In this document: positions 1 to 64,000 of the stretch, in pieces | How the letters are laid out: each line of letters starts with the position of its first letter | How positions within the stretch are numbered: position 1 is the first letter of the stretch | DNA from: Ignavibacteriales bacterium | GTDB taxonomy: Bacteria > Bacteroidota > Ignavibacteria > Ignavibacteriales > SURF-24 | DNA length: 64,000 nt | Reading direction: 5' to 3' | NCBI GenBank assembly: GCA_036261625.1 | Contig: DATAKL010000064.1 | Location: 231-64,230 of the forward strand | The notes under the pieces: generated by a model | The model's database searches: none | Seen by the model: the letters and a program-made list of their open reading frames with translations, nothing else | Told to the model about the DNA's origin: nothing | Made by a program: the position numbers and the translations under genes

Positions 1-64
1 TGTTAAAATCAGTTTATTTTATAATTTTGTTAATACTTAATATTCATAGAGAGGGGAGGATAAA

Positions 65-565
65 TTGTATTATAAAATCTCTGATTTTCAGAAAGACTGG
101 CAGTTTGAACTGGAGTCTACATTAAAGGTAATGAAGAATCTTACTGATGCTTCATTAAAGCAGGAAGTTGTGCCCGATGGACGCACACTCGGGTTCCTGG
201 CATGGCATATTACTTTGTCCTTAGGCGAAATGATGAAGAAAACGGGGCTTAAAGTAGACTGCCCGCAGGAAGATGCCCCTGTGCCTGAATCGGCTCAGGA
301 GATCTGCAATGCTTATGAAAAAGCTGCAAAGTCTTTGCTGGAACAGATTACTTCAAACTGGACAGACGAAACCCTCCTTGCGGAAGATGATATGTTCGGC
401 CAGAAATGGGCGCGCGGCAATACGCTTTCAGCCCTGAACGCTCACCAGATCCACCACCGCGCGCAGATGACCATCCTGATGCGCCAGGCAGGGCTCAAAG
501 TCCCGGGCGTATACGGGCCTTCCAAAGAGGAATGGATTCAGATGGGAATGCCGGCTGCAAAATAA
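65..565 (+). CDS. DinB family protein (DinB_2-like)
   Basis: 166-aa ORF with a TTG start 5 nt after a GGAGGA RBS. The C-terminal HQIHHRAQM histidine motif is typical of DinB/YfiT-like four-helix-bundle proteins. Confidence 0.6.
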   Translation: MYYKISDFQKDWQFELESTLKVMKNLTDASLKQEVVPDGRTLGFLAWHITLSLGEMMKKTGLKVDCPQEDAPVPESAQEICNAYEKAAKSLLEQITSNWTDETLLAEDDMFGQKWARGNTLSALNAHQIHHRAQMTILMRQAGLKVPGVYGPSKEEWIQMGMPAAK

Positions 566-606
566 ACTATAAAAAGAATTTTTCTTAATAAATTTGAGAG
601 GGTATT

Positions 607-1857
607 ATGTTCGACCAAAATTATAAGTTTACCTGCGTGGAAAGATTTTTGCGCTACGTTAAGTACGATACGCAGTCCGACGAGGAATCCACAACTTTTC
701 CCAGCACCGCAAAGCAGCTAATTCTCCTTCGCGACCTGGCTAAAGAGCTTAAGGACATGGGTCTTGAGGATGCTCACGTTGATGAGCACGGATATGTAAT
801 TGCAACACTTCCTTCAAATACCGGTAAGGACGTTCCTGTAATAGGCTTCATCGCGCACGTCGATACGTCGCCTGCCGTTTCGGGCTACAACGTAAATCCG
901 GTCATTAACCGCAACTACCAGGGCGGCGATATCGTGCTCGAAAAGGACAATTCACAGGTAATTGAGGTTGAGAAAAATCCCGACCTTAAGGGAATGATAG
1001 GATATGACATTATTACAACCGACGGCACAACGCTCTTAGGCGCCGACAACAAGGCCGGAGTATCCGAAATAATGGACGCCGTAAACTATTTCCTTACCCA
1101 TCCTGAGGCCAAGCACGGTACAATAAAAATATGCTTTACACCCGATGAGGAAGTTGGCCGCGGAACCGAAAAATTCAACGTGGAAAAGTTCGGCGCTAAG
1201 TATGCCTATACGGTCGACGGATCTTCAAGAGGTGAAGTTGAAATTGAGACCTTCAGCGCTGATGCAGTTGTTGTGAAATTCGTGGGCAAGAATATCCATC
1301 CCGGATACGCCAAGGGGAAGATGGTTAACGCCATGAAAGTTGCCTCTTATTTCGTAAACAGCCTGCCCAAGGACAAGCTTTCACCCGAAACAACTGAAAA
1401 AAGAGAAGGCTTTGTTCACCCTACTTCCTTAAACGGCAACGAGGAGCTGACTACGGTAAAATTCATAATCCGCGACTTTGAAACTGAAAAGCTGAAGGGT
1501 TATGAAGACATATTGAAGGACCTGGCACAGAAGGCAGTTGCAGCATATCCCGGCTCGCGCATGGACTTTGAGGTAATTGAGCAGTACAGAAATATGAAGT
1601 ACGTGCTGGACAAGCACCCCCAGGTGGCTGAATATGCAGTTGAAGCCTTGAAGAGGCTCGACATTGCACCTATAATGTCTCCCATCCGCGGCGGCACAGA
1701 CGGATCGCGCCTGTCTTACATGGGCCTTCCCACGCCGAACATATTTGCCGGCGAACACAGCTTCCACAGCCAGCTCGAATGGGTTGCAATTCAGGATATG
1801 GAAATGTCGGTCAGGAATATCGTAACCATTGCTCAGGTGTGGGAAGAGAAGGCTTAA
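607..1857 (+). CDS. pepT: Peptidase T (tripeptide aminopeptidase, M20B)
   Basis: 416 aa. N-terminal ERFLRYVKYDTQSDE, HVDTSP and GADNKAGV motifs and the length match PepT. GAGAGG RBS upstream. Confidence 0.9.
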   Translation: MFDQNYKFTCVERFLRYVKYDTQSDEESTTFPSTAKQLILLRDLAKELKDMGLEDAHVDEHGYVIATLPSNTGKDVPVIGFIAHVDTSPAVSGYNVNPVINRNYQGGDIVLEKDNSQVIEVEKNPDLKGMIGYDIITTDGTTLLGADNKAGVSEIMDAVNYFLTHPEAKHGTIKICFTPDEEVGRGTEKFNVEKFGAKYAYTVDGSSRGEVEIETFSADAVVVKFVGKNIHPGYAKGKMVNAMKVASYFVNSLPKDKLSPETTEKREGFVHPTSLNGNEELTTVKFIIRDFETEKLKGYEDILKDLAQKAVAAYPGSRMDFEVIEQYRNMKYVLDKHPQVAEYAVEALKRLDIAPIMSPIRGGTDGSRLSYMGLPTPNIFAGEHSFHSQLEWVAIQDMEMSVRNIVTIAQVWEEKA

Positions 1858-1926
1858 AATATAAAAAGGGGGGATTTTCTTTCCCTTCATTTGTATTTTA
1901 TAAGTCAGTGTCTTTTTGTTAAATTT

Positions 1927-1951
1927 AAACCCGGCTAATTGCCGGGTTTTG
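1927..1951 (+). terminator. Rho-independent terminator after pepT
   Basis: cccggc-taatt-gccggg stem-loop followed by TTTT. Confidence 0.6.
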
Positions 1952-2003
1952 ATTATAATGAATAAATTTCCGGAACAGATAATATAAGACAGGTTTTTAT
2001 TTT

Positions 2004-2855
2004 ATGGCCGATCCGCTGAAAAAAGCCACAACCCTGGCTCTTTTTCTGAACATAATTCTTTTTCTGCTAAAGCTGACCGTGGGCATTATATCCAACTCGC
2101 TTACGGTTATCTCAGAGGCGGTGAATTCTTCGACTGACATAATATCCTCTCTGGCAATAAAGTACAGTGTCAGGATATCGTCCATGAAGCCCGATGAAAA
2201 GCACCAGTTCGGCCATACTGCCGCACAGCCCATTGCAACTTTCATAGTTGCAGTCTTTGCGGGCGTTCTGGGCCTCGATATTGTGCAGGAATCGGTTAAA
2301 AGAATTATTACCCCGGCTGACATAAAAATTTCACTTCCTGTCTACCTGGTCCTGGGCGTAACAATAGTGGTTAAGATTATCATGAACCGCTACCAGGTTT
2401 TTATTGGAAAGAAATATAACTCAACTGCCGTCCGCGCGCAGGCTGTAGACTCCATTAACGACGTAATGGCCTCTTCGCTTGCACTCATAGGCGTAATAGG
2501 TGTTCAGATCGGATACCCGAGAATTGACGGCGTGGGAGGACTTCTGGTTGCATTCTTTATACTGCGCTCGGGCTATGAAATTGCAAAGGAAAATATAGAT
2601 TACCTTATGGGCAAGGCTGCCGATGAAAACCTGATCATGGAAATTGCGAGCCGCGCTCTCAGGGTCCCGGGAGTTGAGGGCCTGAACGATCTGCGCTCGC
2701 ACTATGTAGGCGACAAGTTCCATATTGAAATCCATATTGAGGTAAAAAGGTCTGTCAGCACAAAGGAGTCGCACGACATCGGAAAGCAGGTAGAGTATGC
2801 AATTGAAGCTCTTCCCGATGTAAGAAAAGTTTTTGTACATATAGATCCGGTTTAA
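2004..2855 (+). CDS. Cation diffusion facilitator (CDF) family transporter
   Basis: 283 aa with a six-TM N-terminal region, a conserved HQFGH-type segment and a C-terminal cytoplasmic domain (HIEIHIEV...HIDP) typical of CzcD/FieF-like proteins. Confidence 0.85.
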   Translation: MADPLKKATTLALFLNIILFLLKLTVGIISNSLTVISEAVNSSTDIISSLAIKYSVRISSMKPDEKHQFGHTAAQPIATFIVAVFAGVLGLDIVQESVKRIITPADIKISLPVYLVLGVTIVVKIIMNRYQVFIGKKYNSTAVRAQAVDSINDVMASSLALIGVIGVQIGYPRIDGVGGLLVAFFILRSGYEIAKENIDYLMGKAADENLIMEIASRALRVPGVEGLNDLRSHYVGDKFHIEIHIEVKRSVSTKESHDIGKQVEYAIEALPDVRKVFVHIDPV

Positions 2856-2890
2856 GCTAATTTAATTATTTGATTAATTAGGAGTCAGGC

Positions 2891-3829
2891 ATGAAAAAAG
2901 CCATAGTATTCGTTTTGTTTCTTTTATTTCATCAGGCATCAGGGCAGAATATACCCGCCTATTATACTTACGACAAAGATCTTTCAAAATCGCTTCAGGA
3001 AATTGTAAACTCACTCGACCTGAACAAGAACTTTAACGTGGGTGAAGACGGCGAGGAACAGATCTCATTTGCCGTAATTGATCTTAACGGTCCCAAGCCG
3101 ATGATTGGCGGCGTAAACATGGATAACTTTATTTATCCAGCCAGCGTCTATAAAATGTATGTTGCCGCCCAGGTGCTTGCACAGGTAAGCGAAGGGAAAC
3201 ATTCCCTGCTTGAGCCCTATGTTCTCAAGGCACCCAACGATGTAGACAGCAGGACGGAGCTTAAAGATCCGCGCCCGGTTATAAAGGAAGGTGACACTCT
3301 GACCATAAATTACCTGCTGGATCTTATGATTACCAGGAGCGACAACTCTGCTGCCAACTGCATGATCGACATTGCCGGCAGACCCGCCATTAACGACATG
3401 ATGCACCGCTACGGATGGCAGGGAAGCGAAGTTACGAGAAAATACTTAAAAAGAAAATTTGAGGATCCGGGCTACGACACCGTGCGCGGCACCATGACGT
3501 CGGCTCTTCACGCAGCCGACTTTATGTACAGGATTTACACTAATCAGATGATCAATCCCTGGGTGAGTATGCAGATGAAGACATTCCTCGGGCGCCAGCT
3601 GGACAAGTCCAAGCTTTTCGCCGGGCTCCCGCCGAACGTAATGTATTACAACAAAACCGGGTGGTTCAGCTACTGGACAAACGACGTGGGCATTGTTGAC
3701 GACGGAAGGATAAGATACATAATTTCATGCTTCATTCCTCTGACCGAAGATCAGGCAGATCCAAAATTTAAGGAGATTTCCTCGCGCGTCTACAAGCTGA
3801 TATCCGAACGCCACAAAAAACAATCTTAA
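2891..3829 (+). CDS. Class A beta-lactamase-like serine hydrolase, secreted
   Basis: 312 aa with a signal peptide. Carries the SVYK (SxxK), SDN and KTG motifs in the class A order. Confidence 0.7.
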   Translation: MKKAIVFVLFLLFHQASGQNIPAYYTYDKDLSKSLQEIVNSLDLNKNFNVGEDGEEQISFAVIDLNGPKPMIGGVNMDNFIYPASVYKMYVAAQVLAQVSEGKHSLLEPYVLKAPNDVDSRTELKDPRPVIKEGDTLTINYLLDLMITRSDNSAANCMIDIAGRPAINDMMHRYGWQGSEVTRKYLKRKFEDPGYDTVRGTMTSALHAADFMYRIYTNQMINPWVSMQMKTFLGRQLDKSKLFAGLPPNVMYYNKTGWFSYWTNDVGIVDDGRIRYIISCFIPLTEDQADPKFKEISSRVYKLISERHKKQS

Positions 3830-3835
3830 TTTGCC

Positions 3836-3869
3836 ATGCAGGGGACTGTCGCAAAACCGTCCCCTGCAT
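3836..3869 (+). terminator. GC-rich hairpin right after the stop codon (possible terminator)
   Basis: Perfect 11-bp stem atgcaggggac/gtcccctgcat with a 12-nt loop, starting 7 nt after the TAA. The T-tract is weak. Confidence 0.45.
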
Positions 3870-3995
3870 TAAATCCTCCCAAAAATTTCCCCGTGTGATT
3901 TTCATCCTTTCCTTTTTGTCTGAAAATGATATTATTTAATAAAAGAGCGATCCCGCTGGAGAGGATGAGAATATAACAAAATAAGGGAGGGAAGC

Positions 3996-4157
3996 ATGTT
4001 GTACATATTCCTGTACCTGGCCGTGTTTGTCTTATGGGTTGTAATTGAGCTTGTGACTGCGCCAAAAGGTTATGAAGATGAAAATGGGTTTCACTACGGC
4101 ATTCCGCCGTCGGGTGACCTGAAAAGGGAGCTCCGAAAGAGCATTAATCTCAACTAA
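3996..4157 (+). CDS. Small membrane protein (53 aa), hypothetical
   Basis: Not in the ORF track (below its size cutoff). ATG lies 6 nt after an AGGGAGGGA RBS. One hydrophobic helix (MLYIFLYLAVFVLWVVIELV) is followed by a charged tail, and a terminator follows the gene. Confidence 0.5.
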   Translation: MLYIFLYLAVFVLWVVIELVTAPKGYEDENGFHYGIPPSGDLKRELRKSINLN

Positions 4158-4183
4158 TTTTCCAATTGATCAAAAATAAAAAA

Positions 4184-4218
4184 GGCTGTCTCCTGAACAA
4201 TCGGAGCCAGCCTTTTTT
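4184..4218 (+). terminator. Rho-independent terminator
   Basis: ggctgtctcc/ggagccagcc stem (1 mismatch) followed by TTTTTT. Confidence 0.6.
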
Positions 4219-4252
4219 ATTTAATGTCCTGCCCCGCCGCAAAAATAAAAAT

Positions 4253-4688
4253 CCAATGAAATCTGAGCCTTTAGAACGACGCAGTTAATAAGCCCGACTC
4301 ATAGTCGGGCGAAACCTCAGTAGCCCAGCGTTGCAAGTCCTCCTCCGGGGAGGACGCAGCAACCCTGGGTTAAGGAATCAAAAAATTCCCCTAGCGCCGT
4401 AGGTGCGGCATATAAGATCCCGATGTCTGGCGGATAATGCCCTGATTGGCGGATATTCCCATGGAATGTGAATTAAATTAAATCCCTATCGGATAAACCT
4501 GTTTGAACCCCATGCGTAAAATCTAATATGCCACCGCCTGACGGGGCTTTGGTGGGTTGTGGGGATCCGTTAACCCAGGGTTTTTCATCCCCTCACGGGG
4601 ATCTCAAACCCTGGGCTACTGATGTCTCGTCCTCCTTACGGAGGACTTACTGACAGCGTTATTCTAAATGCTCTGCTTTCATGGAATT
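4253..4688. repeat. Element A: long inverted-repeat structured element (REPIN-like, three hairpins per arm)
   Basis: The two arms are reverse complements in linear blocks, with GTAG at 4320-4323 mirrored by CTAC at 4616-4619. The embedded hairpins differ in sequence but stay self-complementary. Confidence 0.8.
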
Positions 4689-4696
4689 TGTTAAAT

Positions 4697-4722
4697 TAAA
4701 AAGCCCTTTCGGAGAAGGGCTT
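4697..4722 (-). terminator. Rho-independent terminator of the DUF4175 gene
   Basis: On the minus strand, aaagccctt-ctccga-aagggcttt is followed by a TTTTTAATTT run. Confidence 0.6.
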
Positions 4723-4730
4723 TGTTAAAT

Positions 4731-7700
4731 TTATTTGCTGGTGTCCTGCTGAAGCGACTCGTAGTATTTGCGGATCAGGTTTTCGTAATCCTTCGAGTAG
4801 CCTTCCTGAACCGCCCTCATGAGCTCGTCTTTTAAGCGGTTGTGAGATTTCTGAAGGTTTAATTCCGCGGGCGACTTCTGCGCTATCTCCTTGCCCGAGG
4901 TGGATTCCCTTTCCTTTTCAAAATCACGGTCGTTGATCGATTTCTGCGCATCCAATAGCTTCGACAGGATCCTCTCCTGCTTCTGTATCACTTCGTCGTT
5001 CAATTTCTCGGTCTTCATGTCGGAAACCACTTCCTGCATCTCTTTTAAGACGTTGTCCAAATTTGCCGGAAGCTTTTTCGACTCTCCCGACATTTTGCTT
5101 TCCCGGTTTAATTCCTCCAAAGACTTTCTTATCATCTCCTGCTGCTGCGCAAGACGCTGCATCTGGGCCTGCTGCTGAAGCGAAAGCGAACCCTGATTCA
5201 GCTGCTGAGTCATGTTGTTCAGATTCATCTGCTGCTGCCCCATCTTCTGAAGCTGCTGCATCATGGACATCATGCCCGAGCCTGAACCCTGACCGTTTAA
5301 CATGTTTTCCATCGTGTGCTTTAAGATCTCGGCCGATTCATTCAAAGCACTCATGGTCGACTTCTGCTTGTCGGCGGCTGAACTGCCGTTCCTCATCTGA
5401 AGATCGCTCATGGACTGACGCATTCCCAGCTGCGCTTTGCCCAGGGCCTGCCCCAGCTCGGGCGAAATTGCAAATGTCTTCTGCGAAAGCTTGCCTAACT
5501 GTCCCATTATCTTATCCATTCCGCTCTGAAGACTGCTCTGCTTTTTAGCATTTTCATTTAACTGCTGACTGCCGGGATCCATTTTCTGCGTCTGGTTCTT
5601 TAAGGCTTCCTGCTCTTTGGAAAGCGTAAGAAGATTATCCAGAATTTTCCTCATCTCGTTAAATGCCTGGCGCTGGTTCTGCTGCTGCATCTGCTGCTGC
5701 ATCTGCTGCATCTTCTTTTTCATTTGCTTCATGTTCTGAGCCAGGTTCTGCTGCTTCTGCTGAGCCTGCTGCTTCTGCCCCTGCTGAATATTTTCTTGAG
5801 CCTGCTGCGACATCTGATCGTTCTGCTGCTTGTCGAACTCCTCCTGCGCCTGCTTCATCTTGTCCTTCGGCATGTCTTCAAATTCCTGCATCTTTTCCTT
5901 CAGGTCATCCATCTTCTTCTCAAGATCCTTCAGGTCATCCGACATGTCCTTCTGCTTTTCTGAAAGATCCTGCTTCTGATTATTGTCGTTAAGGTTGCTT
6001 TTCTGAGTCTCCTGCTTTAAGTCTTCTGCCCTTTTTGTCAGGTCTTCAGTTCTTTTTAATATCTCATCCATCTTCTGTTCGACCTGTGTTCTCTTTAAGA
6101 GCTTGAGAGTTCTTTCAATGCTCTTCTTGAACATGTCCTCGTCGAACTTCATCTGTTCCATATTCTGCTGAACGTTATCGCGGTTCATCTGCTGCAGGGC
6201 CTGCTGGAATTTCTCCATGGCCTTCTTCATCTCCTCGCTGCTCAGCTGCTGGAAGAGGTTCTGCAGCTCCATGTACTTCTGCAGGGTTTCCTTCGAAAGG
6301 AGGTTATTCTGCTGCATGTCGTTCTGCATCTTGGCCATGTCTTTTCTCACCTCATCAACCTTATGCTCCAGCTCGTCGAACTTCTGCAGGGCCTTGTCGA
6401 GTCTTTCCTTTTCCTGCCAGGTAATGTCTTTTTTGTCCTGCTTTAAGTCCTGGCTCATCTTCTCCAGATTGTCTTTGAGCTTCTGCGCCTCGGTAAGGGT
6501 CTCGGTTAGTTTTTTTTCTGCCGACTCCTGAGTGTTGTCTGCCTGATGGAAGAGTGCATCGAGTGAAGGAACCCGGACGTTAAACAGTGCGGTTTTAGCC
6601 GACTTGGGACCGCTTACGTTATCATTGTCAAAAACCTCGATGTAGTAGGTTACCACGTCCTGAGCCTTAAGCTTTAAGGGGGAGAGGTTCCATATATAAT
6701 TTACATCCTGCTCTTTAGTGCCTCTTTGAATCGGAATTTCAAGCGTCTGGAACTCATCGGAGGGTTTCTGGACCTTTGATGCGCTCAGGCGGTAATGGAC
6801 AAGAAGCCTTGTAAAACCGAAGTCGTCGCTTATTCTGAGTAAGAGTGGTACGCGGTCGTCTTCGGAAAGTGTAACGTCCTTGTTCGGCGTTATAAACTCT
6901 ATAACAGGATAATTATCCGTAAGTGCCTTAATTGAAAAGCTGATCGGGTTATCGTTGTTATGCCCGTCGAGGTCTGTAAGCTGAATGGAATAGTTTACAT
7001 CCTTCTTAATCCTGTAAGTCCCTGATGCATTTTTCCCGCTGACTGAAAGGGGGGCCTCAGTGGAATCGGTAAAGACAAGTCTGGCACCTTTAAGATCTTT
7101 TGTTGAAAGTATGTCGAACCTGATCTGGCTTCCAGGTAAAGATGTTACGTTTCCGTTATCCTTCTGCTCAACTGTCTGCTCCCGGGAGTAGGCAGGAGGC
7201 GTTACGGTTACGTCCATTGCCCTTATTATAGGCTTATCTACAACCGTAATATTGAACTGGCGGCTTTGCACCTCTTCGGCTGAAACGTAATAGGTAAAAG
7301 AGCTCCTGACGGCAGGAATTTCAAAATAGTAAGTTCCGGAAGAATCGGGGTGCAGGTCCCTCTCGCTAAACTCTGCCTGCTCGACATACTTAACTGCAAG
7401 AGAAACATTCTTAGGCTTCTGTCCAAAAACTTTAATTCTTATCTTTACATCCTCTCCCTTTGTTACTTCCTGGTCGCCCGGCTTAACATCGAAAGTAAAT
7501 CTTGCAGGCGGTATGAATTCGCTGCTGAAATTTGTAAGTCTGTATGAAGCGGCTCTAAGGGAAGAAAACGCGGTAAAGAGAATGGCCGCAAAGAGCACAA
7601 CTGCCGAAAGATAGCGGAACATTTTTTTTGTTTTTGTAAAGCTTACGGCTTCGTTAAAGTTTACAGACTTTGTTTTAAGATATACCTGCCGGAATGCTGC

Positions 7701-8099
7701 ATCGGCAAGGTTCTGCGAGTAGTATTTTCCACCGCCGTTATCCTTTACCTCAATAAGCTGCATTGCATTAAGGAGTTCATCCTTAATTGAAGGGAAGAAG
7801 TTTCCGATTTTCCGTGCCGTTTCATTATAGTCCGGGCGGCTGAAAATATTAAAGTATTTGGAAAAAGGATAAAGGAAGAAGTATCCAAATGACCCGAAAG
7901 AGACTATTAGGAAGAGAAGGAACAGTGCGGTTCTTACCGCAGAGGAAAAATTCCCGGCCCATTCAAGAAGCGACAGAAAGAGAAACAGTGAAACTGCAGC
8001 AATGAGCGTAAAAGCAAGTCCTGTAAGTCCCAGGTTCAGATATTCCCGTTTCGAGAGCTTGTCGAATCTATTTAATATTTCTTTGTAGTAAGAGTTCAT
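4731..8099 (-). CDS. DUF4175-like membrane protein with a very long Q/M/K/E-rich coiled-coil region
   Basis: 1122 aa. N-terminal TM helices are followed by an Ig-like beta-rich middle, then about 550 aa of low-complexity coiled coil (QQMQQQMQQQNQ etc.). It lies immediately downstream of a DUF4159-like gene. Confidence 0.65.
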   Translation of the reverse strand: MNSYYKEILNRFDKLSKREYLNLGLTGLAFTLIAAVSLFLFLSLLEWAGNFSSAVRTALFLLFLIVSFGSFGYFFLYPFSKYFNIFSRPDYNETARKIGNFFPSIKDELLNAMQLIEVKDNGGGKYYSQNLADAAFRQVYLKTKSVNFNEAVSFTKTKKMFRYLSAVVLFAAILFTAFSSLRAASYRLTNFSSEFIPPARFTFDVKPGDQEVTKGEDVKIRIKVFGQKPKNVSLAVKYVEQAEFSERDLHPDSSGTYYFEIPAVRSSFTYYVSAEEVQSRQFNITVVDKPIIRAMDVTVTPPAYSREQTVEQKDNGNVTSLPGSQIRFDILSTKDLKGARLVFTDSTEAPLSVSGKNASGTYRIKKDVNYSIQLTDLDGHNNDNPISFSIKALTDNYPVIEFITPNKDVTLSEDDRVPLLLRISDDFGFTRLLVHYRLSASKVQKPSDEFQTLEIPIQRGTKEQDVNYIWNLSPLKLKAQDVVTYYIEVFDNDNVSGPKSAKTALFNVRVPSLDALFHQADNTQESAEKKLTETLTEAQKLKDNLEKMSQDLKQDKKDITWQEKERLDKALQKFDELEHKVDEVRKDMAKMQNDMQQNNLLSKETLQKYMELQNLFQQLSSEEMKKAMEKFQQALQQMNRDNVQQNMEQMKFDEDMFKKSIERTLKLLKRTQVEQKMDEILKRTEDLTKRAEDLKQETQKSNLNDNNQKQDLSEKQKDMSDDLKDLEKKMDDLKEKMQEFEDMPKDKMKQAQEEFDKQQNDQMSQQAQENIQQGQKQQAQQKQQNLAQNMKQMKKKMQQMQQQMQQQNQRQAFNEMRKILDNLLTLSKEQEALKNQTQKMDPGSQQLNENAKKQSSLQSGMDKIMGQLGKLSQKTFAISPELGQALGKAQLGMRQSMSDLQMRNGSSAADKQKSTMSALNESAEILKHTMENMLNGQGSGSGMMSMMQQLQKMGQQQMNLNNMTQQLNQGSLSLQQQAQMQRLAQQQEMIRKSLEELNRESKMSGESKKLPANLDNVLKEMQEVVSDMKTEKLNDEVIQKQERILSKLLDAQKSINDRDFEKERESTSGKEIAQKSPAELNLQKSHNRLKDELMRAVQEGYSKDYENLIRKYYESLQQDTSK

Positions 8100-8165
8100 A
8101 GTTCAGGTTCAAAAGTAAAAAGCCGTAACATACGGCATGAATAATCCGTTTCCGGGCCAAAAACA

Positions 8166-8834
8166 TCAGTGTGAAAGTGCCCAGACCACAAGGTTTGTAC
8201 CGAAGCGCAATGCCTCCTCCCGTTTAGCAGGAGGGTCGCCATGCACTTCCGGGTCAGCCCATCCGTCGCTCGGGTTGCTTTCATATGTATAATAAACAGC
8301 CAGGCGCTCATTAAGAAAAATTCCGAAACCCTGCGGCTTCTTTCCGTCGTGCTCGTGGGTTTTCGGGACCCCTGCGGGAAAATCGTAAAAGCAGTGATAG
8401 AGCCCGTAGCTGAAAGGGAGTTCCACCAGTTCTTTGTCGGGAAAAACCCTTTTTATTTCTCTTCTGAATGCCTTATCCAGCCCGTAATCGTCATCCACGT
8501 ATAAAAAACCGCCGTTTTCAAGATAACTTCTCAGCCTTGTAACCTCGTTATCCGAAAGGACTATATTCCCATGTCCTGTCAGATAAAGGAAGGGATAAGA
8601 GAAAATATCGTCGCTGTTCAGATCCACGAACACATAATCTGCCTTAACTTTAATATTTGTATGCTCCGATACATATTTAAGCAGATTTACCTCTTCGGAA
8701 GGGTCATTATACCAGTCACCCCCGCCATTATATTTGACGCGTGCAATCTGAAAAGCCGGCTCGTTCTGTGCAAAGATATTTATATTTACTGCAGCAAGAA
8801 CAATTAAAATTTTAATGAAAAATCTCAAATTCAT
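8166..8834 (-). CDS. DUF4159-like secreted protein
   Basis: I place the start at ATG 8834 (MNLRFFIKILIVLAAV signal peptide). The YNGGGDWYNDP and FLYLTGHG motifs are recalled from DUF4159 family members. Confidence 0.6.
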   Translation of the reverse strand: MNLRFFIKILIVLAAVNINIFAQNEPAFQIARVKYNGGGDWYNDPSEEVNLLKYVSEHTNIKVKADYVFVDLNSDDIFSYPFLYLTGHGNIVLSDNEVTRLRSYLENGGFLYVDDDYGLDKAFRREIKRVFPDKELVELPFSYGLYHCFYDFPAGVPKTHEHDGKKPQGFGIFLNERLAVYYTYESNPSDGWADPEVHGDPPAKREEALRFGTNLVVWALSH

Positions 8835-8994
8835 AAAAAATAATATATCCAGTAATGCCGTGAATATCAATTTAATAAATGGGTCCTCAGAAGGTTTTAA
8901 ACCCGGGAATAAATAAAGTTCCTGTTTTCTAATTAGTATTTATTTCTTAGTTTTTCCATGATCTTTAACAAGTTTTAGAATTTCAGGATATTTT

Positions 8995-10287
8995 ATGGAA
9001 ACTTCCGGTTTGCAGGTGCCTTTAATAGCTCTTCTGCCTTTTGTCTTAATGCTGGCTTCAATTGCCATTTTCCCCCTTTTTATGAACCATTTCTGGGAAA
9101 AGAACAAAAATAAGCTGATTATTGCCATTGTCTTAAGCATTCCTATTATAGTTTACCTCCTGGGCGCCGGGGAATATAAGAAGCTCCTGGAGACTATAAT
9201 ATTTGATTACGTGCCTTTTATTATTCTTTTAGGATCCCTTTTTACAATTACCGGGGGCATTTATCTTACAGGGGACATTGAGGCAAAACCCTCGGTAAAC
9301 ACACTTTTCCTTGCAATCGGGGCTGTTCTGGCTTCATTTATGGGTACAACGGGCGCCGCAATGCTCCTGATTCGGCCTGTAATTCAGACCAACAAGGAAA
9401 GGGAATACAAGGTTCATACGATCCTGTTTTTCATCGGCATTGTTGCCAACTGCGGCGGGCTTCTGACCCCGCTTGGCGATCCGCCTTTATTTATGATGTA
9501 TTTAAGGGGAGCCTCATTCTCCTGGTTCTTCGGCCTGTTCCCCGAATGGCTGGTTACAAACCTTCTGCTATTAATAATCTACTATTTTGTGGATTCCTAT
9601 TATCACAAAAAAGAAAAGCCTGAAAAGGTTGCTTTGGACAGGACAAACATCCGTCCCATCAAAATTCAGGGAAAGCTAAACTTTATCTGGCTTCTGGGGG
9701 TTGTCCTGGCGGTGGCATTTATAAATGAGCAGTATATTGGGCTCATTAATACACACGAGCACTACAGGTTTTTAAGGGAGGCTGCAATACTTGTAATGGT
9801 TCTGCTTTCTCTGCTTTTTACGCCAAGGCTTATAAGGGTCTCCAACAACTTTACCTGGGAGCCTATAAAGGAGGTGGCTTACTTATTCCTGGGAATATTT
9901 ATTACAATGGTGCCCTGCCTTCTGTACCTGCAGGAAAATGCAAAGCATCTGGGTGTTGAGGCCGCCACGCATTTTTACTATGCCTCGGGCGCCTTAAGCA
10001 GCGTTCTGGACAATACGCCGACGGCAGTTACATTTCACTCTCTGGCCCTGGGGCTGGGGCGCATTCCTGAAGTAGCCGGAATTCCGGAGGCTCTCTTAAG
10101 AGCAATCTGCATAGCTGCGGTATTCTTCGGAAGCCTGACCTATATAGGCAACGGCCCGAACTTTATGGTTAAATCAGTTGCCGAGGAAAATAATATTAAA
10201 ATGCCCGACTTTTTCAGCTATATTTTTAAGTTTTCGCTTATTGTGCTTCTGCCGGTATTTATAATAATACAGTGGCTGTTTGTGTAG
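8995..10287 (+). CDS. ArsB/NhaD/CitMHS-superfamily ion transporter (sodium:proton antiporter-like)
   Basis: 430 aa, polytopic throughout. The internal GDPPLF segment and overall pattern resemble this permease superfamily. Confidence 0.65.
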   Translation: METSGLQVPLIALLPFVLMLASIAIFPLFMNHFWEKNKNKLIIAIVLSIPIIVYLLGAGEYKKLLETIIFDYVPFIILLGSLFTITGGIYLTGDIEAKPSVNTLFLAIGAVLASFMGTTGAAMLLIRPVIQTNKEREYKVHTILFFIGIVANCGGLLTPLGDPPLFMMYLRGASFSWFFGLFPEWLVTNLLLLIIYYFVDSYYHKKEKPEKVALDRTNIRPIKIQGKLNFIWLLGVVLAVAFINEQYIGLINTHEHYRFLREAAILVMVLLSLLFTPRLIRVSNNFTWEPIKEVAYLFLGIFITMVPCLLYLQENAKHLGVEAATHFYYASGALSSVLDNTPTAVTFHSLALGLGRIPEVAGIPEALLRAICIAAVFFGSLTYIGNGPNFMVKSVAEENNIKMPDFFSYIFKFSLIVLLPVFIIIQWLFV

Positions 10288-10306
10288 GCTGGATATTTAA
10301 AATAAC

Positions 10307-10343
10307 AAAGCAGGCATCTGAAAACCAAATGCCTGCTTTTTTT
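10307..10343. terminator. Bidirectional Rho-independent terminator
   Basis: agcaggcat/atgcctgct stem flanked by an A-run on the left and TTTTTTT on the right, between convergent genes. Confidence 0.6.
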
Positions 10344-10348
10344 ATTTG

Positions 10349-10480
10349 TTAAAAGAATAAAGCGTATACGATGTAGCCGATTATAAGGAGAAAACTTACT
10401 CCAAGTAACCCGGCAAGCATATAAAACCCTATGTCAGTCGATTTTCCGTTTTTTACGGACTCTTCCTGCTGAGTCTTCAT
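10349..10480 (-). CDS. Small membrane protein (43 aa), hypothetical
   Basis: Not in the ORF track. Sequence MKTQQEESVKNGKSTDIGFYMLAGLLGVSFLLIIGYIVYALFF has one TM helix. GGGAG RBS upstream and a shared terminator downstream. Confidence 0.45.
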   Translation of the reverse strand: MKTQQEESVKNGKSTDIGFYMLAGLLGVSFLLIIGYIVYALFF

Positions 10481-10547
10481 ATAAAACTCCCGTTAAAATA
10501 ATTGTTAAATCATTTTTTAATTAAATCCGGTTATGGGTGTTTTATAT

Positions 10548-10943
10548 TTATGTGTCCGTTGCGAAATGCGAGGTGAGAAATGTCTTTGTTCTTATTTCCT
10601 TAGAGAGGTTTCCAGGGGTAACCGTAATAAAGTAGCGGAATTTTACCTGCCTGCAGCTGTTGAAAGAGGACACCACGCCGCTGAAAGTCCCGGTCTTTAC
10701 GGGTTTATCCAGGCTTCTTAAAAATACTTCCCCGGAACAGATCATGTCGCCCGAGGAGATGAAAGTACTAAGCTGCTGCGGGGTGTTTGTGTTTTCTTTG
10801 GGTATAGACGAAAAGCGGCTGCTTAGGAACAGGTTAAAAGGCATGGCAAAGATGAGCCCAAGGCAGAGTGCCGCCTTTACTCTCCTACTAATAGCTTTTC
10901 CGTAGAAAAGCTGAAAAATGCCTTTAGCCCCGTTTTTATTCAT
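10548..10943 (-). CDS. Hypothetical protein (131 aa), doubtful
   Basis: The ORF overlaps the pdxB stop by 8 nt and has a hydrophobic N-terminal segment. No recognisable motifs, and its composition is unremarkable. Confidence 0.3.
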   Translation of the reverse strand: MNKNGAKGIFQLFYGKAISRRVKAALCLGLIFAMPFNLFLSSRFSSIPKENTNTPQQLSTFISSGDMICSGEVFLRSLDKPVKTGTFSGVVSSFNSCRQVKFRYFITVTPGNLSKEIRTKTFLTSHFATDT

Positions 10944-12078
10944 TAATATTAAACCTGAATGTCTTTAACAGGTCAGCCGTTGTTTTATTATAAGGATCAA
11001 GTTTTACATAATAATTACTGAACTCGCGTCTGAGCGGGTAATGCTTCCTGAGTTCATCAAAATAAAACCCTTTTTCCCCGGGCAATAGTTCCGGAATACG
11101 CCTCATCTGGAGGTCATCTTCCCGTATATTATACACTTTTGTAAAGACACTGAAAAGGGTGCTTTCTGTGGATGCACTGCCGTCTGCATCAATGACAGAG
11201 TTATGGATTTCCGGAAGCATGGGGCTGTAGTTGTTGCTGCATTTAAGGAAACTGCAGAGGGCACTTCTGATCATGGTTGTGCCGTTTACCTTTCCCTCCA
11301 GCGAGTAGCCCGCAATGTGGGGCGATGCGATGTCCACCTTTTCAAGAAGCTTTGAATTTATTGAAGGCTCATTCTCCCACACATCCAGCACCGTGCTTAA
11401 GTCAGCCCGGGAGTTTAAGACCTCCAGAAGTGCCTTATTGTCGATTACCTGACCGCGCGAGGCGTTTATAAGTATGGCCCCTGGTTTTATAAGCCTGAGG
11501 TTTTCCTCGTTCATAAGGTGATAAGTCTTATCTATTCCTTCCATATTAAGGGGAACGTGAAAAGTAATTATGTCTGCACCAAGCGCTTCTTCAAGTGAAA
11601 CAAATTCAGGACTGTTGGTCTTGCGTTTAAGGGGAGGATCGTTCCGGAACACTTTCATTCCGAGCGCACGCCCGAAGCGCACCACACGGCTTCCGATGTT
11701 GCCAACTCCCACAACGCCCAGGGTTTTACCCTTTAAGGTTAGATTCTTTTCTTTGGCAATAGTTAACAAGGCCGTAAAAACATACTCTGCCACGGCATCG
11801 GCGTTGCACCCCTTGGCGCTTGAAAAAGCAATGCCGTTTTCCTTCAGGTAATCCAGTTCCACGTGATCTGTCCCTATGGTAGCCGTACCGACAAACCTTA
11901 CCGGTGTACCTCTTAAAAGCTCCTCATTAACGTTTGTAATGGATCTTATAACAAGCGCATCGGCATCTTTTAAGGCATTATTATCAATTTTTCTTCCGTG
12001 CATAAGCCGCACTTCTCCCAGTAAGGAGAAAGCCTCCTCTGCAAAGGATATATTTTCATCAACTACAATTCTGGTCAT
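10936..12078 (-). CDS. pdxB: Erythronate-4-phosphate dehydrogenase
   Basis: I place the start at ATG 12078 (MTRIVVDENISFAEEAF...), giving 380 aa. It has a D-2-hydroxyacid dehydrogenase NAD-binding motif (GVVGVGNIGSRV) plus the PdxB-type C-terminal dimerisation domain. Confidence 0.8.
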   Translation of the reverse strand: MTRIVVDENISFAEEAFSLLGEVRLMHGRKIDNNALKDADALVIRSITNVNEELLRGTPVRFVGTATIGTDHVELDYLKENGIAFSSAKGCNADAVAEYVFTALLTIAKEKNLTLKGKTLGVVGVGNIGSRVVRFGRALGMKVFRNDPPLKRKTNSPEFVSLEEALGADIITFHVPLNMEGIDKTYHLMNEENLRLIKPGAILINASRGQVIDNKALLEVLNSRADLSTVLDVWENEPSINSKLLEKVDIASPHIAGYSLEGKVNGTTMIRSALCSFLKCSNNYSPMLPEIHNSVIDADGSASTESTLFSVFTKVYNIREDDLQMRRIPELLPGEKGFYFDELRKHYPLRREFSNYYVKLDPYNKTTADLLKTFRFNINE

Positions 12079-12249
12079 AATGCTTAAAATTACCTGACTG
12101 ATTGGAAAATCAAAAATAGCTAAAGCGCTATTAACTCCCAAGGGAAAAACCTTAGGCTGCAGTAAGGACTTTTCTTTTATTGCGCCTTTTATGTTATTAC
12201 ATACATGGAATTCATTCCAAAAAACATTTATAAAACATGAGAGTATAAC

Positions 12250-13926
12250 ATGGTGCGTCTGCTTCTTTTTTTTCTTCTGCCTCTGTTTTTCATGGGGGAT
12301 GAAACCGGGGCGCCGGTAACGGCTGAACCCCCTATAGATATTAACAGCGTCAACATAAAAGGCAGCTACAAAGAGCTCGTTATTGCAGTCAGTTTTCCCG
12401 ACAGGGATAATACCTATCCCGCGCTTAAGAGCAATGACCAGTTCCCTTTGCTCGGTTCTTTTCCCGACGGCAGGCTTTTAAATGATTACGTAAAATCCAA
12501 GGGCGGTACAATATCTGCCGATGAATGGTACAAGCCCGCGCTGAACCACTACTTTAATTCGCATTCGGGAGGAATGTATAAGGTTGACTTTAATTTCCTG
12601 AAACAGAAAGACGGCAGGGCTTACACAACATCACGCCCCTTGTCCTACTGGATAGGCAAGCATAAGGGACCGGACGATGTGATCTGGACTTACTGGAATG
12701 AAATTGCAAGCGAAGCCGCTGAAAAGATTAATTCCGATCATCCCGGCATCTTTAAGGGGATTCAGGCAATTCATATGGTCTTTACGGGAATTAATAAGAA
12801 CGAATTTAACACGATGCACGGAGGAACAGTAAGCTGGGAGACAAAGCTTACAGGCAGTAACAGAAAAGTGCTTTATAACGGGCCCATAAGCATACAGCGC
12901 GACCTGTCTTCAATTGCTCATGAAAGAATGCATATAATCGGAAAACTCCACGGCTCACCTAAGGGCTTTACAGGCTTTCCCGACAGGGGCTACGACGTGC
13001 TGGTAGCCGAGGGGCACTATAATATTTTCTGGGGATACGATATGATGTATCACAACGCATCCATCCCATCCCAGCATTCCCTCTACGGACTGCAGCCTAT
13101 TATTTCACACGACCTTATATTCTTAGGCTGGATAAAGCCAGAGGAAATAATAGTGATAAATAAGAATAATTTTAGGGATCACAATGAAATAAAACTCTCA
13201 GACGTTAATTATCCCCTTACTTCCCAACAGATCAAAGATGGATACAGAAGAATAGCCAAGGTTATGATCAAAGAAAACTTTAAGGAAAAAAAGGATGAAT
13301 ATTATCTCATAGAATTCCACAATGCAAGTGAGTTCGATAAGAATTTTGCCAATTACGATGAGTACCCAAAATACGGCTACAACAAGGGAGTACTCATCTG
13401 GCACGTAAAGGAGATAACGGACAATATAAATGTTTTTTCAGATAATCTGATAGACCTCGAAGTGGCAGTGCCATACAACGGCTGGTACGGCGACCCCATC
13501 CCCGATGACGATTATCCGAGAGACTATAAGCGCGACAAGGACTGGAACGGCATACTCGACCAGGAATTTGATTACCTGGACGACGGCCGCGAAAAGAATT
13601 ACGGCTTTAACCACTGGGTTTTTGACTATATGCCCGACGGGGGACGCTCCGAATGGGGTGTTACGACAAAGGGACTCAAATGGGGCTGGTACCCGAAGAA
13701 TCCATTACTCTTTCCCAGGCTTCAGAGCATGAGAAGCGACTTCTTTACAGACGAGAAAATAAAAGGCCGCGTAAGCGATAAGTTTACAGATGAGACGCGT
13801 CCGTCAACAAAAACCTGGGGCGGCTACTACGGGAAGAATAAAGCTGAAACACCCGAAAAGACCGGCATCTCCGTAACCAATATAAAACGGCATGGCAATT
13901 ATATGACGGTTAAGATTACCTATTGA
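12250..13926 (+). CDS. Secreted putative zinc metalloprotease (HExxH)
   Basis: 558 aa with a signal peptide and a single HERMH motif (SIAHERMHIIG). The family is not identified; an M6/immune-inhibitor-A-like fold is only a guess. Confidence 0.5.
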   Translation: MVRLLLFFLLPLFFMGDETGAPVTAEPPIDINSVNIKGSYKELVIAVSFPDRDNTYPALKSNDQFPLLGSFPDGRLLNDYVKSKGGTISADEWYKPALNHYFNSHSGGMYKVDFNFLKQKDGRAYTTSRPLSYWIGKHKGPDDVIWTYWNEIASEAAEKINSDHPGIFKGIQAIHMVFTGINKNEFNTMHGGTVSWETKLTGSNRKVLYNGPISIQRDLSSIAHERMHIIGKLHGSPKGFTGFPDRGYDVLVAEGHYNIFWGYDMMYHNASIPSQHSLYGLQPIISHDLIFLGWIKPEEIIVINKNNFRDHNEIKLSDVNYPLTSQQIKDGYRRIAKVMIKENFKEKKDEYYLIEFHNASEFDKNFANYDEYPKYGYNKGVLIWHVKEITDNINVFSDNLIDLEVAVPYNGWYGDPIPDDDYPRDYKRDKDWNGILDQEFDYLDDGREKNYGFNHWVFDYMPDGGRSEWGVTTKGLKWGWYPKNPLLFPRLQSMRSDFFTDEKIKGRVSDKFTDETRPSTKTWGGYYGKNKAETPEKTGISVTNIKRHGNYMTVKITY

Positions 13927-13941
13927 AATATATTCCGGCCT

Positions 13942-14086
13942 GAATAGCCACGGCCTTCAGGCCGTGGGCAGGGAGATCCCCCTCCCCAATTTGGGCTTTA
14001 GCCCCCGATCATCTCCGGAAAATCTGTGGCTAAAGCCGGGAAGATTTTGGGAATATTTCCCCACGGCCTGAAGACCGTGGCTATTC
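13942..14086. repeat. Element B1: ATAG-hairpin doublet with a nested inner hairpin
   Basis: GAATAGccacggcc-ttca-ggccgtgg at 13942-13967 is mirrored by ccacggcc-tgaa-gaccgtggCTATTC at 14061-14086. The inner stem is ggctttagcc (13994-14003) pairing with ggctaaagcc (14028-14037). Confidence 0.8.
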
Positions 14087-14120
14087 ATGGGAAATCGCAA
14101 TATCCGGCACATCCCGGATT

Positions 14121-14170
14121 ATCATCAAATAGATTTCGTTTTAAAATAAAATATTTTATTTTGCTATCTG
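14121..14170 (+). promoter_or_regulatory. Conserved 50-nt AT-rich upstream block (probable promoter / 5' UTR of T9SS paralogue 1)
   Basis: 46/50 nt identical to 17641-17690 upstream of paralogue 2. It ends 22 nt before the ATG. Confidence 0.4.
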
Positions 14171-14192
14171 TTATAATAAACAGAGGCATGGA

Positions 14193-17100
14193 ATGAAGTT
14201 CTTCTCTACTAAGTTAAGCGGAAGCTTAATTGCTCTTATTTTATTATCCACACTCCTGCATGCCGAAGGCGGACAGGCAGACAGAAAAAACCTGCATAAA
14301 ACCTCAGCCGCCACATGGCCTTATGCCTACATGAATATTAATAATATCTCGACTGTTATTTTTGGCGACGGCCAGGCGGACATTAATCCACTTCGTAATG
14401 CAGGCTTTGTCTACCCCAAAGGAAGCAATAAGACTGCTGTATTTGAATCGGGCTTTCTGTGGGGAGGAATAGTAAACAATGAAATTAGAGTTAATGGAAG
14501 TTCATACAGCTCTGGCCTGAAGCCGGGAAAGATCCTGCCCGGGGGAGTGCCCGAGGACCCCAAAAATGCCCGCGTATACCGCGTCAGGAAAGATTACAAA
14601 ACGGCAGACCTCTCTTCTGAAATAAGCGACAATGAGGGTACTGAAAGCGAAATCCGGGAACGCTATGATAATGACTGGAAAGAGTGGCCTGCCCTTGACG
14701 GCGCGCCCTATGAAGACGTTGACCATAACGGAGTCTATGATCCCGCAGTTGATATCCCCGGTGAACCGGGTGCCGACGAGACAATATGGTTTGCGGCCAA
14801 CGACCTGGATGAAGCAGCTTCAAAAAGTCTGTTTGGTTCAAAGCCGATCGGAATTGAAATGCAGTGCACCGTTTATGCTTTCAGGAATCCGGGCATACTA
14901 AGAAACATGATCTTTAAGAGATATAAGCTGATCAATAAAAGCAGCACCACAGTGGACAAAATGTATACTATGGCATGGGGTGATTTTGATATAGGAGACG
15001 CAACAGATGACTTCGAAGGATGCGACACACTCCTTGACCTGGGCTACACTTATAATGCGGTTCCTAAGGACATGCTTTACCAGGATACTCCTCCTGCTGC
15101 CGGCTTTGCAGTCCTGCAGGGACCCGCTGTAAAAGGCTCTCTGTCTGACACGGCATATCTGAATAACAGGAAGCTTCCCGGGATGATGAACCTTCCCATG
15201 ACTTCATTTAGCAATGTTTATGTGGAATTGGCGTGGGAGGAGCCTTCTCCGATAGGCGCGAATGAATACTATAGATTTATGCAGGGTAAACAGGGTTCTA
15301 TTGACTTATTCTTTCCGGTCTTGGATCAATTTGGCGGAGGAACTACCAGATTTCCTTATTCAGGCGATCCTGTTGCGGGAACAGGTTATCTTGACGGCAT
15401 ATTATACCCGAAAGGCGACCGTCGCATGGGCGTAAATTCAGGTCCCTTTACAATGGCTCCCGGCGATACGCAGGAGGTTGTCTTGGCTGAAATTGCCGCC
15501 GGCACCACTCCGGGGGTGAGCAATCTTCAGGCGGTAACACTTCTTAAAAATTCCACAAGCTTTGCCCGGGAGTTTTACCATGAGGGCAGATCAGGCATCA
15601 AATCCATAAATTCCCCGGTTTTGACTGCAGGAGAATATGATAAGGAAATTGTACTTAACTGGGGAGACGACCAGGCCTCAGTAAGTAAAACAGAATCTTT
15701 TGATTTTCTTTCCCACAAATTCGAGGGCTATAATGTCTATCAGCTCCCCTATGCCGGAGCAAAAATAAGCGAGGGAAAAAGAATAGCTGTCTTCGACAGA
15801 ATTGACAGCATAAAAATAATTTACAGTGAAGTCATAAACTGGGATACAGGAGCCCAGGAACGCCTGGCTCAGCAGTACGGAAAAGACTCGGGCATTCAGA
15901 GATTCTTAAGAATAAATGAGGATGCCTACACAAAGTTTCCTCTTATAAACGGAAAGAAGTATTACTTTGCCGTTACGGCATATACCTATAGCCCGAACCT
16001 GGACTTCTCGAATATGGAAAGCGATCCCACATATGTGGAAGTAATCCCCCACACGAACGACCCCGGCGTGGTCTATAATTCCTCTTTCGGTGATACGCTT
16101 CGGGCAAGTCACAATTCAGGTAAAAGCGACGGAGAGGTGATCCCGATTGTGGTTGAACCAGGAAAGCTTACGGGCGACGAGTACAGCGTGGAATTTGAAT
16201 CAACAGACAGCCTGCCCACCTGGAAAGTAGTGGACCTGACAAAGAATAAAACCATTCTTAGCAATCAGACTGCTCATTCGGAAAAGGATGGATACCCTGT
16301 TGCAGATGGAATTCTTTTTAAGGTAATCAGCCATTCTCCCGGGGTGAAAACTGACGATGCGTATACAACTGGCGACAGTTCAAAGTGGGGCTGGAGAATT
16401 CCTGCCGGAAAGCGCAGATTCACATGGAGCGGCGCCAATGGACTGGGACTTGAAGGCTTCCGCGGGGCAATCGGAGCCGGCGCCACATGGCTGGGTTCCT
16501 CAGTTGGTTACAGCAATCTGAAAAACGTTCTTCTTAAACTTGCTGCAACTGACACAAGCGGTAATGCCAGCCCGAATGATTCCAATGTGTCATATGCATA
16601 CAGGTATGTGCGCGCAGCCTCACATGATCCTGCAAGACCTGAATTTGCTCCTTTCATCAAAAACAAATACAACGGCACCTACGGATTTCAGGATTTCACC
16701 AGGAGCTGCCCGCTTGCTGCATACGACTTTGAAGATCCTCAGCATCCGAGAAGACTTGCCGTGGGTTATCTTGAAAACAATAGCTCAAACGGTTTGCTGG
16801 ATGGCAAGTACTGGCCTCCGGAAATGGGCACAGACAACACCGGCGTTACCAGTCCCAGGGAATGGCTCTTTATCTTTGATAAGGCATATAGCGAAACAGA
16901 GGACCAGAGCTTGGAAGGCGACCTCCTGGGTGAAAAACCCTATCCTGTACTTCTTCAATGCACATTCAACAGGAATTCCAACTCCTGGCCCGGGGGAGAT
17001 GAGTTTGAAATTTATGTGAACCATATTTTTACACCTGATGATAAGTTTACTTTCAAGTCCATTGCTCCTTCATTTGACGGACAGTCGGCCAAAGCAGATG

Positions 17101-17417
17101 TGGAGAGGATAAACGTGTTTCCCAATCCCTATTACGGAGCTCTTTTGCATGATGTTAATAACATTCAGAGACTTGTAACATTCAGCCATCTGCCTGTAAA
17201 AGCCACGATCAGAATATTCAACCTGGCAGGACAATTGGTAAGAACAATATATAAGGATACACCGGGGCAGTTTGCCTCGTGGGATCTTCTGAACGAACAT
17301 AATCTCCAGGCAGCAAGCGGATTATATCTGGTACACATTGATATGCCTGATCTGGGGAAAACAAAGATCCTGAAGCTTGCCATAATACAGGAACAGATTG
17401 TGCCTGAGAGGTTTTAA
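14193..17417 (+). CDS. Large secreted protein with a T9SS type-A C-terminal sorting domain (paralogue 1)
   Basis: 1074 aa with a signal peptide and a C-terminal FPNPYY...IRIFNLAGQLVRTIY...ASGLYLVHIDM...KLAIIQ sorting-domain pattern. Paralogous to 17719..20277. Confidence 0.8.
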   Translation: MKFFSTKLSGSLIALILLSTLLHAEGGQADRKNLHKTSAATWPYAYMNINNISTVIFGDGQADINPLRNAGFVYPKGSNKTAVFESGFLWGGIVNNEIRVNGSSYSSGLKPGKILPGGVPEDPKNARVYRVRKDYKTADLSSEISDNEGTESEIRERYDNDWKEWPALDGAPYEDVDHNGVYDPAVDIPGEPGADETIWFAANDLDEAASKSLFGSKPIGIEMQCTVYAFRNPGILRNMIFKRYKLINKSSTTVDKMYTMAWGDFDIGDATDDFEGCDTLLDLGYTYNAVPKDMLYQDTPPAAGFAVLQGPAVKGSLSDTAYLNNRKLPGMMNLPMTSFSNVYVELAWEEPSPIGANEYYRFMQGKQGSIDLFFPVLDQFGGGTTRFPYSGDPVAGTGYLDGILYPKGDRRMGVNSGPFTMAPGDTQEVVLAEIAAGTTPGVSNLQAVTLLKNSTSFAREFYHEGRSGIKSINSPVLTAGEYDKEIVLNWGDDQASVSKTESFDFLSHKFEGYNVYQLPYAGAKISEGKRIAVFDRIDSIKIIYSEVINWDTGAQERLAQQYGKDSGIQRFLRINEDAYTKFPLINGKKYYFAVTAYTYSPNLDFSNMESDPTYVEVIPHTNDPGVVYNSSFGDTLRASHNSGKSDGEVIPIVVEPGKLTGDEYSVEFESTDSLPTWKVVDLTKNKTILSNQTAHSEKDGYPVADGILFKVISHSPGVKTDDAYTTGDSSKWGWRIPAGKRRFTWSGANGLGLEGFRGAIGAGATWLGSSVGYSNLKNVLLKLAATDTSGNASPNDSNVSYAYRYVRAASHDPARPEFAPFIKNKYNGTYGFQDFTRSCPLAAYDFEDPQHPRRLAVGYLENNSSNGLLDGKYWPPEMGTDNTGVTSPREWLFIFDKAYSETEDQSLEGDLLGEKPYPVLLQCTFNRNSNSWPGGDEFEIYVNHIFTPDDKFTFKSIAPSFDGQSAKADVERINVFPNPYYGALLHDVNNIQRLVTFSHLPVKATIRIFNLAGQLVRTIYKDTPGQFASWDLLNEHNLQAASGLYLVHIDMPDLGKTKILKLAIIQEQIVPERF

Positions 17418-17430
17418 TATTTTGATGTTT

Positions 17431-17490
17431 GAATAGCCACGACCTGAATAGCCACGACCTGAATAGCCACGACCTGAATAGCCACGACCT
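17431..17490. repeat. Tandem repeat: 4 x 15 bp (GAATAGCCACGACCT)
   Basis: Four perfect head-to-tail copies. The last one is the 5' half of the left hairpin of element B2. Confidence 0.9.
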
Positions 17491-17616
17491 TCAGGTCGTG
17501 GAGCCATGATAAAAATCTCTCTCGGCTTTAGCCACAGATTTTCCGTGTAGGATCTGGGGCTAAAGCCCGAATATTTTTGAAATCATTAAACCACGACCTG
17601 AAGGTCGTGGCTATTC
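17431..17616. repeat. Element B2: ATAG-hairpin doublet, copy of B1 with compensatory stem changes
   Basis: ccacgacc-ttca-ggtcgtgg (17483-17501) is mirrored by ccacgacc-tgaa-ggtcgtggCTATTC (17591-17616). The inner stem is 17524-17533 pairing with 17558-17567. Confidence 0.8.
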
Positions 17617-17640
17617 ATAGAAAAATTCGCATTTTGCATT

Positions 17641-17690
17641 ACCATCAAATAGATTTCGTTTTTGAATAAAATATTTTATTTTGCTCTCTG
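17641..17690 (+). promoter_or_regulatory. Conserved 50-nt AT-rich upstream block (paralogue 2)
   Basis: 46/50 nt identical to 14121-14170. It ends 28 nt before the ATG. Confidence 0.4.
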
Positions 17691-17718
17691 AAATTTGTTA
17701 ACTGAACAAAGGCATTGA

Positions 17719-20277
17719 ATGAAGTTTTCCCCTGATAAATTAAGCATAATTGCGCTCCTCTTGTTATCTACAGCGGCTTATGCTGAAGGCGGTTTCAAAG
17801 ACGGAAAAAATCTAAATAAAACCGCATCCAATCCCTGGCCATACACACACATGACCATTAACAATGTAACAACCATAGTTTATGCCAATGGAGTGGCAGA
17901 TGTGGATTCCAACACCTCTGATGGAAAAGCAGGTTTTATTTATCCGAAGGGAACCACTAAGACAGTAGCAAATGGGTCGGGACTCATCTGGGGCGGCATA
18001 GTAAATGAGGAAAAAATAGCTAACGGAAGTAAATATAACTCGGGCTTAAGACCGGGAAAGATCCTGCCCGGGGGAACACCGGAAGATCCGGCAAAAGCCC
18101 GCATTTACAGGGTCAGAAGAGATTATAAGACAGCCAGCCTGTTCACTGAAATAGAGTGCAGTGAGGGTACTGAAAGTGAAGTAAGAAACCGCTATGACAA
18201 GGACTGGAAGGAGTGGCCTGCTTCTGACGGTGCTCCGTATGAAGACGTAAATCACGACGGACAGTATGATCCTGAAATTGATATCCCCGGTGAACCCGGT
18301 GCAGATCAGACTGTCTGGTTTGCGGCAAATGATCTGGATGAGAAAACTTCCAGGGCTTTTTTCGGCTCGAAGCCGATCGGAATAGAAATGCAGTGCACAG
18401 TATTCGCTTATAGAAATCCGGGTTCACTGAAAAATATGATCTTTAAAAGGTATAAGCTGATCAATAAAAGCATTGATACGGTCAAAAACATGTATACAAT
18501 GGTCTGGGGTGATTTTGATATTGGAGACAAGTGGGATGACTTCGCCGGATGCGACTCACTGCTTAATCTGGGATACTGCTATAATGCCCAGTCATCGGAT
18601 AATATTTACGGAAATACTCCGCCGGCCGCTGGTTTTGTACTCCTGCAGGGACCCGCTGTAGAAGGCTCTCTGTCAGACACGGCATATCTGAATGGAAGAA
18701 AAATTCCCGGAATGAAAAACCTTTCCACGACATCAGTGAGCTATCTGATTATGAGGGATGATTGGTGGCAGTTCGAACCTCCCCATACAGGTGACTGGGC
18801 TGCACGCTATCATTACCTTTTTATGCAGGGGTATATGTATTGGATTCTTAGTTATTTTCCTGTTCCTTCGGCATTGGGCGGGGGAGTGACAAAGTTTCCA
18901 TATTCAGGAGACCCCGCTAAGAAGACAGGCTATCTTGACGGCATATTATACCCAAGAGGCGACCGCTGTGTGGGCCTAAATTCCGGTCCTTTTAATTTTG
19001 CCCCGGGCGATACGCAGGAAGTTGTCTTTGCTGAAATTGCCGCCGGCGGCACTCCGGGCGTAGATTATCTTCAGGCGGTAACGCTCCTTAAAGATTATGC
19101 CGGTTTCGTAAAAGATCTTTTCAGGAATGGAAGAGAGTATATGAAGCTTGTTGATCCGCCGGCTTTAAGTGCAGAAGGGTATGACAGGCAGATTGTGCTT
19201 AACTGGGGAGGCGATCAGGCCGGCATAAATAAAACAGAAAATTATAATTTTCTTTCCTATAAGTTCGAGGGTTACAATGTTTATCAGCTCCCTTATCCGG
19301 GGGCAAAAATAAGCGATGGGAAAAGATTAGCTGTCTTTGACATTGATGACAGCATAAAAAACGTTTTCGGCAAAGTAACTGATTGGGATACCGGAGTGGA
19401 AAATATTGTTCCGCAGCAGTTCGGAACGGACTCCGGAATTCAAAGATACCTGAAAATAACGGAGGACGCTTTTACAAATTTTCCCCTTGTAAACGGAAAG
19501 AAGTACTACTATGCTGTTACCGCCTATGCGGTGGACCCGGATAAGGACCCGAGTAACCTTGAAGGCATTCCTGTCATTATTGAAGCAGTCCCTCACACGA
19601 ATGACCCCGGCGTGGTCTACAATTCCTCTTTCGGTGATACGCTTCAGGTAAGCCACACTTCAGGAAAAAGCGGCGGACGGGTAGTTGCGCTTGTAATTGA
19701 GCCCGGAAAACTTACGGGTGATGAGTACAGCGTGGAGTTCGATACCTTAAATGGCCTGACACAATGGAAAGTTATTGATCTTACAAAGAATAAAACTCTG
19801 CTTGGCAGTCAGACTGCTCATAAAGAAAAGGATGGATACCCGATTATCGATGGAATTCTCATTAAGGTAATTAGTCCTTCTTATGACGTAAAACCCGATG
19901 ATAAATTTACATTTAAGTCCACAGCTCCTTCATTTGACGGCCTGTCGGCCAAGATAGATGTGGATAGGATAAACGTTTTTCCTAATCCATATTATGGGGG
20001 TAATTCCCAGGAATTTAGCAGGTATCAGAAATATGTAACATTTAATCATCTGCCGGTTAAAGCTACAATTAGGATATTCAACCTGGCAGGACAGCTTGTA
20101 AGAACAATCTATAAGGATACGCCGGGACAGTTTGCAACGTGGGACTTGTTGAATGAACATAACTTTCAGGCAGCAAGCGGGTTGTACGTGGTATACATTG
20201 ATATGCCCGACCTTGGTAAGACAAAGATCCTCAAGCTTGCAGTTATTCAGGAGCAGATTGTGCCTGAGAGGTATTAA
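17719..20277 (+). CDS. Large secreted protein with a T9SS type-A C-terminal sorting domain (paralogue 2)
   Basis: 852 aa, collinear with paralogue 1 except for a segment of about 220 aa that is absent here. Has a signal peptide and the same C-terminal sorting-domain pattern. Confidence 0.8.
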   Translation: MKFSPDKLSIIALLLLSTAAYAEGGFKDGKNLNKTASNPWPYTHMTINNVTTIVYANGVADVDSNTSDGKAGFIYPKGTTKTVANGSGLIWGGIVNEEKIANGSKYNSGLRPGKILPGGTPEDPAKARIYRVRRDYKTASLFTEIECSEGTESEVRNRYDKDWKEWPASDGAPYEDVNHDGQYDPEIDIPGEPGADQTVWFAANDLDEKTSRAFFGSKPIGIEMQCTVFAYRNPGSLKNMIFKRYKLINKSIDTVKNMYTMVWGDFDIGDKWDDFAGCDSLLNLGYCYNAQSSDNIYGNTPPAAGFVLLQGPAVEGSLSDTAYLNGRKIPGMKNLSTTSVSYLIMRDDWWQFEPPHTGDWAARYHYLFMQGYMYWILSYFPVPSALGGGVTKFPYSGDPAKKTGYLDGILYPRGDRCVGLNSGPFNFAPGDTQEVVFAEIAAGGTPGVDYLQAVTLLKDYAGFVKDLFRNGREYMKLVDPPALSAEGYDRQIVLNWGGDQAGINKTENYNFLSYKFEGYNVYQLPYPGAKISDGKRLAVFDIDDSIKNVFGKVTDWDTGVENIVPQQFGTDSGIQRYLKITEDAFTNFPLVNGKKYYYAVTAYAVDPDKDPSNLEGIPVIIEAVPHTNDPGVVYNSSFGDTLQVSHTSGKSGGRVVALVIEPGKLTGDEYSVEFDTLNGLTQWKVIDLTKNKTLLGSQTAHKEKDGYPIIDGILIKVISPSYDVKPDDKFTFKSTAPSFDGLSAKIDVDRINVFPNPYYGGNSQEFSRYQKYVTFNHLPVKATIRIFNLAGQLVRTIYKDTPGQFATWDLLNEHNFQAASGLYVVYIDMPDLGKTKILKLAVIQEQIVPERY

Positions 20278-20283
20278 CATTTT

Positions 20284-20793
20284 ATGCAGATCGAAGAAAA
20301 AGAATATACATGGAAAGATGAGGTTAAGCACTGGCTGCCTTCGGCCTTGATGCTCCCGATTATGATCTACTGGGTTATGAACAGGGGGCATTACGGCATA
20401 ATAGATAATGCCGATCTGGTGATCCATGAAGGGGGACACCTGATATTCTATATATTCGGAGACTTCATATACACCCTGGGCGGAACGCTGATGCAGATAC
20501 TGCTTCCCATGCTCATTGCATATTACTTCTTTACGAATTCATATAAAACGGGACTTCAGTGCGCCCTCTTGTGGCTGGGGCAGAACCTGATCAATATCAG
20601 CGTCTATGCCTCGGATGCAAGAGCGCATAAGCTCCACCTTCTGGGAGGAAATAAGGTTTATCACGACTGGACATATCTGCTGGGAAGAATGGGAATCATG
20701 GAATATGATCATGAAGTGGGATACCTCTTCTTCGGCGCAGCAATTATAATTTTTATTGTTGTTCTTATTATTCCAAAATTCATGAATGAATAA
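20284..20793 (+). CDS. Small polytopic membrane protein with an HExxH motif (putative membrane zincin)
   Basis: 169 aa, starting 6 nt after the paralogue-2 stop. The HEGGH motif sits at the edge of a TM helix, and there are 4-5 predicted helices. Confidence 0.5.
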   Translation: MQIEEKEYTWKDEVKHWLPSALMLPIMIYWVMNRGHYGIIDNADLVIHEGGHLIFYIFGDFIYTLGGTLMQILLPMLIAYYFFTNSYKTGLQCALLWLGQNLINISVYASDARAHKLHLLGGNKVYHDWTYLLGRMGIMEYDHEVGYLFFGAAIIIFIVVLIIPKFMNE

Positions 20794-20839
20794 ATGGTGT
20801 TTTTCGTAGTGGGCATTAATCGGACATCGTTAAAAAAAT

Positions 20840-21185
20840 CATTTCAGTTGTCTTCAAATGCCGCGGACAGCGGCATAGTATCGATAGCCCCGGGTGACAA
20901 ACCCCGGCAGGGGTGCCGGAACCCGGGGTTAGGATACAAAAAAATCAGAGCCGCGGCAGCCGCGACATGTTCCGATTCTACGGCAATTTGCTCAATAAAA
21001 TCAAATCGTCATTTGTGGGGTATCAAATTTGAATCATGGATTCACTCCATTCCAAAACATGGCGCGGCTGACCGCGGCGCATGGGATTGTGGGGGGATTC
21101 CGTGGTCCCGGGGTTCAATCGTCTGCCAGAGGCGGACTCAATCACCCTGGGCTATCAACATGAGGCCGCTGACCACGGCCTTAAA
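20840..21185. repeat. Element C: long inverted-repeat structured element, same family as element A
   Basis: ATAG at 20884-20887 is mirrored by CTAT at 21152-21155. It has the same block order as element A (TAGCCCCGGGT...AACCCGGGGTTAGGATAC; GGGATTGTGGGGGGATTCCG...CCCGGGGTT...CACCCTGGGCTAT) but different stems. Confidence 0.75.
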
Positions 21186-21244
21186 ACCAAAGACATATTA
21201 ATAATTTTATTGACGTTTAGGCCATAAAATATCTGATTTAAATT

Positions 21245-23293
21245 CTATAATTTCTTCTCCATTCTCTTAACCAGCGTAAGGATATCATAAACTGCGGCTT
21301 TCTCGTCATTCTGATTTAAGACCTCCACATGCCAGACAACTACTCCTGCGGCTTCTTCGCCTTCTTTTGTTTCCTTTTCGGACTTCCGCTTGCACGTTAG
21401 CTTCACGTAAATTGTATCTCCCGGCGAGACAGGCTTTATAAACCTCAGGTTCTCCAGACCGTAGTTTGCAATAACCGGCCCCGGCGCAGGATGAACAAAC
21501 AGCCCTGCGGCTGCCGCAATAAGAAAATACCCGTGCACGACACGCTTCTGGAAGTAGGATTCGCCCGCTGCAATCTCATCCATATGAGCATAGAAAAAGT
21601 CGCCGCTTACCCCGGCAAAGTTTATTATGTCAGCTTCGGTTATCGTTCTTCGGTGCGTAACAAGTGTGTCGCCGATTTTAAGCTCATCAAAATATTTCTG
21701 GAACGGGTGAATCCTGTCTTTTATTTCCCGCGCTCCTTCCATCCACACATTGGTTATGTTCGTGAGAGTCGTGGGCGAGCCCTGAAGGGCAACCCTCTGC
21801 ATGTAATGCTTGACTCCTAAAATTCCTCCAAGCTCTTCACCTCCTCCGGCACGCCCCGGACCCCCGTGCACAAGCTGCGGCATGGGAGAGCCGTGACCTG
21901 TGGATTCCTTGGCAGAGTCGCGGTTAATTATCATTACGCGTCCGTGGTAAGGCGCCAGACCAAAGGTCAGCTCCTTTGCTATACTGTCGTCTGCCGTAAA
22001 CACAGAAGCAACAAGGCTTCCTTTACCCATATTCGAAATCTTTACGGCGTCACGCACTGATACATACGGCATGACTGTGTTGACGGGTCCGAATGCTTCA
22101 ACTTCGTGAGGCTCCCTTACACCTTCGGGATTTTTGCAGTAAAGAAGCACGGGATCAAGAAAGGCTCCTTTATCCTTATCTGCTCCAATCAGCTTAAAAT
22201 CCTCCGAGTATCCGTAAACAATTTCCGTTACTTTGCTTAAATCCTTTACTTTTTCCTTTACTTTCTTAAGCTGATTGCGGCTCACCAGGGGACCCATCCT
22301 TACATCCTCGTTTTCAGGGCTGCCGATCTTAACGTCCGAGAGCCTTTTCTTTAAGGCTTTTACAACGTCGGCTGCCTTGTCCAGAGGAACCAGAGTGCGC
22401 CTAATTGCTGTGCACTTCTGCCCGGCCTTTACCGTCATCTCGCGTACCACCTCCTTAATAAACAGCTCAAACTCCGGCATGTCAATCTCTACATCGACAC
22501 CCAGTATGGAGCAGTTGATGGAGTCTGTTTCCATGTTAAAGCGCACTGAATTCTCCACAATCGAGGGGAGCGTCTTAAGCTTTCTTCCCGTCTGGGCAGA
22601 TCCTGTAAAGGATACCACATCCTGGCAGGTAAGATAACTTAAAAGGTCACCCGGATCACCCGATATGAGCTGAAGCGATCCCTCGGGAAAAAGTCCCGAT
22701 TCTATTATCATGCGCACCATTCTTTCGGCTAAGAACATCCCTTCAGGCGCGGGTTTTACAATTGAAGGCATTCCGGCAAGAAACGTTGGTGCAAGTTTCT
22801 CAAGCATTCCCCAGCAGGGAAAGTTGTAAGCATTGATGTGAACGGCTGCGCCCTCCAGGGGAACAAGTACGTGGCGCCCGGCAAAAGTCCCGTTCTTTGA
22901 AAGCGCCTCCGGCTCTCCTTCAACAATAAACGTTTCATTTGAGAGTTCACGCCTCCCCTTGCCGGCATAAGTAAAGAAAGTGCCAATGCCGCCGTCAATA
23001 TCTATCCATGAATCAGTTTTTGTTGCACCTGTATAGACAGAGAGTTTATAAAGCTCGTCTTTCCGGTCAAAAAGATACTTCGCAGCGTTTCTTAGGACTG
23101 ACGCCCTTTCGTGAAATGTCATCTGTCTTATACTTGGGCCCCCGACGTTCCTTGCGTATTCAAGCATCCCCTTAAAGTCGAGTCCTTCGGAACTTATTTC
23201 GGCAACTGTTTCTCCCGTTGCGGCATTAAAAAGGTCCTGAGCCTTCCCGCGCGACTTATACCACCTGCCCATTGCATAGCTTTCAAGTCTCAT
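21245..23293 (-). CDS. paaZ: Bifunctional oxepin-CoA hydrolase / 3-oxo-5,6-dehydrosuberyl-CoA semialdehyde dehydrogenase
   Basis: An aldehyde dehydrogenase domain is followed by a C-terminal MaoC hydratase domain, with long stretches collinear with E. coli PaaZ (FNFPCWGMLEKLAP, KESTGHGSPMPQLVHGGPGRAGGGEELGG). Start ATG 23293 overlaps the paaY stop (ATGA). Confidence 0.9.
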   Translation of the reverse strand: MRLESYAMGRWYKSRGKAQDLFNAATGETVAEISSEGLDFKGMLEYARNVGGPSIRQMTFHERASVLRNAAKYLFDRKDELYKLSVYTGATKTDSWIDIDGGIGTFFTYAGKGRRELSNETFIVEGEPEALSKNGTFAGRHVLVPLEGAAVHINAYNFPCWGMLEKLAPTFLAGMPSIVKPAPEGMFLAERMVRMIIESGLFPEGSLQLISGDPGDLLSYLTCQDVVSFTGSAQTGRKLKTLPSIVENSVRFNMETDSINCSILGVDVEIDMPEFELFIKEVVREMTVKAGQKCTAIRRTLVPLDKAADVVKALKKRLSDVKIGSPENEDVRMGPLVSRNQLKKVKEKVKDLSKVTEIVYGYSEDFKLIGADKDKGAFLDPVLLYCKNPEGVREPHEVEAFGPVNTVMPYVSVRDAVKISNMGKGSLVASVFTADDSIAKELTFGLAPYHGRVMIINRDSAKESTGHGSPMPQLVHGGPGRAGGGEELGGILGVKHYMQRVALQGSPTTLTNITNVWMEGAREIKDRIHPFQKYFDELKIGDTLVTHRRTITEADIINFAGVSGDFFYAHMDEIAAGESYFQKRVVHGYFLIAAAAGLFVHPAPGPVIANYGLENLRFIKPVSPGDTIYVKLTCKRKSEKETKEGEEAAGVVVWHVEVLNQNDEKAAVYDILTLVKRMEKKL

Positions 23294-23886
23294 TTTGTTT
23301 CTTTCCATGTTTTATATATTGCTTTTTGTTTTACCCGGTCCTCCGGAATTTCCCTCAAAGGCTCGCAGGGCTTAAAGGAACTCTGCATCCTTCGCGGGAG
23401 CGCCTTGTAGATCATGGTTCCTTCAGTTTTCCACTCAATCATTTCATCTGTTACATCCTTAATGATCCTTGCAGGGCTCCCAACGGCGAGCTTCCTGTTT
23501 GGGATTTTCATTTCTGCAGGCACAAGCGAAAGAGCCCCTACAATGCACTCATCTCCAACAACGGCGTTATCCATAATTACAGAGTTCATTCCGATAAGAG
23601 TGTTCCGCCCCACAGTGCCGCCGTGAATAATTGCGCCGTGGCCTATATGGGCCATTTCGTGAAGAATTACCGTAACGCCCGGGAACATGTGAATAACGCA
23701 GTTTTCCTGCACGTTGCAGCCGTCCTCAATTATTATTTCACCGAAGTCGCCTCTTATTGCGGCTCCCGGACCGACGTAAACATCCTTTCCGATAATAACG
23801 TTTCCGGTTACCGAGGCGTTGGGATGAATAAAGGCACTTTCGTGGATTACGGGGCGGTAGCCTTCAAATTCAAATATATTGCTCAT
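23290..23886 (-). CDS. paaY: PaaY-like hexapeptide-repeat (gamma-carbonic-anhydrase fold) protein
   Basis: 198 aa with left-handed beta-helix repeats, positioned inside the paa cluster. Confidence 0.8.
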   Translation of the reverse strand: MSNIFEFEGYRPVIHESAFIHPNASVTGNVIIGKDVYVGPGAAIRGDFGEIIIEDGCNVQENCVIHMFPGVTVILHEMAHIGHGAIIHGGTVGRNTLIGMNSVIMDNAVVGDECIVGALSLVPAEMKIPNRKLAVGSPARIIKDVTDEMIEWKTEGTMIYKALPRRMQSSFKPCEPLREIPEDRVKQKAIYKTWKETK

Positions 23887-23894
23887 AGTATTTT

Positions 23895-25127
23895 CTATAA
23901 ATTCATGTTTTCAATAATTACAGCCATTCCCTGGCCAACTCCTATGCACATGGTGCAGATGGCGTAGCGCTTGCCTTTTTCCAAAAGCTCGTACATTGCC
24001 GTGGTAATAAGTCTTGCACCCGACATTCCAAGAGGATGCCCCAGTGCTATGGCGCCCCCATTCGGGTTAAGCCTCGGGTCGTTATCCTCAAGCTTAAGTT
24101 CCCTCAGGCATGCAAGCGCCTGGGAGGCAAAAGCTTCATTAAGTTCAATTACAGATATTTCATCAAAACTGAGAGCGCTTCTTTTAAGCGCCTCCAGTGT
24201 AGCCCTTACGGGCCCGATGCCCATTATCCTGGGCTCAACACCAACAACGGCTGAAGTTACAATGCGGGCCCGGGGCTTGAGATTAAATTCCCTTACAGCG
24301 TTTTCCGATGCCAGTAAGAGCGCACAGGCCCCGTCGTTTATGCCGGAAGAGTTTCCGGCTGTTACGGTGCCCATGCCGTCTTTTCTGAATGCAGGTTTAA
24401 GTTTGCCCAGTATTTCTGTTGTGGTATTCGGCCTTATGAATTCATCGCTGCCGAATATTAAAGGAGCACCTTTCGCCTGGGGGACTTCAACCTCCGTAAT
24501 TTCTTTCTTAAAGCGCCCTCTTTTTTGTGCCTCCGTAGCTTTCATCTGCGAGCGGTATGCAAATAGGTCCTGATCCTCCCGGCTGATGGAATAGATTTCA
24601 GCCAGGTTTTCTGCAGTCTCGCCCATGGACTCTATTCCGTACATCGCTTTCATTTTAGGATTTACAAATCTCCAGCCCAGACTTGTATCATAAATCTCCG
24701 CGTGAGTTGAAAAGGGGGTTGGGGCTTTTGAAAGAGCAAACGGCGCGCGAGTCATATTCTCCACTCCGCCTGCTATGTATAAGTCCCCGTCGCCAAGGCG
24801 TATTGCACGTGCGGCTTCAACTACGGCACTCATGCCCGAGGCGCACAGGCGGTTTACAGTCATACCCGGCACGGTATAGGGAAGTCCCGCCAATAGAAGA
24901 GCCATTCGGGCCACATTCCTGTTATCCTCTCCTGCCTGATTGGCGCATCCCAATATGACGTCGCTTACGCGTGAGGTGTCAGCGCCCGGGTTTCTTTCCG
25001 CTACCTTCCTTACTACGTGTGCGGCCATGTCATCCGCCCTTACGTTCGAGAGGCTTCCGGCATGTTTCCCGATCGGCGTCCTGATTGCATCAATTATATA
25101 TGCTTCTTTTATAATATGTTCTTTCAT
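23895..25127 (-). CDS. paaJ: 3-oxoadipyl-CoA / acetyl-CoA C-acyltransferase (thiolase)
   Basis: 410 aa with the thiolase active-site contexts (VNRLCASGM, NEAFA, GGAIALGHPLGMSG, CIGVGQG), inside the paa cluster. Confidence 0.85.
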   Translation of the reverse strand: MKEHIIKEAYIIDAIRTPIGKHAGSLSNVRADDMAAHVVRKVAERNPGADTSRVSDVILGCANQAGEDNRNVARMALLLAGLPYTVPGMTVNRLCASGMSAVVEAARAIRLGDGDLYIAGGVENMTRAPFALSKAPTPFSTHAEIYDTSLGWRFVNPKMKAMYGIESMGETAENLAEIYSISREDQDLFAYRSQMKATEAQKRGRFKKEITEVEVPQAKGAPLIFGSDEFIRPNTTTEILGKLKPAFRKDGMGTVTAGNSSGINDGACALLLASENAVREFNLKPRARIVTSAVVGVEPRIMGIGPVRATLEALKRSALSFDEISVIELNEAFASQALACLRELKLEDNDPRLNPNGGAIALGHPLGMSGARLITTAMYELLEKGKRYAICTMCIGVGQGMAVIIENMNL

Positions 25128-25136
25128 TTTATCTTT

Positions 25137-26303
25137 CTATGGATAAAAGCGCTCATTATTTTTTACCATTTTCTTAAGCAAAGGTGAAGGCCTGTAGCGG
25201 TCCTCACCATACTCCTGCTGAAGCTCTGTAAGCCTGGCAAGAATTCTTTCCGGACCTATATCATCTGCCCATTTAAGAAGTCCCAAAGGGTAGTTGACCC
25301 CTTTCATCATTGCAAGATCTATATCCTCCCTGGAAGCTATATTCATATGCAGGGCATCTACAGCCTCATTGATCAGCATGGAAATAATACGAAACCAAAT
25401 TTCACGCGCAAGTTCAATGTCTTTAACCGGTTCCTCATTTAATGCTTCAGGAGAGTAGTCATAAAATCCCATTCCGGATTTTCTTCCTAAGCGTCCAGCC
25501 TCAACCATCCTTTTCTGAGTAATTGAAGGCCTGTAGCGCGAGTCGTAATAAAGACCTTCAAAGACGCTCTCGGTTACCTTGTAGTTAATGTCGTTGCCTA
25601 TAAGGTCCATCAGTTCAAAGGGACCCATTCTGAAGCCCCCGATTACCTTCATTGCCCAGTCGATTGTAGGCACTAGGGCAATATTTTCCTCCAGTATTCT
25701 TAAAGCCTCGCCGTAGAAAGGCCTCGCAATACGGTTTACAATAAAGCCCGGTGTGTCTTTGGCAGTAACGGGAGTTTTATTCCAGCTGTGGGTAATTTCA
25801 CGCATCCTGTTTACTGTCTCCGGTGAAGACTCAAGTCCGGGAATAATTTCCACCAGGGGCATCAGGTATGCGGGATTGAAAAAATGCATTCCCGCAACTT
25901 TTGAAGGATCCATTGCTGCTGCGGCAATTGAGGTTATGGACAAGGATGAAGTATTTGTGGCAAAAAGGGCATCTTTTCCAAGTAACATTTCCACTTCAGT
26001 AAAAACTTTTCTCTTTACCGCGAGCTCTTCAACTACAGCTTCAATAACAAGATCTGACTTAGCCAGATCTGTCATTTCACAACTGAAAGTGATGCGTTCT
26101 TTAAGATTCCTGACATCGCTTTCGCTGAAGCGCCCCTTTTCCTTCTGGCGGTCAATGAGGCGGTAGATTTCCTCTTTGGCACTGTCGAGAACATGAGGGC
26201 TGATCTCATAAAGAGTGGTTTTGCATTTGTTCAAGGCGGCAGTATAGGCAATGCTGCGTCCCATAGTGCCGCCTCCGATAATTCCTATAGAAAGGTATTT
26301 CAA
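25137..26303 (-). CDS. paaH: 3-hydroxyacyl-CoA dehydrogenase
   Basis: 388 aa with an N-terminal GGGTMG Rossmann motif and a 3HCDH C-terminal domain, inside the paa cluster. Confidence 0.8.
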   Translation of the reverse strand: MKYLSIGIIGGGTMGRSIAYTAALNKCKTTLYEISPHVLDSAKEEIYRLIDRQKEKGRFSESDVRNLKERITFSCEMTDLAKSDLVIEAVVEELAVKRKVFTEVEMLLGKDALFATNTSSLSITSIAAAAMDPSKVAGMHFFNPAYLMPLVEIIPGLESSPETVNRMREITHSWNKTPVTAKDTPGFIVNRIARPFYGEALRILEENIALVPTIDWAMKVIGGFRMGPFELMDLIGNDINYKVTESVFEGLYYDSRYRPSITQKRMVEAGRLGRKSGMGFYDYSPEALNEEPVKDIELAREIWFRIISMLINEAVDALHMNIASREDIDLAMMKGVNYPLGLLKWADDIGPERILARLTELQQEYGEDRYRPSPLLKKMVKNNERFYP

Positions 26304-26332
26304 TATGCCCCTCGGTTATTGAAAAAGTTTTC

Positions 26333-27304
26333 TTACCACGCGTAAGCCTCTGGCGCCTGATTACCAGGTCCGGGCCATATTTCATCAAGTTTCTCGAGCA
26401 TTTCGTCTGACATCTTTATATGAAGCACTTTAAGGCTTTCCTCCAGCTGTTCCAGGGTTCTTGGTCCTATAATGGGCGCCGTAACAACAGGGTTATGCAT
26501 AACCCATGCGAGCGCAATATTTGCAAGGCTCTGCTCTGTATCCTGGCAGCATCTTTCGTATGCCTCAAGCTGCGGGCGCAGTTTTTCCACGGCCTCCTGA
26601 AGTGCGGGGCGGGCCCGTCTTCCCTCGGAAGGTTTTTCAAGTACCCCGTCGCTTAGAATTCCGCCTCCTAAGGGGCTCCATGGTATAAGTCCCACTCCCA
26701 TAGCCCTGCATGCCGGTATTACCTCAAGCTCTATGTGACGGTTGCGGAGGCTGTAGATGCTCTGCTCGGAGACGAGTCCCAGAAAATTTCTTTTTTCAGC
26801 GATATAGTTTGCCTGAACGATATTCCATGCCGCAAAGTTGCTGCTTCCGACATAAATAATTTTCCCTTCCTGAACGAGCTGTTCCATTGCCTGCCATATT
26901 TCCTCCCACGGTGTGTCGCGGTCGACGTGGTGCATCTGGTAAAGATCTATATAGTCTGTCTGAAGTCTTTTTAAGCTGGCCTCGCAGGCGAGCTTAATGC
27001 TGCGCGCCGAAAGCTTCCCCTCGTTCGGCCAGTCGCTCATATTGCCGTAAACTTTTGTTGCAAGGACGGTCTTTTCCCTGCGGCTGTGCCCTTTCTGAAA
27101 CCACTTGCCTATAATTTCTTCTGTTCTGCCTTTATTTTCCCCGCCATAGACGTTGGCCGTATCAAAAAAGTTAATGCCGTGTTCGAGAGCGGCATCCATT
27201 ATCTTAAAGCTGTCGCCTTCGGATGTGTAGGTCCCGAAATTCATTGTACCCAGGCAGAGTCTGCTTACCAGTAAGCCCGATCTGCCAAGATGAGTGTATT
27301 CCAT
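26333..27304 (-). CDS. Aldo/keto reductase
   Basis: 323 aa. N-terminal [19 protein letters not shown] and FFDTANVYG are typical AKR signatures. Confidence 0.85.
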
Positions 27305-27349
27305 ATTTTCCTCTCAACTAAAGTTTTGAAAATTATTTGCCTGAAATAT

Positions 27350-28138
27350 TTATTTGCCTGAAAATCTTGCCTTTCGTTTTTCGATGAATGCCCTGACACC
27401 CTCGGGGTAATCGTCCGTCATCCCTGCAAACTGCTGGAGCCTGGCTTCCAGCTCCAGCTGCGAATCGAGGTCGCTGTTAAATGAGCGGTTAAGTGCGCGC
27501 TTTATAAAGCCCAGGCTCTTTGTAGGCATTTCGGCAAGCCTTTTTGAAAGTGCCGTCGCCTCTTTAATGAGCACTTCGGGCTCAACTACCTTGTATATAA
27601 GACCAAGGTCAAAAGCCTCATAGCATGTGATCTTCTCTCCTAACATCATTAGAGCCGAAGCGCGGTGCAGGCCCGCCAGGCGGGGGAGGAAGAATGTGCC
27701 TCCGCTGTCGGGCAGAAGTCCCACGTTTATAAATGACTGTATGAAAGAAGCCATGCTAGAGGCCACAACAAAATCGCATGCAAGTGCAATGTTGGCTCCT
27801 GCACCTGCGGCCACACCGTTTACAGCGCAGACTACCGGCTTTTCGATGCAGCGGATCATTTTGATCAGGGGGTTATAAACCTCTTTAACCACAATTCCTG
27901 GATCAAGAAGCTTTCCTGTGCCGTCGGCGATTTCCTTAAGATCCTGTCCCGCGGAAAAAGCCTTTCCTTCGCCCGTAATCATTACTGCACGGACATTTTC
28001 ATTGTCCTTTGCAAGCTCCAGCGCCTTAAAAAGCTCCTGCGCCATCTCTCGGTTAAAGCTGTTGAGTACTTCCGGACGGTTTAAGGTCAGGAGTTTTATA
28101 GAATCTTCAATTTTATATTTTATAAACTTGTATTCCAT
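27350..28138 (-). CDS. paaG: Enoyl-CoA hydratase/isomerase, PaaG-like (1,2-epoxyphenylacetyl-CoA isomerase)
   Basis: 262 aa, collinear with E. coli PaaG (LNSFN, YNPL, KPVVCAVNGVAAGAGA, DYPEGVRAFIEKRKARFSGK). Confidence 0.8.
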   Translation of the reverse strand: MEYKFIKYKIEDSIKLLTLNRPEVLNSFNREMAQELFKALELAKDNENVRAVMITGEGKAFSAGQDLKEIADGTGKLLDPGIVVKEVYNPLIKMIRCIEKPVVCAVNGVAAGAGANIALACDFVVASSMASFIQSFINVGLLPDSGGTFFLPRLAGLHRASALMMLGEKITCYEAFDLGLIYKVVEPEVLIKEATALSKRLAEMPTKSLGFIKRALNRSFNSDLDSQLELEARLQQFAGMTDDYPEGVRAFIEKRKARFSGK

Positions 28139-28160
28139 TTAAGGCAGTCTCGGTGATTAT

Positions 28161-28652
28161 CTAAAAACGCTTAAAATATTCAAAAGGCTCTTTGCAGCTG
28201 TTGCAGAAGTAAAGTGCCTTGCACGCCGTGGAACCGAAGCGGCTTCTTAAGACCGTATCTCCAGAATCGCAGTACGGGCAGCTGACCTGATCTGTATTGA
28301 TCATAAGAGGAATGAACTCCTCAGCCTCCGATTTTGCAGGGGGAGCAATTCCGTAGTCTTTCAGTTTTCCTCTGGCTTCATCCGAAAGCCAGGTGGTTGT
28401 CCATACGGGTGAAAACACTGTTCTGATAAGTACATTATTAAACCCATGGGATTTTAGTGTGGAAATAATTTCATCCTGAATTGTCTTCATTGCCGGGCAG
28501 CCCGAGTATGTAGGGGTGATCGTGACTTCGAGGTCCTGGCCGGAGACTTCAACATCCCTTACAATTCCCAAATCCATAATGCTCAGTGCCGGCACTTCCG
28601 GATCCATGACTTCCATGAGGTATCCAAGTATTTCATCCTTTTCAGTTTTCAT
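28161..28652 (-). CDS. paaD: Phenylacetate-CoA oxygenase subunit PaaD
   Basis: 163 aa with an N-terminal DUF59-like region and a C-terminal CxxC...CxxC zinc ribbon, positioned after paaC. Confidence 0.8.
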   Translation of the reverse strand: MKTEKDEILGYLMEVMDPEVPALSIMDLGIVRDVEVSGQDLEVTITPTYSGCPAMKTIQDEIISTLKSHGFNNVLIRTVFSPVWTTTWLSDEARGKLKDYGIAPPAKSEAEEFIPLMINTDQVSCPYCDSGDTVLRSRFGSTACKALYFCNSCKEPFEYFKRF

Positions 28653-28683
28653 TTCATCGTATCCTTAATCTTTTTTTTTATAA

Positions 28684-29460
28684 TCACCATTTGGCTCCGG
28701 GGTAAGAGCGGGCGAGTATCTGCATTTCAGAAAGCAGGTGCCCCAGGTATTCGGTATGAATCCCTTTTCTTCCTCCTTTTGCCATGTACTCTTCTTCCAA
28801 AGGAATGATAAGTGTAGCCCTGGAAAGAACCTCAGCTATCCTTTCTTCCCAAAGCGGCTTTAATTTCCGGCCTTCAGGCACATAGCCCTCTTCAATAAGT
28901 ATCCTCCGGGTCCCTTCATCTAAGAACATTTCGCCCGTATACATCCACAGTTCATCAATTGCGTGCTGCATCCTCACGTGGCTTTCTTCTGTCCCGTCGC
29001 CAAGCCTTAAGACCCACTCTGCGGAATGCCTCAGGTGATAGCGTACTTCCTTGAGTGCCTTGGCTGCAATTGCGGCAAGTTTTGCCTGACGGCTTTTCTG
29101 CAGTTCGCCGAACAAAATAAAACTGTAGGAGGTGAAGAAAAACTGCCGGGCCATTGTAAAGGCAAAGTCGCCAATGGGAAGCTCGGTTATCTGGAAGTTC
29201 TTAAACTCAATGGCATCGCGGAAGAAAGCCAGGTCATCTTCCGAGCGTCCCCTGGCCTCCACTTCCGCTGCATACTGCAGGAATGCGTTTGCCTGACCCA
29301 GACAGTCGAGAGCAATATTGCTTAAGGCGATGTCCTCTTCAATTACAGGGGCATGTCCCGACCACTCGGAGAGCCTGTGCCCTAATATAAGACGGTCGTC
29401 ACCCAGGCCGAGCAGGAAATTAAAAAGTGCGGTATTAAGATTATCCTCATTATCATTCAT
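28684..29460 (-). CDS. paaC: Phenylacetate-CoA oxygenase subunit PaaC
   Basis: 258 aa, ferritin-like, overlapping paaB by 4 nt. Confidence 0.8.
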   Translation of the reverse strand: MNDNEDNLNTALFNFLLGLGDDRLILGHRLSEWSGHAPVIEEDIALSNIALDCLGQANAFLQYAAEVEARGRSEDDLAFFRDAIEFKNFQITELPIGDFAFTMARQFFFTSYSFILFGELQKSRQAKLAAIAAKALKEVRYHLRHSAEWVLRLGDGTEESHVRMQHAIDELWMYTGEMFLDEGTRRILIEEGYVPEGRKLKPLWEERIAEVLSRATLIIPLEEEYMAKGGRKGIHTEYLGHLLSEMQILARSYPGAKW

Positions 29461-29756
29461 ACGCCTCTGACTCCTTTGGGTACTTTATAGAACTGCGGGT
29501 ATCGGTAGACCTTATCGTCTGCAGGATCGAAAAACGAATCGTTGTCTGAAGGGGTGGTGGCTGTTATATCCTCTGAAGGAACAACCCAGATGCTTCTTAC
29601 AGGACCGCGCCTGGCGTAAACGTCGCGTGCATTCTGAATGGCCATTTCAGCATCTGCTGCGTGCAGACTTCCGGCATGTATGTGAGGCCCGCCCGACTCC
29701 TCCTGCAGGAACACTTCCCAGAGTGCCCATTGCGTATCGCTGCTGCTAAACGGCAT
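29457..29756 (-). CDS. paaB: Phenylacetate-CoA oxygenase subunit PaaB
   Basis: 99 aa. Size, position and the WEVF...HAGSLHA pattern fit PaaB. Confidence 0.8.
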   Translation of the reverse strand: MPFSSSDTQWALWEVFLQEESGGPHIHAGSLHAADAEMAIQNARDVYARRGPVRSIWVVPSEDITATTPSDNDSFFDPADDKVYRYPQFYKVPKGVRGV

Positions 29757-29813
29757 TTATCCCTCTTATTATTTTTTTCCAAGTCAGAATTAAAATTCAA
29801 GCCAGGGTAATAT

Positions 29814-30746
29814 TCAAGCCAGCATTTTTCTTTTTTCGGCGTAAGCCTCAGCCGCGGCTCTTACCCATTCGCCGTCTCTATGGGCTTCGCGCCTAGCCCT
29901 CAGGCGTTCGCGGTTATAAGGCCCGCGCCCGCTTATAACCTCAAAGAACTCCTTCCAGTCGAGCGCCCCATACTCCCAGTGCCCGGTCTCTTCATTATAT
30001 TTAAGATCGGGATCGGGGAGGCTGAGTCCAACGGCCTGAGCCTGCGGGACCGTAAGATCCACGAAGCGCTGCCGTAATTCCTCGTTCGACTTAAGCTTTA
30101 TTTTCCATTTCAGGAGTTCGGCGCTGTTGGGTGAATCCTTATCTCCCGGGCCGAACATCATAAGAGAAGGTTTCCACCAGCGGTTTACGGCATCCTGCGC
30201 CATCTGTTTCTGTTCAGGGGTGCCCTGGGCAAGTACGGTAATAATTTCAAAGCCCTGTTTTTTATGGAAGCTTTCTTCCTTGCAGATCCTTAAGTTTGCC
30301 CTTGCATAAGGCCCGTAGGAGCATTTGGCCAGCATGGTCTGGTTTACAATTGCCGCGCCGTCTACAAACCATCCTATTGTCCCCATATCCGCCCAGGTAA
30401 GTGTGGGGTAATTAAAGATGGAGGAATACTTTGCTTTTCCCGTAAGGAGCTGGTCTATAAGCTCGCTTCTTTCAATGCCGAGCGTTTCGGCTGCACTGTA
30501 AAGGTAAAGCCCATGGCCTGCCTCATCCTGAACCTTGGCCAGGAGAATCATCTTGCGTCTTAAGCTTGGTGCGCGTGTAATCCAGTTGCCTTCGGGAAGC
30601 ATGCCTACAATTTCAGAATGGGCGTGCTGTGAGATCATTCGGATAAGCTGTTTGCGGTAGCCTTCCGGCATCCAGTCCTTGGGTTCAATGGTTTCTCCGG
30701 CACTGATTTTGGCTTCAAATGCCTGAAGTTTTACTTCGTCGGTCAT
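29814..30746 (-). CDS. paaA: Phenylacetate-CoA oxygenase catalytic subunit PaaA
   Basis: 310 aa di-iron ferritin-like oxygenase ([15 protein letters not shown]), first gene of the cluster. Confidence 0.85.
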
Positions 30747-30859
30747 AGTTTCTCTTTCTCAGGAAAGAATTGATTTTGCCCTCGCTATGAAAATAATCTA
30801 TACAAAAACGTGCTTAAAGGCAAGGTGAAGTAAAAGTGCGGAATTAGTGCTTAAAAAGG

Positions 30860-31489
30860 TTATTTTTTCTCGAAATGCTGGTAATCCTTTGTGCTTTTCC
30901 AGGTGGCGCCCCATTTCCAGCCGTGCCTGGTGAAGGCCTTTACAACAGCTGAAGATGGAGTAATTGTGCCGGGGACTTTAGGATCGTACTTTGACCCCGG
31001 CGGGGAGGCTTTCCCGTTCCGGATCTGCGGGTTCTCTATAGGATTTATGTCAATTGCGCGCCCCGTGGAGTGGGGAGACATTATCTTTGTCCCCTTAACA
31101 AGCCGGTAATTAAAGGCTGAGGTATTATTATTGGCCATGGAAAGGGAGTCGGACCAGTTATACTTTGCTATGGGAATTACCCTGGCTATAGGGAACCTGC
31201 TTTCTTGAATTTCACGGAATATGTCCTCTATCTCGCCGGCCAGGTCGGTGCGGATAAGAACCTGTCCTGCGTGGAGCTTTCCGTCGAATGAGTAGTAATT
31301 AACATCTACCAGGGTTAGATTTTTCCGGATGCGGGAAGGGATATTAATTCCTGACAAGGCCTCCTTAAGCGTCATCCTGCTGTCTGTGACGGTTTTATTC
31401 TGCTGAGCCCCGCTCAGGCTTAAATCATCATGTGAAAAGGATGAGGCAGACAGCAAAATCAGAAGTATGTAATAAACTACTGCTTTCAT
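30860..31489 (-). CDS. M15 family metallopeptidase (VanY / D-Ala-D-Ala carboxypeptidase-like), secreted
   Basis: 209 aa with a signal peptide. HSTGRAIDINP and a C-terminal DYQHFE provide the H-x-D...H zinc ligands. Confidence 0.7.
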   Translation of the reverse strand: MKAVVYYILLILLSASSFSHDDLSLSGAQQNKTVTDSRMTLKEALSGINIPSRIRKNLTLVDVNYYSFDGKLHAGQVLIRTDLAGEIEDIFREIQESRFPIARVIPIAKYNWSDSLSMANNNTSAFNYRLVKGTKIMSPHSTGRAIDINPIENPQIRNGKASPPGSKYDPKVPGTITPSSAVVKAFTRHGWKWGATWKSTKDYQHFEKK

Positions 31490-31654
31490 ATAACCTTTTT
31501 AATATTTCGCGCACATAGCAACCTTTTCGCCGGCGCTAATTTCATTCCTTGATTATAGTTTAATATGAATTAAATTATATAAATAAGCTATTAATTCAGC
31601 GCCGGCAATTATAAAAGTAAGTATTTTTTATTAAAACTGTCAAAGGAGGTCCCC

Positions 31655-31804
31655 ATGCTCTGGACTATTTTTGTAGTTCTGCTCGTATTATGGATTTTAG
31701 GACTTGTAAGCGGCTATACTCTGGGAGGTTTTATACATATTCTATTAATTATTGCCGTTGTAGCCCTTCTGATAAGAATTATACAGGGCAGAAGCGTTTT
31801 GTAA
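31655..31804 (+). CDS. lmo0937-family small membrane protein (49 aa)
   Basis: Not in the ORF track. MLWTIFVVLLVLWILGLVSGYTLGGFIHILLIIAVVALLIRIIQGRSVL matches the family pattern I recall. AAGGAGG RBS upstream and a terminator downstream. Confidence 0.75.
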   Translation: MLWTIFVVLLVLWILGLVSGYTLGGFIHILLIIAVVALLIRIIQGRSVL

Positions 31805-31820
31805 AATAACGAGAAACTGC

Positions 31821-31866
31821 AAAAAGCCGGCATGGGAAAAGGATTCCAGCCGGCTTTTTTTTTTTT
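31821..31866 (+). terminator. Rho-independent terminator
   Basis: agccggc/gccggct stem followed by a 12-nt T-run. Confidence 0.65.
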
Positions 31867-31900
31867 GACAACAGACCAGATGAAAGAATAAAGAGAAGTT

Positions 31901-32986
31901 ATGAGTATATTAAGTAAAATCAGCAGAACCACGCTGATCGTAATTATAAGCATTGTTGTTCTTCTTGTAGCCATACGCATTGCACTGCCGCACATAATTA
32001 AATATGAAGTCAATAAAAAGTTAAATGAACTTCCTGACTATTCAGGGCATATTGATGACGTGGATCTGCACATCTACCGGGGAGCATACGCAATTAACGG
32101 CGTGGAAATAAAGAAAAGAAACGGCAAAGTAGCCGAACCGTTCTTTTCAGCAGGAACTATGGAATTCAGCGTTGAGTGGAAACAGCTCTTCCACGGCCAT
32201 CTGGTTGCAGAGATCTGGATCTACCACCCTATGGTTAACTTTGTGGAGGGGCCTACCAAGGCACAGAGCCAGACTACAGCCGATAAAAGGTGGCAGGATA
32301 AGGTAAAGGACCTTTTTCCTTTGAAAATAAACAGCTTTAAGATTGTTGACGGGGAAGTCCACTTCCGCAACCCGTACAGCGATCCCAAGGTGGACGTCTA
32401 TGTGCGCGATTTGCAGGTAACGGCAACAAACCTTACAAACAGCCTGAAAGTTGCCAAGACCCTGGCCGCCGATATGGAGGCCACGGGCACCATAATGGGC
32501 TCGGGAAGGTTTAAGATAAACGTTAAGCTCGATCCTTACAACCCGAAGCCAACGTTTGATCTTGCCATGCAGCTTACGAATGTAAGTCTGGTAAAGCTGA
32601 ACGATTTCCTGAGGGCATATGCAAAATTCGACGTGCATAAGGGCACTTTCAGCATGTACAGTGAAGTAGCTGCAAAGGACGGCAGGTATGAGGGATACAT
32701 AAAGCCGCTTCTGAAGGATGTGGAAGTAGTGAAATGGAAAGAAGACATCAAAAAACCGTTTTTTGAGCTGGCCTGGAAAGTTGTAGTAGGTGCGGTTAAA
32801 GACATATTTACCAATCCCCCAAAGGAGCAGGTCGCTACCAGAGTACCCTTCAGCGGAAGCTTCGAAGGTACAAACGTGGGCATCTGGCCGACAATCTGGG
32901 AGCTGATCAAAAATGCCTTCATACAGGCCCTCATGCCGGGCCTTGACAAAACGATCAGTATGAAGGACGTATCCAACAAGAAGTGA
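31901..32986 (+). CDS. Membrane-anchored DUF748/AsmA-like protein
   Basis: 361 aa with an N-terminal TM anchor and a beta-rich repeat body. The DUF748 assignment is from memory of the family pattern. Confidence 0.5.
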   Translation: MSILSKISRTTLIVIISIVVLLVAIRIALPHIIKYEVNKKLNELPDYSGHIDDVDLHIYRGAYAINGVEIKKRNGKVAEPFFSAGTMEFSVEWKQLFHGHLVAEIWIYHPMVNFVEGPTKAQSQTTADKRWQDKVKDLFPLKINSFKIVDGEVHFRNPYSDPKVDVYVRDLQVTATNLTNSLKVAKTLAADMEATGTIMGSGRFKINVKLDPYNPKPTFDLAMQLTNVSLVKLNDFLRAYAKFDVHKGTFSMYSEVAAKDGRYEGYIKPLLKDVEVVKWKEDIKKPFFELAWKVVVGAVKDIFTNPPKEQVATRVPFSGSFEGTNVGIWPTIWELIKNAFIQALMPGLDKTISMKDVSNKK

Positions 32987-32988
32987 GG

Positions 32989-33138
32989 TACGTTCGACGT
33001 TCAACGTTCGACGTTCAACGGGAAGACAGGACCGGGTTAGGGGATTTAGATATTAATAAAATTTAACTGTAGTATTGCCGAAGAAGAGTTTTTGCCCCTG
33101 CTTTCAAACGTCGAACGTTGAACGTTGAACGTTGAACC
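32989..33138. repeat. Element D: inverted repeat built from tandem CGTTCGACGTTCAA / CGTTGAA units
   Basis: The left block (32990-33020) and right block (33107-33138) are reverse-complementary: gacgttcaacgttcgacg vs cgtcgaacgttgaacgtt. The centre contains GGGTTAGGGGATTTAG. Confidence 0.7.
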
Positions 33139-33225
33139 TTCATCCTTGGACTTTGCCCTCGTAAATCCTGCCGGATTTTCTTATATTTACATTCTTTAAT
33201 AACTAAAATTTAAGCGAAGAGTTTT

Positions 33226-35820
33226 ATGACCTCAGCAGAAACCAGACAACAGTTTTTGGATTTTTTTAAGAGCAAGGGGCACCGCATAGTCCCAAGCGCT
33301 CCTGTAGTGCCGTTTGACGACCCGACACTCCTTTTTACAAATGCGGGCATGAACCAGTTTAAGGATGTCTTCCTCGGCGTGGGAACCAGGGAATATAAGC
33401 GCGCAGCCGATACTCAGAAGTGCATCAGGGTAAGCGGAAAGCATAACGACCTTGAAGAAGTAGGCCACGATACCTACCACCATACATTCTTTGAAATGCT
33501 CGGCAACTGGTCCTTCGGCGACTATTATAAAAAAGAAGCAATCAAATGGGCTTGGGAACTTTTGACCGAAGTCTGGAAACTCCCAAAGGAAAGACTCTGG
33601 GCAACCGTATACAAGACTGACGATGAAGCCCTCGAGATCTGGAAGACTGAAACTGACATTAACCCCAGCCACATACTCCCTTTCGGCGAAAAGGACAACT
33701 TCTGGGAGATGGGCGAAACTGGCCCGTGCGGACCCTGCTCTGAAATCCATATAAATTTAAGTGACGACTACGAAAACCCCAAGTACGTCAATGCCGGCGT
33801 GCCGGAATGCATTGAAATCTGGAACCTGGTGTTTATTCAGTATAACAGGAACAGCGACGGGGAGCTTCAGGATCTTCCGGCAAAACACGTGGATACCGGA
33901 ATGGGCTTTGAGAGGATCTGCGCCGTTCTGCAGAAAAAAGGCTCCAATTACGATACCGATGTATTTGCGCCTATTATCAATAAAATTGCAAAAATGTCGG
34001 GCGTAAAGTACGACACCGAAGAAAACAAGATCCCGATGAGGGTAATTGCAGACCACGTAAGGACACTCTCCTTTGCGATTGCCGACGGCGCCGTTCCGGG
34101 TAACGACGGGCGCGGCTATGTATTAAGAAGAATCCTAAGAAGAGCCGCCCGCTACGGACGCAAGCTGGGGCTTAACAAGCCTTTTATATTCCAGCTCGTT
34201 CCGGTACTTAGTGAGCATATGTCGGCCGTGTTCCCCGAACTTAAGCAGAAGCAGTCTCACATTGAAAAGATCATTAAGGCTGAGGAAGAAAGCTTCAATA
34301 CAACGCTCGACAGGGGAATTGAGCTTTTTGAAAAAATTGCAGAGAAGGTTACCTCTTCAGGCGGAAACGTAATCTCGGGCGAAGACCTGTTTATGCTTTA
34401 CGACACTTACGGATTCCCGGTGGATCTTACAAACGTGATGGCAAAAGAAAGAAATCTTTCCATAGATGAAGACCGTTTCAACATTCTTATGGAAGAGCAG
34501 CGCGCAAGAGCCCGGGAATCCACAAAGGACAAGTTTGCTTCCGTAAGCGCTGTTATTAACGACGTGGAATCATTTGAAATAGATGAACAGGAAAAGCCCC
34601 TCTTCGTGGGATACGAAAACCTTTATGTGGATGCAAAAATTATAGGGCACAGAAGAGAAGGCAACAGCGAGCTTATAATACTTGACCGCACGCCATTTTA
34701 CGTGGAGTCGGGCGGACAGATAAGCGATGTGGGCTGGATTGAATTCCCGGATCAGAAGAAGAAATTTGAAGTGGATAATATTTCCAAGGTTTATAACATC
34801 ATAGTTCATGCGCTGGATGCCCGTGAGATAGATTTCCCGATTGAAAAGGGAATGAGGGTTAGAGCCGTGGTGGATCAGGACAGAAGATGGGATATAATGA
34901 GAAATCATTCGGCCACACACCTTCTTCATGCGGCTTTAAGAAGAGTCCTGGGCGAGCACGTTCGCCAGGCAGGCTCATACGTAGGTCCCGACCGACTGAG
35001 GTTCGACTTTGCTCATTATGCAAAGATGAGCGAAGAGGAAATCAAAAAAGTTGAGGCTATTGTCAATGAACAGATAAGAAGAAATATACGCCACCTGCCA
35101 CACAGGGCAATTCCATTCGAAGAAGCAAAGAAGATGGGAGCCCTCATGTTCTTCGGCGACAAGTACGGCGACCGCGTGAACGTTGTGGAATTTGAAGGCG
35201 CAAGCATGGAATTCTGCGGCGGCACGCATGTAAACAACACGGCTGAAATCGGATTATTCAAGATTGTAAATGAAACTTCCATTGCAAGCGGCATAAGAAG
35301 AATTGAAGCCGTTACGGGCAAGGGCGTTGAAGAATTCATTAATGAGCAGGAAGAAAATCTTAAGAAGGAAGAAGAAAAGATTACTCAGCTTATAGAAGAA
35401 AAGAAGAAGCTGGAAAAAGAGCTGGCTGAGGTCACCTTCAAGGCAAAGCTCGGGAAGCTGGATAGTGTGCTCAATTCGCCAGTTGACGTTGACGGCATAA
35501 GACTTTTCAAAGGCAGAGTTGAGGCCTCAAACATGGATGAGTTAAAAGGTTTCGGCGATGAGCTGCGTGAAAAGATGCGTGATGCCGTGGGAGTCTTAAT
35601 TAGTGAAATGGACGGTAAAGTTGGCATTGTATGCGTCGTTTCAGACGGGCTTATAAGAGATAAAAAACTTGCAGCGGGTAAAATTGTTGGCGAGCTTGCA
35701 AAGCTTGTCGGCGGCGGCGGCGGCGGACGCCCTCACCTTGCAACCGCAGGCGGCAAGGACGTGACCAAAATAGACGAAGCCTTAAAGCAGACCAACGACA
35801 TCATAAAGAAGATGCTCTAA
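33226..35820 (+). CDS. alaS: Alanine--tRNA ligase
   Basis: 864 aa with an N-terminal class II AlaRS core (FTNAGMNQFK, HHTFFEMLGN), the editing-domain HSATHLLH motif and a C-terminal GGGGGRP DHHA1 motif. Confidence 0.95.
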   Translation: MTSAETRQQFLDFFKSKGHRIVPSAPVVPFDDPTLLFTNAGMNQFKDVFLGVGTREYKRAADTQKCIRVSGKHNDLEEVGHDTYHHTFFEMLGNWSFGDYYKKEAIKWAWELLTEVWKLPKERLWATVYKTDDEALEIWKTETDINPSHILPFGEKDNFWEMGETGPCGPCSEIHINLSDDYENPKYVNAGVPECIEIWNLVFIQYNRNSDGELQDLPAKHVDTGMGFERICAVLQKKGSNYDTDVFAPIINKIAKMSGVKYDTEENKIPMRVIADHVRTLSFAIADGAVPGNDGRGYVLRRILRRAARYGRKLGLNKPFIFQLVPVLSEHMSAVFPELKQKQSHIEKIIKAEEESFNTTLDRGIELFEKIAEKVTSSGGNVISGEDLFMLYDTYGFPVDLTNVMAKERNLSIDEDRFNILMEEQRARARESTKDKFASVSAVINDVESFEIDEQEKPLFVGYENLYVDAKIIGHRREGNSELIILDRTPFYVESGGQISDVGWIEFPDQKKKFEVDNISKVYNIIVHALDAREIDFPIEKGMRVRAVVDQDRRWDIMRNHSATHLLHAALRRVLGEHVRQAGSYVGPDRLRFDFAHYAKMSEEEIKKVEAIVNEQIRRNIRHLPHRAIPFEEAKKMGALMFFGDKYGDRVNVVEFEGASMEFCGGTHVNNTAEIGLFKIVNETSIASGIRRIEAVTGKGVEEFINEQEENLKKEEEKITQLIEEKKKLEKELAEVTFKAKLGKLDSVLNSPVDVDGIRLFKGRVEASNMDELKGFGDELREKMRDAVGVLISEMDGKVGIVCVVSDGLIRDKKLAAGKIVGELAKLVGGGGGGRPHLATAGGKDVTKIDEALKQTNDIIKKML

Positions 35821-35845
35821 CCTCGCTTAGAGCCATATAAAAATC

Positions 35846-35885
35846 AGCCCCGCTTTACACCTTAAGGCTAAGGCGGGGCTTTTTC
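35846..35885 (+). terminator. Rho-independent terminator after alaS
   Basis: agccccgc/gcggggct stem followed by TTTTT. Confidence 0.6.
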
Positions 35886-36239
35886 TAATCCTATCCGATT
35901 CAGACCTTATGTGCAAGTTTAACATAATCATCATATAGGGTTGCTTTCAAATGCTGTGGTCAGCTGTTTCGTGTTTCGATTGCACAATAAATAAAATTTA
36001 AAGAATTAGCGAAAAAATATTTTATTTCTTTCTTGACAGAGAATATTTAATACGTTAACTTAAATACCAGTCAGACAAAAGAACTGTTTTAGGATAACCG
36101 AAGTAAATATTTTCCAATTAGAAAAATTTTTTAAAAATTGATTTGTTAAAGAATTTTGTCTGGCACCTTCTGTGTTACAAATATTCCAAGTTCTGTTTTG
36201 TTATTTCTGATGATCCTTAAATTCTATTATAAATATTCC

Positions 36240-37361
36240 ATGGATCTTTTGATGAAACAGATTAAACGGACTCTAAAAGTAGCCTTCTTTTACCTGCCGA
36301 TGCTTATCTTTAATTCTTGTAAAGACGACTCCATTACAAGTGATTTTATCGATGGGTCCAGAATGCTCGTATATGCCCGCGCAAGAAATGAAATGTATTC
36401 AGTTGACGTTAATACATTTCAATTAAAAGAAACAATTCCGCTTAATATGCCGGGACAGAGAAATTTAATTTTAGAACTGCCATGTATATCGACCGATCGA
36501 AGTCATTTGATTTTCAGCGGTAAAGATGAAACAGACCCTCAGATAGTCCATTACCTTCTGAGCTTTAATTTAGCTAAAAAGAAATTTGATGATGTTTTCA
36601 AAACAGGTTTATATGCAACAGGTGCAGAAAGAGTATTTGCAGCACAGAATAAGATTGAACCCGGACTATTCTACTTTTACAGTCAAAATAACGGCCTGTT
36701 TGCTTTCGATTACCTTCGGGAGAAATTAGTTAATACTTATTTCAATGAACGCAGATTCTCGGAACAAAGGGAATTTTATTTATCTCCTGATGGAAACCAT
36801 GTGGTTGTAAGTGTGACTTATGGAACACAAAGTCCTATTTACACAGAAGTTTATTTCTTTAACACTCAGAAAGGCTTAAAGGACCCAGAATTTATTCTGA
36901 ACGAAAAAAATAAAGACCAGATATATATAGACGACCTGCAGTTTAGTGAAGACGGGCAGAAGCTATATCTTTCATTTATGAATTCTAGCAATGAGCGTCC
37001 AAGGAATAGTTTCATAGGCTATTATGACTTAAATGCAAAATCTCTGCATACTTTTCCGGTTAACCTTCCCTGGAGCATTAACCCATACTACATAGCCTAC
37101 AATGAAAAGCGGCATGAGATCTATACAAATGGAGCATATGACAAGTTATATGTAATAGATGCGGATCATGAACAGATAACCGGAGAAATTCATCTGGGGG
37201 GGAAACAGAATGGACCATCATCCATTCTGGTAAGAAGTGACGGGAAGATAGTCTTTGTAAGCTGTGCCGATAGTGACTTTATTGCAGTTGTTGATCCGGA
37301 AAAAGGAAGCATGATACAGAAAATATCTTTGACGCATCCATATCTCATGATTATCCCATAG
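36240..37361 (+). CDS. Lipoprotein, YncE/YVTN-like beta-propeller (hypothetical)
   Basis: I place the start at ATG 36240 or 36252, giving a signal peptide with an FNSC lipobox. The C-terminal repeats of the form LYVIDADHEQITGEI / FIAVVDPEKGSMI are typical of YVTN propeller blades. Confidence 0.55.
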   Translation: MDLLMKQIKRTLKVAFFYLPMLIFNSCKDDSITSDFIDGSRMLVYARARNEMYSVDVNTFQLKETIPLNMPGQRNLILELPCISTDRSHLIFSGKDETDPQIVHYLLSFNLAKKKFDDVFKTGLYATGAERVFAAQNKIEPGLFYFYSQNNGLFAFDYLREKLVNTYFNERRFSEQREFYLSPDGNHVVVSVTYGTQSPIYTEVYFFNTQKGLKDPEFILNEKNKDQIYIDDLQFSEDGQKLYLSFMNSSNERPRNSFIGYYDLNAKSLHTFPVNLPWSINPYYIAYNEKRHEIYTNGAYDKLYVIDADHEQITGEIHLGGKQNGPSSILVRSDGKIVFVSCADSDFIAVVDPEKGSMIQKISLTHPYLMIIP

Positions 37362-37445
37362 TGAGTAACGAGTGAAATAAAATCCAAATTACTTTGAGAG
37401 TAATGGCATAATTATTTCAGTACAATTCACTTATTAGGAGGTATT

Positions 37446-40124
37446 ATGAGATCGTTGATTTTGCGTTCGCTTTTATTCTCAATCTTATTACTGAATTGCC
37501 TGCCCGGCCAGCAGAACATTTTCAGGCTCCACATTCCTATCCCAAATCAAGAAGATCTTTCTTCACAACAAAAACGTTATGGCAAATCTCCCTATGATGG
37601 TCCGCCATTTGGTCATTATGTTCAAAGAGATCAATATTTCCATTCAGATACGCAAGACTTTACTAATTATATGGCGGAGGTCAGAGCGGCTTTTGCAACA
37701 TGGAACCAGGTGAGTTATGTGAAGTTTAACGAATCTGCTTCAGCAGGTGTTTCTTTAAAGACAACAGGATTAGTCTCGAATGGTCCTGCTTATACTATTC
37801 AGAGTTTCAATTCGGTAAATGAAATTCAGGCAGGTAGTACCAGCATTACTGTAAGCACGGGGTATTCTTGGGTGGGGAGAAATAATGCAGAAAAAAATGA
37901 AATTGATTTGCAATCCACAATGCTGCATGAAATAGGTCATGCATTAGGAATAGCACATCCAGATATATCGACATATGATATTGGTAGTTCTGCTGCACCT
38001 GTAATGGCAGGGTGGGACGATAATTGGTTCAAAAACAATTTAGTACGAGAGTTGCGAACACAGGACATTTATGCCTGCAAATTTTTGCAAACATATGTCC
38101 CAAATCTTTGCCCGTCAATAGACGAAGCTGTAAGTGTATCCAGTACAACTGGAATCGGGTATATTTACTTGACAGGGTCCTCATCCTTGAACAATGACGT
38201 CTCATTGCTCCAATCGGTAAATTTAACCTTGAAATCGAACTCAAATCTGAATCTGAACAATCATATTATTAGCTTAAGTGGGGGATCTCTTACTTTAGAA
38301 GAAGGATCTGTGGTAAATGCTGTTAATGTTAAATCTGGCAGTACTCTATTAAAATTATGCCCTACGATAGAATCAGCGATAAATGTCGCTATTGCAGGAA
38401 ATACAATTGAGGTGCCCGATAAGAAAACTTTTTCTTTATTGGCAGATGTTGTAGTTCCCGGTGATGTGACACTGTTGTTGAAATCAGGCTGTACAGTAAA
38501 TTTGAACGGGCATAAGATTATTCGGGAAGCAAGGGGAATTATTCTAGTTGAAAATGGAGCAAAGATCGATTGTACGTTCTTAAAAAATTCTGATGGCAAC
38601 ATTTCGGGTCTCTATCCAACTATTCAATCGGCCTGTGACGCAGCTGTTGCTACCCAGAAAGTTGAATTGCAAAGAAGAATATACAATGAAAATATTTTCT
38701 CCCTAAACAGCAAAAGTAATGTCACAATTTCAGGCTACGGCGCAACAGTAAACGGCAGCATAAACCTGAATGGTGACTCCTATTGCAAACTTTACGGGGT
38801 TTATCTTCCTACAGGACAGGTCTACATAAATGGTGGAATAGGAGATGTTATAATGGACCTACGTTCCGATGCCGGGAGCCGCTCACTGAACATTGAAAAC
38901 ACTACAAACAATGCCGTCTACGGCCTGACTGCAACAAACGGCGACATGGAGGATTTCGGAGTAAATATCTATAACAGCACGGGTGACATATGTGACTCTT
39001 CAAGAATTGAGAATCAGATGATAGGAATTTACCTCTATGGAGGCCATTACAACGTAACTGATGACTTTTTCTGCCATAACATTTATGACGTGGATGCCGA
39101 AGGTGGTGGCTATGCTTACCTGATGAATAATGTCCATAGCAGGGTAAATCCTGCAAGCGTATATGGCAATGTTGATTTTGATGAGTGGCCTTCAGTAGCC
39201 TGCTCATCACCTTCAGGACTGGCCAAGTCAAACACAGCATCATCTTTAAGCCTGAACACTCAAACAGAAGTAAAAGGAGTTCCTACGGATGACCTGGACA
39301 GAATATATGTGGAGCTTCTGCACAGGACAATTCAGGACACGGCTTTGAATCATAAGGGCCTCATTGAGAAGTATAAAGCTGAATACGTCAGCATTGCTGA
39401 AAAATCAAAGGGTGAATTAAAGAAAAACCTTCGTGAGCTCTCAAAGCTGAAGAATTATCTTTCAATCACAGTCAACTGCCTGAGATTCTTAGGAGAGGAT
39501 GGAAGCCTTTTGTCTTATCTGAACGAACTGCTCGGAACGAGTGACCTTCAGCCTTATTCCCCGTACATAAAGAAGTATTTTATTCCTGGCCTGATTAGCG
39601 GGAGTGATTTCAATGGGGCACTTAGGCTCTGTAGTGAAGTTCTTAACAGCAAAGACATAGATAAGGACCTCACCTGTGAAATGCTCTATGAAAAAGGAAT
39701 TATAAACAGGTTCTTTATCAAGAACAACACAGAGGCATACAGGGCATTTTCTGCCATAACGGAACGGTATCCCGATCACCCGCTGGGCAAGATGGCAAAA
39801 GGTCAGATTTCCGATATGCCGGAAGTTGAAAATCCGGGACTAAAGTCCCTGGGCAGTACTACTGAAGGCTTCACCTGTTCGAACTACCCTAATCCATTTA
39901 ATCCTTCAACAAGGTTCACCTTCTCTATCCCCGGTGACGGATTTACAGAGCTTAAGATCTATAACTCCCTCGGGCAGGAGGTAAAGACGCTCGTTTCGGA
40001 CTACTTGTCTAAAGGGAAATATACATTTGAATGGAATGCAGGAAGCTATTCAAGCGGCATTTACTACTACTTCTTAAAATCAGGAAGCAATGTGACTACT
40101 TCAAAGGTTATATTGCTGAAGTAA
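37446..40124 (+). CDS. Secreted metzincin (M10-like) metalloprotease with beta-helix region and T9SS C-terminal sorting domain
   Basis: 892 aa with a TAGGAGG RBS and a signal peptide. Carries the HEIGHALGIAHP (HExxHxxGxxH) motif and a C-terminal YPNPFNPSTRFTF...IYNSLGQEV...SGIYYYFL sorting pattern. Confidence 0.8.
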   Translation: MRSLILRSLLFSILLLNCLPGQQNIFRLHIPIPNQEDLSSQQKRYGKSPYDGPPFGHYVQRDQYFHSDTQDFTNYMAEVRAAFATWNQVSYVKFNESASAGVSLKTTGLVSNGPAYTIQSFNSVNEIQAGSTSITVSTGYSWVGRNNAEKNEIDLQSTMLHEIGHALGIAHPDISTYDIGSSAAPVMAGWDDNWFKNNLVRELRTQDIYACKFLQTYVPNLCPSIDEAVSVSSTTGIGYIYLTGSSSLNNDVSLLQSVNLTLKSNSNLNLNNHIISLSGGSLTLEEGSVVNAVNVKSGSTLLKLCPTIESAINVAIAGNTIEVPDKKTFSLLADVVVPGDVTLLLKSGCTVNLNGHKIIREARGIILVENGAKIDCTFLKNSDGNISGLYPTIQSACDAAVATQKVELQRRIYNENIFSLNSKSNVTISGYGATVNGSINLNGDSYCKLYGVYLPTGQVYINGGIGDVIMDLRSDAGSRSLNIENTTNNAVYGLTATNGDMEDFGVNIYNSTGDICDSSRIENQMIGIYLYGGHYNVTDDFFCHNIYDVDAEGGGYAYLMNNVHSRVNPASVYGNVDFDEWPSVACSSPSGLAKSNTASSLSLNTQTEVKGVPTDDLDRIYVELLHRTIQDTALNHKGLIEKYKAEYVSIAEKSKGELKKNLRELSKLKNYLSITVNCLRFLGEDGSLLSYLNELLGTSDLQPYSPYIKKYFIPGLISGSDFNGALRLCSEVLNSKDIDKDLTCEMLYEKGIINRFFIKNNTEAYRAFSAITERYPDHPLGKMAKGQISDMPEVENPGLKSLGSTTEGFTCSNYPNPFNPSTRFTFSIPGDGFTELKIYNSLGQEVKTLVSDYLSKGKYTFEWNAGSYSSGIYYYFLKSGSNVTTSKVILLK

Positions 40125-40146
40125 CATGGTCTGTTTTCGGAATAAC

Positions 40147-40174
40147 GCAGGGGTCCTCTTTTGGGGACTCCTGC
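40147..40174 (+). terminator. GC-rich hairpin after the metzincin gene (possible terminator)
   Basis: gcaggggtcc/ggactcctgc stem (1 mismatch) starting 23 nt after the stop. The T-tract is weak. Confidence 0.4.
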
Positions 40175-40363
40175 AGTTAATTCGGGACAGTCTTTTTCAG
40201 AAATTCTAAATTCCTGTTGGAATTTAAGATCTCCAAACAGTTTTTTTCATCAAAAAAGAAAGACTTCCATTAAAAATACGTATGATTACGTATTGGCCCT
40301 AAGTTTAGAATGTCATATCTTCGGAATAAAAAGCCAGGCTTACTTTCTTTATGTGAGGTAAAT

Positions 40364-41449
40364 GTGAGAATTACTGCAAAACATAAGATAACCCTATTGC
40401 TTTTCTGCATAATGGTTCTTTTAATTTTGTCCTTATCGTGCGGAAAATCTAACCCTGTTACTTCTGAAGAGATCACTCCGGGAAGGCGGGACTACACCTG
40501 GACTGTGGACACTCTTGACATGCCTGTTAACCAAATTCACTCAATCTGGGGCTCATCGCCAAGTGACATATGGGCCTGCGGCCCTGCAGGAGACGAAAGT
40601 AAATGGTTCCAGCATTATGACGGGAAAAAGTGGACTCCATATAACATTTCTTATTCAGGAAATACCCTTTTCGGCTTCAGCCGGAATGATGTCTGGATGG
40701 GATCGGGAGACGGGCAGATATGGCATTATGATGGGGTCAGCTGGAAACGTAATTACACCTATAAGGCAGATAATGGGAGAAATCTTGTTGAAGTGATGAA
40801 TATCTGGGGCTCAAGTCCTAATGACGTTTATGCAAGCGGAGTTATGTTTTATAAAGGTACCGTTTATGAGCCGGAATCTAATAGAGGATTTATCCTCCAT
40901 TATGATGGACAGGAATGGACCGAGGTACTCAAAGGTGAATTTAATTCTCAGTTTGCGACAATTAGGAAGTTTAACAATGAAGTATTTGTCCAATCTTACA
41001 GTTTTGACCTGAAGAGAAGCTATGATGATCAGATTGTATTTTATAAGCTGAGTGGCAATAAGCTGGAGAAAATATATTCCGGTCTTCATGGAGTGATTAA
41101 CTTTGCTGATTTCGACCTTGTAGGAGATAATTTATATTTCTGGATAGGCAGGGATATTTGCTCATACAGTGAACGGATGGGATTAAGTAAAGAAAATTTC
41201 TTAAAGATCTTTACAGTAAACGAGCCCATGTTTAATTATTATGTCTTTGGAAGGAGTATGAAAGACCTATTTATAAGCACACTTGGCGGTCTGGCCCACT
41301 ATAACGGCGAAGATGTTCAGTACATCCTGCATTATCCTGATACGCAGAGAATTGTAGCGGGGACACTATTTTTTGAGAAGGAAATTGTATGTGCCTTTGT
41401 AGATTACAGCACAAATACAAACATGGTTGTACACGGGAAATTAAAATGA
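40364..41449 (+). CDS. Lipoprotein, WD-like/BNR-like beta-propeller (hypothetical)
   Basis: A GTG start at 40364, 5 nt after GAGG, gives MRITAKHKITLLLFCIMVLLILSLSCG with a lipobox. The protein has repeated IWGSSP.D(I/V)(W/Y)A.G blades. Confidence 0.55.
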   Translation: MRITAKHKITLLLFCIMVLLILSLSCGKSNPVTSEEITPGRRDYTWTVDTLDMPVNQIHSIWGSSPSDIWACGPAGDESKWFQHYDGKKWTPYNISYSGNTLFGFSRNDVWMGSGDGQIWHYDGVSWKRNYTYKADNGRNLVEVMNIWGSSPNDVYASGVMFYKGTVYEPESNRGFILHYDGQEWTEVLKGEFNSQFATIRKFNNEVFVQSYSFDLKRSYDDQIVFYKLSGNKLEKIYSGLHGVINFADFDLVGDNLYFWIGRDICSYSERMGLSKENFLKIFTVNEPMFNYYVFGRSMKDLFISTLGGLAHYNGEDVQYILHYPDTQRIVAGTLFFEKEIVCAFVDYSTNTNMVVHGKLK

Positions 41450-41545
41450 ATAAAGGAGAAATAAGGCTCCTTAAAGCCCTATGTTAACCCTGTCTGCCTA
41501 TATGTATTTGGTTCATTATTTTAGAAAACGGGCTGTAACAGATAT

Positions 41546-41662
41546 AAAACCACTGACGTGGTTTTTGGGTGTGGGGGATTTCCTTACCCAGGGTTCCATC
41601 ATCCCGACACTTGTCGGGATTTGAAACCCTGGGCTACAGACATAGAACCACTCCGTGGTTCG
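41546..41662. repeat. Element E: solo arm of the element A/C family
   Basis: aaaaccac-TGAC-gtggtttt, then TTGGGTGTGGGGGATTTCCTTACCCAGGGTT, an inner hairpin atcccgac-actt-gtcgggat, AAACCCTGGGCTAC, and aaccac-tcc-gtggtt. This matches the right arms of elements A and C block for block. Confidence 0.75.
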
Positions 41663-41713
41663 GAGGTTATAATCCTCAAATTCCTCTAAATCAATTCTCT
41701 TGAATACCCGCAC

Positions 41714-41742
41714 TTGACAAATCACACCGAATGGAATATATT
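41714..41742 (+). promoter_or_regulatory. Candidate sigma-70-type promoter (TTGACA-17-TATATT)
   Basis: Exact -35 hexamer, 17-nt spacer and a 5/6 match to the -10 hexamer, about 200 nt upstream of the ACP start. Confidence 0.35.
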
Positions 41743-41939
41743 TATTTCAATCACCCCCATGACGGATGATTGCCTTGTAAGCCCCTCGATTTTAGAACTC
41801 AGTATTCTGGAGCTATTTATGCCGGATAAGAGTTCGTATCTCAAGCTACTGAATTTACCGCCTTCGGGCAGCTCCGGATTAAACGCACTTTTTTACCCCT
41901 GTGAAACTAACCAACATGCCAATAGAGGAGATATGTGTT

Positions 41940-42200
41940 ATGGAAAGAAATGAAATCGAATCACGCGTTAAGAAAGTTATTGCCGAAGTGCTGAAAATCA
42001 ATCAGGATAATATTACTCCTGAAGCAAACTTTATCTTCGACTTAGGAGCCGACTCCATGCAGAGCCTCATGCTCGTTGCGGGCCTGGAGGAGGAATTCAG
42101 CGTCACAATGGATGAGGATAAGGCGCTCGAAGTCCAGTCCGTTGCAGGCGCAGTTGCCTTCATCTCTTCAGTTCTCCAGGAGCAGGAGCACGCAAAGTGA
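41940..42200 (+). CDS. Acyl carrier protein
   Basis: I place the start at ATG 41940, 9 nt after AGGAG, giving 86 aa. DLGADSM is a phosphopantetheine attachment motif. The stop overlaps the next gene's start (GTGA). Confidence 0.8.
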   Translation: MERNEIESRVKKVIAEVLKINQDNITPEANFIFDLGADSMQSLMLVAGLEEEFSVTMDEDKALEVQSVAGAVAFISSVLQEQEHAK

Positions 42201-44323
42201 AGGATAGGAAAACCAGGGAGGAAATTGAAAGAATATTTTACCCCGCCTCGGTTGCCGTCGTGGGTACTAATAAAACCAAAGGCACCGTTCCGTGCGATAT
42301 TCTGGAAAATATCCTTAAGGACGACTACCAGGGCATAATATACCCAGTAAATCCTAAGGAACGCTCTATATGCGGACTCAGAGTCTATAAGTACGTCGTC
42401 GACATTGAGGACCCGGTGGACCTTGCCGTTATTGTCTACCCGAGCTCTGTTATCCATATGGCTGTTGAACAGTGCGGTCAGAAGGGAATTAAATCGCTGG
42501 TCATTATCTCGGCAGGCTTCAAAGAGGTGGGCGGCTCAGGGATTGAAAGGGAAAACAGGGTTCGGGAAATTGCAGCTAAGTACGGCATTTCTTTTATAGG
42601 CCCCAACTGCCTCGGCATAATAAATACAGACCCCACGGTAAAACTGAATGCATCTTTTGCACGCAAAATGCCTGACGAGGGGAACATAGCTTTCATTTCA
42701 CAAAGCGGCGCCCTCTGTACTGCAGTACTCGACTATGCAATTGCCAAGCACATAGGATTTTCAAAGTTTGTAAGCTTCGGCAATAAGGCAGATATAAATG
42801 AAATTGACCTCCTTAACTATCTTAAAGATGATCCCCTTACAAAGGTTATTCTTCTTTACCTGGAAGAGATAAGCGACGTTCAGGCTTTAATGGAAACCTC
42901 GCGCACAATTATAAGTGAAACGGGTAAGCCTATTTTGGTCCTTAAAGCAGGAAGAACTCCCGAAGGGGCTTCGGCCGCGGCATCTCACACGGGCGCCCTG
43001 GCCGGAAGCGATGAGGTCTGTGACGCGGCCTTCCGCCAGGCTGGAATTATCCGCTGCGACGACATTGAGCAGATGTTCAACTACGCCATTGCATTTGCCT
43101 ATCAGCCGCTTCCCATGGGAAACCGCATCGCTATAATTACTAATGCCGGGGGACCCGGGGTATTAACAACTGACATGGCAATTAAAACGGGACTTAAGCT
43201 GGCGGAGTTTTCAGAGGAGACAACGCGCATACTGAAACAAAATCTTCCTCCGGCAGCCAACATCAAAAATCCCGTGGACGTAATCGGCGACGCCAGGGCC
43301 GAGCGCTACAATATCGCACTCAAAGCAGCCCTGAAGGATTCCAACGTGGATGGGGCGATGGTCATTCTTACACCGCAGTCAATGACGGATATAAAAGCAA
43401 TTGCCCATGAAATCTCCGGCATTGCAGGGGAATCCGGTAAACCTGTCCTTACCTCCTTTATGGGGGCCTCTGACGTTGCTGTGGGAATTGATGTACTGCA
43501 GAGAAGCAGCATACCGCACTACCAGCTTCCGGAAAATATGTGCCGCTCCTACGCCTGCACCTATCATTTTACGTGTCAGCTGGAAAAAAGGCACTCTCAG
43601 GCAGTCCATTTTACAGATGTGGATACTGAAGGTGCCCGCTGCCTTTTAAGTGAAGCCCTTGAAACAGGAAGGCATTATTTAACTGAAGAAGAGGCTCTCG
43701 AGGTGCTGGAAGCCTACAGAATGCCCGTTCTGCCGAGAGCTGTAGCTTCCTCGTGCACAGAGGCTCTTTACGTTGCAGGCGATATAGGATACCCCGTTGT
43801 AATGAAGATAGTCTCAGACTATATCGTTCATAAGTCCGATATGGGCGGCGTGGTGCTGAACATTCAAAACCGTGAGGAGGCTGAAGAGGCATATAAGAAA
43901 ATAATGCGCAGGGCTGAAGTCTCACTCCCAAAGGGTGTTATTCAGGGCATTCTGGTGGAGAAAATGGTAACCGACGGCGAAGAGGTTATTCTGGGACTTA
44001 AACGTGATCCACTATTCGGACCTGTTATAATGTTCGGCCTCGGCGGAATTTATGTGGAGGTCTTTAAGGACGTAAGTTTCAGAATAGCCCCGGTGTGGAA
44101 GGATTCTGTTTCGGAAATGATAAGTGAGATTAAATCCTATCCGGTTCTTAAAGGCATAAGGGGCAAATGCCCGCGGGACATTGAAAGCATAGAGCTATGC
44201 ATAGAACGCCTGAGCCAGCTTGCAATGGATTGTCCCGAAATTAAGGAGCTGGATATCAATCCATTAATAGTAGAGGAAAAAGGCAAAGGCTCTTTTATAG
44301 CCGATGCAAGAATAATTGTTTAA
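42197..44323 (+). CDS. ADP-forming acyl-CoA synthetase (acetate--CoA ligase family, fused alpha-beta)
   Basis: 708 aa with an N-terminal CoA-binding domain (PASVAVVG), a phosphohistidine loop (SHTGALAG) and a C-terminal ATP-grasp domain. Confidence 0.8.
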   Translation: MKDRKTREEIERIFYPASVAVVGTNKTKGTVPCDILENILKDDYQGIIYPVNPKERSICGLRVYKYVVDIEDPVDLAVIVYPSSVIHMAVEQCGQKGIKSLVIISAGFKEVGGSGIERENRVREIAAKYGISFIGPNCLGIINTDPTVKLNASFARKMPDEGNIAFISQSGALCTAVLDYAIAKHIGFSKFVSFGNKADINEIDLLNYLKDDPLTKVILLYLEEISDVQALMETSRTIISETGKPILVLKAGRTPEGASAAASHTGALAGSDEVCDAAFRQAGIIRCDDIEQMFNYAIAFAYQPLPMGNRIAIITNAGGPGVLTTDMAIKTGLKLAEFSEETTRILKQNLPPAANIKNPVDVIGDARAERYNIALKAALKDSNVDGAMVILTPQSMTDIKAIAHEISGIAGESGKPVLTSFMGASDVAVGIDVLQRSSIPHYQLPENMCRSYACTYHFTCQLEKRHSQAVHFTDVDTEGARCLLSEALETGRHYLTEEEALEVLEAYRMPVLPRAVASSCTEALYVAGDIGYPVVMKIVSDYIVHKSDMGGVVLNIQNREEAEEAYKKIMRRAEVSLPKGVIQGILVEKMVTDGEEVILGLKRDPLFGPVIMFGLGGIYVEVFKDVSFRIAPVWKDSVSEMISEIKSYPVLKGIRGKCPRDIESIELCIERLSQLAMDCPEIKELDINPLIVEEKGKGSFIADARIIV

Positions 44324-44344
44324 CAATTATATTCGGGGGTTACT

Positions 44345-46333
44345 ATGGACTTAAGAAATCTTACCGGATATGAAATTAACTTTCTTCACTGCCAGGGGTG
44401 CACGGCAGAAGACTGGTCAAGAGTTCAGGTGCCCAGGGATTTTGAAACCGAAAGGGTGCGTAACGTGCACTTTTCGGGAGACAACATCCTGGGGGGCATG
44501 AGAAAAACAGTCCTGCTCCCGGGAGACGTTGAAATGCCTTCAGGCATCTACAACTCTCACCTCCACAACTGTTCTTTCGGTGACGACGTCTTTATCCGCG
44601 GCGTGAGACTCATGGCAAATTACGACGTTGAAGGTGACGTTGTGATTGAAAATGTCCTAAGCCTCGTTACCGAGGGAATGGCTTCATTCGGCAACGGAAC
44701 GGAACTGGAGATATTAAATGAAGGCGGGGGACGCACAATAAAGATATTTGACCGTCTCTCGGCACAGCTGGCTTACTTCATGGCTCTATACAGGGAAAGA
44801 GCCGGTTTTATACAGGCGCTTGATAAAATAATCGACTATCACGTCAAATGCCGGACTTTTGAAACCGGAAGAATTAAAAAGGGAAGCCGCATAACAAACT
44901 GCGGAGAGATCAAAAACGTATTCATTGGAGAGTATGCCGAAATCAATGGCGCGCTGAAACTTAGTAACGGATCCATCCTCAGCACAAAGGAAGATCCCGC
45001 TGTAATCGGCGCAGGAGTAGAGGCAAAGGATTTTATCATACAGACAGGTTCCAGTGTGGAAAACAGCGCCATTCTCCACAGGTGTTTCGTAGGTCAGGGG
45101 GTCAGAATCGGCCGTCAATACTCGGCGGAGAACTCGGCTTTCTTTGCCAACTCAGAAGCATTTCACGGTGAAGGATGCTCCATCTTTGCAGGCCCTTACA
45201 CCGTAACACATCACAAGTCGACCCTTCTGATTGCGGGATTTTTCTCCTTCTTCAACGCCGGAAGCGGAAGCAATCAGAGCAACCATATGTACCGGCTGGG
45301 ACCCGTGCACCAGGGTATTCTGGAACGCGGCGCCAGAACGGGTTCCTTCAGCTATATGCTCTGGCCCTCAAGGGTGGGCGCTTTTACTTCTGTAATCGGG
45401 AAGCATTTTACTAACTTCGATACCTCGGAATTCCCGTTCTCATATATTTCCGAAGAAGATGGTAAAAGCATCCTTACGCCTGCAATAAACCTCTTTACAG
45501 CAGGAACCAAAAGGGACAGCCTTAAGTGGCCTGCACGCGACAGAAGAAAAGGGCAGGATAAACTGGACCTGATCAATTTCGATGTCTTAAGCCCGTATAC
45601 CGCAGGCAGAATGCTGACCGGAATGGGAATCCTTAATGACCTTTATCAGAAGACGTCAAAAGACACAAAGACAGTTTCATACAAGGGAATTGAGATCAAC
45701 CGCCTCATGCTGAGAACTTCAGCCAGGTATTATGAAATGGGAATTAAAATATTTATGGGGAGATGCCTCATAGACCAGATAGAAAAGCTTGGAGCTAAAA
45801 TTTTTGAAAATATAAAACCGGCTGATAACTCCGCCGGCAGCCTTGCAATGGAGATGTGGGTTGACGCGGCAGGGCTCCTCTCCCCGATATCCAGCATAAA
45901 TAACTTTGTGGACTCTGTTACGTCGGGTGAAATAAACCGCATCAGTCAGGCTGAAGATGCATTAAATAATATATGGCGGAACTACAGGGAAAATGAATGG
46001 CACTGGTGCCTGACTTTAATGAAGAAAAGAACAGGCGGACAACAGGAGGCGATAACGCCCGAATACCTGTCCGGCATAATTACAGACTGGAAGAATGAGT
46101 CGATAAAGCTGAACAATATGATCTTAAAAGACGCCATGAGGGAGTTTGATTTATCCTCAAAAATATCATACGGAGTTGACGGAAATAAAGATGAAGACTT
46201 CCAGGCAGTGCGCGGCAGTTATGAAGAAAATAAATTTATAAAGCAGATCAGGGAAGAGAACCTCGTAATAGAAGAAAGGGCCGATAAAGCGCTCTCCATT
46301 CTCGAAAGCCATAGTGAAAGCATTGAAGCATAA
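44345..46333 (+). CDS. DUF4954-like protein with a beta-helix (hexapeptide-like) core
   Basis: 662 aa. The repeated short V/I-G-x-x turns at about residues 180-300 suggest a beta-helix. The DUF4954 assignment is from memory of the family's size and pattern. Confidence 0.5.
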   Translation: MDLRNLTGYEINFLHCQGCTAEDWSRVQVPRDFETERVRNVHFSGDNILGGMRKTVLLPGDVEMPSGIYNSHLHNCSFGDDVFIRGVRLMANYDVEGDVVIENVLSLVTEGMASFGNGTELEILNEGGGRTIKIFDRLSAQLAYFMALYRERAGFIQALDKIIDYHVKCRTFETGRIKKGSRITNCGEIKNVFIGEYAEINGALKLSNGSILSTKEDPAVIGAGVEAKDFIIQTGSSVENSAILHRCFVGQGVRIGRQYSAENSAFFANSEAFHGEGCSIFAGPYTVTHHKSTLLIAGFFSFFNAGSGSNQSNHMYRLGPVHQGILERGARTGSFSYMLWPSRVGAFTSVIGKHFTNFDTSEFPFSYISEEDGKSILTPAINLFTAGTKRDSLKWPARDRRKGQDKLDLINFDVLSPYTAGRMLTGMGILNDLYQKTSKDTKTVSYKGIEINRLMLRTSARYYEMGIKIFMGRCLIDQIEKLGAKIFENIKPADNSAGSLAMEMWVDAAGLLSPISSINNFVDSVTSGEINRISQAEDALNNIWRNYRENEWHWCLTLMKKRTGGQQEAITPEYLSGIITDWKNESIKLNNMILKDAMREFDLSSKISYGVDGNKDEDFQAVRGSYEENKFIKQIREENLVIEERADKALSILESHSESIEA

Positions 46334-46339
46334 AAGAAA

Positions 46340-46376
46340 GGCTGTAGGGAAAACAAATATCATTTTCCTTACAGCC
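46340..46376 (-). terminator. Hairpin terminator between convergent genes
   Basis: ggctgtaggga/tccttacagcc stem (1 mismatch). The T-run is on the minus-strand side (TTTCTTTT). Confidence 0.5.
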
Positions 46377-46405
46377 CTGTAACATGCGGCATGGTTAAGG
46401 CCGCT

Positions 46406-47287
46406 TTATTTGTATTGCTTTACTTTGAACTGTGCAAAGTTAATCCTGTGCAGCCACTCCTTGAAGGTTGTCAGTTCAACATCATAGTTTGCCTTCAGGG
46501 CATCAATATCCACGTCATAACCAACCCTGTTGAACCAGTCTACCATCTGGGCCGATTCCTTGCCCACAATGTTTTCAAACTCCTTAAGGCTCAACTTCAC
46601 ATAACTTACCGGCTCACCCAGTTCGCCGCTTAAGATAGAGGCGACTTCGGGATATGTCTTGGAGTCACCCGCTATTTCTATTTCCTTTCCCATATAGATG
46701 TCGGGATTTGAAAAAGCCTGTGCAACAAAGGAGCCTATATCATCAACAGCAATCATCTGAAGCGGAACGTTTTCATCCATTGCGCTTACCAGCTTGCCCG
46801 CGAATATTTCATTCCTCATTCCGATAAAGTTTTCCATGAAAAACACGGGGCGGAATATGGTATAGTGAAGTTTCTTTTCCCTGATATAATCTTCTATCAC
46901 TTTCTTGCTTTCAAAGTGCGACAGTCCGGTATTGCGTGTACAGCTTGCAACAGAGTTGTAAATAAAGTGCTGTACATTGCTGTCCTTAACGGCATCTACA
47001 AGAGCTTTGCCCTGATCAACCTCACCCTGGTAGCCGTGTTCCCAGAAATTCTGCACCGCAAAAACTCCGTAGGCATCCTTAATATGCTGCCTGAATGAAG
47101 ACGGGTTGTAAAGATCGCCAACAACTACTTCGATCCCTTTTTCCTTCAGCTTTCGTGCAGGTTCGCTATCCGGAGTGCGTGTAAGCGCCCTGATCTGAAA
47201 ACCCTCTTTCTGCAGGTGGTTGACAACTGCTCCGCCCTGTTTGCCCGTGGCACCGGTGACAAATATAACCTTATTCTTTCCAGCCAT
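46406..47287 (-). CDS. NmrA-family NAD(P)-binding protein
   Basis: 293 aa. N-terminal VTGATGKQGGAVVNHL Rossmann motif and NmrA-like length. Confidence 0.8.
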   Translation of the reverse strand: MAGKNKVIFVTGATGKQGGAVVNHLQKEGFQIRALTRTPDSEPARKLKEKGIEVVVGDLYNPSSFRQHIKDAYGVFAVQNFWEHGYQGEVDQGKALVDAVKDSNVQHFIYNSVASCTRNTGLSHFESKKVIEDYIREKKLHYTIFRPVFFMENFIGMRNEIFAGKLVSAMDENVPLQMIAVDDIGSFVAQAFSNPDIYMGKEIEIAGDSKTYPEVASILSGELGEPVSYVKLSLKEFENIVGKESAQMVDWFNRVGYDVDIDALKANYDVELTTFKEWLHRINFAQFKVKQYK

Positions 47288-47455
47288 ATTTCATATCCTC
47301 CTTTTCATAAAAAAATCTTGTCAAGCCTAACTATACTGTCCGATTTCAAGCTAAATTAATTACATTATAAAATCAATGTATTTGGAGGGGGCGATTTCCT
47401 ATTGTCCATAGTTTTAATATATTTCACCAGTAAAACTCAAACAAAAGGAGATGGT

Positions 47456-47791
47456 ATGGATCACAGTTTAACTACTACTGCATTTTCAATTGACGGCTAC
47501 AAGGTGGCAAAGAATCTCGGTATTGTAAGAGGAATAGTGGTAAGAAGCCGGTCTATATTCGGCACCATTGGCGCAAGTTTTCAGACGATAGTAGGAGGCA
47601 ACATAACGCTTTTTACAGAGCTTTGCGAGAAAACCCGCTTCGATTCATTTGAACTTATGGTAAAACACGCCGAAGAGCTGGGTGCCAACGGTGTAATAGG
47701 CATCCGCTACGATGCAAACGAGGTTATGTCGGGCGTAACAGAAGTCCTGGCCTACGGCACCGCTGTTGTGCTCGCAAAAGACGGGCAATAA
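47456..47791 (+). CDS. YbjQ/UPF0145 family protein
   Basis: Start ATG 47456, 5 nt after AAGGAG, gives 111 aa. Sequence features: GIVRGIVVRSRS...GGNITLFTELCEKTR...GANGVIGIRYD. Confidence 0.8.
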   Translation: MDHSLTTTAFSIDGYKVAKNLGIVRGIVVRSRSIFGTIGASFQTIVGGNITLFTELCEKTRFDSFELMVKHAEELGANGVIGIRYDANEVMSGVTEVLAYGTAVVLAKDGQ

Positions 47792-47817
47792 ACATTTTGC
47801 GAATTTTTTACATCGCC

Positions 47818-47956
47818 GTAGGGGCGAGCGGCGCTCGCCCGGGACGGGAAAAAATTATAACTCACAAATTGAAATTTCCGAATGTTTATGGGTAAACCAC
47901 ATTGCATGGGTGTATTCGTAATGTCAAACGGATGGGCGAGCGCCGCTCGCCCCTAC
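47818..47956. repeat. Element F: GTAG-hairpin doublet
   Basis: GTAG-gggcgagc-ggc-gctcgccc (47818-47840) is mirrored by gggcgagc-gcc-gctcgccc-CTAC (47934-47956). About 93 nt of AT-richer centre, between convergent genes. Confidence 0.8.
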
Positions 47957-47983
47957 GATGATGATGAGCTTTGAATTATTATT

Positions 47984-50900
47984 TTACGTCAGAAACCTTA
48001 CCAGTCCTCCCCAGCGGCTGTCTACACGGAACATGTGCTTGGAGAAAAATGAGGTCAGGTAAAAATGCGTTGTTAATACCTGTATTCCCTCGGCCCTCAG
48101 ACGGTTGCAGAAATCTTCCAACAGCACGCTTCCAATCCCCCTGCCGCGGAATGGCGCCGCAACTACAATGCCTTCCAGATGCGCTACATTTGAATCGAGT
48201 ATCTTGTAGCAGATTCCGCCGTTTACACTCTCGTTGCCCTCATTGTCGGTTAAAATAAGGAAGTGATCTTCCGATGTTATGTTTACCGGGTAGTCATCCA
48301 GTATGAACAGGCGGTTCAGATTGCCCACTTCAAAAGGCGACAAGGCCTGACGTACAACGTGCGCAAGGTTTCTGCGGTCGCTTATCAGCGTCTTTACAAT
48401 AACACTTTTTTTCTCATCCTCACCAACAGGAATAAGCTCCATCTGAAGACGCTTTGATACGTCCGGGAAAACTAGCTTGCTGAATACCTGGCGGTCCTCA
48501 TATGAAGTAAGTGCATCCTGAAGCTCTGAAAGTTCCACGAGCCTTGTTGCATGCACCTCCGGCTGCTCGAACATCACCTGAACAAGACGGCTGAATTTTT
48601 CCCTTACCAGTTCATCTGCATTTGCAAAATATGTCTTCTGATAGAACATGTACCTCGTTATTGCAGGAAAGCGGTTAAGCTGATAAAGCGTATATAATTT
48701 TCTTATAAACTGCTCGCGCGCCTCGCTGGTGGACTCGGGGTTCTGGCTGATCCATTCGTTGTATCTTTCAATTGCACCTAAAAGCGCCAGGTTCTTATAA
48801 GGCTCGTTCTTCCTTTTTTCAATATACCTGTCGATCGATCCCTTAAGGTCAAACTCCTCATAGCGCGCCGGAGAGTTCATGAGGTCGTTTTTCAGCGCCT
48901 CCAGGTACCTAAGAGCTCTTTTTTTGCTGAAGGCTTCAATTGCGGCATCAAACATCCATTCTATCTTAATCGCGTCCTTATTCCATGGATAGTTGCCTAT
49001 CGTCTGAAGATAGAAGTTCTTGATAAAAGGATAAATAATAGAAAGCGTATTGTCGTACGGCTTCCATCCCGAAAGGGAAAGTATGCGCGAGTTAAGCTTC
49101 AGGTCGGCCTCAGGCACCACAACGTTAGTCGGTGTAATTGAGCCCGGGGTGAGAGCGTATCCGCTGTTCTGCCATGCCTTTAGGAAAGCTATAAATGCTC
49201 TGACAAAAAGGGCTTTCCACCTGTACTCGTTTTTAAGCGAATGCTGCGTTGTCCTCACGCTCGAATAATCCCTGATCTTATCCCAAACCGTAAGGTCGTT
49301 CACATAGGCCAGGGAGGCTGCCCCCATAGGGGAGCGGAAGTTTCCGAACTTCGGCATTACGGATGAGGCTCCGGGATAGCCTGAGATCTTTATCATCCAG
49401 TAGATAGTCTCGCGCACGGCTGAACGCGTAATGTCATCTTTAATTAAAAGCATCAGGTCGTAATGCTTGTCATAAACAGTATTAATGCTGATGCGGTAGA
49501 GGAATGAATTGTGAGGCGACAGTATTCTTGAGATCCAGATACCTTCAGGGGGAACCTGCTTTAAGCTGAACTTGTCCTCTTCAAATATAAGAAGGAGGGA
49601 TTCCTTAAGGAATGTGGAGCAGAAGAGCACCTTCTCAATTCTTTTTATTTCCTCAGTGGTGAAATCCTCCTGGAAGACAACCCTTTCCTCCCAGTTTTCC
49701 TCCACGTCTTCAAATGCTGAAAGCTCGAAAGTTGATTCAAACCAGGCTGCAAGCTTGTTAAAAAGTTCCTGTGCGTATGAAGAAAGCTGCGGCTCCTTCT
49801 TGTGAAGAATCCAGCTGACGAGTTCTTCTCTTACGGCGCCGTAGGAGTTTCTGTTGTGGCGCGCAAAGTGCACAAGGAGTTCAAGAATCCTCTTAAACTG
49901 TGTAACTGTAACAACAGATGAATTCCAGTCGAGCGTTGTGCGGTACGACTCAAGTCTCTGCCTCAAGGCCTCCAGGCGCCCGCGTTCAAAGTCTGCCTGC
50001 GAGATCTGCTCTATGCTTTTCTTGTTTATAAAGGGAAGTCCCGATGTAATAAATGCAGGCAGATAGCGGCTGTAGTCGCGCCACGGCTCATCAAAAAGAA
50101 GTATCTTATAGGCATAGCTCCTGACCTCAAAGTCCGGATGCTGTGAAAGCGCCTCCAGGCGGCGTCTTATAAGATAAGCTACCCTGTGGCTTTCGGTGTG
50201 AAGGGATTTTTCAAGGCTCGTTACAGCATCCAGTGCCGCACTGCCGCGCCCGTAGATGCTGGTAACAATAACGTCGTTTAATTCCTTCAGCTTTGCTTCT
50301 GAAATTTTGTTGTTGATAGTGGGGAGCTTTCCGCGGTAGAGTCTTCCCAATGAGGAAGAAAGAAAAACCTGGGGTGAAATTTTTTCATAAGGCGTATCCC
50401 ATCCGTCCTTGCAGAGCGCGAAGTTGATAAGAGAGATATTGCCCGTCCAGAGCATCGGCTGCCTTATAAAGGTGCCGAGATCAACTACTTCACCTGTAAC
50501 CACATATTCAAAGTCGCCCACCTGAACGCGGCCTGTTTTGCTGTTAAGCTTAACGGTAAGCCTGGTGTTGTTAAGTTTGTTATAAAGCCCGTCGTGCTGA
50601 CTTTTGATGTCGTATTCCGTAATACCCAAGTCCCTTATAACCCAGCGCGGTATAATAATTTTAAGCGTGTCGATCTTAAAGTCGACGTTAGGGTATCTGT
50701 ACATTCTGCCGATCTCACCGGAGAAGCTGTTTTCAATTGCCTTTCTCCTCATGCTTCCCTTGGATGTAAGTTCGCCTCTCTGCTCTTCAAAGTCGCGGTC
50801 AAGTATTGAAAAGTCGACAATGCGTTCATATGGAGCAAGCTCCCTGTTGGCCGAGGCAATAATGGGGCGGAAGTAGTCTGTCTGTTTCTTTTTTGAAAGG

Positions 50901-52564
50901 GCCTTCTGAAGTATTGCGTCGTTCGTATCGGGGACAATTAAGAGTGTGTTGTATGCCATGCCGTCGCCGCAGAGGAAAGTTCTCTTAAAGCCCGGTATGT
51001 TATCGAACATTTTTTCAATGGGGCGGGGGGCAATTGTCTGTCCCTTAATGTTCTTATAGATATCCTTTATGCGGTCTACAATATGGTAGTGCCCGTTCTT
51101 ATCCGTTTTAAACAGGTCGCCTGTAGGCATCCAGCCGTCATTTTTTTCCTTAACGTCGTCATCAAGGTAAGTTGCAACGTAGTGTCCCGAGATTTCCAGT
51201 TCGCCCTTGGAGTTAAGTCTCATCTGAATGCCCGGAAGCGGTATGCCCACGGAATTCTTAACGTACTCTCCCGGAGGCGTCATGCATATTCCGCCTGTAG
51301 CTTCCGTCATACCGAAGCCCGAGCAGAGCTCTACATCATGCTCGTGGAAGAACTGGAAGACCTTGGGATCCAGGTATCCCGCTGCCGAAAGCCCCCAGCG
51401 GAGGTATTTCCCTGTGAGCTCCCGGAAAAGGCTTCTGTCCACGGTTTTAGATGCCTGATGGAGGAACTTGTCTCTTATCTGCACCAGTCTAAGAGGAATG
51501 CTTATGATGCCGGTCGGGTTAACCTTCTGCATCATGCTGAGCAGCGTTTCAATTGAAGGGTTGCCGGCAAAGACGTAAGTGCCTCCCCAGAATATCATTC
51601 CCATCATTTCCAGGTACCGCCCGAAAGTGTGGTAAAGGGGGAGATAGCAAAGCAGGAGTTCTTTTTCACCCACCTCAGGCAGGGCTGCAGCTCGCGCAAA
51701 GCGCTTTGTAATAAGGTTGTACATTGTAAAGACTACGCCCTTTGCCTGACCGGTGCTGCCGGAGGTAAAAAGGACGGTTGCAGGATCATCAAGCGAGAGT
51801 TTTTTCCGTCCGGAAAGGACCATGTCAATTCTTGCCGGATCGAACTCCGAGATCAGCTTTTCCATTATGTAGACCTCAGGCAGGGGGTCTATTCTGTCGT
51901 AGCCTATATATACGATCTTAAATGGGCGGTCCAGCTTTTCGCGCACTCTTAAGAGCAGATTAAGCCTCGTCTCGGAATCTGTAACGGCAATGTTTATATT
52001 GGTTCTGCTGAATATATCGGCAACAGTTTCTGAACTGAAATGTATGTTTAAGGGGGTGTCAAAAATATCATAAAGCAGGCATGCCAGGTCGCAGCTTGCG
52101 CTTTCAATAGTGTTTTCAGAGAATATTGCAACCCTGGGGCTTTCCTCAGCAGCTTCATAGAGAACAGAAGCGATCTGGCGCGCTCTTTTAGATACCCACC
52201 TGTAGCTGAATTCAGTAAGCTTGTTGTCCTCGGTAACAGTAAAAAGGATCCTTTCCGGGTGGGACTGAATTCTCTGGTCAAAAAGCGTCTTCAGGCTGTA
52301 GTTTGACAGCCTTATGGCCTCAAATGCCGTATCGGCCCATCTGTAGCGGGCCTTCATTTCATCCAGGCTTCTTAAGAATACAGAGTGGCGCGTCAGGTCG
52401 AGGTACTCATGCCAGAATGCCTCATCAACCTTGGTTTTATCCTCTGAGGAAATGATTTCCTCTGCCAGACTGAGGACCCTGCAGGCAGAGTTTTTATCCG
52501 GTTCCTGCCTTTGTTTCCAGTTCTCCAGTTCAAGACGCAGGTCTTTAATTGTTTCTCTATTCAT
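47984..52564 (-). CDS. Giant fusion protein: AMP-forming acyl-CoA/acyl-AMP ligase + about 750-aa unknown region + C-terminal GNAT acetyltransferase
   Basis: Start ATG 52564 gives 1526 aa. AMP-binding motifs present: LFTSGSTGQAKGV, GFGMTEA, TGDLFKTDKNGHYHIVDRIKD, and a GELTSKGSMRRK A10-like lysine. C-terminal GNAT motif A: VAAPFRGRGIGSVLLE. Confidence 0.75.
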   Translation of the reverse strand: MNRETIKDLRLELENWKQRQEPDKNSACRVLSLAEEIISSEDKTKVDEAFWHEYLDLTRHSVFLRSLDEMKARYRWADTAFEAIRLSNYSLKTLFDQRIQSHPERILFTVTEDNKLTEFSYRWVSKRARQIASVLYEAAEESPRVAIFSENTIESASCDLACLLYDIFDTPLNIHFSSETVADIFSRTNINIAVTDSETRLNLLLRVREKLDRPFKIVYIGYDRIDPLPEVYIMEKLISEFDPARIDMVLSGRKKLSLDDPATVLFTSGSTGQAKGVVFTMYNLITKRFARAAALPEVGEKELLLCYLPLYHTFGRYLEMMGMIFWGGTYVFAGNPSIETLLSMMQKVNPTGIISIPLRLVQIRDKFLHQASKTVDRSLFRELTGKYLRWGLSAAGYLDPKVFQFFHEHDVELCSGFGMTEATGGICMTPPGEYVKNSVGIPLPGIQMRLNSKGELEISGHYVATYLDDDVKEKNDGWMPTGDLFKTDKNGHYHIVDRIKDIYKNIKGQTIAPRPIEKMFDNIPGFKRTFLCGDGMAYNTLLIVPDTNDAILQKALSKKKQTDYFRPIIASANRELAPYERIVDFSILDRDFEEQRGELTSKGSMRRKAIENSFSGEIGRMYRYPNVDFKIDTLKIIIPRWVIRDLGITEYDIKSQHDGLYNKLNNTRLTVKLNSKTGRVQVGDFEYVVTGEVVDLGTFIRQPMLWTGNISLINFALCKDGWDTPYEKISPQVFLSSSLGRLYRGKLPTINNKISEAKLKELNDVIVTSIYGRGSAALDAVTSLEKSLHTESHRVAYLIRRRLEALSQHPDFEVRSYAYKILLFDEPWRDYSRYLPAFITSGLPFINKKSIEQISQADFERGRLEALRQRLESYRTTLDWNSSVVTVTQFKRILELLVHFARHNRNSYGAVREELVSWILHKKEPQLSSYAQELFNKLAAWFESTFELSAFEDVEENWEERVVFQEDFTTEEIKRIEKVLFCSTFLKESLLLIFEEDKFSLKQVPPEGIWISRILSPHNSFLYRISINTVYDKHYDLMLLIKDDITRSAVRETIYWMIKISGYPGASSVMPKFGNFRSPMGAASLAYVNDLTVWDKIRDYSSVRTTQHSLKNEYRWKALFVRAFIAFLKAWQNSGYALTPGSITPTNVVVPEADLKLNSRILSLSGWKPYDNTLSIIYPFIKNFYLQTIGNYPWNKDAIKIEWMFDAAIEAFSKKRALRYLEALKNDLMNSPARYEEFDLKGSIDRYIEKRKNEPYKNLALLGAIERYNEWISQNPESTSEAREQFIRKLYTLYQLNRFPAITRYMFYQKTYFANADELVREKFSRLVQVMFEQPEVHATRLVELSELQDALTSYEDRQVFSKLVFPDVSKRLQMELIPVGEDEKKSVIVKTLISDRRNLAHVVRQALSPFEVGNLNRLFILDDYPVNITSEDHFLILTDNEGNESVNGGICYKILDSNVAHLEGIVVAAPFRGRGIGSVLLEDFCNRLRAEGIQVLTTHFYLTSFFSKHMFRVDSRWGGLVRFLT

Positions 52565-52737
52565 AAATTTCCATTTTATTTTACGCCGTCTCCTCTTATC
52601 TTTGCATTTACGAAAATATGCAATAATCAAAAATAAATAATTCAGACGTTAAATTAAGGGAAAAACTTTCTTCCCCATCCCTCTTTAAGAGCTGTTTTCC
52701 CTTTATTTTATTTTTCCTTTAACTATTTTCCTTTTCT

Positions 52738-53877
52738 ATGGACAAGACCAAAAAACGTTTTGCCTTTATTGATCTTTATAGGGGCTGGGCTCTTTTATTC
52801 ATGTTTGAAACCCACATCTTTAATGCCATGCTGATGCCTGAGTTAAGGATGACGGGGTGGTTTAAGCATCTGACATTTATTAACGGGCTTGTTGCGCCCT
52901 CATTCCTGTTTATTTCGGGCTTTGCCTTTACAATTGCAAGCCAGAGAAAGCTGGAGGCCTTCAGGCAGTACAAGTTCGACTTCTGGCGTCAGATGGGAAG
53001 AATTGTCCTGATATGGCTGGTGGGCTATTCGCTCAGGCTTCCGTACTTGTCGCTGCAGAAGATGCTTCACAAGGCAACGCCGCAGGAGCTTGCACCATTC
53101 TTAAGCGTTGACGTTCTTCAGTGCATAGCATTCGGACTGCTGTTGATGTTTGTGCTGAGACTGTTCATAAAAAGCGATACCGTTTTTAATGTTGTCCTTA
53201 TAGTAATAACGCTTGTTTCCTTTATTTTTGCCCCTCTGGTCTACAAGATAGATTTTACGCAGTATATGCCTGTTGCCCTGGCAAATTATTTCAACGAGCA
53301 GCACGGGTCATTATTTCCGCTTTTCCCCTGGCTGGGCTTCATGCTTTCGGGTTCAGTAATAGGCTATTATTATATGCTTTTCAAGAACCGGAATGATGAG
53401 GCGCGTTTCCTGAAGCTTTCTTTAAGGTGGAGCATAGCTGCCATTCTTGTGGGAGCCTTTGTATTGTGGTTTCCGCTTGATGCCTTGGATTACATCAGTA
53501 AAGTTACACCGAACCAGTTTTTCTTTATACTGAGACTTGGATTGGTTATGCTTCTGCTTGTATCGTTAAGGTACTATGAATTATGGAGAGGTACAGAAAA
53601 GTCGTTTGTAATGGATGTAGGGCGCGAGTCGCTTTTAGTATACTGGCTGCACCTGCAGGTAATCTACAGGAAGCTCTGGCAGGATACGACGCTTTATTCG
53701 ATAGTAGGGGAGCGCTTTAATTTCCTTGAATGCATACTGGCCTCAATTGCGCTTGCCGCCGTAATGGTGCTGGCCGCAATAGTATGGGGAAGAATAAAAA
53801 AACGTTACAAATTATTCTCGCAGATTGCCGCCGCAGGGACCGTTACAGTTGTGGTAATTGTGTTTTTATTAAAATAA
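52738..53877 (+). CDS. DUF1624 / HGSNAT-like membrane acyltransferase
   Basis: 379 aa, polytopic. The N-terminal FIDLYRGWALLFMFETH segment is typical of the heparan-alpha-glucosaminide N-acetyltransferase catalytic family. Confidence 0.55.
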   Translation: MDKTKKRFAFIDLYRGWALLFMFETHIFNAMLMPELRMTGWFKHLTFINGLVAPSFLFISGFAFTIASQRKLEAFRQYKFDFWRQMGRIVLIWLVGYSLRLPYLSLQKMLHKATPQELAPFLSVDVLQCIAFGLLLMFVLRLFIKSDTVFNVVLIVITLVSFIFAPLVYKIDFTQYMPVALANYFNEQHGSLFPLFPWLGFMLSGSVIGYYYMLFKNRNDEARFLKLSLRWSIAAILVGAFVLWFPLDALDYISKVTPNQFFFILRLGLVMLLLVSLRYYELWRGTEKSFVMDVGRESLLVYWLHLQVIYRKLWQDTTLYSIVGERFNFLECILASIALAAVMVLAAIVWGRIKKRYKLFSQIAAAGTVTVVVIVFLLK

Positions 53878-53901
53878 AACATGCCTGTATACCCGCAGCA
53901 C

Positions 53902-55350
53902 CTATTTTGCTGCGGCAAGGTTATAATTTATTTCCAGACGGTCGCGCCCTTCGGGCGAATTGTTGATTTCAAATAACACATCTTTTATCAGACACAGGCC
54001 TTCATTGCCCTCTTTGCAGTAGTAAACCACCATCTCGGAATAAAGCTTGTCTGTTCCGTTAAGGCCTGCTAAATCTATTTTCATCTTTGGAGAAGTTATG
54101 TTCTTCTCGAGATTTATTTTCCCGTCTTTTGAAAATATTCTTATCTTGCTCGGTGCTTCATGGTTTAACCCGTAATTATTCTGGAATGAAAGATTAAGAT
54201 TGATTGCCTTTAGCTTTGATAAATTAACTCCGCTTAAGACTTCCTTATCCCCGTGAAAGTCCTTTTCATTAAATGCAAAAGCCTTCCTTAATTTTTCTAT
54301 TCCCTTAAGCTGAAGCGTTGATACCTCGCCCGATGACATGTCAATTACCCTTATCAAATTATTGTCTGTATCGGCAACGTAGAGTTTTCCCTTTGCATAG
54401 GAAATGCCGCCGGGTTCATTAAACATGGCTTTTGTTAAACTGCCGTCATCCATTCCTTCAGTCCCGGTACCGGCGTATGTGCGGCTGGTATGTTCAAGGG
54501 GGTCTACAACTTTTATTTTGTTGTTATATGTATCAGCCAGGTAAAGCTTCCCGTTGTGGTATACTATGCCGAGCGGGTGCTGAAGCCTGGCGCGCCTGGA
54601 GTCCCCGTCAATGTCACCGAACTCAAAGAGCCCTTTACCAATTATGGTTGATACTTTTCCGTTAACGGGATTAAAGTCTGCGCTTCTTACTGCGCTGACC
54701 TCGCTGTCGGCAAAGTAAAGTTTTTTGCCGTCGGTTGTAACTCCGCTGGGCTGTGAAAGGAGAGCCGACTTGAGTGCCCCGTCAAGAATATTTTCCTGTC
54801 CGGTGCCTGCATGGATGCGGATTGTGTTGTCGGACAGGTTAAGAGCCCACAACTGATGCTGCCCGGCCATTGCGATGTAAAGTACGTTATCATTAATCGT
54901 AAGGTCCCACGGCGAGTTGAGCCCCGTGCGGCGTGCTTCCCCGTGGGGATTTCTTTCATATACCTGACGACCCAGGCCGGCAATTGTTGTAACGGTTCCT
55001 GTTTTCATCTCAGCCTTGCGGATAAGGTGGTTTTCCGTATCTGCTATATAAAGCACGTCGCCCATGAGGGCAAGTCCCTGCGGATGGAAGAAGGATGCCT
55101 CTTCAAACTTTCCGTCTTTCTGTCCTTCCTTTCCGGAGCCGATAATAGAGAGGATATTCCCCTCAAGATCTGAAACAATAACTCTGTTGTGGTTTGAGTC
55201 GGTAATAAAAAGCCTTCCTGAGGCCTCATCGGCTAATACCTTGCCGGGGAAGCTTAGGAGCGACTCTGGCTTTTTATCTTTCTCAAGACTGAGTTTAATG
55301 GGAGTTTTGTTTATGGAAGAGCTGTTAAGCTTTATAATATTACTGATCAC
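53902..55350 (-). CDS. NHL-repeat beta-propeller protein (C-terminal part of a split Trx-NHL gene)
   Basis: 482 aa with six or so NHL blades (LFITDSNHNRVIV, LYIADTENHLIRK, LYFADSEVSAVR, LYLADTYNNKIKV, LYVADTDNNLIRV). In frame with 55363..55866, separated by one TAA. Confidence 0.75.
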   Translation of the reverse strand: MISNIIKLNSSSINKTPIKLSLEKDKKPESLLSFPGKVLADEASGRLFITDSNHNRVIVSDLEGNILSIIGSGKEGQKDGKFEEASFFHPQGLALMGDVLYIADTENHLIRKAEMKTGTVTTIAGLGRQVYERNPHGEARRTGLNSPWDLTINDNVLYIAMAGQHQLWALNLSDNTIRIHAGTGQENILDGALKSALLSQPSGVTTDGKKLYFADSEVSAVRSADFNPVNGKVSTIIGKGLFEFGDIDGDSRRARLQHPLGIVYHNGKLYLADTYNNKIKVVDPLEHTSRTYAGTGTEGMDDGSLTKAMFNEPGGISYAKGKLYVADTDNNLIRVIDMSSGEVSTLQLKGIEKLRKAFAFNEKDFHGDKEVLSGVNLSKLKAINLNLSFQNNYGLNHEAPSKIRIFSKDGKINLEKNITSPKMKIDLAGLNGTDKLYSEMVVYYCKEGNEGLCLIKDVLFEINNSPEGRDRLEINYNLAAAK

Positions 55351-55362
55351 GCTGTCGAGACT

Positions 55363-55866
55363 TTAATAGACTCCCTCGCCCGAGTGATGCCCCACAACAT
55401 CGCCCCTGGGGTCGATAAGTACAACCGTAGGCCACGCGTTTGCGCCGTAGCTGGTCCAGATCTTAAAATCCTTGTCGTTTACAACCGGGTGTTCAATGTC
55501 GTAGCGGAGAATTGCCTGACGTATATTGCCTGTTTCCTGTTCGGAAAGGAATTTAGCCGAGTGGACGCCAATAACGGCAAGTTCACCGGGGTATTTGGCT
55601 TCAAGCTTTTTAAGGTCGGGTATAATGTGCATGCAGTTAATGCAGCAGAATGTCCAGAAGTCCAGGAGCACAACTTTTCCCCTCAGATCTGAGAGTTTAA
55701 TGGGGTGATCCACGTTAAGCCAGTCCAGTCCATCCGGAAATTCAGGGGCATCGCCGTTGGTATACCTGTTAGCCATAGCGTAATTTCCTTTAATATCTTT
55801 GTCTGCGCAGCCGGTAAAGCTGAATATAAGCAGAACAATGAATGCCGTTAAAGACCTCATTTTCAT
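55363..55866 (-). CDS. Thioredoxin-like (TlpA/redoxin) lipoprotein (N-terminal part of a split Trx-NHL gene)
   Basis: 167 aa with an FTGC lipobox and a [11 protein letters not shown] CxxC redox motif. It ends at a TAA that is in frame with the downstream NHL ORF. Confidence 0.75.
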
Positions 55867-55928
55867 GTCTTTCTTTTTCTGCCTGATTTATAATTCAACA
55901 AGCACCGGGGGGATTTAGTTTCGGAAGG

Positions 55929-56059
55929 GTAGGAGGTCTGGCAGGATGTCAGGAACCACTTCCTGACATCCTTCGCGAGCCATTCTGGCGAGCGGGATTA
56001 TTTTCATGGGATGGGGCACATGGAATGGCGCCAGGAAATGGTTCCTGGCGCCGCACTAT
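55929..56059. repeat. Element G: GTAG/CTAT hairpin doublet
   Basis: GTAG at 55929 is followed by ggatgtcaggaa-ccac-ttcctgacatcc (55944-55971). This is mirrored by ggcgccaggaa-atgg-ttcctggcgcc (56027-56052) and CTAT (56056-56059), which overlaps the stop of the upstream gene. Confidence 0.7.
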
Positions 56060-57006
56060 CCCCCGCAGGGAAGATTCTGGCAGGCCTCGTCAAATTCACG
56101 CATGAGCCTTTCAAATAATGTTTTTACTGTGGGGATGTCTTTTATTATTCCAACGCCCTGGCCGGCTTCCATCATTCCCTGAGCCAAGTCGCCTTCAAAG
56201 ATTCCCATGCGCTCACGCTTTTTTCCCAGTAGCTCTTTTAACTCTTCAATGCCGGCCCCAGAACTTTCCGCCGACTGCACCTTGTCGGTGTACTCGTTTT
56301 TAAGCGTCCTTACAAGTCCGATCTTTTTGAGTATCAGAACAGTATCGGTATCCTTTGCCTCACAGATCCTTTTTTTGTATTCCGGGTGTGCGGAGGATTC
56401 TTCTGTAACGGCAAAGCGGGTTCCTATCTGCACCCCTTCTGCTCCAAGGGACATTGCAGCCAGTATGCCGCGCCCGTCGGCAATTCCGCCCGCGGCCATT
56501 ACTGGAATATGAAGATTGTCCTTAAGCTGCGGAATGAGTGTCAGTGTTGTAAGTTCGTCAAGACCGTCGTGGCCGCCGGCTTCAACTCCTTCACCCACCA
56601 CAGCGTCGCAGCCCACACTTTCAGCCTTAAGTGCAAACTTAAGTGAAGGCACAACGTGGATGACAGCAATGTCGTGCTTTTTTAATTCCTCGATAAACTT
56701 GCCCGGATGACCGGCCGAGGAGAAAACGATTTTTACATCCTCTTCAATCACGGCTCTTACAAGTTCTGAGGCGTCTTCACGCAGAAGGGGAATGTTGACT
56801 CCAAAAGGCCTGGCAGTTGCGGCTTTGCACTTTTTTATTTGCTCTCTTAAAAGTTCCGGCTTCATGGAGCCGGCCCCGATTAAGCCCAGCCCCCCGCATT
56901 CGGATACAGCCGAGGCGAGCCTCCAGCCAGAGACCCATACCATTCCAGCCTGAATGACCGGATACTCAATATTAAAGAGTTCTGTTATGCGGTTTTTAAT
57001 TTTCAT
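56056..57006 (-). CDS. NAD(P)H-dependent flavin oxidoreductase (nitronate monooxygenase / FabK-like enoyl-ACP reductase II)
   Basis: Start ATG 57006 gives 316 aa. Signatures: YPVIQAGMVWVS, a TIM-barrel FMN site and AAGGIADGRG. Confidence 0.75.
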   Translation of the reverse strand: MKIKNRITELFNIEYPVIQAGMVWVSGWRLASAVSECGGLGLIGAGSMKPELLREQIKKCKAATARPFGVNIPLLREDASELVRAVIEEDVKIVFSSAGHPGKFIEELKKHDIAVIHVVPSLKFALKAESVGCDAVVGEGVEAGGHDGLDELTTLTLIPQLKDNLHIPVMAAGGIADGRGILAAMSLGAEGVQIGTRFAVTEESSAHPEYKKRICEAKDTDTVLILKKIGLVRTLKNEYTDKVQSAESSGAGIEELKELLGKKRERMGIFEGDLAQGMMEAGQGVGIIKDIPTVKTLFERLMREFDEACQNLPCGG

Positions 57007-57096
57007 GCCGTTAAAATAACAAATCCTGAACAAATACAAATAATAATTTTGTTCAGGATCAGCTGCACCTTTCCAGTGTAAAGTATTTTCAGGTTA

Positions 57097-57531
57097 TCAG
57101 AATGAACGGGCTATCTGCGGCTCTTTTTCTTTAGTCTTTGGCTTCATCTCCGCGATTTTCCTCTGCAGTATGGATATCTTTTCCTCTCCTTTGGAAATCA
57201 CATCCTGCAGCTTTGAAATCCGGGTTCTGCACTTTTTATCCACAAGGGCGAGGCTTTTGATCTCGCTTTTGCAGTGATTCAGGTGTCTGGTAAAGCCGTC
57301 AAGTTTAGCCTGCAGGCCATCCTGGAATTTAGGATTCTCCAGCTCTCTTTCAATTATTGAGGCGAGCTGCCCGGTAAATACGGAGAGCGTATCGTTGATT
57401 TTATCGATCTGAGCTATTGTCCTTGTAATGCTTTCCTCAGTCCTGGTCTTCTTCAGCAGTGAAGGTTTTTCCCTTCTGCTGCAGCCCGGGGCAATAAGAA
57501 AGACTGCCAATAGAAAAATGGCATACTTCAT
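57097..57531 (-). CDS. Lipoprotein with coiled-coil region (hypothetical)
   Basis: Start ATG 57531 after a GGAGG RBS gives MKYAIFLLAVFLIAPGC with a lipobox. 144 aa, helical heptad-like. Confidence 0.55.
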   Translation of the reverse strand: MKYAIFLLAVFLIAPGCSRREKPSLLKKTRTEESITRTIAQIDKINDTLSVFTGQLASIIERELENPKFQDGLQAKLDGFTRHLNHCKSEIKSLALVDKKCRTRISKLQDVISKGEEKISILQRKIAEMKPKTKEKEPQIARSF

Positions 57532-57819
57532 AAATCCCTCCTCATTGCACACAAAAAAATATGCCCTGGTTAACATAAAAAACACGGCACAGTTCAACTA
57601 ACAATTAAGGGATACTGACAAACATTCGGAATGGAGGCTTAACCGGGTAACATAATAATGTATATTTATTTGGTGCTACATGCAAGTATCGCAGTCACAA
57701 ATATCCGGGGTTACGAAGGTAAAATGAAGAATTGAACTTACAGGGAAGTACGGCCTGAGAGATAAAGCTATGCCCGGCTCATACGCATTTAAGCCGGGCA
57801 TAGTTTTTAAAAATTATAT

Positions 57820-58485
57820 CTAATTTATCAGATAAAGATAATTGGGAAGCTTAACTTTTATGCCCGTGTATGCGCCCTTAAGGTCACTCCATTGATCGCC
57901 CACGCAGCCTTCAATCCTGTAGCCCATATTAGTAAGCACAATGCGCTCGATGCTTTTGAAGTTCTCAGCCGGTGCCTTCAGCATATTATCCGGGCGCACG
58001 ATGAGAGTATCAAATGTTGCATAGCCCGCCTCCTTGAGGTTTTTGTATGTGGCATCGTACTGCGCGCGGGTTCTTCCGGAAATGAAAATTATGTGAAACT
58101 TCCTGCCCGCCAGGTAGTTGTATAAATCTTTTACCTCATCAATTGCAGGAGCCTTTGCCTCCAGGATCCACTTATTCCACAGGTCGGTAACATATCCGAA
58201 GTCCATGCTCTTAATTACGGGATAATTTGAAAGCACCGTCTCGTCAATGTCAAAGACTATGGCCGAGCTGTCCCGGACGTTCACTTTATCGAAATCCTTC
58301 ATGGCATTACTGACTGCTTCAAGAAGATCTTTATCGTACTCTCCTGAATCGTAATAGTAACTCACTTCATTTTTTGCGATGCCAAGGTTAACGAGCTTCG
58401 GAGCCGAGGAGCACCCGGCAGCTATTACTGCAGCTGTTATGGCTAACACAAGAGAACTGATTCCACGGACATTTAAGTAATTCAT
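57820..58485 (-). CDS. HAD-superfamily class B/C acid phosphatase lipoprotein
   Basis: Start ATG 58485, with an AAGC lipobox. Carries the FDIDETVLSN (DxDxT) motif and a GDQWSD distal aspartate motif. Confidence 0.7.
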   Translation of the reverse strand: MNYLNVRGISSLVLAITAAVIAAGCSSAPKLVNLGIAKNEVSYYYDSGEYDKDLLEAVSNAMKDFDKVNVRDSSAIVFDIDETVLSNYPVIKSMDFGYVTDLWNKWILEAKAPAIDEVKDLYNYLAGRKFHIIFISGRTRAQYDATYKNLKEAGYATFDTLIVRPDNMLKAPAENFKSIERIVLTNMGYRIEGCVGDQWSDLKGAYTGIKVKLPNYLYLIN

Positions 58486-58541
58486 AAAAAGTCCCAACTC
58501 AGATTTTTAAAGGAACCAAAGTTACGAAACATTTAAGAAAA

Positions 58542-58590
58542 TAAAAAACGGGCGGACCAGCTTCCCATTTTGGGGAAGATGATTCGCCCG
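58542..58590 (-). terminator. Rho-independent terminator of hslU
   Basis: On the minus strand there are nested stems (cgggcg/cgcccg outer, cttccc/gggaag inner) followed by TTTTTTATTTT. Confidence 0.6.
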
Positions 58591-58607
58591 CATAAGATCG
58601 GTTTATA

Positions 58608-59984
58608 CTAAAGGATATACTTACTGAGATCTCTGTTCTGGACTATTCTTTCAAGTTTATCCTTAACCATTTTGCCATTGATCATTACCCTGGAAGAAGG
58701 CATCTGGTCGGGAACGTTAAAGAGAATGTCATCGAGAAGAGTTGTGAGAATTGTGTGGAGCCTTCTTGCCCCTATGTTTTCCACCTGCTCGTTGACGATT
58801 GTGGCAATGCGGGCAACTTCCTTTATTCCGTCTTCAAGGAATTCAACTTCCACGCCTTCAGTCTGAAGTAAAGCCGAATACTGTTTCAGAAGAGCATTCT
58901 GCGGAATAGTAAGTATTTTTATGAAGTCGTCTTCTGTCAGGCTCTTTAATTCCACGCGGATAGGGAAACGTCCCTGAAGTTCGGGTATCAGATCCGATGG
59001 CTTTGAAACGTGGAAAGCGCCCGATGCAATAAACAAAATGTGGTCGGTCTTAACCACCCCGTACTTTGTATTAATGCTCGATCCTTCCACAATCGGGAGT
59101 AAGTCTCTCTGCACGCCTTCGCGCGATACGTCGGGGCCCTGCCCCTTGCCGCCTCCGGCAATTTTATCTATCTCATCTATAAATACAATGCCTGAATCCT
59201 GCACGCGCGTAATGGCTTCTTTCTGTACGGCCTCCATATCGATGAGCTTCTGGGCTTCTTCCTGCGCAATTACGGCGCGGGCTTCCTTAATGGGGGTTTT
59301 CCTTTTCTTCTTTTTCTTGGGCATAATGTTGCTCATTATTTCCTGTATGTTTATGCCCATATCGTCAAAGCCGAAAGGTCCTAACACCTGCATTCCGACC
59401 CCGCCCTGTGCCGAGGAGGTATCGAACTCCACCAGTTTGTCGTCGAGCTCACCGTTGCGCAGTTTCTGCCTCATCCATTCGCGTGTCTTCTGGTTCTGAA
59501 ACGCCTCGTCGGGCTCCTCGCTCGTTTCCTGCGGCGTTGTGCTCGGCTTTTTAACAGGCGGAATAAGCAGATCGAGGATTTTTTCCTCAGCTATTCTTTC
59601 TGCTTTTTCCTGAACCTCGCTGGTTTTTTCAGATCTTACCATTGTAACAGCAAGCTCCGTAAGGTCGCGTATCATGGATTCAACGTCGCGCCCCACGTAG
59701 CCGACCTCAGTATACTTTGAGGCTTCAACTTTAATGAAAGGTGCGCCCGAGAGTTTTGCCAGGCGGCGTGCAATTTCTGTTTTGCCGACGCCTGTAGGTC
59801 CAATTAAAATTATATTGTTCGGAAGAATCTCTTCTTTCATTTTTTCTTCCACCTGCTGCCTTCTCCAGCGGTTTCGCAGTGCAATTGCAACTGCGCGCTT
59901 GGCGTCATCCTGCCCGATTATGAATTTATCGAGCTCCTTTACGATCTGTGTCGGCGTCAGGTTTTTCATTAAATCATTTTTCAT
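58608..59984 (-). CDS. hslU: ATP-dependent protease ATPase subunit HslU
   Basis: 458 aa with Walker [32 protein letters not shown] and the I-domain insertion. Confidence 0.95.
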
Positions 59985-60033
59985 TTTATAAAAATCCGTT
60001 TTAATTCTTATTTAATTTTCTTCGTGTTGTTAT

Positions 60034-60579
60034 TCAGTCTTCAGCAATGGTTTCAACGCTTATCTTGTCATTTGTATAAATACAAATATCCGCCGCTGTT
60101 TTCAAGGCTTCTGTTACTATCTCTTTGGTCGAAAGGCTGCTGTACTTTTTCAGCATCTTTGCTGCGGCAAGCGCATACATTCCGCCTGAACCTATGGCAA
60201 CAATGTTGTCTTCGGGTTCAATGACGTCTCCGGTACCCGACACAATATAGGCCTGATCCTGCGAGAGAACTGCCAGCATTGCCTCAAGGCGCCTTAAGTA
60301 CTTGTCTGTCCGCCAGTCCTTTGCAAGTTCAACCGCCGCGCGGCCCACGTTGCCCCTGTACTGCTCAAGCTTTTCTTCAAAGCGCTCGAGCAGAGTAAAT
60401 GCATCGGCTGCGCTGCCTGCAAACCCGCAGAGCACTTTACCGTTATAGAGTTTTCTTATTTTCATGGAATTGTGTTTAACAACCGTATTGCCGAGCGTAA
60501 CCTGTCCGTCGCCTCCGATGGCAGCTACGCCGTTATGAACAACGCCAAGTATTGTGGTTGAGCGAATTTTCTGACCCAC
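60034..60579 (-). CDS. hslV: ATP-dependent protease subunit HslV
   Basis: 181 aa with a TTILGV...GGDGQVTLG Ntn-hydrolase core. GTG start with a 7-residue N-terminal extension. Confidence 0.9.
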
Positions 60580-60794
60580 TTTTATCTCCTGTTGTTTTAT
60601 GCGTTAATTTAGGATTGAAGCCTGTAATTTTCCGGATCCTTAATGCAGCAAAGCTTTTGTGCATTAAATTAGGATCACGGGAAAGCTTCGTATCCTATCA
60701 ATATAACAAATTAAAGATTCAAAAATATCCAAATGTCCCCGTGCAAAGACAGTCTTAAACTGTCTTTGCACGGAAATAAACCATATCTACTAAT

Positions 60795-62648
60795 TTAAGG
60801 TAAATTTGCCTTATATTCTAACCAGGGGTCTACCCATTCGGTAAAAGGGGCGGTCATGGGCACGGCAGGAAGCTTTCCCCCGAAACCCATGAAGCGGTAG
60901 GTAAACATGGGAATGTTCACAACCTGTGTCGACTCGAGTGCTTTTTCGTTAATTTTGAGGCCGTACTCGCCGGCAAGTTTAACGGTGTAGTTTACAACGG
61001 ATTTGTAAGCTTTTTGTGTCGAGAGGCTCTTTTTAATGGAATCCTTAAGTTCAGAAAAAGGCTTGTCCACATGCGTAGAGTCTTCCTTCTTGGCTATAAC
61101 CTTAAAGATGGAGTATCCTTCGGGCACTTTTAAGGGACCGTATACGTCTCCAACGGCCATGGTTGAAGCAATTCGGCCGATTTCACCATGCTCGTTTTGA
61201 GAAAAGAAGTCTGTTTCGCCGCCGGACTTTGCTGCAGATTCGCGCTTTGAGTACATGCGTGCCAGTTCATGCATGTCTCTGTCTTTCTTAATTTCATCGA
61301 GCACTTTCTCTGCAACTTCAAGGCTGTCGGTCAGAACCTCAACAATTTTCACCTTTGATGCAGGTGCCGAACCCTCTTCCATTTTATGGAAATACTGCAG
61401 GGCTTCTTCATCTGTAACGTTCGAAGAATCTTTGAATTGCGACCTCAGCAGCTGTGAAAGGTAGTTATCCTTCCACATTTCAAGCGACCTTTTTACCTCC
61501 GGCATGTTCTCGAGGCCCCGCTTATATCCCTCGCGTGTAAGGAGTTCATTTTCAACGTACTTCTTAACGAGCCTGTTAAAGATCTGGAAGATTTCTTTGG
61601 TCTCAGCATTCTGAATGCTGAAGCCTTCCATTGCAAACTCTTCAATGAACTGACCCAGGCTTACGGGATCCTTTTCAAACTCTACGAAGTCTGCTTTCAG
61701 CTCATCCGGGCTGAATGCACCTTTAAGCTTCAGAAGATCAGGGGGCTGAAGAAAAACCAGGTCGCTGTCGGAAATCCTGTCTGTGTACTTTTTCTCCTTA
61801 ATGATGCTTACAAGATTATCTGCAAGCTTCTTAAATATCCTGCTGTTGATGTTAACCTTCTGATGGGAGAAGAAACTGCGGTAGAACTGCTGGTATCTTC
61901 TGGCAGTCGCCCTTTCGTTGGTGATCTTCTTTACAAGCTGTTCCACCTTCTGCTGATCCTTCGGATCCTGGCGAAGCTGAACTATATCCTTAAGGCGGAA
62001 TATGCACCAGCCGTTGGGAGTAAAAACGGGGGAAGTATACTGCCCGACCATGAGACTGTAGATTTCATCTTCGACGGCTTCTTCCATAAGTCCGTATGAA
62101 ACTGTAAGGGTATCCATCCCGCGGCTTCCCTCAGCCTTAAGAATGGAATCAAAAGAGGTTCCTTTCTTAAGGAGCTCATACTTCTGGTTAATATCCTTTT
62201 CGGAGCCGCTTATGAGGTAGTCTGTTTTGTAGGCAAAGCGGGTTCTTAAGTATCCCTTTGCCTCTTCCTCGTCGGGCACTTGGGTCTTCTGTTTAATTTC
62301 CACCTGCCAGAGGGCATCTCTCACGTACATTTTTTCCAGAGAGTTAAAAGCCATTTTAATTGCCTTTGCCGTATCTAGCCCCATGTCGTGTGCCTTTAAG
62401 GCCCAGAGCTTTTCTGCAATAACCGTGTAAAGAAAGCCTTCTTTAAGATCTTCCGGCGCCGTTTTTTTGGGAGGGCGCGGCCACGGGGTCATTTCAAATC
62501 TTTCCAGGAACTCTTCCCTTGTAATCTTACTCTTGCCCGCACTGGCCAGTGCCTGCTGGTCATCATTTGCCTGTGCCATGAGCTTTGTGGGGCACAGCAT
62601 AACAGCTGCACAAAATAAAACTGCACAAAATAAAAAAGCTTTTTTCAT
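60795..62648 (-). CDS. SurA/PpiD-like periplasmic chaperone with parvulin-type PPIase domain(s)
   Basis: 617 aa with a signal peptide and parvulin-like segments (GWCIFRLKD; GYSIFKVIAKKE). Confidence 0.7.
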   Translation of the reverse strand: MKKAFLFCAVLFCAAVMLCPTKLMAQANDDQQALASAGKSKITREEFLERFEMTPWPRPPKKTAPEDLKEGFLYTVIAEKLWALKAHDMGLDTAKAIKMAFNSLEKMYVRDALWQVEIKQKTQVPDEEEAKGYLRTRFAYKTDYLISGSEKDINQKYELLKKGTSFDSILKAEGSRGMDTLTVSYGLMEEAVEDEIYSLMVGQYTSPVFTPNGWCIFRLKDIVQLRQDPKDQQKVEQLVKKITNERATARRYQQFYRSFFSHQKVNINSRIFKKLADNLVSIIKEKKYTDRISDSDLVFLQPPDLLKLKGAFSPDELKADFVEFEKDPVSLGQFIEEFAMEGFSIQNAETKEIFQIFNRLVKKYVENELLTREGYKRGLENMPEVKRSLEMWKDNYLSQLLRSQFKDSSNVTDEEALQYFHKMEEGSAPASKVKIVEVLTDSLEVAEKVLDEIKKDRDMHELARMYSKRESAAKSGGETDFFSQNEHGEIGRIASTMAVGDVYGPLKVPEGYSIFKVIAKKEDSTHVDKPFSELKDSIKKSLSTQKAYKSVVNYTVKLAGEYGLKINEKALESTQVVNIPMFTYRFMGFGGKLPAVPMTAPFTEWVDPWLEYKANLP

Positions 62649-62658
62649 TTTTATAGTA

Positions 62659-63294
62659 TTAGGTTTGATTCTTCCACTTAAACTTAAACGGAATTATTCT
62701 GGATACTCTTTTCATATACACGGCGTACTCTGAACCGAACTTTTCAAGAAGTTTTCTTTCCTCATAGACAGAGCCGGCGTAAAAATAAGCGCTGATACAG
62801 ACAAAAGAAACCAGATAAAAAAGATCCATCTGAGGCCTCAGGCCCAGGAACAGTATTGTAAAAAGATAAACCGGGTGACGGCTTATCTTATAAAGCCCGC
62901 TGGTAACTAAAGTTCCTTTTTCATCCAGATCCTCCGCGCTGTAAGTGCCGTTATACCACCTTATGATCTGTTTAATTCCGAGGAATTCCAGGAGATCGAA
63001 ACTTGTAAAGGACCAGATGAGGAATATGAGGCTTATAATCTGAAGAACAAAGATAATAATGTCAAAAGGAGTATTTAAGTCATAAATAATTATATCGGGT
63101 TTGGGGACAAACTCCAGGAGGAGCATGAAAAGAAAAAAGGAGACCAGGTTGTAGAGCATTCTGTAGAATGCAACATAGTCTCCATACTTTTCTGCAACTA
63201 TCGTTTTAAGCTTCCGGGATGCAAGAAGCGAGTGCACGAGGCCGAAAAGGAAATAGGCAAAAACTATTACAACAACGTCCCCTAAAAGGCTCAT
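62659..63294 (-). CDS. Membrane methyltransferase family protein (ICMT/PEMT/NnrU-like)
   Basis: 211 aa, polytopic. The SGLYKISRHPVYL motif is typical of isoprenylcysteine carboxyl / phospholipid methyltransferase-like proteins. Overlaps rpoN by 4 nt. Confidence 0.6.
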   Translation of the reverse strand: MSLLGDVVVIVFAYFLFGLVHSLLASRKLKTIVAEKYGDYVAFYRMLYNLVSFFLFMLLLEFVPKPDIIIYDLNTPFDIIIFVLQIISLIFLIWSFTSFDLLEFLGIKQIIRWYNGTYSAEDLDEKGTLVTSGLYKISRHPVYLFTILFLGLRPQMDLFYLVSFVCISAYFYAGSVYEERKLLEKFGSEYAVYMKRVSRIIPFKFKWKNQT

Positions 63295-64000
63295 AGCTCT
63301 TTGCGCAGGCGTGCAACCGGAATTCTCAGCTGTTCCCTGTACTTGGCTACTGTTCTGCGTGCAATATGAATACCCTTTTCGTTGAGCATTTCGGCAATCT
63401 TGTCGTCGCTAAAAGGCGCATTTTTGGTCTCACTGTCGCATATCTCCTTAATGAGCTCCTTGATGTGCTTGTTGGAGATCTCCTCGCCGTCATCGGTCGA
63501 AAGTCCCTCACTGAAGAAATACTTCAGCTCGTGAATGCCTACGGGGCTCTGGACATACTTGCCGTTTACGACCCTGCTGATAGTGGATATATCCATTCCG
63601 ATCTCCTCGGCGATATCTTTATATATCATAGGCCTTAAGGCCTTGGGGCCGTATTCAAAGAAATTGTACTGCTTTTCAACAATGGCGCGCATGATCTTCA
63701 TGAGAGTCTCCCGGCGCTGCTGAATTGAGGCGATAAACCATTTGGCCGACTCGAATTTCTCCCTCAGGAACTTGTGGGTTTCCTTCTCGCGGTTTGAGAT
63801 GTTCCTTTTTCTTTTATTCGAATTCAGCATCTCAAGATACGTGGAGCTGATAGTAACAGAAGGGACGTGGCGGTCGTTAAGGGAAATAATAAAATTTTCG
63901 TCCACCTTCTCTACAATAAAATCCGGAGTTATCTGGTTTGCCTGGTCGGACTCAATGTTGCCTTCTCCCGGCTTGGGATTAAGCTTATGGATTAAGCTCA
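63291..64000 (-). CDS. rpoN: RNA polymerase sigma-54 factor, C-terminal part (gene runs off the window)
   Basis: The frame stays open to position 64000 (NPKPGEGNIESDQ...ITPDFIV). It has an HTH region and the RpoN box ARRTVAKYREQLRIPVARLR at the C-terminus. Confidence 0.9.
   Translation of the reverse strand, partial: SLIHKLNPKPGEGNIESDQANQITPDFIVEKVDENFIISLNDRHVPSVTISSTYLEMLNSNKRKRNISNREKETHKFLREKFESAKWFIASIQQRRETLMKIMRAIVEKQYNFFEYGPKALRPMIYKDIAEEIGMDISTISRVVNGKYVQSPVGIHELKYFFSEGLSTDDGEEISNKHIKELIKEICDSETKNAPFSDDKIAEMLNEKGIHIARRTVAKYREQLRIPVARLRKEL

Follow-up and report, generated by a model that had tools for sequence, protein, structure and literature searches.

Eight intergenic loci in the 64-kb window (the whole stretch of Ignavibacteria DNA analysed here) carry GC-rich hairpins, and they raise the question of whether these belong to one kind of mobile repeat and which enzyme such a repeat would depend on. 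A sequence-only reading had described them as one superfamily of REPIN-like doublets with no RAYT transposase gene in the window, and our search of the 64-kb window likewise found no Y1 gene.

Hairpin doublets of the window

Inverted arrangements of GC-rich hairpins are present at all eight loci, at the positions first given for them (sequence and inverted-repeat search). The single superfamily did not hold: BLAST and a covariance model join only A1, A2 and A3 together, and B1 with B2, leaving C, D and E as singletons in the window. The hairpin doublets are real and make up several families rather than one. Single-stranded DNA folds give z = -4.4 to -8.5 at all loci, the exception being the right arm of A2 (z = -0.8), and 5 of the 14 perfect GC-rich hairpins of the window (stem of at least 7) have RTAG or CTAY at the foot, where a rough estimate of the chance expectation is about 0.4. 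The compensatory stem variants quoted earlier are found in the sequence, and the locus at 41546 is a solo arm and that at 32989 an outlier, as had been proposed. The placement relative to stop codons, including the three convergent-gene sites, is also correct, with the caveat that A1 lies about 440 nt from the stop of its upstream gene and only 43 nt from that of the convergent gene. A block said to be common with locus C, GGGTTAGG(G)GAT, is too short for significance, and the covariance model has no match to C.

Family A comprises 4271–4679, 20847–21202 and the solo arm 41537–41671, with five arms of about 135 nt each:

4271..4679: doublet A1, with an imperfect terminal inverted repeat, TTTAGAAcgACGC...GCGTtaTTCTAAA, at its ends and no gene inside (sequence)
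4280..4418, + strand: A1 left arm, covariance model R1 74.3 bits, DNA fold z = -5.75
4521..4658, - strand: A1 right arm, R1 83.3 bits, DNA fold z = -5.58
20847..21202: doublet A2, a distinct subfamily with ATAG, arms 77.0 and 75.2 bits
20848..20975, + strand: A2 left arm, R1 77.0 bits, DNA fold z = -4.37
21052..21191, - strand: A2 right arm with degraded central hairpin, R1 75.2 bits, DNA fold z = -0.80
41537..41671, - strand: solo arm A3, R1 104.9 bits, DNA fold z = -6.38, at a synteny break

Each arm consists of a hairpin (hp3), about 9 nt, RTAG, a long CCCNGGG...CCCNGGG hairpin, CCCCCACA and a further hairpin (hp1). All five match TAGCCCNGSGT-N16-40-ACCCNGGG, for which shuffles expect 0; a longer pattern is matched by three R arms, and shuffles again expect 0. 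The covariance model bears out the family, scoring the five arms at 74–105 bits. In the left arm of A1, hp3 (GCCCGACT/AGTCGGGC) and GTAG are followed by a CCCAGCG..CCCTGGG long hairpin with a GTCCTCC/GGAGGAC inner stem, an A-run that replaces CCCCACA, and hp1. The right arm has GTCCTCC/GGAGGAC as hp3, then GTAG, CCCAGGGTT..AACCCTGGG around the inner stem ATCCCC/GGGGAT, CCCCACAA and hp1. A3 is the best-preserved three-hairpin arm; one relative is missing a 5.8-kb segment (35885–41708) that has A3 at its right-hand end. A mechanically called ORF overlapping A2 (20794–21201) is probably spurious. The earlier placement of GTAG at the foot of a palindrome is true of family A in part: the tetranucleotide is also a foot, and is primarily the end of a unit of hairpin, 9 nt and RTAG.

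The remaining loci are as follows:

13941..14087: doublet B1, family B, inverted repeat 96%, DNA fold z = -8.52
17430..17617: doublet B2, family B, 15-mer TGAATAGCCACGACC four times at the left end
32985..33151: locus C, two inverted arrays with a 7-nt period, (ACGTTCR)n, on either side of an 88-nt centre
47817..47957: locus D, canonical-looking GTAG-foot doublet, inverted repeat 93–100%, DNA fold z = -8.03
55944..56052: locus E, two inverted long hairpins with the core CAGGAAnnnnTTCCTG in both

The arms of B1 consist of TGAATAG plus CCACGGCC-ttca-GGCCGTGG with ATAG outside, and a GGCTTTAGCC/GGCTAAAGCC hairpin occupies the centre. B1 and B2 lie upstream of two tandem paralogous genes (64% amino acid identity), and the DNA similarity continues to their start codons; relatives have only one such gene. 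This arrangement indicates that B2 is a by-product of tandem gene duplication, copied with its downstream gene, and that B1 and B2 are not independent. At the B1 site relatives retain a half-deleted copy, and a full B doublet is found in L115/L116 at another site, the PaaZ intergenic region. The arms of D are GTAG plus GGGCGAGCG-g-CGCTCGCCC, spaced 93 nt apart with GTAG outside; the whole D intergenic segment is missing in the relative L114, where the two genes are 3 nt apart. B and D have a simpler build, that of the known GTAG-REP dimers, with RTAG at the foot; no associated gene was found for them. C and E are separate repeat types. As a GTAG-type element locus C was rejected, its 7-mer arrays standing outside the RTAG-hairpin grammar; its site in relatives holds different, shorter inverted 7-mer arrays, and similar arrays occur in L002 and L114. 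Nor does the hairpin pair of locus E (55944–55973 and 56027–56052, with differing outer stems) fit that grammar. A hairpin 93.5% identical to it adjoins a non-homologous gene at L013 767–797.

Y1 transposase genes beside family A arms

Y1 genes flanked by hairpins, which the sequence-only reading proposed to look for, are found in relatives: family A-type arms adjoin a Y1 HUH gene of 150–168 aa in 6/6 relatives examined (L002, L012, L110, L111, L112 and L113). Arms stand inverted on both sides of the gene in L002, L012, L110 and L111, and one arm adjoins it on each of the ~1-kb contigs L112 and L113. L010 has a doublet around a Y1 remnant. The sole gene found between arms is a Y1 transposase (four loci) or what is left of one (a fifth). 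The ends of A1 match the ends of the Y1-carrying units in L002 and L012. The REPIN interpretation is thus upheld for family A; it fails for B2, a segmental duplicate, and for C and E, which follow other grammars.

The Y1 protein matches Pfam Y1_Tnp (E = 1e-26), its PDB matches are the TnpA proteins of ISDra2 and IS608, and it passes the NCBIfam transpos_IS200 model (75–82 bits, cutoff 55). It carries the motifs DHVH, WQ and YIxNQExHH (Y-Q-HH), the last of these in place of the class-2 Y-x3-NP motif. Invariant positions in a 13-member alignment are D54, H55, H57, W94, Q95, Y114, Q118, H121 and H122. TnpAY1 subclass 1.2 is defined by DH[IV]H, WQ, Y-x3-Q-x2-HH, a length of ~150 aa and a short conserved C-terminal domain (Quentin et al. 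2018), and by its motifs the predicted enzyme matches this subclass. A canonical RAYT was rejected as the cognate enzyme, with NCBIfam REP_Tyr_transpos at 33–34 bits, where the cutoff is 80. The query Y1 protein has more than 7,900 matches among database proteins; the best-scoring ones, with the same motifs, are mainly from Bacteroidota and Ignavibacteria, and most of the protein clusters listed are small, with one to a few members and contigs each.

Repeat units at other subclass 1.2 genes

Subclass 1.2 has been listed as lacking both REPs and IS200-type terminal structures (Quentin et al. 2018). In a survey sample of 80 metagenome loci with other subclass 1.2 genes, RTAG was counted 133 times with its start at position 10 past a GC-rich hairpin, versus about 6 times at other positions. 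The 9-nt stretch between hairpin and RTAG has the consensus GACATGTTT, and the resulting unit faces the gene on at least one side at 49/66 loci. Units are 8-fold enriched near the subclass 1.2 gene (2.1 per kb versus 0.26 per kb elsewhere). Simple two-hairpin arms lie beside most of the other subclass 1.2 genes sampled. The family A model matches simple arms of 85–90 nt in 36/80 loci; those upstream of the gene are on the + strand, those downstream on the - strand. Such arms are also present in Paenimyroides aestuarii (CP102382.1) and in a chromosome-scale Chitinophagaceae assembly. The long hairpin was found in 0/80 of these more distant loci. The published description of subclass 1.2 as free of REPs appears to be incomplete, which does not place the protein outside the subclass.

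Covariation, spread and turnover

The suggestion that stems covary gained statistical support. The covariation score over 61 arms is 0.266, compared with 0.092 for shuffles, 0/500 of which reach 0.266, and 0.06–0.09 for slid controls. At the middle of CCCNGGG the pair is G-C in 30 arms, A-U in 16 and C-G in 10. The 61 arms are labelled as many phyla, and nearly all strict-pattern matches, also from many phyla, retain the order hp3-RTAG-long hairpin-CCCCACA-hp1; several MAG labels of related contigs are clearly wrong, and the breadth across phyla rests on the remaining ones. Most matched genomes have 1–2 strict-pattern copies, and MAG164 gave 7. Further copies expected in relatives exist both as family A arms at Y1 genes and as a full-length A2-type doublet, since A2 aligns end to end with L013 1051–1384 (71.5% over 365 nt) in a different context. 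Close relatives either lack an element at the orthologous intergenic site or have a different one there, for example a B element at the A2 site, and another arm plus simple units at the A1 site. For the family A elements, neither a target-site signature nor a clean empty-versus-filled pair was found.

Proposed origin and alternatives

Family A looks like a previously undescribed REP/REPIN-type system, and we consider it probable (roughly 0.7) that its elements are gene-less derivatives of a REPtron-like unit in which two inverted compound arms surround one subclass 1.2 Y1 gene. The base of the arm would be the general subclass 1.2 unit, a short GC-rich hairpin, 9 nt and RTAG, after which come a spacer and another hairpin. 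The spacer would have turned, in family A, into the long CCCNGGG...CCCNGGG hairpin directly after RTAG, followed by CCCCCACA. If IS608 TnpA and E. coli TnpA-REP are taken as models, a Y1 enzyme encoded elsewhere in the genome may bind the hairpins when the DNA is single-stranded, and the linear motif next to them may serve it for cutting and rejoining at or near RTAG, so that arms and doublets would be copied or moved between intergenic sites in trans. Compensatory stem changes could then be explained if selection acts on the ability of the DNA to fold into a hairpin and not on the sequence itself. The inverted arms are unlike the IS200/IS605 layout, and the analogy to IS608 chemistry may fail in detail.

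The long central hairpin, with RTAG at its foot and three basal G-C pairs, resembles subclass 2.4 REPs, and a different enzyme might act on it. The arms would in that case be composites of two enzymes, with the small units belonging to the subclass 1.2 Y1 and the CCCNGGG hairpin being the REP of a class-2 RAYT (for example 2.4) lodged by RTAG. REPs of subclass 2.4 are long hairpins with three basal G-C pairs, found in Bacteroidetes and scattered phyla (Quentin 2018), and such an origin would suit both the absence of the long hairpin from the 80 more distant loci and the existence of plain RTAG-foot hairpins, B and D, in the same genome. We nonetheless regard it as improbable: the long-hairpin pattern never stands alone, all examined matches (window, L002–L029) lying inside complete or truncated arms; the order of the arm is retained in nearly all strict-pattern matches, which come from many phyla; the long hairpin is found at 6/6 genes of the closest Y1 clade; and no second Y1 gene was found in the ~0.8 Mb of loci searched. 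Rather less credit is due to the proposal that the loci are structured RNAs from gene 3′ ends (terminators, mRNA stabilisers or small RNAs) with a secondary link to Y1, although all loci lie just past a stop codon, the stems covary, and a role in transcripts has been argued for many REPs in published work. The same arm occurs in both orientations within doublets and flanks a transposase gene in inverted form, close relatives have swapped elements at orthologous sites, and the hairpins lack following T-runs. The modelled strand has only 37 G-T pairs for 65 A-C pairs, with pairing overwhelmingly Watson-Crick, and Rfam 15 gives 0 matches at gathering score in the window, A1 having only chance-level matches at E <= 10. 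Ordinary MITEs of a DDE-type insertion sequence with ~130-bp terminal inverted repeats are very unlikely. The arms do form long imperfect terminal inverted repeats and the element ends, TTTAGAA...TTCTAAA, are inverted too, yet the only gene found between arms is the Y1 transposase and direct target duplications are not visible at A1. Within a single element the arms also have different stem sequences, and each arm preserves hairpins of its own, which a double-strand binding site would not require.

Relation to known systems

Family A, as a probable derivative of a Y1-carrying unit, is close in organization to the REP/REPIN-RAYT systems (REPtrons), such as TnpA-REP and the BIMEs of E. coli or the Group 2/3 RAYTs and REPINs of Pseudomonas. 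Both combine a Y1 HUH gene with inverted hairpin repeats, and both have gene-less inverted doublets and solo units in intergenic positions, mostly after stops and between convergent genes, as well as an RTAG tetranucleotide, compensatory stem changes and several co-resident repeat families. The enzyme here, in contrast, is IS200-like (Y-Q-HH, subclass 1.2) and not class 2 (Y-NP), and the core unit has RTAG 9 nt 3′ of a small hairpin and not at its foot. GT[AG]G directly at a palindrome foot does occur in the family A long central hairpin and in D, and B has ATAG. The arms of ~135 nt with three hairpins and the doublets of 350–410 bp also exceed the usual size of about 100 bp, and the host belongs to the Ignavibacteria, not the Proteobacteria. 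According to published surveys, REPINs are restricted to Group 2/3 RAYTs.

As in the IS200/IS605 family (IS608, ISDra2 and their PATE derivatives), the transposase satisfies the IS200 model and keeps HUH and Y-Q, and, as at the right end of IS608, a hairpin has a conserved tetranucleotide about 10 nt away. Unlike that family, whose ends share the same strand orientation without terminal inverted repeats, the ends here are inverted repeats of at least 130 nt, the family A-type unit lacks tnpB, and Y1 carries a C-terminal extension with HH. The L111 gene lies amid housekeeping genes, and no further copy was found on its 452-kb contig. TIRtrons consist of RAYT-like genes (TIRYT) flanked by long terminal inverted repeats in Acidobacteria among others (Di Nocera et al. 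2013). They likewise place a tyrosine transposase gene between long inverted repeats, of which some contain self-complementary tracts, and have moderately abundant gene-less copies. TIRYTs are, however, mostly of subclass 2.1 with an HTH C-terminal domain, and their common motif GGGGWSAS differs from the CCCCCACA/TGTGGGGG block. B and D resemble the GTAG-tagged REP dimers ("HH dimers" of Di Nocera) in having two RTAG-foot hairpins 90–95 nt apart with the tag outside, although B uses ATAG; for Bacteroidetes and Chlorobi, the Di Nocera survey reported no GTAG repeats.

A broader proposal, which we advance tentatively and at somewhat less than even odds, is that subclass 1.2, until now regarded as an orphan IS200-like group lacking repeats, supplies the enzyme for a third REP/REPIN-type partnership that evolved independently, with hairpin, 9 nt and RTAG as its unit, in Bacteroidota, Ignavibacteria and other phyla. 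The three-hairpin arm of ~135 nt would be an elaboration of this unit in one clade, with the blocks TAGCCCNGGG and CCCCCACA conserved across phyla.

Implications

The textbook example of a host that keeps a transposase and its miniature repeats over the long term is provided by the REP/REPIN-RAYT systems. To our knowledge these are described almost only from Proteobacteria and with class-2 RAYTs. If our interpretation is true, the phenomenon would extend to an IS200-like subclass and the published "no REP" description of subclass 1.2 would be corrected. Hairpin, 9 nt and RTAG would form a defined candidate DNA substrate for the putative subclass 1.2 enzyme, and Paenimyroides aestuarii would be a likely culturable host for experiments. 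The arms also break metagenome assemblies and occur on contigs binned into MAGs with evidently wrong phylum labels. A public assembly contig of the same sequence as the window terminates inside A1 and B1, as is expected of repeats.

Grouping of the eight loci

The inverted arrangements of GC-rich hairpins described by the sequence-only reading are present at all eight loci that it named, in a window with a G+C content of 45.5%. As it had also stated, the loci lie just past stop codons, three of them between convergent genes. Its proposal of one superfamily, however, was rejected because no sequence or model link, by BLAST or covariance model, crosses the groups A, B, C, D and E. When every locus was compared with the window by BLAST, only B1 and B2 were joined; A1, A2 and A3 were joined by pattern and covariance-model searches, and C, D and E are singletons within the window. 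The one argument for a wider "grammar" is an RTAG at the hairpin foot, a feature common to the long hairpin of family A, to B and to D, and found at 5 of the 14 strong perfect hairpins of the window. Searches of Rfam at the gathering score and at E <= 10 returned nothing relevant.

Anatomy of the family A arm

Family A is represented in the window by two doublets and a solo arm:

4271-4679, unstranded: A1, doublet of two arms face to face, tags outside
20847-21202, unstranded: A2, doublet of two arms face to face, tags outside
41537-41671: A3, solo family A arm

Read tag-first, the outer end of the arm consists of TTTAGAATTACGCA, 5–6 nt and TAA, followed by a small hairpin (hp3), about 9 nt, RTAG and a long hairpin. 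The outer stem of the long hairpin is CCCNGGG(T)...(A)CCCNGGG, and its inner stem is variable in sequence. On the inner side, a linker with CCCCCACA at its end leads to another small hairpin (hp1) and then to GACAT-like bases. A covariance model of the arms, R1, which had been suggested as a check and was built on 37 arms, picks all five family A arms of the window with scores of 74–105 bits. At E <= 0.01, the model adds a single match in the window, a partial one of 19.7 bits; it falls on the opposite strand of the A1 right arm, at that arm's palindromic hairpin. Folding as single-stranded DNA predicts the three hairpins in four of the five arms (z -4.4 to -6.4); the fifth, the A2 right arm, is degraded. 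A 135-aa mechanical ORF (20794-21201) wholly inside doublet A2 is probably not a gene.

Terminator-like hairpins with T-runs are found on either side of A1, at 4174-4222 and 4698-4725. Since one follows each of the convergent genes, A1 lies between two terminators and is not itself one.

Association with a Y1 transposase gene

In two of the comparison loci, L002 and L012, an ORF of 166–167 aa is found between two inverted arms. The ORF encodes a Y1 HUH transposase (Pfam Y1_Tnp, E = 1e-26), with a score of 75–82 bits for NCBIfam transpos_IS200 (cutoff 55) and of 33–34 bits, below the cutoff of 80, for REP_Tyr_transpos. The nearest solved structures are the TnpA proteins of ISDra2 and IS608, and the invariant motifs DHVH, WQ and Y-x3-Q-x2-HH match TnpAY1 subclass 1.2 (PMC6006769). 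Model-positive arms adjoin all four further genes retrieved from the closest Y1 clade (59–91% identity to the query across the clade):

L110, L111: arms on both sides of the Y1 gene
L112, L113: contigs of about 1 kb, one arm each

In L111 no second copy of the Y1 gene was found on the 452-kb contig, where the gene lies among housekeeping genes; in L010 a doublet surrounds a short Y1 remnant. An HMM search of all collected loci revealed no Y1 genes beyond those already known. For SRR13766244, the sample from which the window comes, no Y1 gene was found: the close homologues looked up came from other samples or had no record. When A1 was aligned with the gene flanks of L002 and L110, the arms aligned and the centre did not; an origin of A1 by internal deletion is thus not demonstrated.

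Simpler arms across subclass 1.2

A wider set comprised 80 metagenome loci with more distant subclass 1.2 genes (48–59% identity). The strict family A pattern occurs in none of the 80, the long hairpin being absent. Taken alone, this result looked like a refutation, until simpler units were revealed by flank comparison. In most of the 80 loci the inverted flanking units consist of a hairpin with a 5-bp stem and then GACATGTTT(G/A)TAG, usually with two units per side, 25–35 nt apart. In 133 cases RTAG begins at position 10 after a GC-rich hairpin, versus about 6 at neighbouring positions. Of 66 loci, 49 have a unit that faces the gene from one side or both, 25 of them from both, and unit density is 8-fold greater within 350 nt of a subclass 1.2 gene. 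The family A model matches simple arms of 85–90 nt in 36 of the 80 loci; 46 of 65 model matches point towards the gene from at most 300 nt away, those upstream on the + strand and those downstream on the - strand. The family A arm is accordingly a two-hairpin arm of this kind in which the spacer has expanded to a long hairpin with an RTAG foot. The same two-hairpin arrangement is found in two genome assemblies, Paenimyroides aestuarii CP102382.1 and a chromosome-scale assembly of a Chitinophagaceae.

Covariation and spread of family A arms

The 61 arms, aligned to the model, have a covariation score of 0.266; column shuffles give 0.092, and 0 of 500 attain the observed value. Fitting this alignment to the structure introduces a bias in favour of covariation, and slid controls, in which the bias is also present, score 0.06–0.09. 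Among the 61 arms the centre pair of CCCNGGG is G-C in 30, A-U in 16 and C-G in 10. Pairing is almost never lost at the inner pairs of hp3, yet these vary among C-G, G-C, A-U and U-A. On the modelled strand, 37 G-T pairs stand against 65 A-C pairs, so that the arms show no clear strand; as G-T pairs do not exceed A-C pairs, there is no sign of RNA from that strand.

One scan of species-representative genomes with the strict right-arm pattern gave 28 stretches, 27 of which, as judged from their sequences, have the whole arm architecture in common. The MAGs with pattern matches are labelled Acidobacteriota, Planctomycetota, Verrucomicrobiota, Myxococcota, Desulfuromonadaceae, Bacteroidia and Ignavibacteriales. 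Some of these labels are unreliable: PaaZ proteins labelled Syntrophomonadaceae and Acidobacteriota, as MAG164 and MAG223 are, have 86% identity to the PaaZ of the window. MAG164 and MAG223 probably carry the wrong phylum labels, or their bins are mixed.

Repeat families of the window are also present in the PRJNA951521 bins MAG164 "Syntrophomonadaceae" (L002, L013, L015, L018, L024 and L026) and MAG223 "Acidobacteriota" (L012, L014, L017 and L023). PaaZ and alanyl-tRNA synthetase under labels of this type have 74–86% identity to the Ignavibacteria proteins of the window. The alanyl-tRNA synthetase of the window is itself 90% identical to that of one Ignavibacteria MAG and about 70% to those of other Ignavibacteria.

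Turnover between close relatives

Orthologous regions of relatives with about 75–82% nucleotide identity were aligned to the window and differ at several of the loci:

A2 site, between two convergent genes: complete B-type doublet in L115/L116
A1 site: in L118, an A2-like arm and simple CTACAAACAATTC + hairpin units
D site: empty in L114, with 3 nt between the flanking genes
35885-41708 (5.8 kb; genes of 401, 892 and 379 aa, three in all; solo arm A3 at its end): about 500 bp in the syntenic L114 region

A truncated arm, oppositely oriented, lies at the L114 junction that corresponds to 35885-41708. The elements also nest. A full A2-type doublet in L013 (71.5% over 365 nt) is held by another element (982-1420) with ends TTTGCGCGTCAAC...GTTGACGCGCAAA, which sits within the inner hairpin of another family A arm; similar ends are found in L024. 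A contig in a public assembly that has this same sequence breaks off within A1 and within B1. The phenylacetate degradation (paa) cluster at 21245-31489, which includes PaaZ, keeps its gene order in all relatives examined.

Comparison with known systems and a proposed mechanism

In having a tetranucleotide about 10 nt downstream, the hairpin is similar to the right end of IS608, and the inverted layout of the arms resembles a REPtron, a transposase gene flanked by its own inverted repeats. By analogy with the TnpA proteins of IS608 and ISDra2 and with E. coli TnpA-REP (PMC3333891, PMC3479197, PMC8266576), the Y1 enzyme would bind the hairpins in single-stranded DNA, conserved bases beside a hairpin would place cleavage at or near RTAG, and arms without a gene could be moved in trans. 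Candidate substrate forms for the subclass 1.2 enzyme are a hairpin followed by GACATGTTTGTAG, and RTAG followed by the long CCCNGGG hairpin.

With arm architecture, covariation, Y1-gene association and turnover between relatives as observations, the REPIN-like interpretation offered by the sequence-only reading is supported for family A, whose arms flank Y1 genes, and is plausible for B and D; what that reading had observed was largely right. The REPIN literature attributes REPINs to Group 2 and 3 RAYTs only (bioRxiv 10.1101/2021.07.10.451892). Subclass 1.2 has been characterized as low-copy, without IS200-type ends and without REPs, which were reported for subclasses 2.2, 2.4, 2.5, 2.7 and 2.8, with atypical structures for 2.6 and 3 (Quentin et al. 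2018, PMC6006769). GTAG repeats were reported from Proteobacteria, Cyanobacteria, Chloroflexi and the PVC group by Di Nocera 2013, which also described "TIRtrons" with long TIRs, mostly of subclass 2.1. No later description was found in the literature searched, coverage of which was incomplete, so that the system may already have been described.

Families B, C, D and E

The B arms consist of TGAATAG and CCACGNNC-loop-GNNCGTGG, in which the NN bases stay complementary (GG/CC, GA/TC, AG/CT). The presence of B at a second, unrelated site in relatives shows that it is dispersed. B1 and B2 were rejected as independent insertions: the duplication that gave B2 also took in the promoter region and the gene downstream. 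The tandem paralogous genes (14193-17417 and 17719-20277) have 64% aa identity overall and 83% over the C-terminal 127 aa, and have no Pfam match; L115–L117 have one copy and L118/L119 none. The 15-mer TGAATAGCCACGACC, comprising the tag and the left hairpin half, is repeated four times in tandem at the B2 left end (17430-17489). A related 15-mer is found once or twice at the B1-orthologous site in L115 and L117, so that its copy number ranges from 1 to 4 across lineages.

D is a doublet with GTAG feet, of the published "head-head dimer" kind, and no other copy was found in the relatives' loci. C consists of two arrays with a 7-nt period, inverted relative to each other, and each relative carries a different inverted version at the same site. 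Such arrays (ACGTTCR / GGTTCAA-like) occur near hairpin elements in three genomes:

Window, 32990-33020 and 33107-33137
L002, 5200-5241
L114, 13040-13065

E consists of two long hairpins that have a core in common; one copy recurs beside an unrelated gene in L013. The 9-mer TCTGGCAGG is found on either side of E, at 55937-55945 and 56077-56085, and could be a target-site duplication or a chance occurrence.

Follow-up and report, generated by a model that had tools for sequence, protein, structure and literature searches.

The window analysed here, a 64-kb stretch of DNA from an Ignavibacteriales bacterium, contains a non-coding repeat of 440 bp, element A, situated between a short ORF and a convergent gene, both of which end in intrinsic terminators outside the element (Table 1). 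The inverted-repeat extent is 4249-4689, and the element is built of two inverted arms of ~170 bp, each with three DNA hairpins, around a variable centre. A sequence-only reading had described this region as an inverted repeat with homologous arms, flanked by terminators on both sides and with a short direct repeat in its centre, and our analysis agrees on every one of these points. The repeat finder paired the arms at 4249-4295/4643-4689 (47 nt, 77%), 4307-4354/4585-4632 (48 nt, 73%), 4361-4379/4564-4582 (89%), and 4407-4418/4521-4532 (92%). Whole-length alignment of the left arm with the reverse-complemented right arm gave 70% identity, and the arms of A are therefore homologous outside the hairpins. 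An arm profile searched with nhmmer matched A at 4248-4418 (E = 7.7e-36) and 4520-4690 (E = 2.7e-40). The direct repeat in the centre consists of TGGCGGATAATGCCCTG (4428-4444) and TGGCGGATATTCCCATG (4447-4463), which are 19-nt-spaced and 82% identical.

The sequence to the left of A is homologous to that of a related locus, L116, up to about 4248. No direct repeat was found at the junctions of A (..aaaataaaaat followed by CCAATG.. on the left, ..CATGG followed by aatttgtt.. on the right), so that no target-site duplication is visible. When the same strain was assembled from short reads, a contig broke inside A. GC skew across the window was noisy and uninformative on orientation bias.

What occupies this site differs between related genomes. 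In L116, a different arrangement of family units is found in the place of A, and in the syntenic region of L117, whose genome carries the family elsewhere (L026), the same two genes are separated by 87 nt with one bidirectional terminator and no element. The empty site in L117 could represent a deletion rather than an insertion.

Table 1. Features of element A, its flanks, and its relatives, in positions of the window.
Feature	Position	Strand	Description and evidence
Intrinsic terminator of the upstream 53-aa ORF (3996-4157)	4174-4222	+	Inverted repeat I3, 20 nt, 95% complementary, then T-run; outside A, sets its left boundary
Left terminal sequence AAATCCAATGAAATCTGAGCCTTTAGAACGACGCAGTTAATAA	4249-4291	.	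Related elements keep it at their outer ends (consensus ATGAAATGTGAGCATTTAGAATTACGCAATCACTAAG); arm alignment A4
Left outer hairpin HP3, GCCCGACT-CAT-AGTCGGGC, 8-bp stem	4292-4310	.	With 9-nt spacer (4311-4319) and GTAG, forms a hairpin-N9-GTAG unit
Left long hairpin HP2	4320-4369	.	GTAG tag 4320-4323; base stem CCCAGCGTT/AACCCTGGG; ssDNA fold, pattern matches, central-base covariation
Inner hairpin of left HP2, GTCCTCC-TCCGG-GGAGGAC, 7-bp stem	4337-4355		
A-rich linker GGAATCAAAAAATTCCCC	4370-4393	.	Left-arm-specific variant of the G-tract (other strand: GGGGAATTTTTTGATTCC); alignment A4
Left inner hairpin HP1, GCGCCGTAGGTGCGGC	4394-4409	.	Weak 4-5 bp stem; identical variant at the homologous position of the L002 left arm
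Variable centre	4410-4529	.	Occupied by the Y1 gene in L002 and L032
Right inner hairpin HP1, GCCACCGCCTGACGGGGCT	4530-4548	.	Fold
G-rich linker with TGTGGGG (4558-4564)	4549-4573	+	Canonical arm type; precedes the Y1 gene in L002 and L032
Right long hairpin HP2	4574-4619	.	Base stem CCCAGGGTT/AACCCTGGG; CTAC tag 4616-4619 (GTAG on the other strand)
Inner hairpin of right HP2, ATCCCC-TCAC-GGGGAT, 6-bp stem	4587-4602		
Spacer and right outer hairpin HP3 (GTCCTCC-TTAC-GGAGGAC, 4629-4646, 7-bp stem)	4620-4646	.	CTAC-N9-hairpin unit
Right terminal sequence TTACTGACAGCGTTATTCTAAATGCTCTGCTTTCATGGAATTT	4647-4689	.	Inverted counterpart of 4249-4291; repeat-finder pair I1, arm alignment
Intrinsic terminator of the convergent 1122-aa DUF4175 gene (4731-8099, minus strand)	4700-4723	-	Outside A
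Element B, second full doublet	20826-21224	.	Left/right asymmetry of A, other stems; between convergent genes
Element C, single arm	41546-41688	+	HP1 41546-41565; TGTGGGG at 41570; HP2 41587-41633; CTAC; HP3 41645-41661

Hairpins and structure-preserving divergence

The four hairpins that had been reported for A are all present, with stems of 8, 7, 6, and 7 bp, and the stem GTCCTCC/GGAGGAC does occur at two non-equivalent sites of the element. When each arm was folded alone as single-stranded DNA, as the sequence-only reading had proposed, it formed three hairpins on either strand with z-scores from -4.9 to -6.5, and none of 200 shuffles was as stable, showing that the hairpins are thermodynamically favoured. 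The fold also contains a small GGAAT/ATTCC hairpin in the A-rich linker of the left arm. Folded as RNA, the whole element reached z = -10.6 on the plus strand and z = -10.2 on the minus strand, with nearly equal energies (-199.6 and -201.1 kcal/mol).

The blocks CCCAGGGTT/AACCCTGGG, which had been read as linear and paired from arm to arm, are indeed conserved, but they are not primarily paired in that way: each arm folds these palindromic blocks into the base stem of its own local hairpin. Rather than serving as spacers between hairpins, they make up the invariant GTAG-tagged foot of the long hairpin, GTAG-CCCNGGGT/ACCCN'GGG, and the left HP2 of A is a GTAG-footed REP-type palindrome. We also rejected a rod formed by arm-to-arm pairing as the conserved structure: in element B such pairing would produce C-T and G-G mismatches, whereas the local hairpins stay intact, the covariation of the central base favours the local stems, and single arms and tandem arrays exist.

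Exactly five arms were found in the window with the nhmmer profile, two in A, two in B, and one in C. The arms of B are 45-51% identical to those of A. The module TGTGGGG..CCCNGGGTT..ACCCNGGGCTA occurs three times in the window, where none is expected, and at 31 loci of the genome collection, where our own estimate is ~0.5; the genomes that carry these 31 core-module loci are assigned to at least eight phyla. All copies are intergenic, both A and B lie between convergent genes, and the foot tetranucleotide is GTAG or ATAG in B, C, and the 31 loci. Tandem arrays of modules are found in L028, L031, and L012, and the flanking modules in L028 are direct repeats, not inverted ones.

Sequence divergence within the family is high. 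Among 25 arms, identity ranges from 45 to 82%, with a median of 59% within genomes vs 61% between genomes, and no near-identical pair was found; within genomes, the maximum is 77% (63 pairs). The left and right arms of A are 68% and 70% identical to the corresponding arms of L002, values close to the identity between the two arms of A themselves. No shared sequence links the centres of gene-less copies to each other or to the flanks of the gene. The copies of this family are old, and nothing points to recent transposition.

Pairing, as had been suggested for A, is kept across the whole family while the stem sequence is replaced. An outer hairpin with a perfect stem of 5 bp or more is present in 43/47 modules, with 29 different stem sequences, whereas shuffles would lead one to expect 9% (binomial P about 4e-40). 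In the conserved stem, the central position shows covariation (A-T 15, G-C 12, C-G 9, UA 1, GU 1), and only 3/41 pairs are broken according to RNAalifold. Hairpin conservation was scored free of alignment against shuffles, and covariation was taken from the RNAalifold pairs that survived unsupervised alignment; no covariance model was built, because the MAFFT alignments (A2, A5) put stems of variable length out of register. A few stem types (GTCCTYC, GTCATCC, GCCCGAC, GCACC, and GCCCC) recur at differing positions and in different genomes. This recurrence does not demonstrate the exchangeable cassettes suggested earlier and could equally reflect drift around a shared G-Y-C-C consensus.

Association with Y1 transposase genes

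The centre of the element is occupied by a gene in two related genomes. In L002, an ORF of 166 aa lies between the arms and matches Pfam Y1_Tnp (1.1e-26) and NCBIfam transpos_IS200 (75 bits, cut-off 55), and in L032, a 91%-identical Y1 gene has the same arrangement, with a canonical arm upstream and a T-rich arm downstream. The left/right asymmetry of L002 and L032 is the same as in A and B, the A-rich linker variant of the left arm of A being found downstream of the Y1 gene in both, and the termini are common to the full-length and gene-less forms. In L028 and L010, a Y1 gene or its remnant adjoins the modules. A tblastn search with the Y1 protein found neither a Y1 gene nor a remnant in the 64-kb window, including the centre of A, and we therefore assume that a cognate Y1 enzyme is encoded elsewhere in the host genome.

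The L002-type protein carries the motifs DHVH, WQ, and YILNQEDHH, and in alignment A3 (lengths 150-168 aa), D54 H55 H57, W94 Q95, and Y114-I115-x-x-Q118-E119-x-x-H122 are invariant. Subclass 1.2 of TnpAY1 is defined by DH[IV]H, WQ, Y---Q--HH, a length of ~150 aa, and a conserved C-terminal tail, and is reported from Bacteroidetes and Cyanobacteria (PMC6006769). By these motifs, our protein matches subclass 1.2 in Table 1 of that work and is a putative member of it. It lacks the features of class 2 RAYT/TnpAREP proteins in both motif and score: its catalytic motif is Y---Q instead of Y---NP, and the REP-associated NCBIfam model NF047646 (REP_Tyr_transpos) gives 33.5 bits, below the cut-off of 80. 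The named Y1 matches are mostly from Ignavibacteriales and Bacteroidota, and each Y1 cluster is found on one or a few contigs. Cultivable carriers of this Y1 type include strains of Chryseobacterium and Belliella.

We examined 80 further metagenome loci with this type of Y1 for flanking units. None of these 80 distant Y1 loci matched a regex for the big CCCNGGG hairpin, and this result led us to small hairpin-N9-GTAG units at the same genes. A unit of the form hairpin-N5-13-[AG]TAG is present within 250 nt upstream of subclass-1.2 Y1 genes at 52 of 70 loci and its mirror downstream at 47 of 75, compared with 0/29 in control stretches taken at a distance, and repeats common to the upstream and downstream flanks were found at 54/66 Y1 loci, a count that includes the positive control L002. 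The HP3 units of A fit this same form. The big-hairpin part of the module is thus restricted to one sub-lineage, or else it was gained independently. The small units have a gap of 9-10 nt between hairpin and GTAG, and a screen that requires GT[AG]G directly at the foot would probably overlook them.

Known repeat systems and competing explanations

Element A resembles REP sequences in several respects: its GTAG, mirrored by CTAC in the right arm, directly abuts the stem CCCAGCGTT../..AACCCTGGG, that stem opens with three G-C pairs, and pairing within the strand is kept through complementary changes, as described above. REP, BIME, and REPIN sequences of E. coli, Pseudomonas, and Stenotrophomonas are presented in three earlier works as extragenic, GTAG-footed, G-C-rich palindromes found singly, as inverted doublets, or in clusters (PMC2817692, PMC3116915, PMC3733652), and the last of these already describes compensatory stem variants and long self-complementary inner loops in REP families. 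Like REPINs (Bertels and Rainey 2011), A and B each consist of two inverted arms, with GTAG hairpins ~200 nt apart, above the typical spacing, and as with REPtrons, a transposase gene lies between inverted copies of the same repeats in L002 and L032, the cognate Y1 gene of these related genomes being flanked as it is in REPIN systems. There are also differences. REPs measure 20-40 bp, whereas the GTAG hairpin alone has 46-50 nt here and sits inside a ~170-bp arm with two further hairpins; REPINs measure ~100 bp, in contrast to a doublet of 440 bp; and terminal sequences of 35-40 nt are conserved beyond the hairpins, unlike in either group. The near-identical population that REPINs form within a genome is absent. 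As for copy number, REPs often exceed 100 per genome, and the count for this family is five arms in 64 kb.

The associated Y1 protein is IS200-like (Y---Q--HH) and not a class 2 RAYT, and its subclass was listed as "REP: no" in the 2018 classification of Quentin et al. (PMC6006769). The proteins of L002, L032, and the 80 loci resemble subclass 1.2 in DH[VM]H, WQ, Y---Q--HH, and a conserved C-terminal tail, but most of these genes lie between inverted hairpin-N9-GTAG units, to which one lineage adds the long GTAG-CCCNGGG hairpin. The Group 3 IS200 elements of Bertels et al. 2017 (PMC5581495) have no duplicates, are absent from plasmids, and are flanked by abundant 16-mers. TIRtrons (TIRYTs) are similar in that a Y1 gene lies between long terminal inverted repeats, some of which, according to Di Nocera et al. 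2013 (PMC3733652), have self-complementary tracts and belong to dispersed families of dimers and clusters; most TIRYTs, however, are of subclass 2.1, with HTH tails and a GGGGWSAS motif (PMC6006769), whereas the protein here is of the 1.2 type and the arms hold a true GTAG-footed REP. With IS200/IS605 and PATE-like elements, the family shares an HUH Y1 enzyme, subterminal hairpins of the kind that act as recognition elements in single-stranded DNA, a lack of target-site duplication, and gene-less non-autonomous copies, but the ends of subclass 1.1 IS200/IS605 elements are not inverted and their copies are near-identical, unlike the 170-bp inverted ends and diverged copies found here. A MITE of a DDE transposon was rejected in spite of the inverted ends, as there is no target-site duplication and the full-length form encodes Y1, not DDE. 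An integron attC site, CRISPR repeats, and a hammerhead core (CTGATG, 4619-4624) were also dropped, as their motifs are not conserved in other copies. Rfam 15 gave no match in the whole window at the gathering score, and only chance-level matches, look-alikes of terminators, at E up to 10 in 4100-4800.

Several other explanations were weighed against these data. Element A may be a structural element exapted by the host, no longer dependent on a transposase and kept by selection at intergenic sites, which would be compatible with an origin in a Y1 system. Its architecture is kept despite high divergence, identity within genomes is about that between genomes, the hairpins are far above chance frequency, and both A and B lie between convergent genes. 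The arms of A are as close to those of L002 as to each other, which implies long persistence without concerted evolution. REP and BIME sequences are moreover reported to bind several proteins and to take part in termination and mRNA turnover (PMC2817692, PMC3733652). Against this, little transcription should reach an element that lies between two good intrinsic terminators, the orthologous site of L117 manages with one terminator and lacks the element, and the differing content of the site among three related genomes is a poor fit to a fixed function tied to the locus. We consider such exaptation unlikely; its candidate roles would be to insulate convergent units, provide backup terminators, stabilize mRNA 3′ ends, or bind a nucleoid or topology protein, as has been reported for E. 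coli REP/BIME. Less probable still is a decayed selfish IS, that is, a MITE- or PATE-like internal-deletion copy of an autonomous IS200-family element with long inverted ends, with no relation to a domesticated REP-RAYT system. The Y1 score above the IS200/IS605 cut-off and below the REP-associated one, the termini common to full-length and gene-less forms, presence and absence at the orthologous site, and A ends free of target-site duplication, as expected for HUH transposition, all speak for it. However, the ends of classical IS200/IS605 elements are not inverted repeats and their hairpins are on the same strand (PMC6006769), near-identical copies are absent, each Y1 cluster is confined to one or few contigs, and subclass 1.2 has been described as low-copy and not IS-like (PMC6006769). 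The centres of the gene-less copies, unrelated to each other or to the gene flanks, also indicate that these copies did not arise simply by deletion from a single master copy.

The least probable of these explanations is a gene for a large structured non-coding RNA, whose arms would pair into a rod with side hairpins. The element is very stable as RNA, its minimum-energy structure in RNAfold does pair the arms together, base pairs covary, and one G-T pair in the right HP2 of B would be a G-U wobble on the plus strand. Nevertheless, no Rfam family matches, both strands fold equally well, and pairing of the conserved blocks between arms fails in B; a single arm (C) and tandem arrays occur in the family, and a protein gene takes up the centre in L002 and L032. 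The location between two terminators and the lack of any promoter-like site in 3800-5000 also argue against an RNA gene.

A proposed gene-less REPtron-like cassette

Taken together, we propose that element A is probably a gene-less REPtron-like cassette, a composite of REP-type hairpins similar to BIMEs and REPINs and tied to an IS200-like Y1 (HUH) protein of TnpAY1 subclass 1.2. As the gene-less form of a Y1-bearing cassette, it would therefore be an unusually large and diverged relative of REPs and REPINs, not a new kind of element. This proposal draws on what we observed of the anatomy of A, its family, the physical link to Y1 genes, presence and absence at the orthologous site, and divergence that preserves structure. 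We infer that the Y1 protein mobilizes such cassettes. Hairpins would extrude from single-stranded DNA, such as that at replication forks, and a Y1 enzyme supplied by another locus of the genome would recognize their shape together with the conserved GTAG-tagged foot. Catalysis would consist of cutting and rejoining at this foot, the presumed cleavage site, by which intergenic copies may be created, moved, or deleted. If recognition depends on shape and on the invariant foot, the other stems would be free to change as long as pairing is kept, and intrastrand template-switch repair at near-palindromes would fix compensatory changes faster.

More tentatively, subclass 1.2 Y1 proteins might head a widespread REPtron-type system of their own, made of a hairpin, 9-10 nt, and GTAG, in which one branch, now in at least eight phyla, would have built the three-hairpin module with its GTAG-CCCNGGGT foot. 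We regard this wider proposal as possible but doubtful.

In this wider view, copies that are never near-identical and yet keep all hairpins suggest an ancient, vertically persisting association that maintains structure and not sequence. If true, this would be a domesticated system for processing single-stranded DNA rather than a conventional transposon; any advantage that the host may draw from it is hypothetical. Elements of this kind break short-read assemblies and by eye resemble large structured RNAs, so recognizing them avoids false ncRNA calls. The REP/REPIN-RAYT systems are the best-studied repeats that persist in bacterial lineages and are known mainly from Proteobacteria and class 2 RAYTs. 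Element A would extend this kind of repeat to FCB bacteria, the Ignavibacteria among them, to an IS200-like Y1 subclass listed as REP-less, and to a much larger, mosaic, and diverged unit in which hairpins are kept while stems change, and its family offers a concrete DNA substrate with which the function of subclass 1.2 Y1 proteins may be probed.

Architecture of element A

Element A, a gene-less doublet of hairpin repeats, is an inverted repeat as the sequence-only reading had proposed, with four arm pairs returned by a repeat finder at 73-92% complementarity. Full-length alignment of the left arm with the reverse complement of the right gave 70% identity, and the arms are therefore homologous beyond their hairpins too. 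All four hairpins named in that reading were recovered where it had placed them, with perfect stems of 6-8 bp; GTCCTCC/GGAGGAC does occur at two non-equivalent positions of A, and both the central direct repeat and the terminators on either side are present. When the arms were folded separately as single-stranded DNA, each formed three hairpins, whichever strand was used (z-scores of -4.9 to -6.5; 0/200 shuffles equally stable).

The linear blocks are not primarily arm-to-arm pairings: CCCAGGGTT and AACCCTGGG pair together inside one arm. Each is a 7-bp interrupted palindrome (CCCNGGG), and together they make up the base of the long hairpin HP2, its foot, whereas the tip of HP2 is the "inner hairpin" described earlier. 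GTAG directly abuts this foot on its outer side, and from outside to inside an arm consists of a ~40-nt terminal sequence, the small outer hairpin HP3, a 9-nt spacer, GTAG, HP2, a linker, and the small hairpin HP1. In element B, a second doublet, arm-to-arm pairing of the CCCNGGG blocks produces C-T and G-G mismatches; local pairing is intact, and local hairpins are predicted by RNAfold.

The linkers of A's two arms differ, the right being G-rich with TGTGGGG and the left reading GGAATCAAAAAATTCCCC. Among the loci found in a bacterial genome collection (L numbers), the G-rich HP1-HP2 linker is expanded in L021 (4228-4290, e.g., (GGGGTTT)x7), with similar runs in L026, L014, L009, L017, and L001; these resemble a telomere-like G-quadruplex-forming tract, and A's G-rich linker reads GGGGCTTTGGTGGGTTGTGGGG. 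Outside Ignavibacteria, the HP2 loop is often a conserved sequence, not a hairpin, GGGTT-YCGCTCG-(optional small hairpin)-CTCGCT-TCACCC, common to several phyla (modules in L004, L006, L008, L010, L019, L022, L028, L029, and L031).

Positions of features in the window
Feature	Position	Remark
53-aa ORF	3996-4157	Immediately upstream of A
Terminators flanking A	4174-4222; 4700-4723
Element A	4249-4689	Left and right arm (profile search)
GTAG; CTAC	4320-4323; 4616-4619	Left arm; right arm
Direct repeat in centre of A	4428-4444; 4447-4463
Tandem repeat in centre of A	4428-4463	Unit GGCGGATAWT
CCACGRCC doublets	13935-14090; 17430-17625	Second repeat family
Large paralogous genes	14193-17417; 17719-20277
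15-mer TGAATAGCCACGACC	17432-17480	Four tandem copies
Element B	20826-21224	Left and right arm (profile search)
C	41546-41688	Single arm (profile search)
Small REP doublet	47818-47955	REPIN form
Two long perfect hairpins	55943-56052	13- and 11-bp stems

Copies, spread, and conservation of pairing

The gapped pattern TGTGGGG..CCCNGGGTT..ACCCNGGGCTA matched the window three times against zero expected, and an arm profile search of the window found exactly five arms. B shares A's architecture and left/right asymmetry, with arms only 45-51% identical to those of A. In one-genome-per-species bacterial contigs, the pattern occurred at 31 loci, sometimes in tandem arrays, compared with ~0.5 loci expected by chance according to our own estimate. 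These carry the labels Planctomycetota, Acidobacteriota, Verrucomicrobiota, Myxococcota, Bacteroidota, Ignavibacteriota, Desulfuromonadaceae, and Bacillota. The Bacillota and Acidobacteriota labels of the PRJNA951521 MAGs look wrong judging from protein sequence: the 90% cluster of the window's HslU consists mostly of Ignavibacteria MAGs, plus MAGs of this project labelled Acidobacteriota and Syntrophomonadaceae. These labels are thus doubtful, and the phylum count for A's close relatives should not rest on them. MAG164 ("Syntrophomonadaceae") and MAG223 ("Acidobacteriota") of that project are the source of L002, L012-L014, L017, L021, L023, L024, and L027.

Pairing is conserved while stem sequences vary. 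An alignment-free test of 47 modules, which required a perfect stem of 5 bp or more at the expected position, found HP3 in 43 (shuffles, 9%; binomial P ~4e-40), HP1 in 33 (14%; P ~5e-18), and the HP2 tip in 26 (5%; P ~4e-21), with 29-32 different stem sequences per hairpin position. The central foot base covaries across 41 modules aligned without supervision (A-U 15, G-C 12, C-G 9, and 3 broken).

The window holds other repeats as well. Inverted doublets of ATAG-CCACGRCC-TTCA-GGYCGTGG hairpins surround a common centre, GGCTTTAGCC../..GGCTAAAGCC; both lie upstream of the large paralogous genes, and the two sites also share conserved promoter-region sequence further downstream. A classical small REP doublet, GTAG-GGGCGAGC-GGC-GCTCGCCC with its inverted partner GGGCGAGC-GCC-GCTCGCCC-CTAC 94 nt on, is intergenic and precedes a 1548-aa gene. 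The two long hairpins (AGGATGTCAGGAA.. and GGCGCCAGGAA..) share the core CAGGAA/TTCCTG, and at about window position 56028 a contig from short-read sequencing of this strain (L113) stops, as expected at a repeat.

Association with a Y1 transposase

At L002, an A-type doublet encloses a 166-aa minus-strand ORF encoding an IS200-like Y1 HUH transposase (Pfam Y1_Tnp, 1.1e-26; NCBIfam transpos_IS200, 75 bits), which scores below the NCBIfam REP_Tyr_transpos cut-off (33.5 bits vs 80). L032 has the same arrangement around a Y1 gene 91% identical to that of L002, with a canonical TGTGGGG-type arm upstream and a T-rich variant arm downstream. A and B share this asymmetry exactly, and so correspond to the cassette minus its gene; tblastn of the window with the Y1 protein found no gene remnant in A, and from one gene-less copy to another the centres are unrelated. 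A Y1 fragment adjoins one module in L010, and L028 has a Y1 gene among its modules. The L028 arrangement (615-2005; OW818658.1, a 7.9-Mb chromosome) is unlike that of the Ignavibacteria cassettes: upstream of the gene, three modules repeat in tandem every 183 nt, and a fourth, downstream, has the same orientation instead of being inverted. Different copies have short tandem repeats of their own at the centre, 19-25 nt in period, as in A, L032 (10660-10740, unit GATATYCGGCAWATTCGTG), and L026 (2160-2315, unit ATTCACCCGRTTAAATGGTTCAT); those of A and L032 adjoin the arm that lies downstream of the Y1 gene, and they may be protein-binding iterons.

Protein alignment revealed DHVH, WQ, and YILNQEDHH motifs and a conserved C-terminal tail; such motifs are the signature of TnpAY1 subclass 1.2 (Quentin et al. 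2018, PMC6006769). A metagenome scan with this alignment yielded 80 loci (46-59% identity), none with the large CCCNGGG hairpin. What they have is a smaller unit in which [AG]TAG comes 5-13 nt after a GC-rich hairpin, typically GCTCC-GTA-GGAGC-GAACTGTTT-GTAG, found within 250 nt upstream of the Y1 gene at 52/70 loci, mirrored downstream at 47/75, and in 0/29 control stretches 2.25-2.5 kb away. The small unit is general for subclass 1.2, which has been tabulated as "REP: no" (PMC6006769). A's HP3 hairpins match it when taken together with the 9-nt spacer and GTAG/CTAC, and HP1 resembles another, degenerate copy. The subclass may be the same group as "RAYT-like IS200 Group 3" of Bertels et al. 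2017, which shows no duplicates and has abundant flanking 16-mers (PMC5581495).

Turnover, age, and interpretation

Among the products of A's neighbouring genes are one bearing a type IX secretion sorting domain and a beta-lactamase-like protein with its best named matches in Ignavibacteria. The 53-aa ORF, whose sequence and position are both conserved in two related genomes (L116 and L117), probably encodes a real small membrane protein. In the syntenic region of Ignavibacteriales MAG203, which carries the family elsewhere (L026), A's two flanking genes are separated by 87 nt with one bidirectional terminator and no family element; a third genome has an additional gene and another set of family units at this site. 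The same-strain short-read assembly breaks off inside A. Among 25 arms, identity reaches at most 82%, with medians of 59% within and 61% between genomes, and A's arms are about as close to those of L002 (left 68%, right 70%) as to each other. The copies are therefore old and not homogenising, which distinguishes them from classical REPIN populations and young MITEs.

A structured RNA gene is unlikely because there is no Rfam match, folding is equally good on both strands, A sits between terminators, single arms and arrays occur, and the full-length form has a protein gene at its centre. The data are also compatible with a host-level role of the structure, which may go together with membership in a transposase-associated repeat family. 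We consider it likely that A is such a member, gene-less and of the REPtron type, in which REP-type hairpins accompany a Y1 enzyme that acts on single-stranded DNA. GTAG-footed stems whose first three pairs are G-C, sub-families differing by complementary changes in the stem, inner loops that are long and self-complementary, dimers, clusters, and Y1 genes between long inverted repeats have all been described for REPs (PMC3733652, PMC6006769). The arm size and three-hairpin mosaic, the IS200-like enzyme subclass, the invariant foot spread across phyla, and the strong divergence of copies that keep their structure are unusual. Given this association and existing knowledge of E. coli TnpAREP and IS608, the Y1 enzyme would mobilise or maintain the copies.

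What the first reader, a model, noticed from the sequence alone, without database searches (positions are those of the whole stretch)
47984..52564. 1526-aa AMP-forming ligase fused through a 750-aa unknown region to a GNAT acetyltransferase
The N-terminal 650 aa or so carry the adenylate-forming enzyme motifs LFTSGSTGQAKGV, GFGMTEA and GDLFKTDKNGHYHIVDRIKD, plus the A10-type lysine in GELTSKGSMRRK. The last 140 aa or so carry GNAT motif A (FRGRGIGSVLLE).

The region between them has no motif I can place. One stretch (ALTPGSITPTNVVVPE ... LSLSGW) faintly recalls a kinase-like catalytic-loop/DFG arrangement without the catalytic Asp, and that reading is weak.

In the known Pat/AcuA paradigm, a GNAT acetylates the A10 lysine of AMP-forming acyl-CoA synthetases, and in Pat the GNAT is fused to an NDP-forming-synthetase-like domain. 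The partition here is reversed:
- The AMP-forming enzyme carries the GNAT.
- A stand-alone NDP-forming synthetase with an ACP sits 3.7 kb away.
- An HGSNAT-like membrane acyltransferase is divergently transcribed next door.

Possible readings are a self-regulating ligase or an acyl-adenylate to N-acyl transfer machine.
Basis: partly seen in the sequence, partly recalled or inferred. Interest (0 to 1): 0.65.

Follow-up and report, generated by a model that had tools for sequence, protein, structure and literature searches.

The report
Acyl-CoA ligase–dead kinase–acetyltransferase giant enzyme
A real, widely conserved 1,526-residue bacterial protein joins a working-looking fatty-acid-type CoA ligase to a GNAT acyltransferase through a rigid body containing a catalytically dead kinase fold. 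In several lineages it sits beside citric-acid-cycle genes, which suggests an undescribed regulator or enzyme of acetyl/acyl-CoA metabolism.

Summary
Window 47984-52564 (-) is one uninterrupted 1,526-aa ORF with AMP-binding (E 1.7e-50), AMP-binding_C_3 (9e-12) and GNAT (3.4e-9) domains. No Pfam family covers residues 625-1430.

The fusion is not an artefact. More than 100 full-length homologues exist in Ignavibacteria, Bacteroidota, Marinimicrobia, Gemmatimonadota and Gammaproteobacteria, and the middle region was not found outside this architecture.

AlphaFold2 models (pLDDT 89-91) resolve the middle region into four parts: a beta-rich domain, a HEAT/ARM-like helical domain, a protein-kinase-like fold and a helical bundle. 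The kinase-like fold best matches PRPK/Bud32 (TM 0.58-0.60), and all top 50 matches are kinases. It lacks the VAIK Lys, HRD Asp and DFG Asp, so it is a pseudokinase.

No neighbour is universal. The HGSNAT-like and NDP-forming-synthetase neighbours are only clade-level synteny. The most recurrent neighbour is citrate synthase, and one Bacteroidota lineage places the gene between citrate synthase/aconitase and isocitrate dehydrogenase.

Best reading (inferred, about 0.4): an acyl-CoA-forming ligase wired to a GNAT protein acyltransferase on a pseudokinase scaffold, acting on acetyl/acyl-CoA homeostasis. Databases give only generic names, and I found no paper on it.

The parts
47984..52564 (-). 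Complete CDS, 1,526 aa plus a TAA/stop codon at 47984-47986.
   Evidence: Full-length collinear homologues. Independent contigs are identical.
52283..52564 (-). N-terminal helical extension (residues 1-94) with the conserved W-H-x-Y-L-D...R-W-A motif. Function unknown.
   Evidence: Conservation profile. It is the least conserved part.
51206..52282 (-). ANL (AMP-binding) N-terminal domain, residues 95-453. It carries A3 FTSGSTGQAKG (265-277) and A5 GFGMTEA (416-422).
   Evidence: Pfam PF00501, E 1.7e-50. Best NCBIfam matches are long-chain fatty-acid-CoA ligases, far below their cut-offs. T267, K275 and E421 are invariant in 32 sequences.
50693..51205 (-). ANL C-terminal subdomain, residues 454-624. 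It carries the FACS-signature-like stretch DGWMPTGD...IVDRIKD (476-501), the A8 hinge, and the A10-like loop GELTSKGSMRRK (597-608) with K602.
   Evidence: Pfam PF23562, E 9e-12. K602 is present in 30 of 32 sequences and R607 is invariant. Alignment to carboxylic acid reductase.
50360..50692 (-). Beta-rich domain, residues 625-735, with invariant motifs P-R-W..R-D-L-G, G-D-x-E-Y, D-L-G...R-Q-P-x-L-W..N and C-K-x-G-W-D. Fold not classified.
   Evidence: Model mc1bddc84e598, strands 2-111, pLDDT about 90. Invariant columns.
49583..50296 (-). HEAT/ARM-like alpha-helical repeat domain, residues 757-994.
   Evidence: All-helical in the model. HEAT_2 Pfam hits in 3 of 32 members. Weak profile hits to designed HEAT/ARM repeat proteins. 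Together with the next domain it aligns to the Vps34/PI3K helical+kinase region.
48875..49558 (-). Protein-kinase-like fold, residues about 1003-1230, predicted to be catalytically dead. The N-lobe strands are GIWISRI, LYRISINT and HYDLMLLIK. The degenerate catalytic loop is LTPGSITPTNVVVPEAD (1138-1154). The 'DFG' position reads SLS (1163-1165).
   Evidence: Domain model ma07f15794c66, pLDDT 91, pTM 0.90. In Foldseek all top 50 hits are kinases; PRPK/Bud32 gives E 6.5e-5 and TM 0.58-0.60. Motif alignments.
48446..48874 (-). C-terminal helical bundle packed on the kinase-like domain, residues 1231-1373. It holds the positions most invariant across both subfamilies: A1264, Y1268, W1271, Y1294, R1304 and T1311.
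47987..48445 (-). GNAT acyltransferase domain, residues 1374-1526. Motif A is FRGRGIG (1472-1478). The candidate general base is E1464 in beta-4 (HLEGIVV). The C-terminus is the conserved W-G-G-L-V-R-F-L.
   Evidence: Pfam PF00583, E 3.4e-9. Foldseek hits to GNATs: 5jph TM 0.65, Ard1, PatZ 9it0, GCN5. E/D at position 1464 in 30 of 32 sequences.
52738..53877 (+). Divergently transcribed HGSNAT-like (DUF1624-type) membrane acyltransferase. It is a possible clade-specific partner, not a family-wide one.
   Evidence: Pfam PF07786, E 8.4e-15. It is the divergent neighbour in all 7 Ignavibacteria-like loci, down to 66-68% identity, and is absent from the other loci.

Best explanation
The gene encodes a single-chain, three-module enzyme. 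(1) A fatty-acyl-CoA-synthetase-type ANL domain activates a carboxylic acid with ATP to an acyl-AMP and then to an acyl-CoA. (2) A rigid, non-catalytic body follows, made of a beta domain, HEAT/ARM repeats, a dead protein-kinase-like fold and a helical bundle. It serves as a docking or sensing platform. (3) A C-terminal GNAT domain transfers an acyl group from acyl-CoA to an amine. The acceptor is most likely a protein lysine: either the ligase's own adenylation-loop lysine (K602, giving feedback control as in Pat/Acs) or enzymes at the entry of the citric-acid cycle. The protein would thus couple acid/acyl-CoA supply to acylation-based control of acetyl-CoA use.

Shown: the domain identities, the conservation of their catalytic motifs, the kinase-like fold and its loss of catalytic residues, the obligate architecture, and the recurrent TCA-gene neighbourhood.

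Inferred: that both end domains are active, that the GNAT uses the ligase's product, the nature of the acid, and the acceptor.
For: - Intact and conserved ANL motifs. A3, A5, A7, A8, K602 and R607 are invariant or nearly so in 32 sequences that reach down to about 27% overall identity. The ANL region is the most conserved part of the protein.
- GNAT features. The Pfam hit is above its cut-off. Motif A and an E/D at the beta-4 general-base position are kept in 30 of 32 sequences. The fold matches protein acetyltransferases, including PatZ, MsPat, Ard1 and GCN5.
- Obligate architecture. 32 of 32 members have AMP-binding and 31 of 32 have GNAT. The middle region gives 292 cluster hits, essentially all at about residues 660-1400 of proteins 1,500-1,700 aa long. 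The shorter hits inspected are N-truncated fragments.
- Residues 625-1526 model as one compact body (pLDDT 89, pTM 0.84).
- Pseudokinase. The fold is clearly kinase-like, but no VAIK Lys, HRD Asp or DFG Asp is conserved.
- Context. Citrate synthase lies within 5 genes in 5 of 47 dereplicated lineages, where roughly 0.15 would be expected by my estimate. It occurs again beside the P0100 gene. One lineage of 16 or more loci has citrate synthase and aconitase upstream (divergent) and isocitrate dehydrogenase 28-170 bp downstream on the same strand. Aconitase, fumarase, glutamate dehydrogenase, PntAB and inorganic pyrophosphatase appear elsewhere.
Against: - There is no biochemical evidence of any kind.
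- The ANL domain resembles long-chain/aryl ligases, not acetyl-CoA synthetase, so a direct link to acetyl-CoA is not obvious.
- K602 is not in the canonical A10 register, and the Pat recognition motif PX4GK is absent.
- A 1:1 fusion of a modifying enzyme with its own target is unusual.
- The window's own genome region has no TCA genes. Most lineages show no TCA neighbour, so the association is statistical and the lineages are not fully independent.
- The geometry between the ANL C-terminal subdomain and the GNAT site could not be examined.
Confidence: 0.4

Rival explanations
1. Small-molecule N-acyl product synthase. The ligase makes an acyl-CoA and the GNAT transfers the acyl group to a small amine (an amino acid, polyamine or lipid head group) held in the pocket of the dead kinase. 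This would be a fused version of two-step routes such as acyl-CoA ligase plus glycine N-acyltransferase, or FadD33/MbtL/MbtK. In Ignavibacteria the neighbouring HGSNAT-like membrane acyltransferase would handle the product at the membrane.
For: - Both catalytic domains are conserved.
- A FACS-type signature is present in the ANL domain.
- The alpha-helix of the GNAT acceptor side (P-x-E-x-G...R-L-F, residues 1410-1420) is conserved across both subfamilies, which suggests one common acceptor.
- Kinase-like folds such as APH and PsiK bind small amines, and PsiK is among the fold hits.
- The HGSNAT-like neighbour is retained in 7 loci while other synteny decays.
Against: - No biosynthetic-cluster context was seen anywhere. 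The gene is stand-alone and sits amid housekeeping and central-metabolism genes.
- The HGSNAT-like gene is absent outside one clade.
- The best GNAT structural neighbours are mostly protein acetyltransferases, although GNAT fold hits discriminate poorly.
Confidence: 0.2
2. Purely cis-regulated ligase. The protein's job is simply acyl-CoA synthesis. The GNAT uses ambient acetyl-CoA to acetylate the ligase's own catalytic-loop lysine and switch it off, and the pseudokinase/HEAT body senses a metabolite that gates this step. No other target exists.
For: - The Pat/AcuA-Acs paradigm, and the acetylation of FadD-type ligases by KATs with a regulatory domain (classification in PMC6456759).
- A lysine is conserved in the A10-like loop.
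- The ANL domain is the most conserved module.
- The TCA/acetyl-CoA neighbourhood.
Against: - K602 is displaced from the canonical A10 position and there is no PX4GK motif.
- About 900 aa of conserved protein for one self-modification is costly.
- The window subfamily lacks every nucleotide-binding hallmark in the kinase fold, so what would be sensed is unclear.
Confidence: 0.2
3. One end domain is non-catalytic. As in Pat, where the NDP-forming-synthetase-like domain only binds ligand and drives oligomerisation, the ANL domain here could be a sensor of acids, ATP or acyl-AMP that regulates a GNAT protein acetyltransferase. The converse is also possible, with the GNAT acting only as an acyl-CoA-binding sensor.
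For: - The precedent of PatZ/SePat (the PatZ GNAT is among the fold hits).
- The non-canonical A10 register.
Against: All catalytic ANL motifs, including the A3 P-loop lysine, the A5 Thr-Glu, the A7 Asp and the A8 hinge, are invariant over very deep divergence. That is not expected for a mere binding domain. GNAT motif A and the general-base position are also kept.
Confidence: 0.1
4. Assembly or annotation artefact: two or three separate genes were fused by misassembly or a frameshift.
For: None found. One relative (L011) has a frame break near its 3' end, which looks like a local error in that MAG.
Against: - More than 100 collinear full-length ORFs from unrelated samples and phyla.
- Identical independent contigs.
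- The middle domain was not found on its own; the shorter hits inspected are N-truncated fragments.
Confidence: 0.01

Closest known systems
Pat / PatZ / YfiQ (class I-alpha, type I bacterial lysine acetyltransferases)
   Same: Both are large multidomain proteins with a C-terminal GNAT preceded by an acyl-CoA-synthetase-related module. Both are stand-alone genes and both are tied to acetyl-CoA/Acs control. The PatZ GNAT is a structural hit. The classification is taken from PMC6456759.
   Different: - The N-terminal module of Pat is an NDP-forming (succinyl-CoA-synthetase-like) domain and is non-catalytic. Here it is an AMP-forming ANL domain with all catalytic motifs.
- Pat has no HEAT/pseudokinase body.
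- No sequence similarity outside the GNAT was detected.
Long-chain fatty-acyl-CoA synthetases of the ACSL/FadD11/CAR adenylation type (PF00501 + PF23562)
   Same: - The same two Pfam domains.
- A FACS-signature-like DGW..TGD...DR.KD stretch.
- Best NCBIfam and PDB matches.
   Different: - Scores are far below every curated equivalog cut-off (139.9 against 476 bits).
- The A10 lysine register is shifted.
- There is a 94-aa N-terminal extension and a 900-aa C-terminal extension.
PRPK/Bud32 and other minimal protein-kinase-like folds; pseudokinases
   Same: The bilobal kinase fold (TM 0.58-0.60 to PRPK/Bud32; all top 50 Foldseek hits are kinases). In the distant subfamily the motif pattern still reads kinase-like: LG..HGK.VYRV, EEFIPGETV and ADPSPENIIVP.
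   Different: - The VAIK Lys, HRD Asp and DFG Asp are not conserved.
- No Pfam kinase model matches any member, and no PDB kinase matches by sequence.
- The domain is embedded between HEAT repeats and a helical bundle.
PI3K class III (Vps34) helical + kinase unit
   Same: A helical solenoid followed by a kinase-like domain. These are the top Foldseek hits for the 902-aa model over about 630 columns (E 1.6e-5).
   Different: TM scores are only 0.2-0.28 with rmsd about 17 A. There is no DRHxxN/DFG motif. This is an architectural analogy at most.
AAC(6')-Ie/APH(2'')-Ia bifunctional aminoglycoside-modifying enzyme
   Same: One chain combining a GNAT and a kinase-like fold (from general knowledge, not tested here).
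   Different: There both domains are catalytically active and act on a small molecule, the domain order is reversed, and there is no ANL domain.
AceK (isocitrate dehydrogenase kinase/phosphatase)
   Same: A kinase-fold regulator genetically tied to isocitrate dehydrogenase and to acetate/fatty-acid growth. In one lineage this gene sits directly upstream of icd.
   Different: No detectable homology (hhalign probability 0.13%). AceK is an active kinase, whereas this fold is degenerate.

Membership tests
ANL superfamily (AMP-binding, PF00501) | Profile match above the gathering score. | tested here: met
   172.4 bits against 29.9, E 1.7e-50. 32 of 32 family members match.
ANL superfamily (AMP-binding, PF00501) | Core motifs: A3 (T/S)SG(T/S)TGxPKG, A5 GxTE, A7 TGD, and the A8 hinge DRxKD...G..I.P. 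| tested here: met
   Residues 265-277, 416-422, 481-483 and 497-513. T267, K275, E421, D483, K500, G508 and P513 are invariant in 32 sequences.
ANL superfamily (AMP-binding, PF00501) | Catalytic A10 lysine at the canonical position (T-x-x-G-K / T-x-T-x-K). | tested here: inconclusive
   The family motif is T-x-K-G-[ST]-x-[RK]-R-K. K602 is conserved in 30 of 32 sequences but lies 2-4 residues N-terminal of the position aligned to the A10 Lys of carboxylic acid reductase.
Curated long-chain fatty-acid-CoA ligase families (NCBIfam PRK06187, FadD11 and others) | Score above the curated cut-off. | tested here: not met
   Best score 139.9 bits against a cut-off of 476; FadD11 110 against 950. The domain is FACS-like but not a member of any curated equivalog.
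GNAT superfamily | Profile match above the gathering score, plus motif A (R/Q-x-x-G-x-G/A). | tested here: met
   PF00583, 37.4 bits against 20.7. RGRGIG at residues 1473-1478. 31 of 32 members match.
GNAT superfamily | GNAT fold. | tested here: met
   Foldseek hits 5jph (TM 0.65-0.66), Ard1, GCN5 and PatZ.
GNAT superfamily | Acyl-CoA-dependent N-acyl transfer activity. | not testable with these tools
   Only the conserved E/D at the beta-4 general-base position (E1464, 30 of 32) speaks for it.
Pat-type class I-alpha lysine acetyltransferase | NDP-forming acyl-CoA-synthetase-like domain (CoA_binding / Succ_CoA_lig / ATP-grasp_5) fused to the GNAT. | tested here: not met
   These Pfam families are absent from this protein. 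They do occur in the separate gene at 42197-44323.
Pat-type class I-alpha lysine acetyltransferase | Acetylates the A10 lysine within a PX4GK motif of AMP-forming ligases. | not testable with these tools
   No PX4GK motif surrounds K602. The activity itself is untested.
Protein-kinase-like (PKL) superfamily | Bilobal kinase fold. | tested here: met
   Domain model with pLDDT 91. 117 PDB hits at E<=1e-3, the top 50 all kinases, with TM up to 0.60.
Protein-kinase-like (PKL) superfamily | Catalytic residues: beta-3 Lys, HRD/catalytic Asp, DFG Asp. | tested here: not met
   Not conserved in either subfamily. The window has S1142 at the Asp position, SLS in place of DFG, and no conserved beta-3 Lys. 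It therefore counts as a pseudokinase.
Protein-kinase-like (PKL) superfamily | Sequence-profile membership (Pfam kinase families, or PDB kinases by HMM). | tested here: not met
   No kinase family matched in 32 members at E<=1. A profile of 18 sequences finds no kinase in the PDB.
PI3K/PIKK-type kinases | Helical domain plus a kinase domain with DRHxxN and DFG motifs. | tested here: inconclusive
   Vps34 is the top hit for the 902-aa model (E 1.6e-5), but TM is 0.19-0.28. The motifs are absent.
AceK | Detectable homology to E. coli AceK. | tested here: not met
   hhalign probability 0.13%.

The most novel reading that the evidence does not exclude
The protein is a previously unrecognised, self-sufficient metabolic switch. 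It senses free fatty acid or acetate by converting it to acyl-CoA in its own ANL domain. It then uses that acyl-CoA, through its GNAT, to acylate citrate synthase, aconitase or isocitrate dehydrogenase docked on the dead-kinase/HEAT platform. This would set the flux at the entry of the citric-acid cycle. It would be a functional analogue of AceK or Pat, built from different parts and used by FCB-group and other uncultivated bacteria.
Probability: 0.18. Interest if true: 0.85.

Novelty: new variant of a known kind. Interest (0 to 1): 0.65.

Why it matters
Control of metabolism by lysine acylation in bacteria is understood mainly through Pat/AcuA acting on Acs.

This family would add a new design in which the acyl-CoA maker, a pseudokinase scaffold and the acyltransferase are one polypeptide. 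It has 292 clusters at 50% identity and occurs in Ignavibacteria, Bacteroidota, Marinimicrobia, Gemmatimonadota and Gammaproteobacteria. These are abundant but mostly uncultivated soil, sediment and marine groups.

It would also be one of rather few bacterial pseudokinase domains with a clear enzymatic context. The middle 800 residues are a domain set without a Pfam model. The gene's insertion between gltA/acn and icd in one lineage gives a concrete, testable hypothesis.

Even if the function proves ordinary, such as a regulated fatty-acyl-CoA synthetase, thousands of genes now labelled only 'GNAT family N-acetyltransferase' or 'AMP-binding protein' could be annotated better.

Tried and rejected
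Alignments with hits were accepted.
- The full-length protein (1,526 aa) exceeds the 1,200-aa limit and model coordinates cannot be read. The distance from K602 to the GNAT site, and the fold of the beta-rich domain on its own, could therefore not be assessed.
- Sequence-profile searches of the kinase-like region (A5) and of residues 625-1000 (A6) against the PDB found no kinase. They found only weak hits to designed repeat proteins.
- Pfam on 32 members found no kinase family.
- AceK homology was tested and rejected.
- I looked for a universal operon partner among 104 loci in 47 lineages and found none.
- The idea that the NDP-forming synthetase/ACP is a functional partner was rejected as close-relative synteny only.
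- There are no TCA genes in the window itself.
- Terminator and promoter scans of the 3' intergenic region found nothing.
- Two literature searches found no description of this architecture.
- The artefact-fusion hypothesis was rejected.
Full report
**Observation.**
The minus-strand ORF 47984..52630 is open for 1,548 codons. From the ATG at 52564 it encodes 1,526 aa, and relatives begin at the aligned Met. Pfam gives AMP-binding at 95-453 (E 1.7e-50), AMP-binding_C_3 at 506-623 (E 9e-12) and GNAT Acetyltransf_1 at 1431-1504 (E 3.4e-9, above its cut-off). Nothing credible lies between residues 625 and 1430. The best NCBIfam matches are long-chain fatty-acid-CoA ligases, FadD11, MenE and carboxylic acid reductase. 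All fall far below their curated cut-offs. PDB sequence matches are luciferases, carboxylic acid reductase, and malonyl-, oxalyl- and fatty-acyl-CoA ligases. Two public runs contain an independently assembled 14.5-kb contig identical to 47000-54000.

**The fusion is real and old.**
A scan of species-representative genomes found 15 loci. Full-length collinear ORFs of about 1,530 aa occur in Ignavibacteria-like MAGs (68-90% identity), Gemmatimonadota, and Lysobacterales and other Gammaproteobacteria (43-45%). An exhaustive HMMER search with the unknown middle region alone (residues 651-1387) found 292 clusters at E<=1e-3. Nearly all are in proteins of 1,500-1,700 aa, with the match at about 660-1400. 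The roughly 900-aa hits inspected are N-terminally truncated fragments that start inside the ANL C-terminal subdomain. Of 32 diverse members, 32 have AMP-binding plus AMP-binding_C_3 and 31 have a GNAT. A metagenome scan added 80 more full-length loci. Source databases name these proteins only 'GNAT family N-acetyltransferase', 'AMP-binding protein' or 'long-chain acyl-CoA synthetase', and all come from MAGs or metagenomes. The family splits into two subfamilies. The one containing the window protein is 30-50% identical in the middle region. A distant one, including Marinimicrobia, is 20-25% identical there.

**What the middle region is.**
An AlphaFold2 model of residues 625-1526, built with 45 homologues, is confident (pLDDT 89, pTM 0.84). 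It shows the following parts:
- a beta-rich domain (residues 625-735) that carries the most invariant middle-region motifs: PRW..RDLG, GD.EY, DLG...RQP.LW..N and CK.GWD;
- an all-helical domain (757-994);
- a beta/alpha unit (about 1003-1230);
- a helical bundle (1231-1373);
- a GNAT (1374-1526).

Foldseek against the PDB returned the Vps34/PI3K helical+kinase unit first. The E-value is 1.6e-5 over about 630 columns, but TM is only 0.2-0.28. Next came protein kinases, PRPK/Bud32 and many GNATs, including PatZ, MsPat, Ard1 and GCN5. A separate model of residues 990-1380 (pLDDT 91, pTM 0.90) gave 117 hits at E<=1e-3. The top 50 are all protein-kinase-like folds. PRPK/Bud32 scores best, with TM 0.56-0.60 normalised to the target, and PsiK and JAK2-JH2 are also present.

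The kinase relationship cannot be seen by sequence. No Pfam kinase family matches any of 32 members, and a profile of 18 sequences finds no PDB kinase. The profile of residues 625-1000 hits only designed HEAT/ARM repeat proteins weakly, and 3 members hit HEAT_2.

**The kinase fold is degenerate.**
The distant subfamily still reads kinase-like: LG..HGK.VYRV resembles a G-loop plus beta-2, EEFIPGETV resembles a hinge, and ADPSPENIIVP resembles HRDLKPENILV. However, the Asp position is variable in both subfamilies and is S1142 in the window. The beta-3 Lys is not conserved. The DFG Asp is replaced by S-[LI]-S. Residues that are conserved include W1010, Y1023-R1024 in beta-2, N1147, D1154 and a set in the C-terminal helices (A1264, Y1268, W1271, Y1294, R1304, T1311). 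I therefore call it a pseudokinase, most likely a scaffold or ligand/protein-binding module. That role is inferred.

**The end domains look catalytically competent.**
In 32 sequences the ANL A3 P-loop (T267, K275), A5 (E421, T423), A7 (D483) and A8 hinge (K500, Y503, K504, G508, P513, E517) are invariant. The ANL is the most conserved module, at 38-51% identity, against 18-40% for the middle domains and 29-36% for the GNAT. The stretch DGWMPTGD...IVDRIKD matches the fatty-acyl-CoA-synthetase signature as I know it from the literature. That comparison rests on my own knowledge.

The A10 loop reads E-L-T-x-K-G-[ST]-x-[RK]-R-K. K602 is present in 30 of 32 sequences and R607 in all. The lysine lies 2-4 residues N-terminal of the canonical A10 position as aligned to carboxylic acid reductase. 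No PX4GK Pat-recognition motif is present.

In the GNAT, motif A (R-x-[RK]-G-[LIV]-[GSA]) is kept, as is an E/D at the beta-4 position used as general base in GCN5-type enzymes (E1464) in 30 of 32 sequences.

**Genomic context.**
- The HGSNAT_cat membrane protein lies at 52738-53877, divergent, with a 173-bp gap.
- The NDP-forming acyl-CoA synthetase lies at 42197-44323 and is preceded by an ACP at 41901-42200.
- DUF4954, NmrA-like and YbjQ genes lie in between.

The synthetase/ACP pair is shared only with close relatives. The HGSNAT-like gene is shared only within the Ignavibacteria-like clade, in 7 loci down to 66-68% identity. Gemmatimonadota and Lysobacterales loci have unrelated neighbours.

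I clustered naive ORF calls from 104 loci, grouped into 47 lineages at 60% identity of the main protein. No universal partner emerged. The most widespread neighbour is citrate synthase, in 5 lineages and 11 loci.

One lineage of at least 16 loci (60-81% identity, with PorP/SprF nearby) has a fixed arrangement. Citrate synthase and aconitase are divergent upstream. Isocitrate dehydrogenase lies 28-170 bp downstream on the same strand. Other loci show related neighbours:
- citrate synthase at -1 with fumarase downstream (L021);
- aconitase at -1 (P0017);
- glutamate dehydrogenase upstream with citrate synthase downstream, in two Marinimicrobia members of the distant subfamily;
- citrate synthase 16 bp downstream, convergent (P0100);
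- glutamate dehydrogenase with a CitMHS transporter;
- PntAB;
- inorganic pyrophosphatase 30 bp upstream on the same strand.

About 442 flanking genes were sampled over the 47 lineages. With one citrate synthase per few thousand genes, about 0.15 lineages would be expected by chance, against 5 observed. This is my rough estimate. The lineages are not fully independent, but at least three distinct arrangements exist. The window itself has no TCA genes.

**Interpretation.**
The evidence fits a compact three-module machine linked to acetyl/acyl-CoA metabolism. My preferred mechanism has three parts. The ANL domain makes an acyl-CoA. The GNAT uses acyl-CoA, either that product or ambient acetyl-CoA, to acylate lysines. 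The HEAT/pseudokinase body positions the acceptor or senses a metabolite. Candidate acceptors are the ligase's own K602, which would be Pat/Acs logic in one chain, and the TCA-entry enzymes encoded next door. All chemistry is inferred.

The rivals are a small-molecule N-acyl synthase, a purely cis-regulated ligase, and a design in which one end domain is only a sensor, as in Pat. Artefact is excluded. AceK is a kinase-fold regulator of isocitrate dehydrogenase, but it shows no homology.

**Comparison with known systems, and novelty.**
In the classification of prokaryotic lysine acetyltransferases (PMC6456759), class I-alpha enzymes carry an NDP-forming synthetase-like domain. Class I-beta enzymes carry cAMP-, ACT- or NADP-binding regulatory domains. 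An AMP-forming ligase plus pseudokinase in front of the GNAT is not among them. Two literature searches found no description of it. I rate it a new variant of a known kind, namely a large multidomain GNAT acyltransferase. Its function is still unknown and its middle region has no Pfam model.

**Limits.**
The full-length protein could not be modelled and coordinates could not be inspected. Neighbour genes were called with a simple longest-ORF rule, and only the most recurrent clusters were annotated with Pfam.

Noticed in passing
window 41901-46333 (+): There is an apparent operon here. A stand-alone ACP (PP-binding, E 3.3e-14) has a stop that overlaps the start of an ADP/NDP-forming acyl-CoA synthetase (708 aa, CoA_binding_2/Succ_CoA_lig/ATP-grasp_5). 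A DUF4954/DUF6819 left-handed-beta-helix protein follows. An ACP paired with an NDP-forming synthetase is unusual and may deserve its own look. The arrangement is conserved in L001, L002 and L006.
   Followed up: partly
window 53902-55866 (-): A thioredoxin-like (TlpA/AhpC-TSA) + NHL-repeat protein is a single ORF of about 650 aa in relatives L001, L005 and L006. Here it is interrupted by an in-frame TAA at 55363-55365, where the relatives have Glu (GEGVY*SLDS against GEGVFESLDG). This is a nonsense mutation or pseudogene, or a sequencing error.
   Followed up: partly
window 47811-47840 and 47934-47963: A GC-rich 30-nt element (CATCGCCGTAGGGGCGAGCGGCGCTCGCCC), itself containing a palindrome, occurs as an inverted pair in the 192-bp spacer between ybjQ and the 3' end of the big gene. 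Copies also lie on other contigs of the same sample. It looks like a REP-like intergenic repeat.
   Followed up: partly
window 21245-28138 (-): A cluster of PaaZ-like Aldedh+MaoC fusion, thiolase and 3-hydroxyacyl-CoA dehydrogenase genes, with probable enoyl-CoA hydratases beside them. It resembles a phenylacetate or beta-oxidation-type acyl-CoA degradation pathway. It lies about 20 kb from the finding, and no link was shown.
   Followed up: no
window 12250-20277 (+): Three large ORFs (558, 1,074 and 852 aa) have no Pfam match at E<=1e-5.
   Followed up: no
L022 and the FLOH01 members of the P0091 cluster (assembly GCA_900089805.1): One Marinimicrobia-type assembly appears to carry two paralogues of the distant subfamily, P0111 and a P0091-like protein. 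This hints at diversification of specificity.
   Followed up: no
L011 13974-14534: In one Gammaproteobacteria MAG, the homologue is split by a frame break near the GNAT-proximal end. This is probably a local assembly error or a pseudogene.
   Followed up: no
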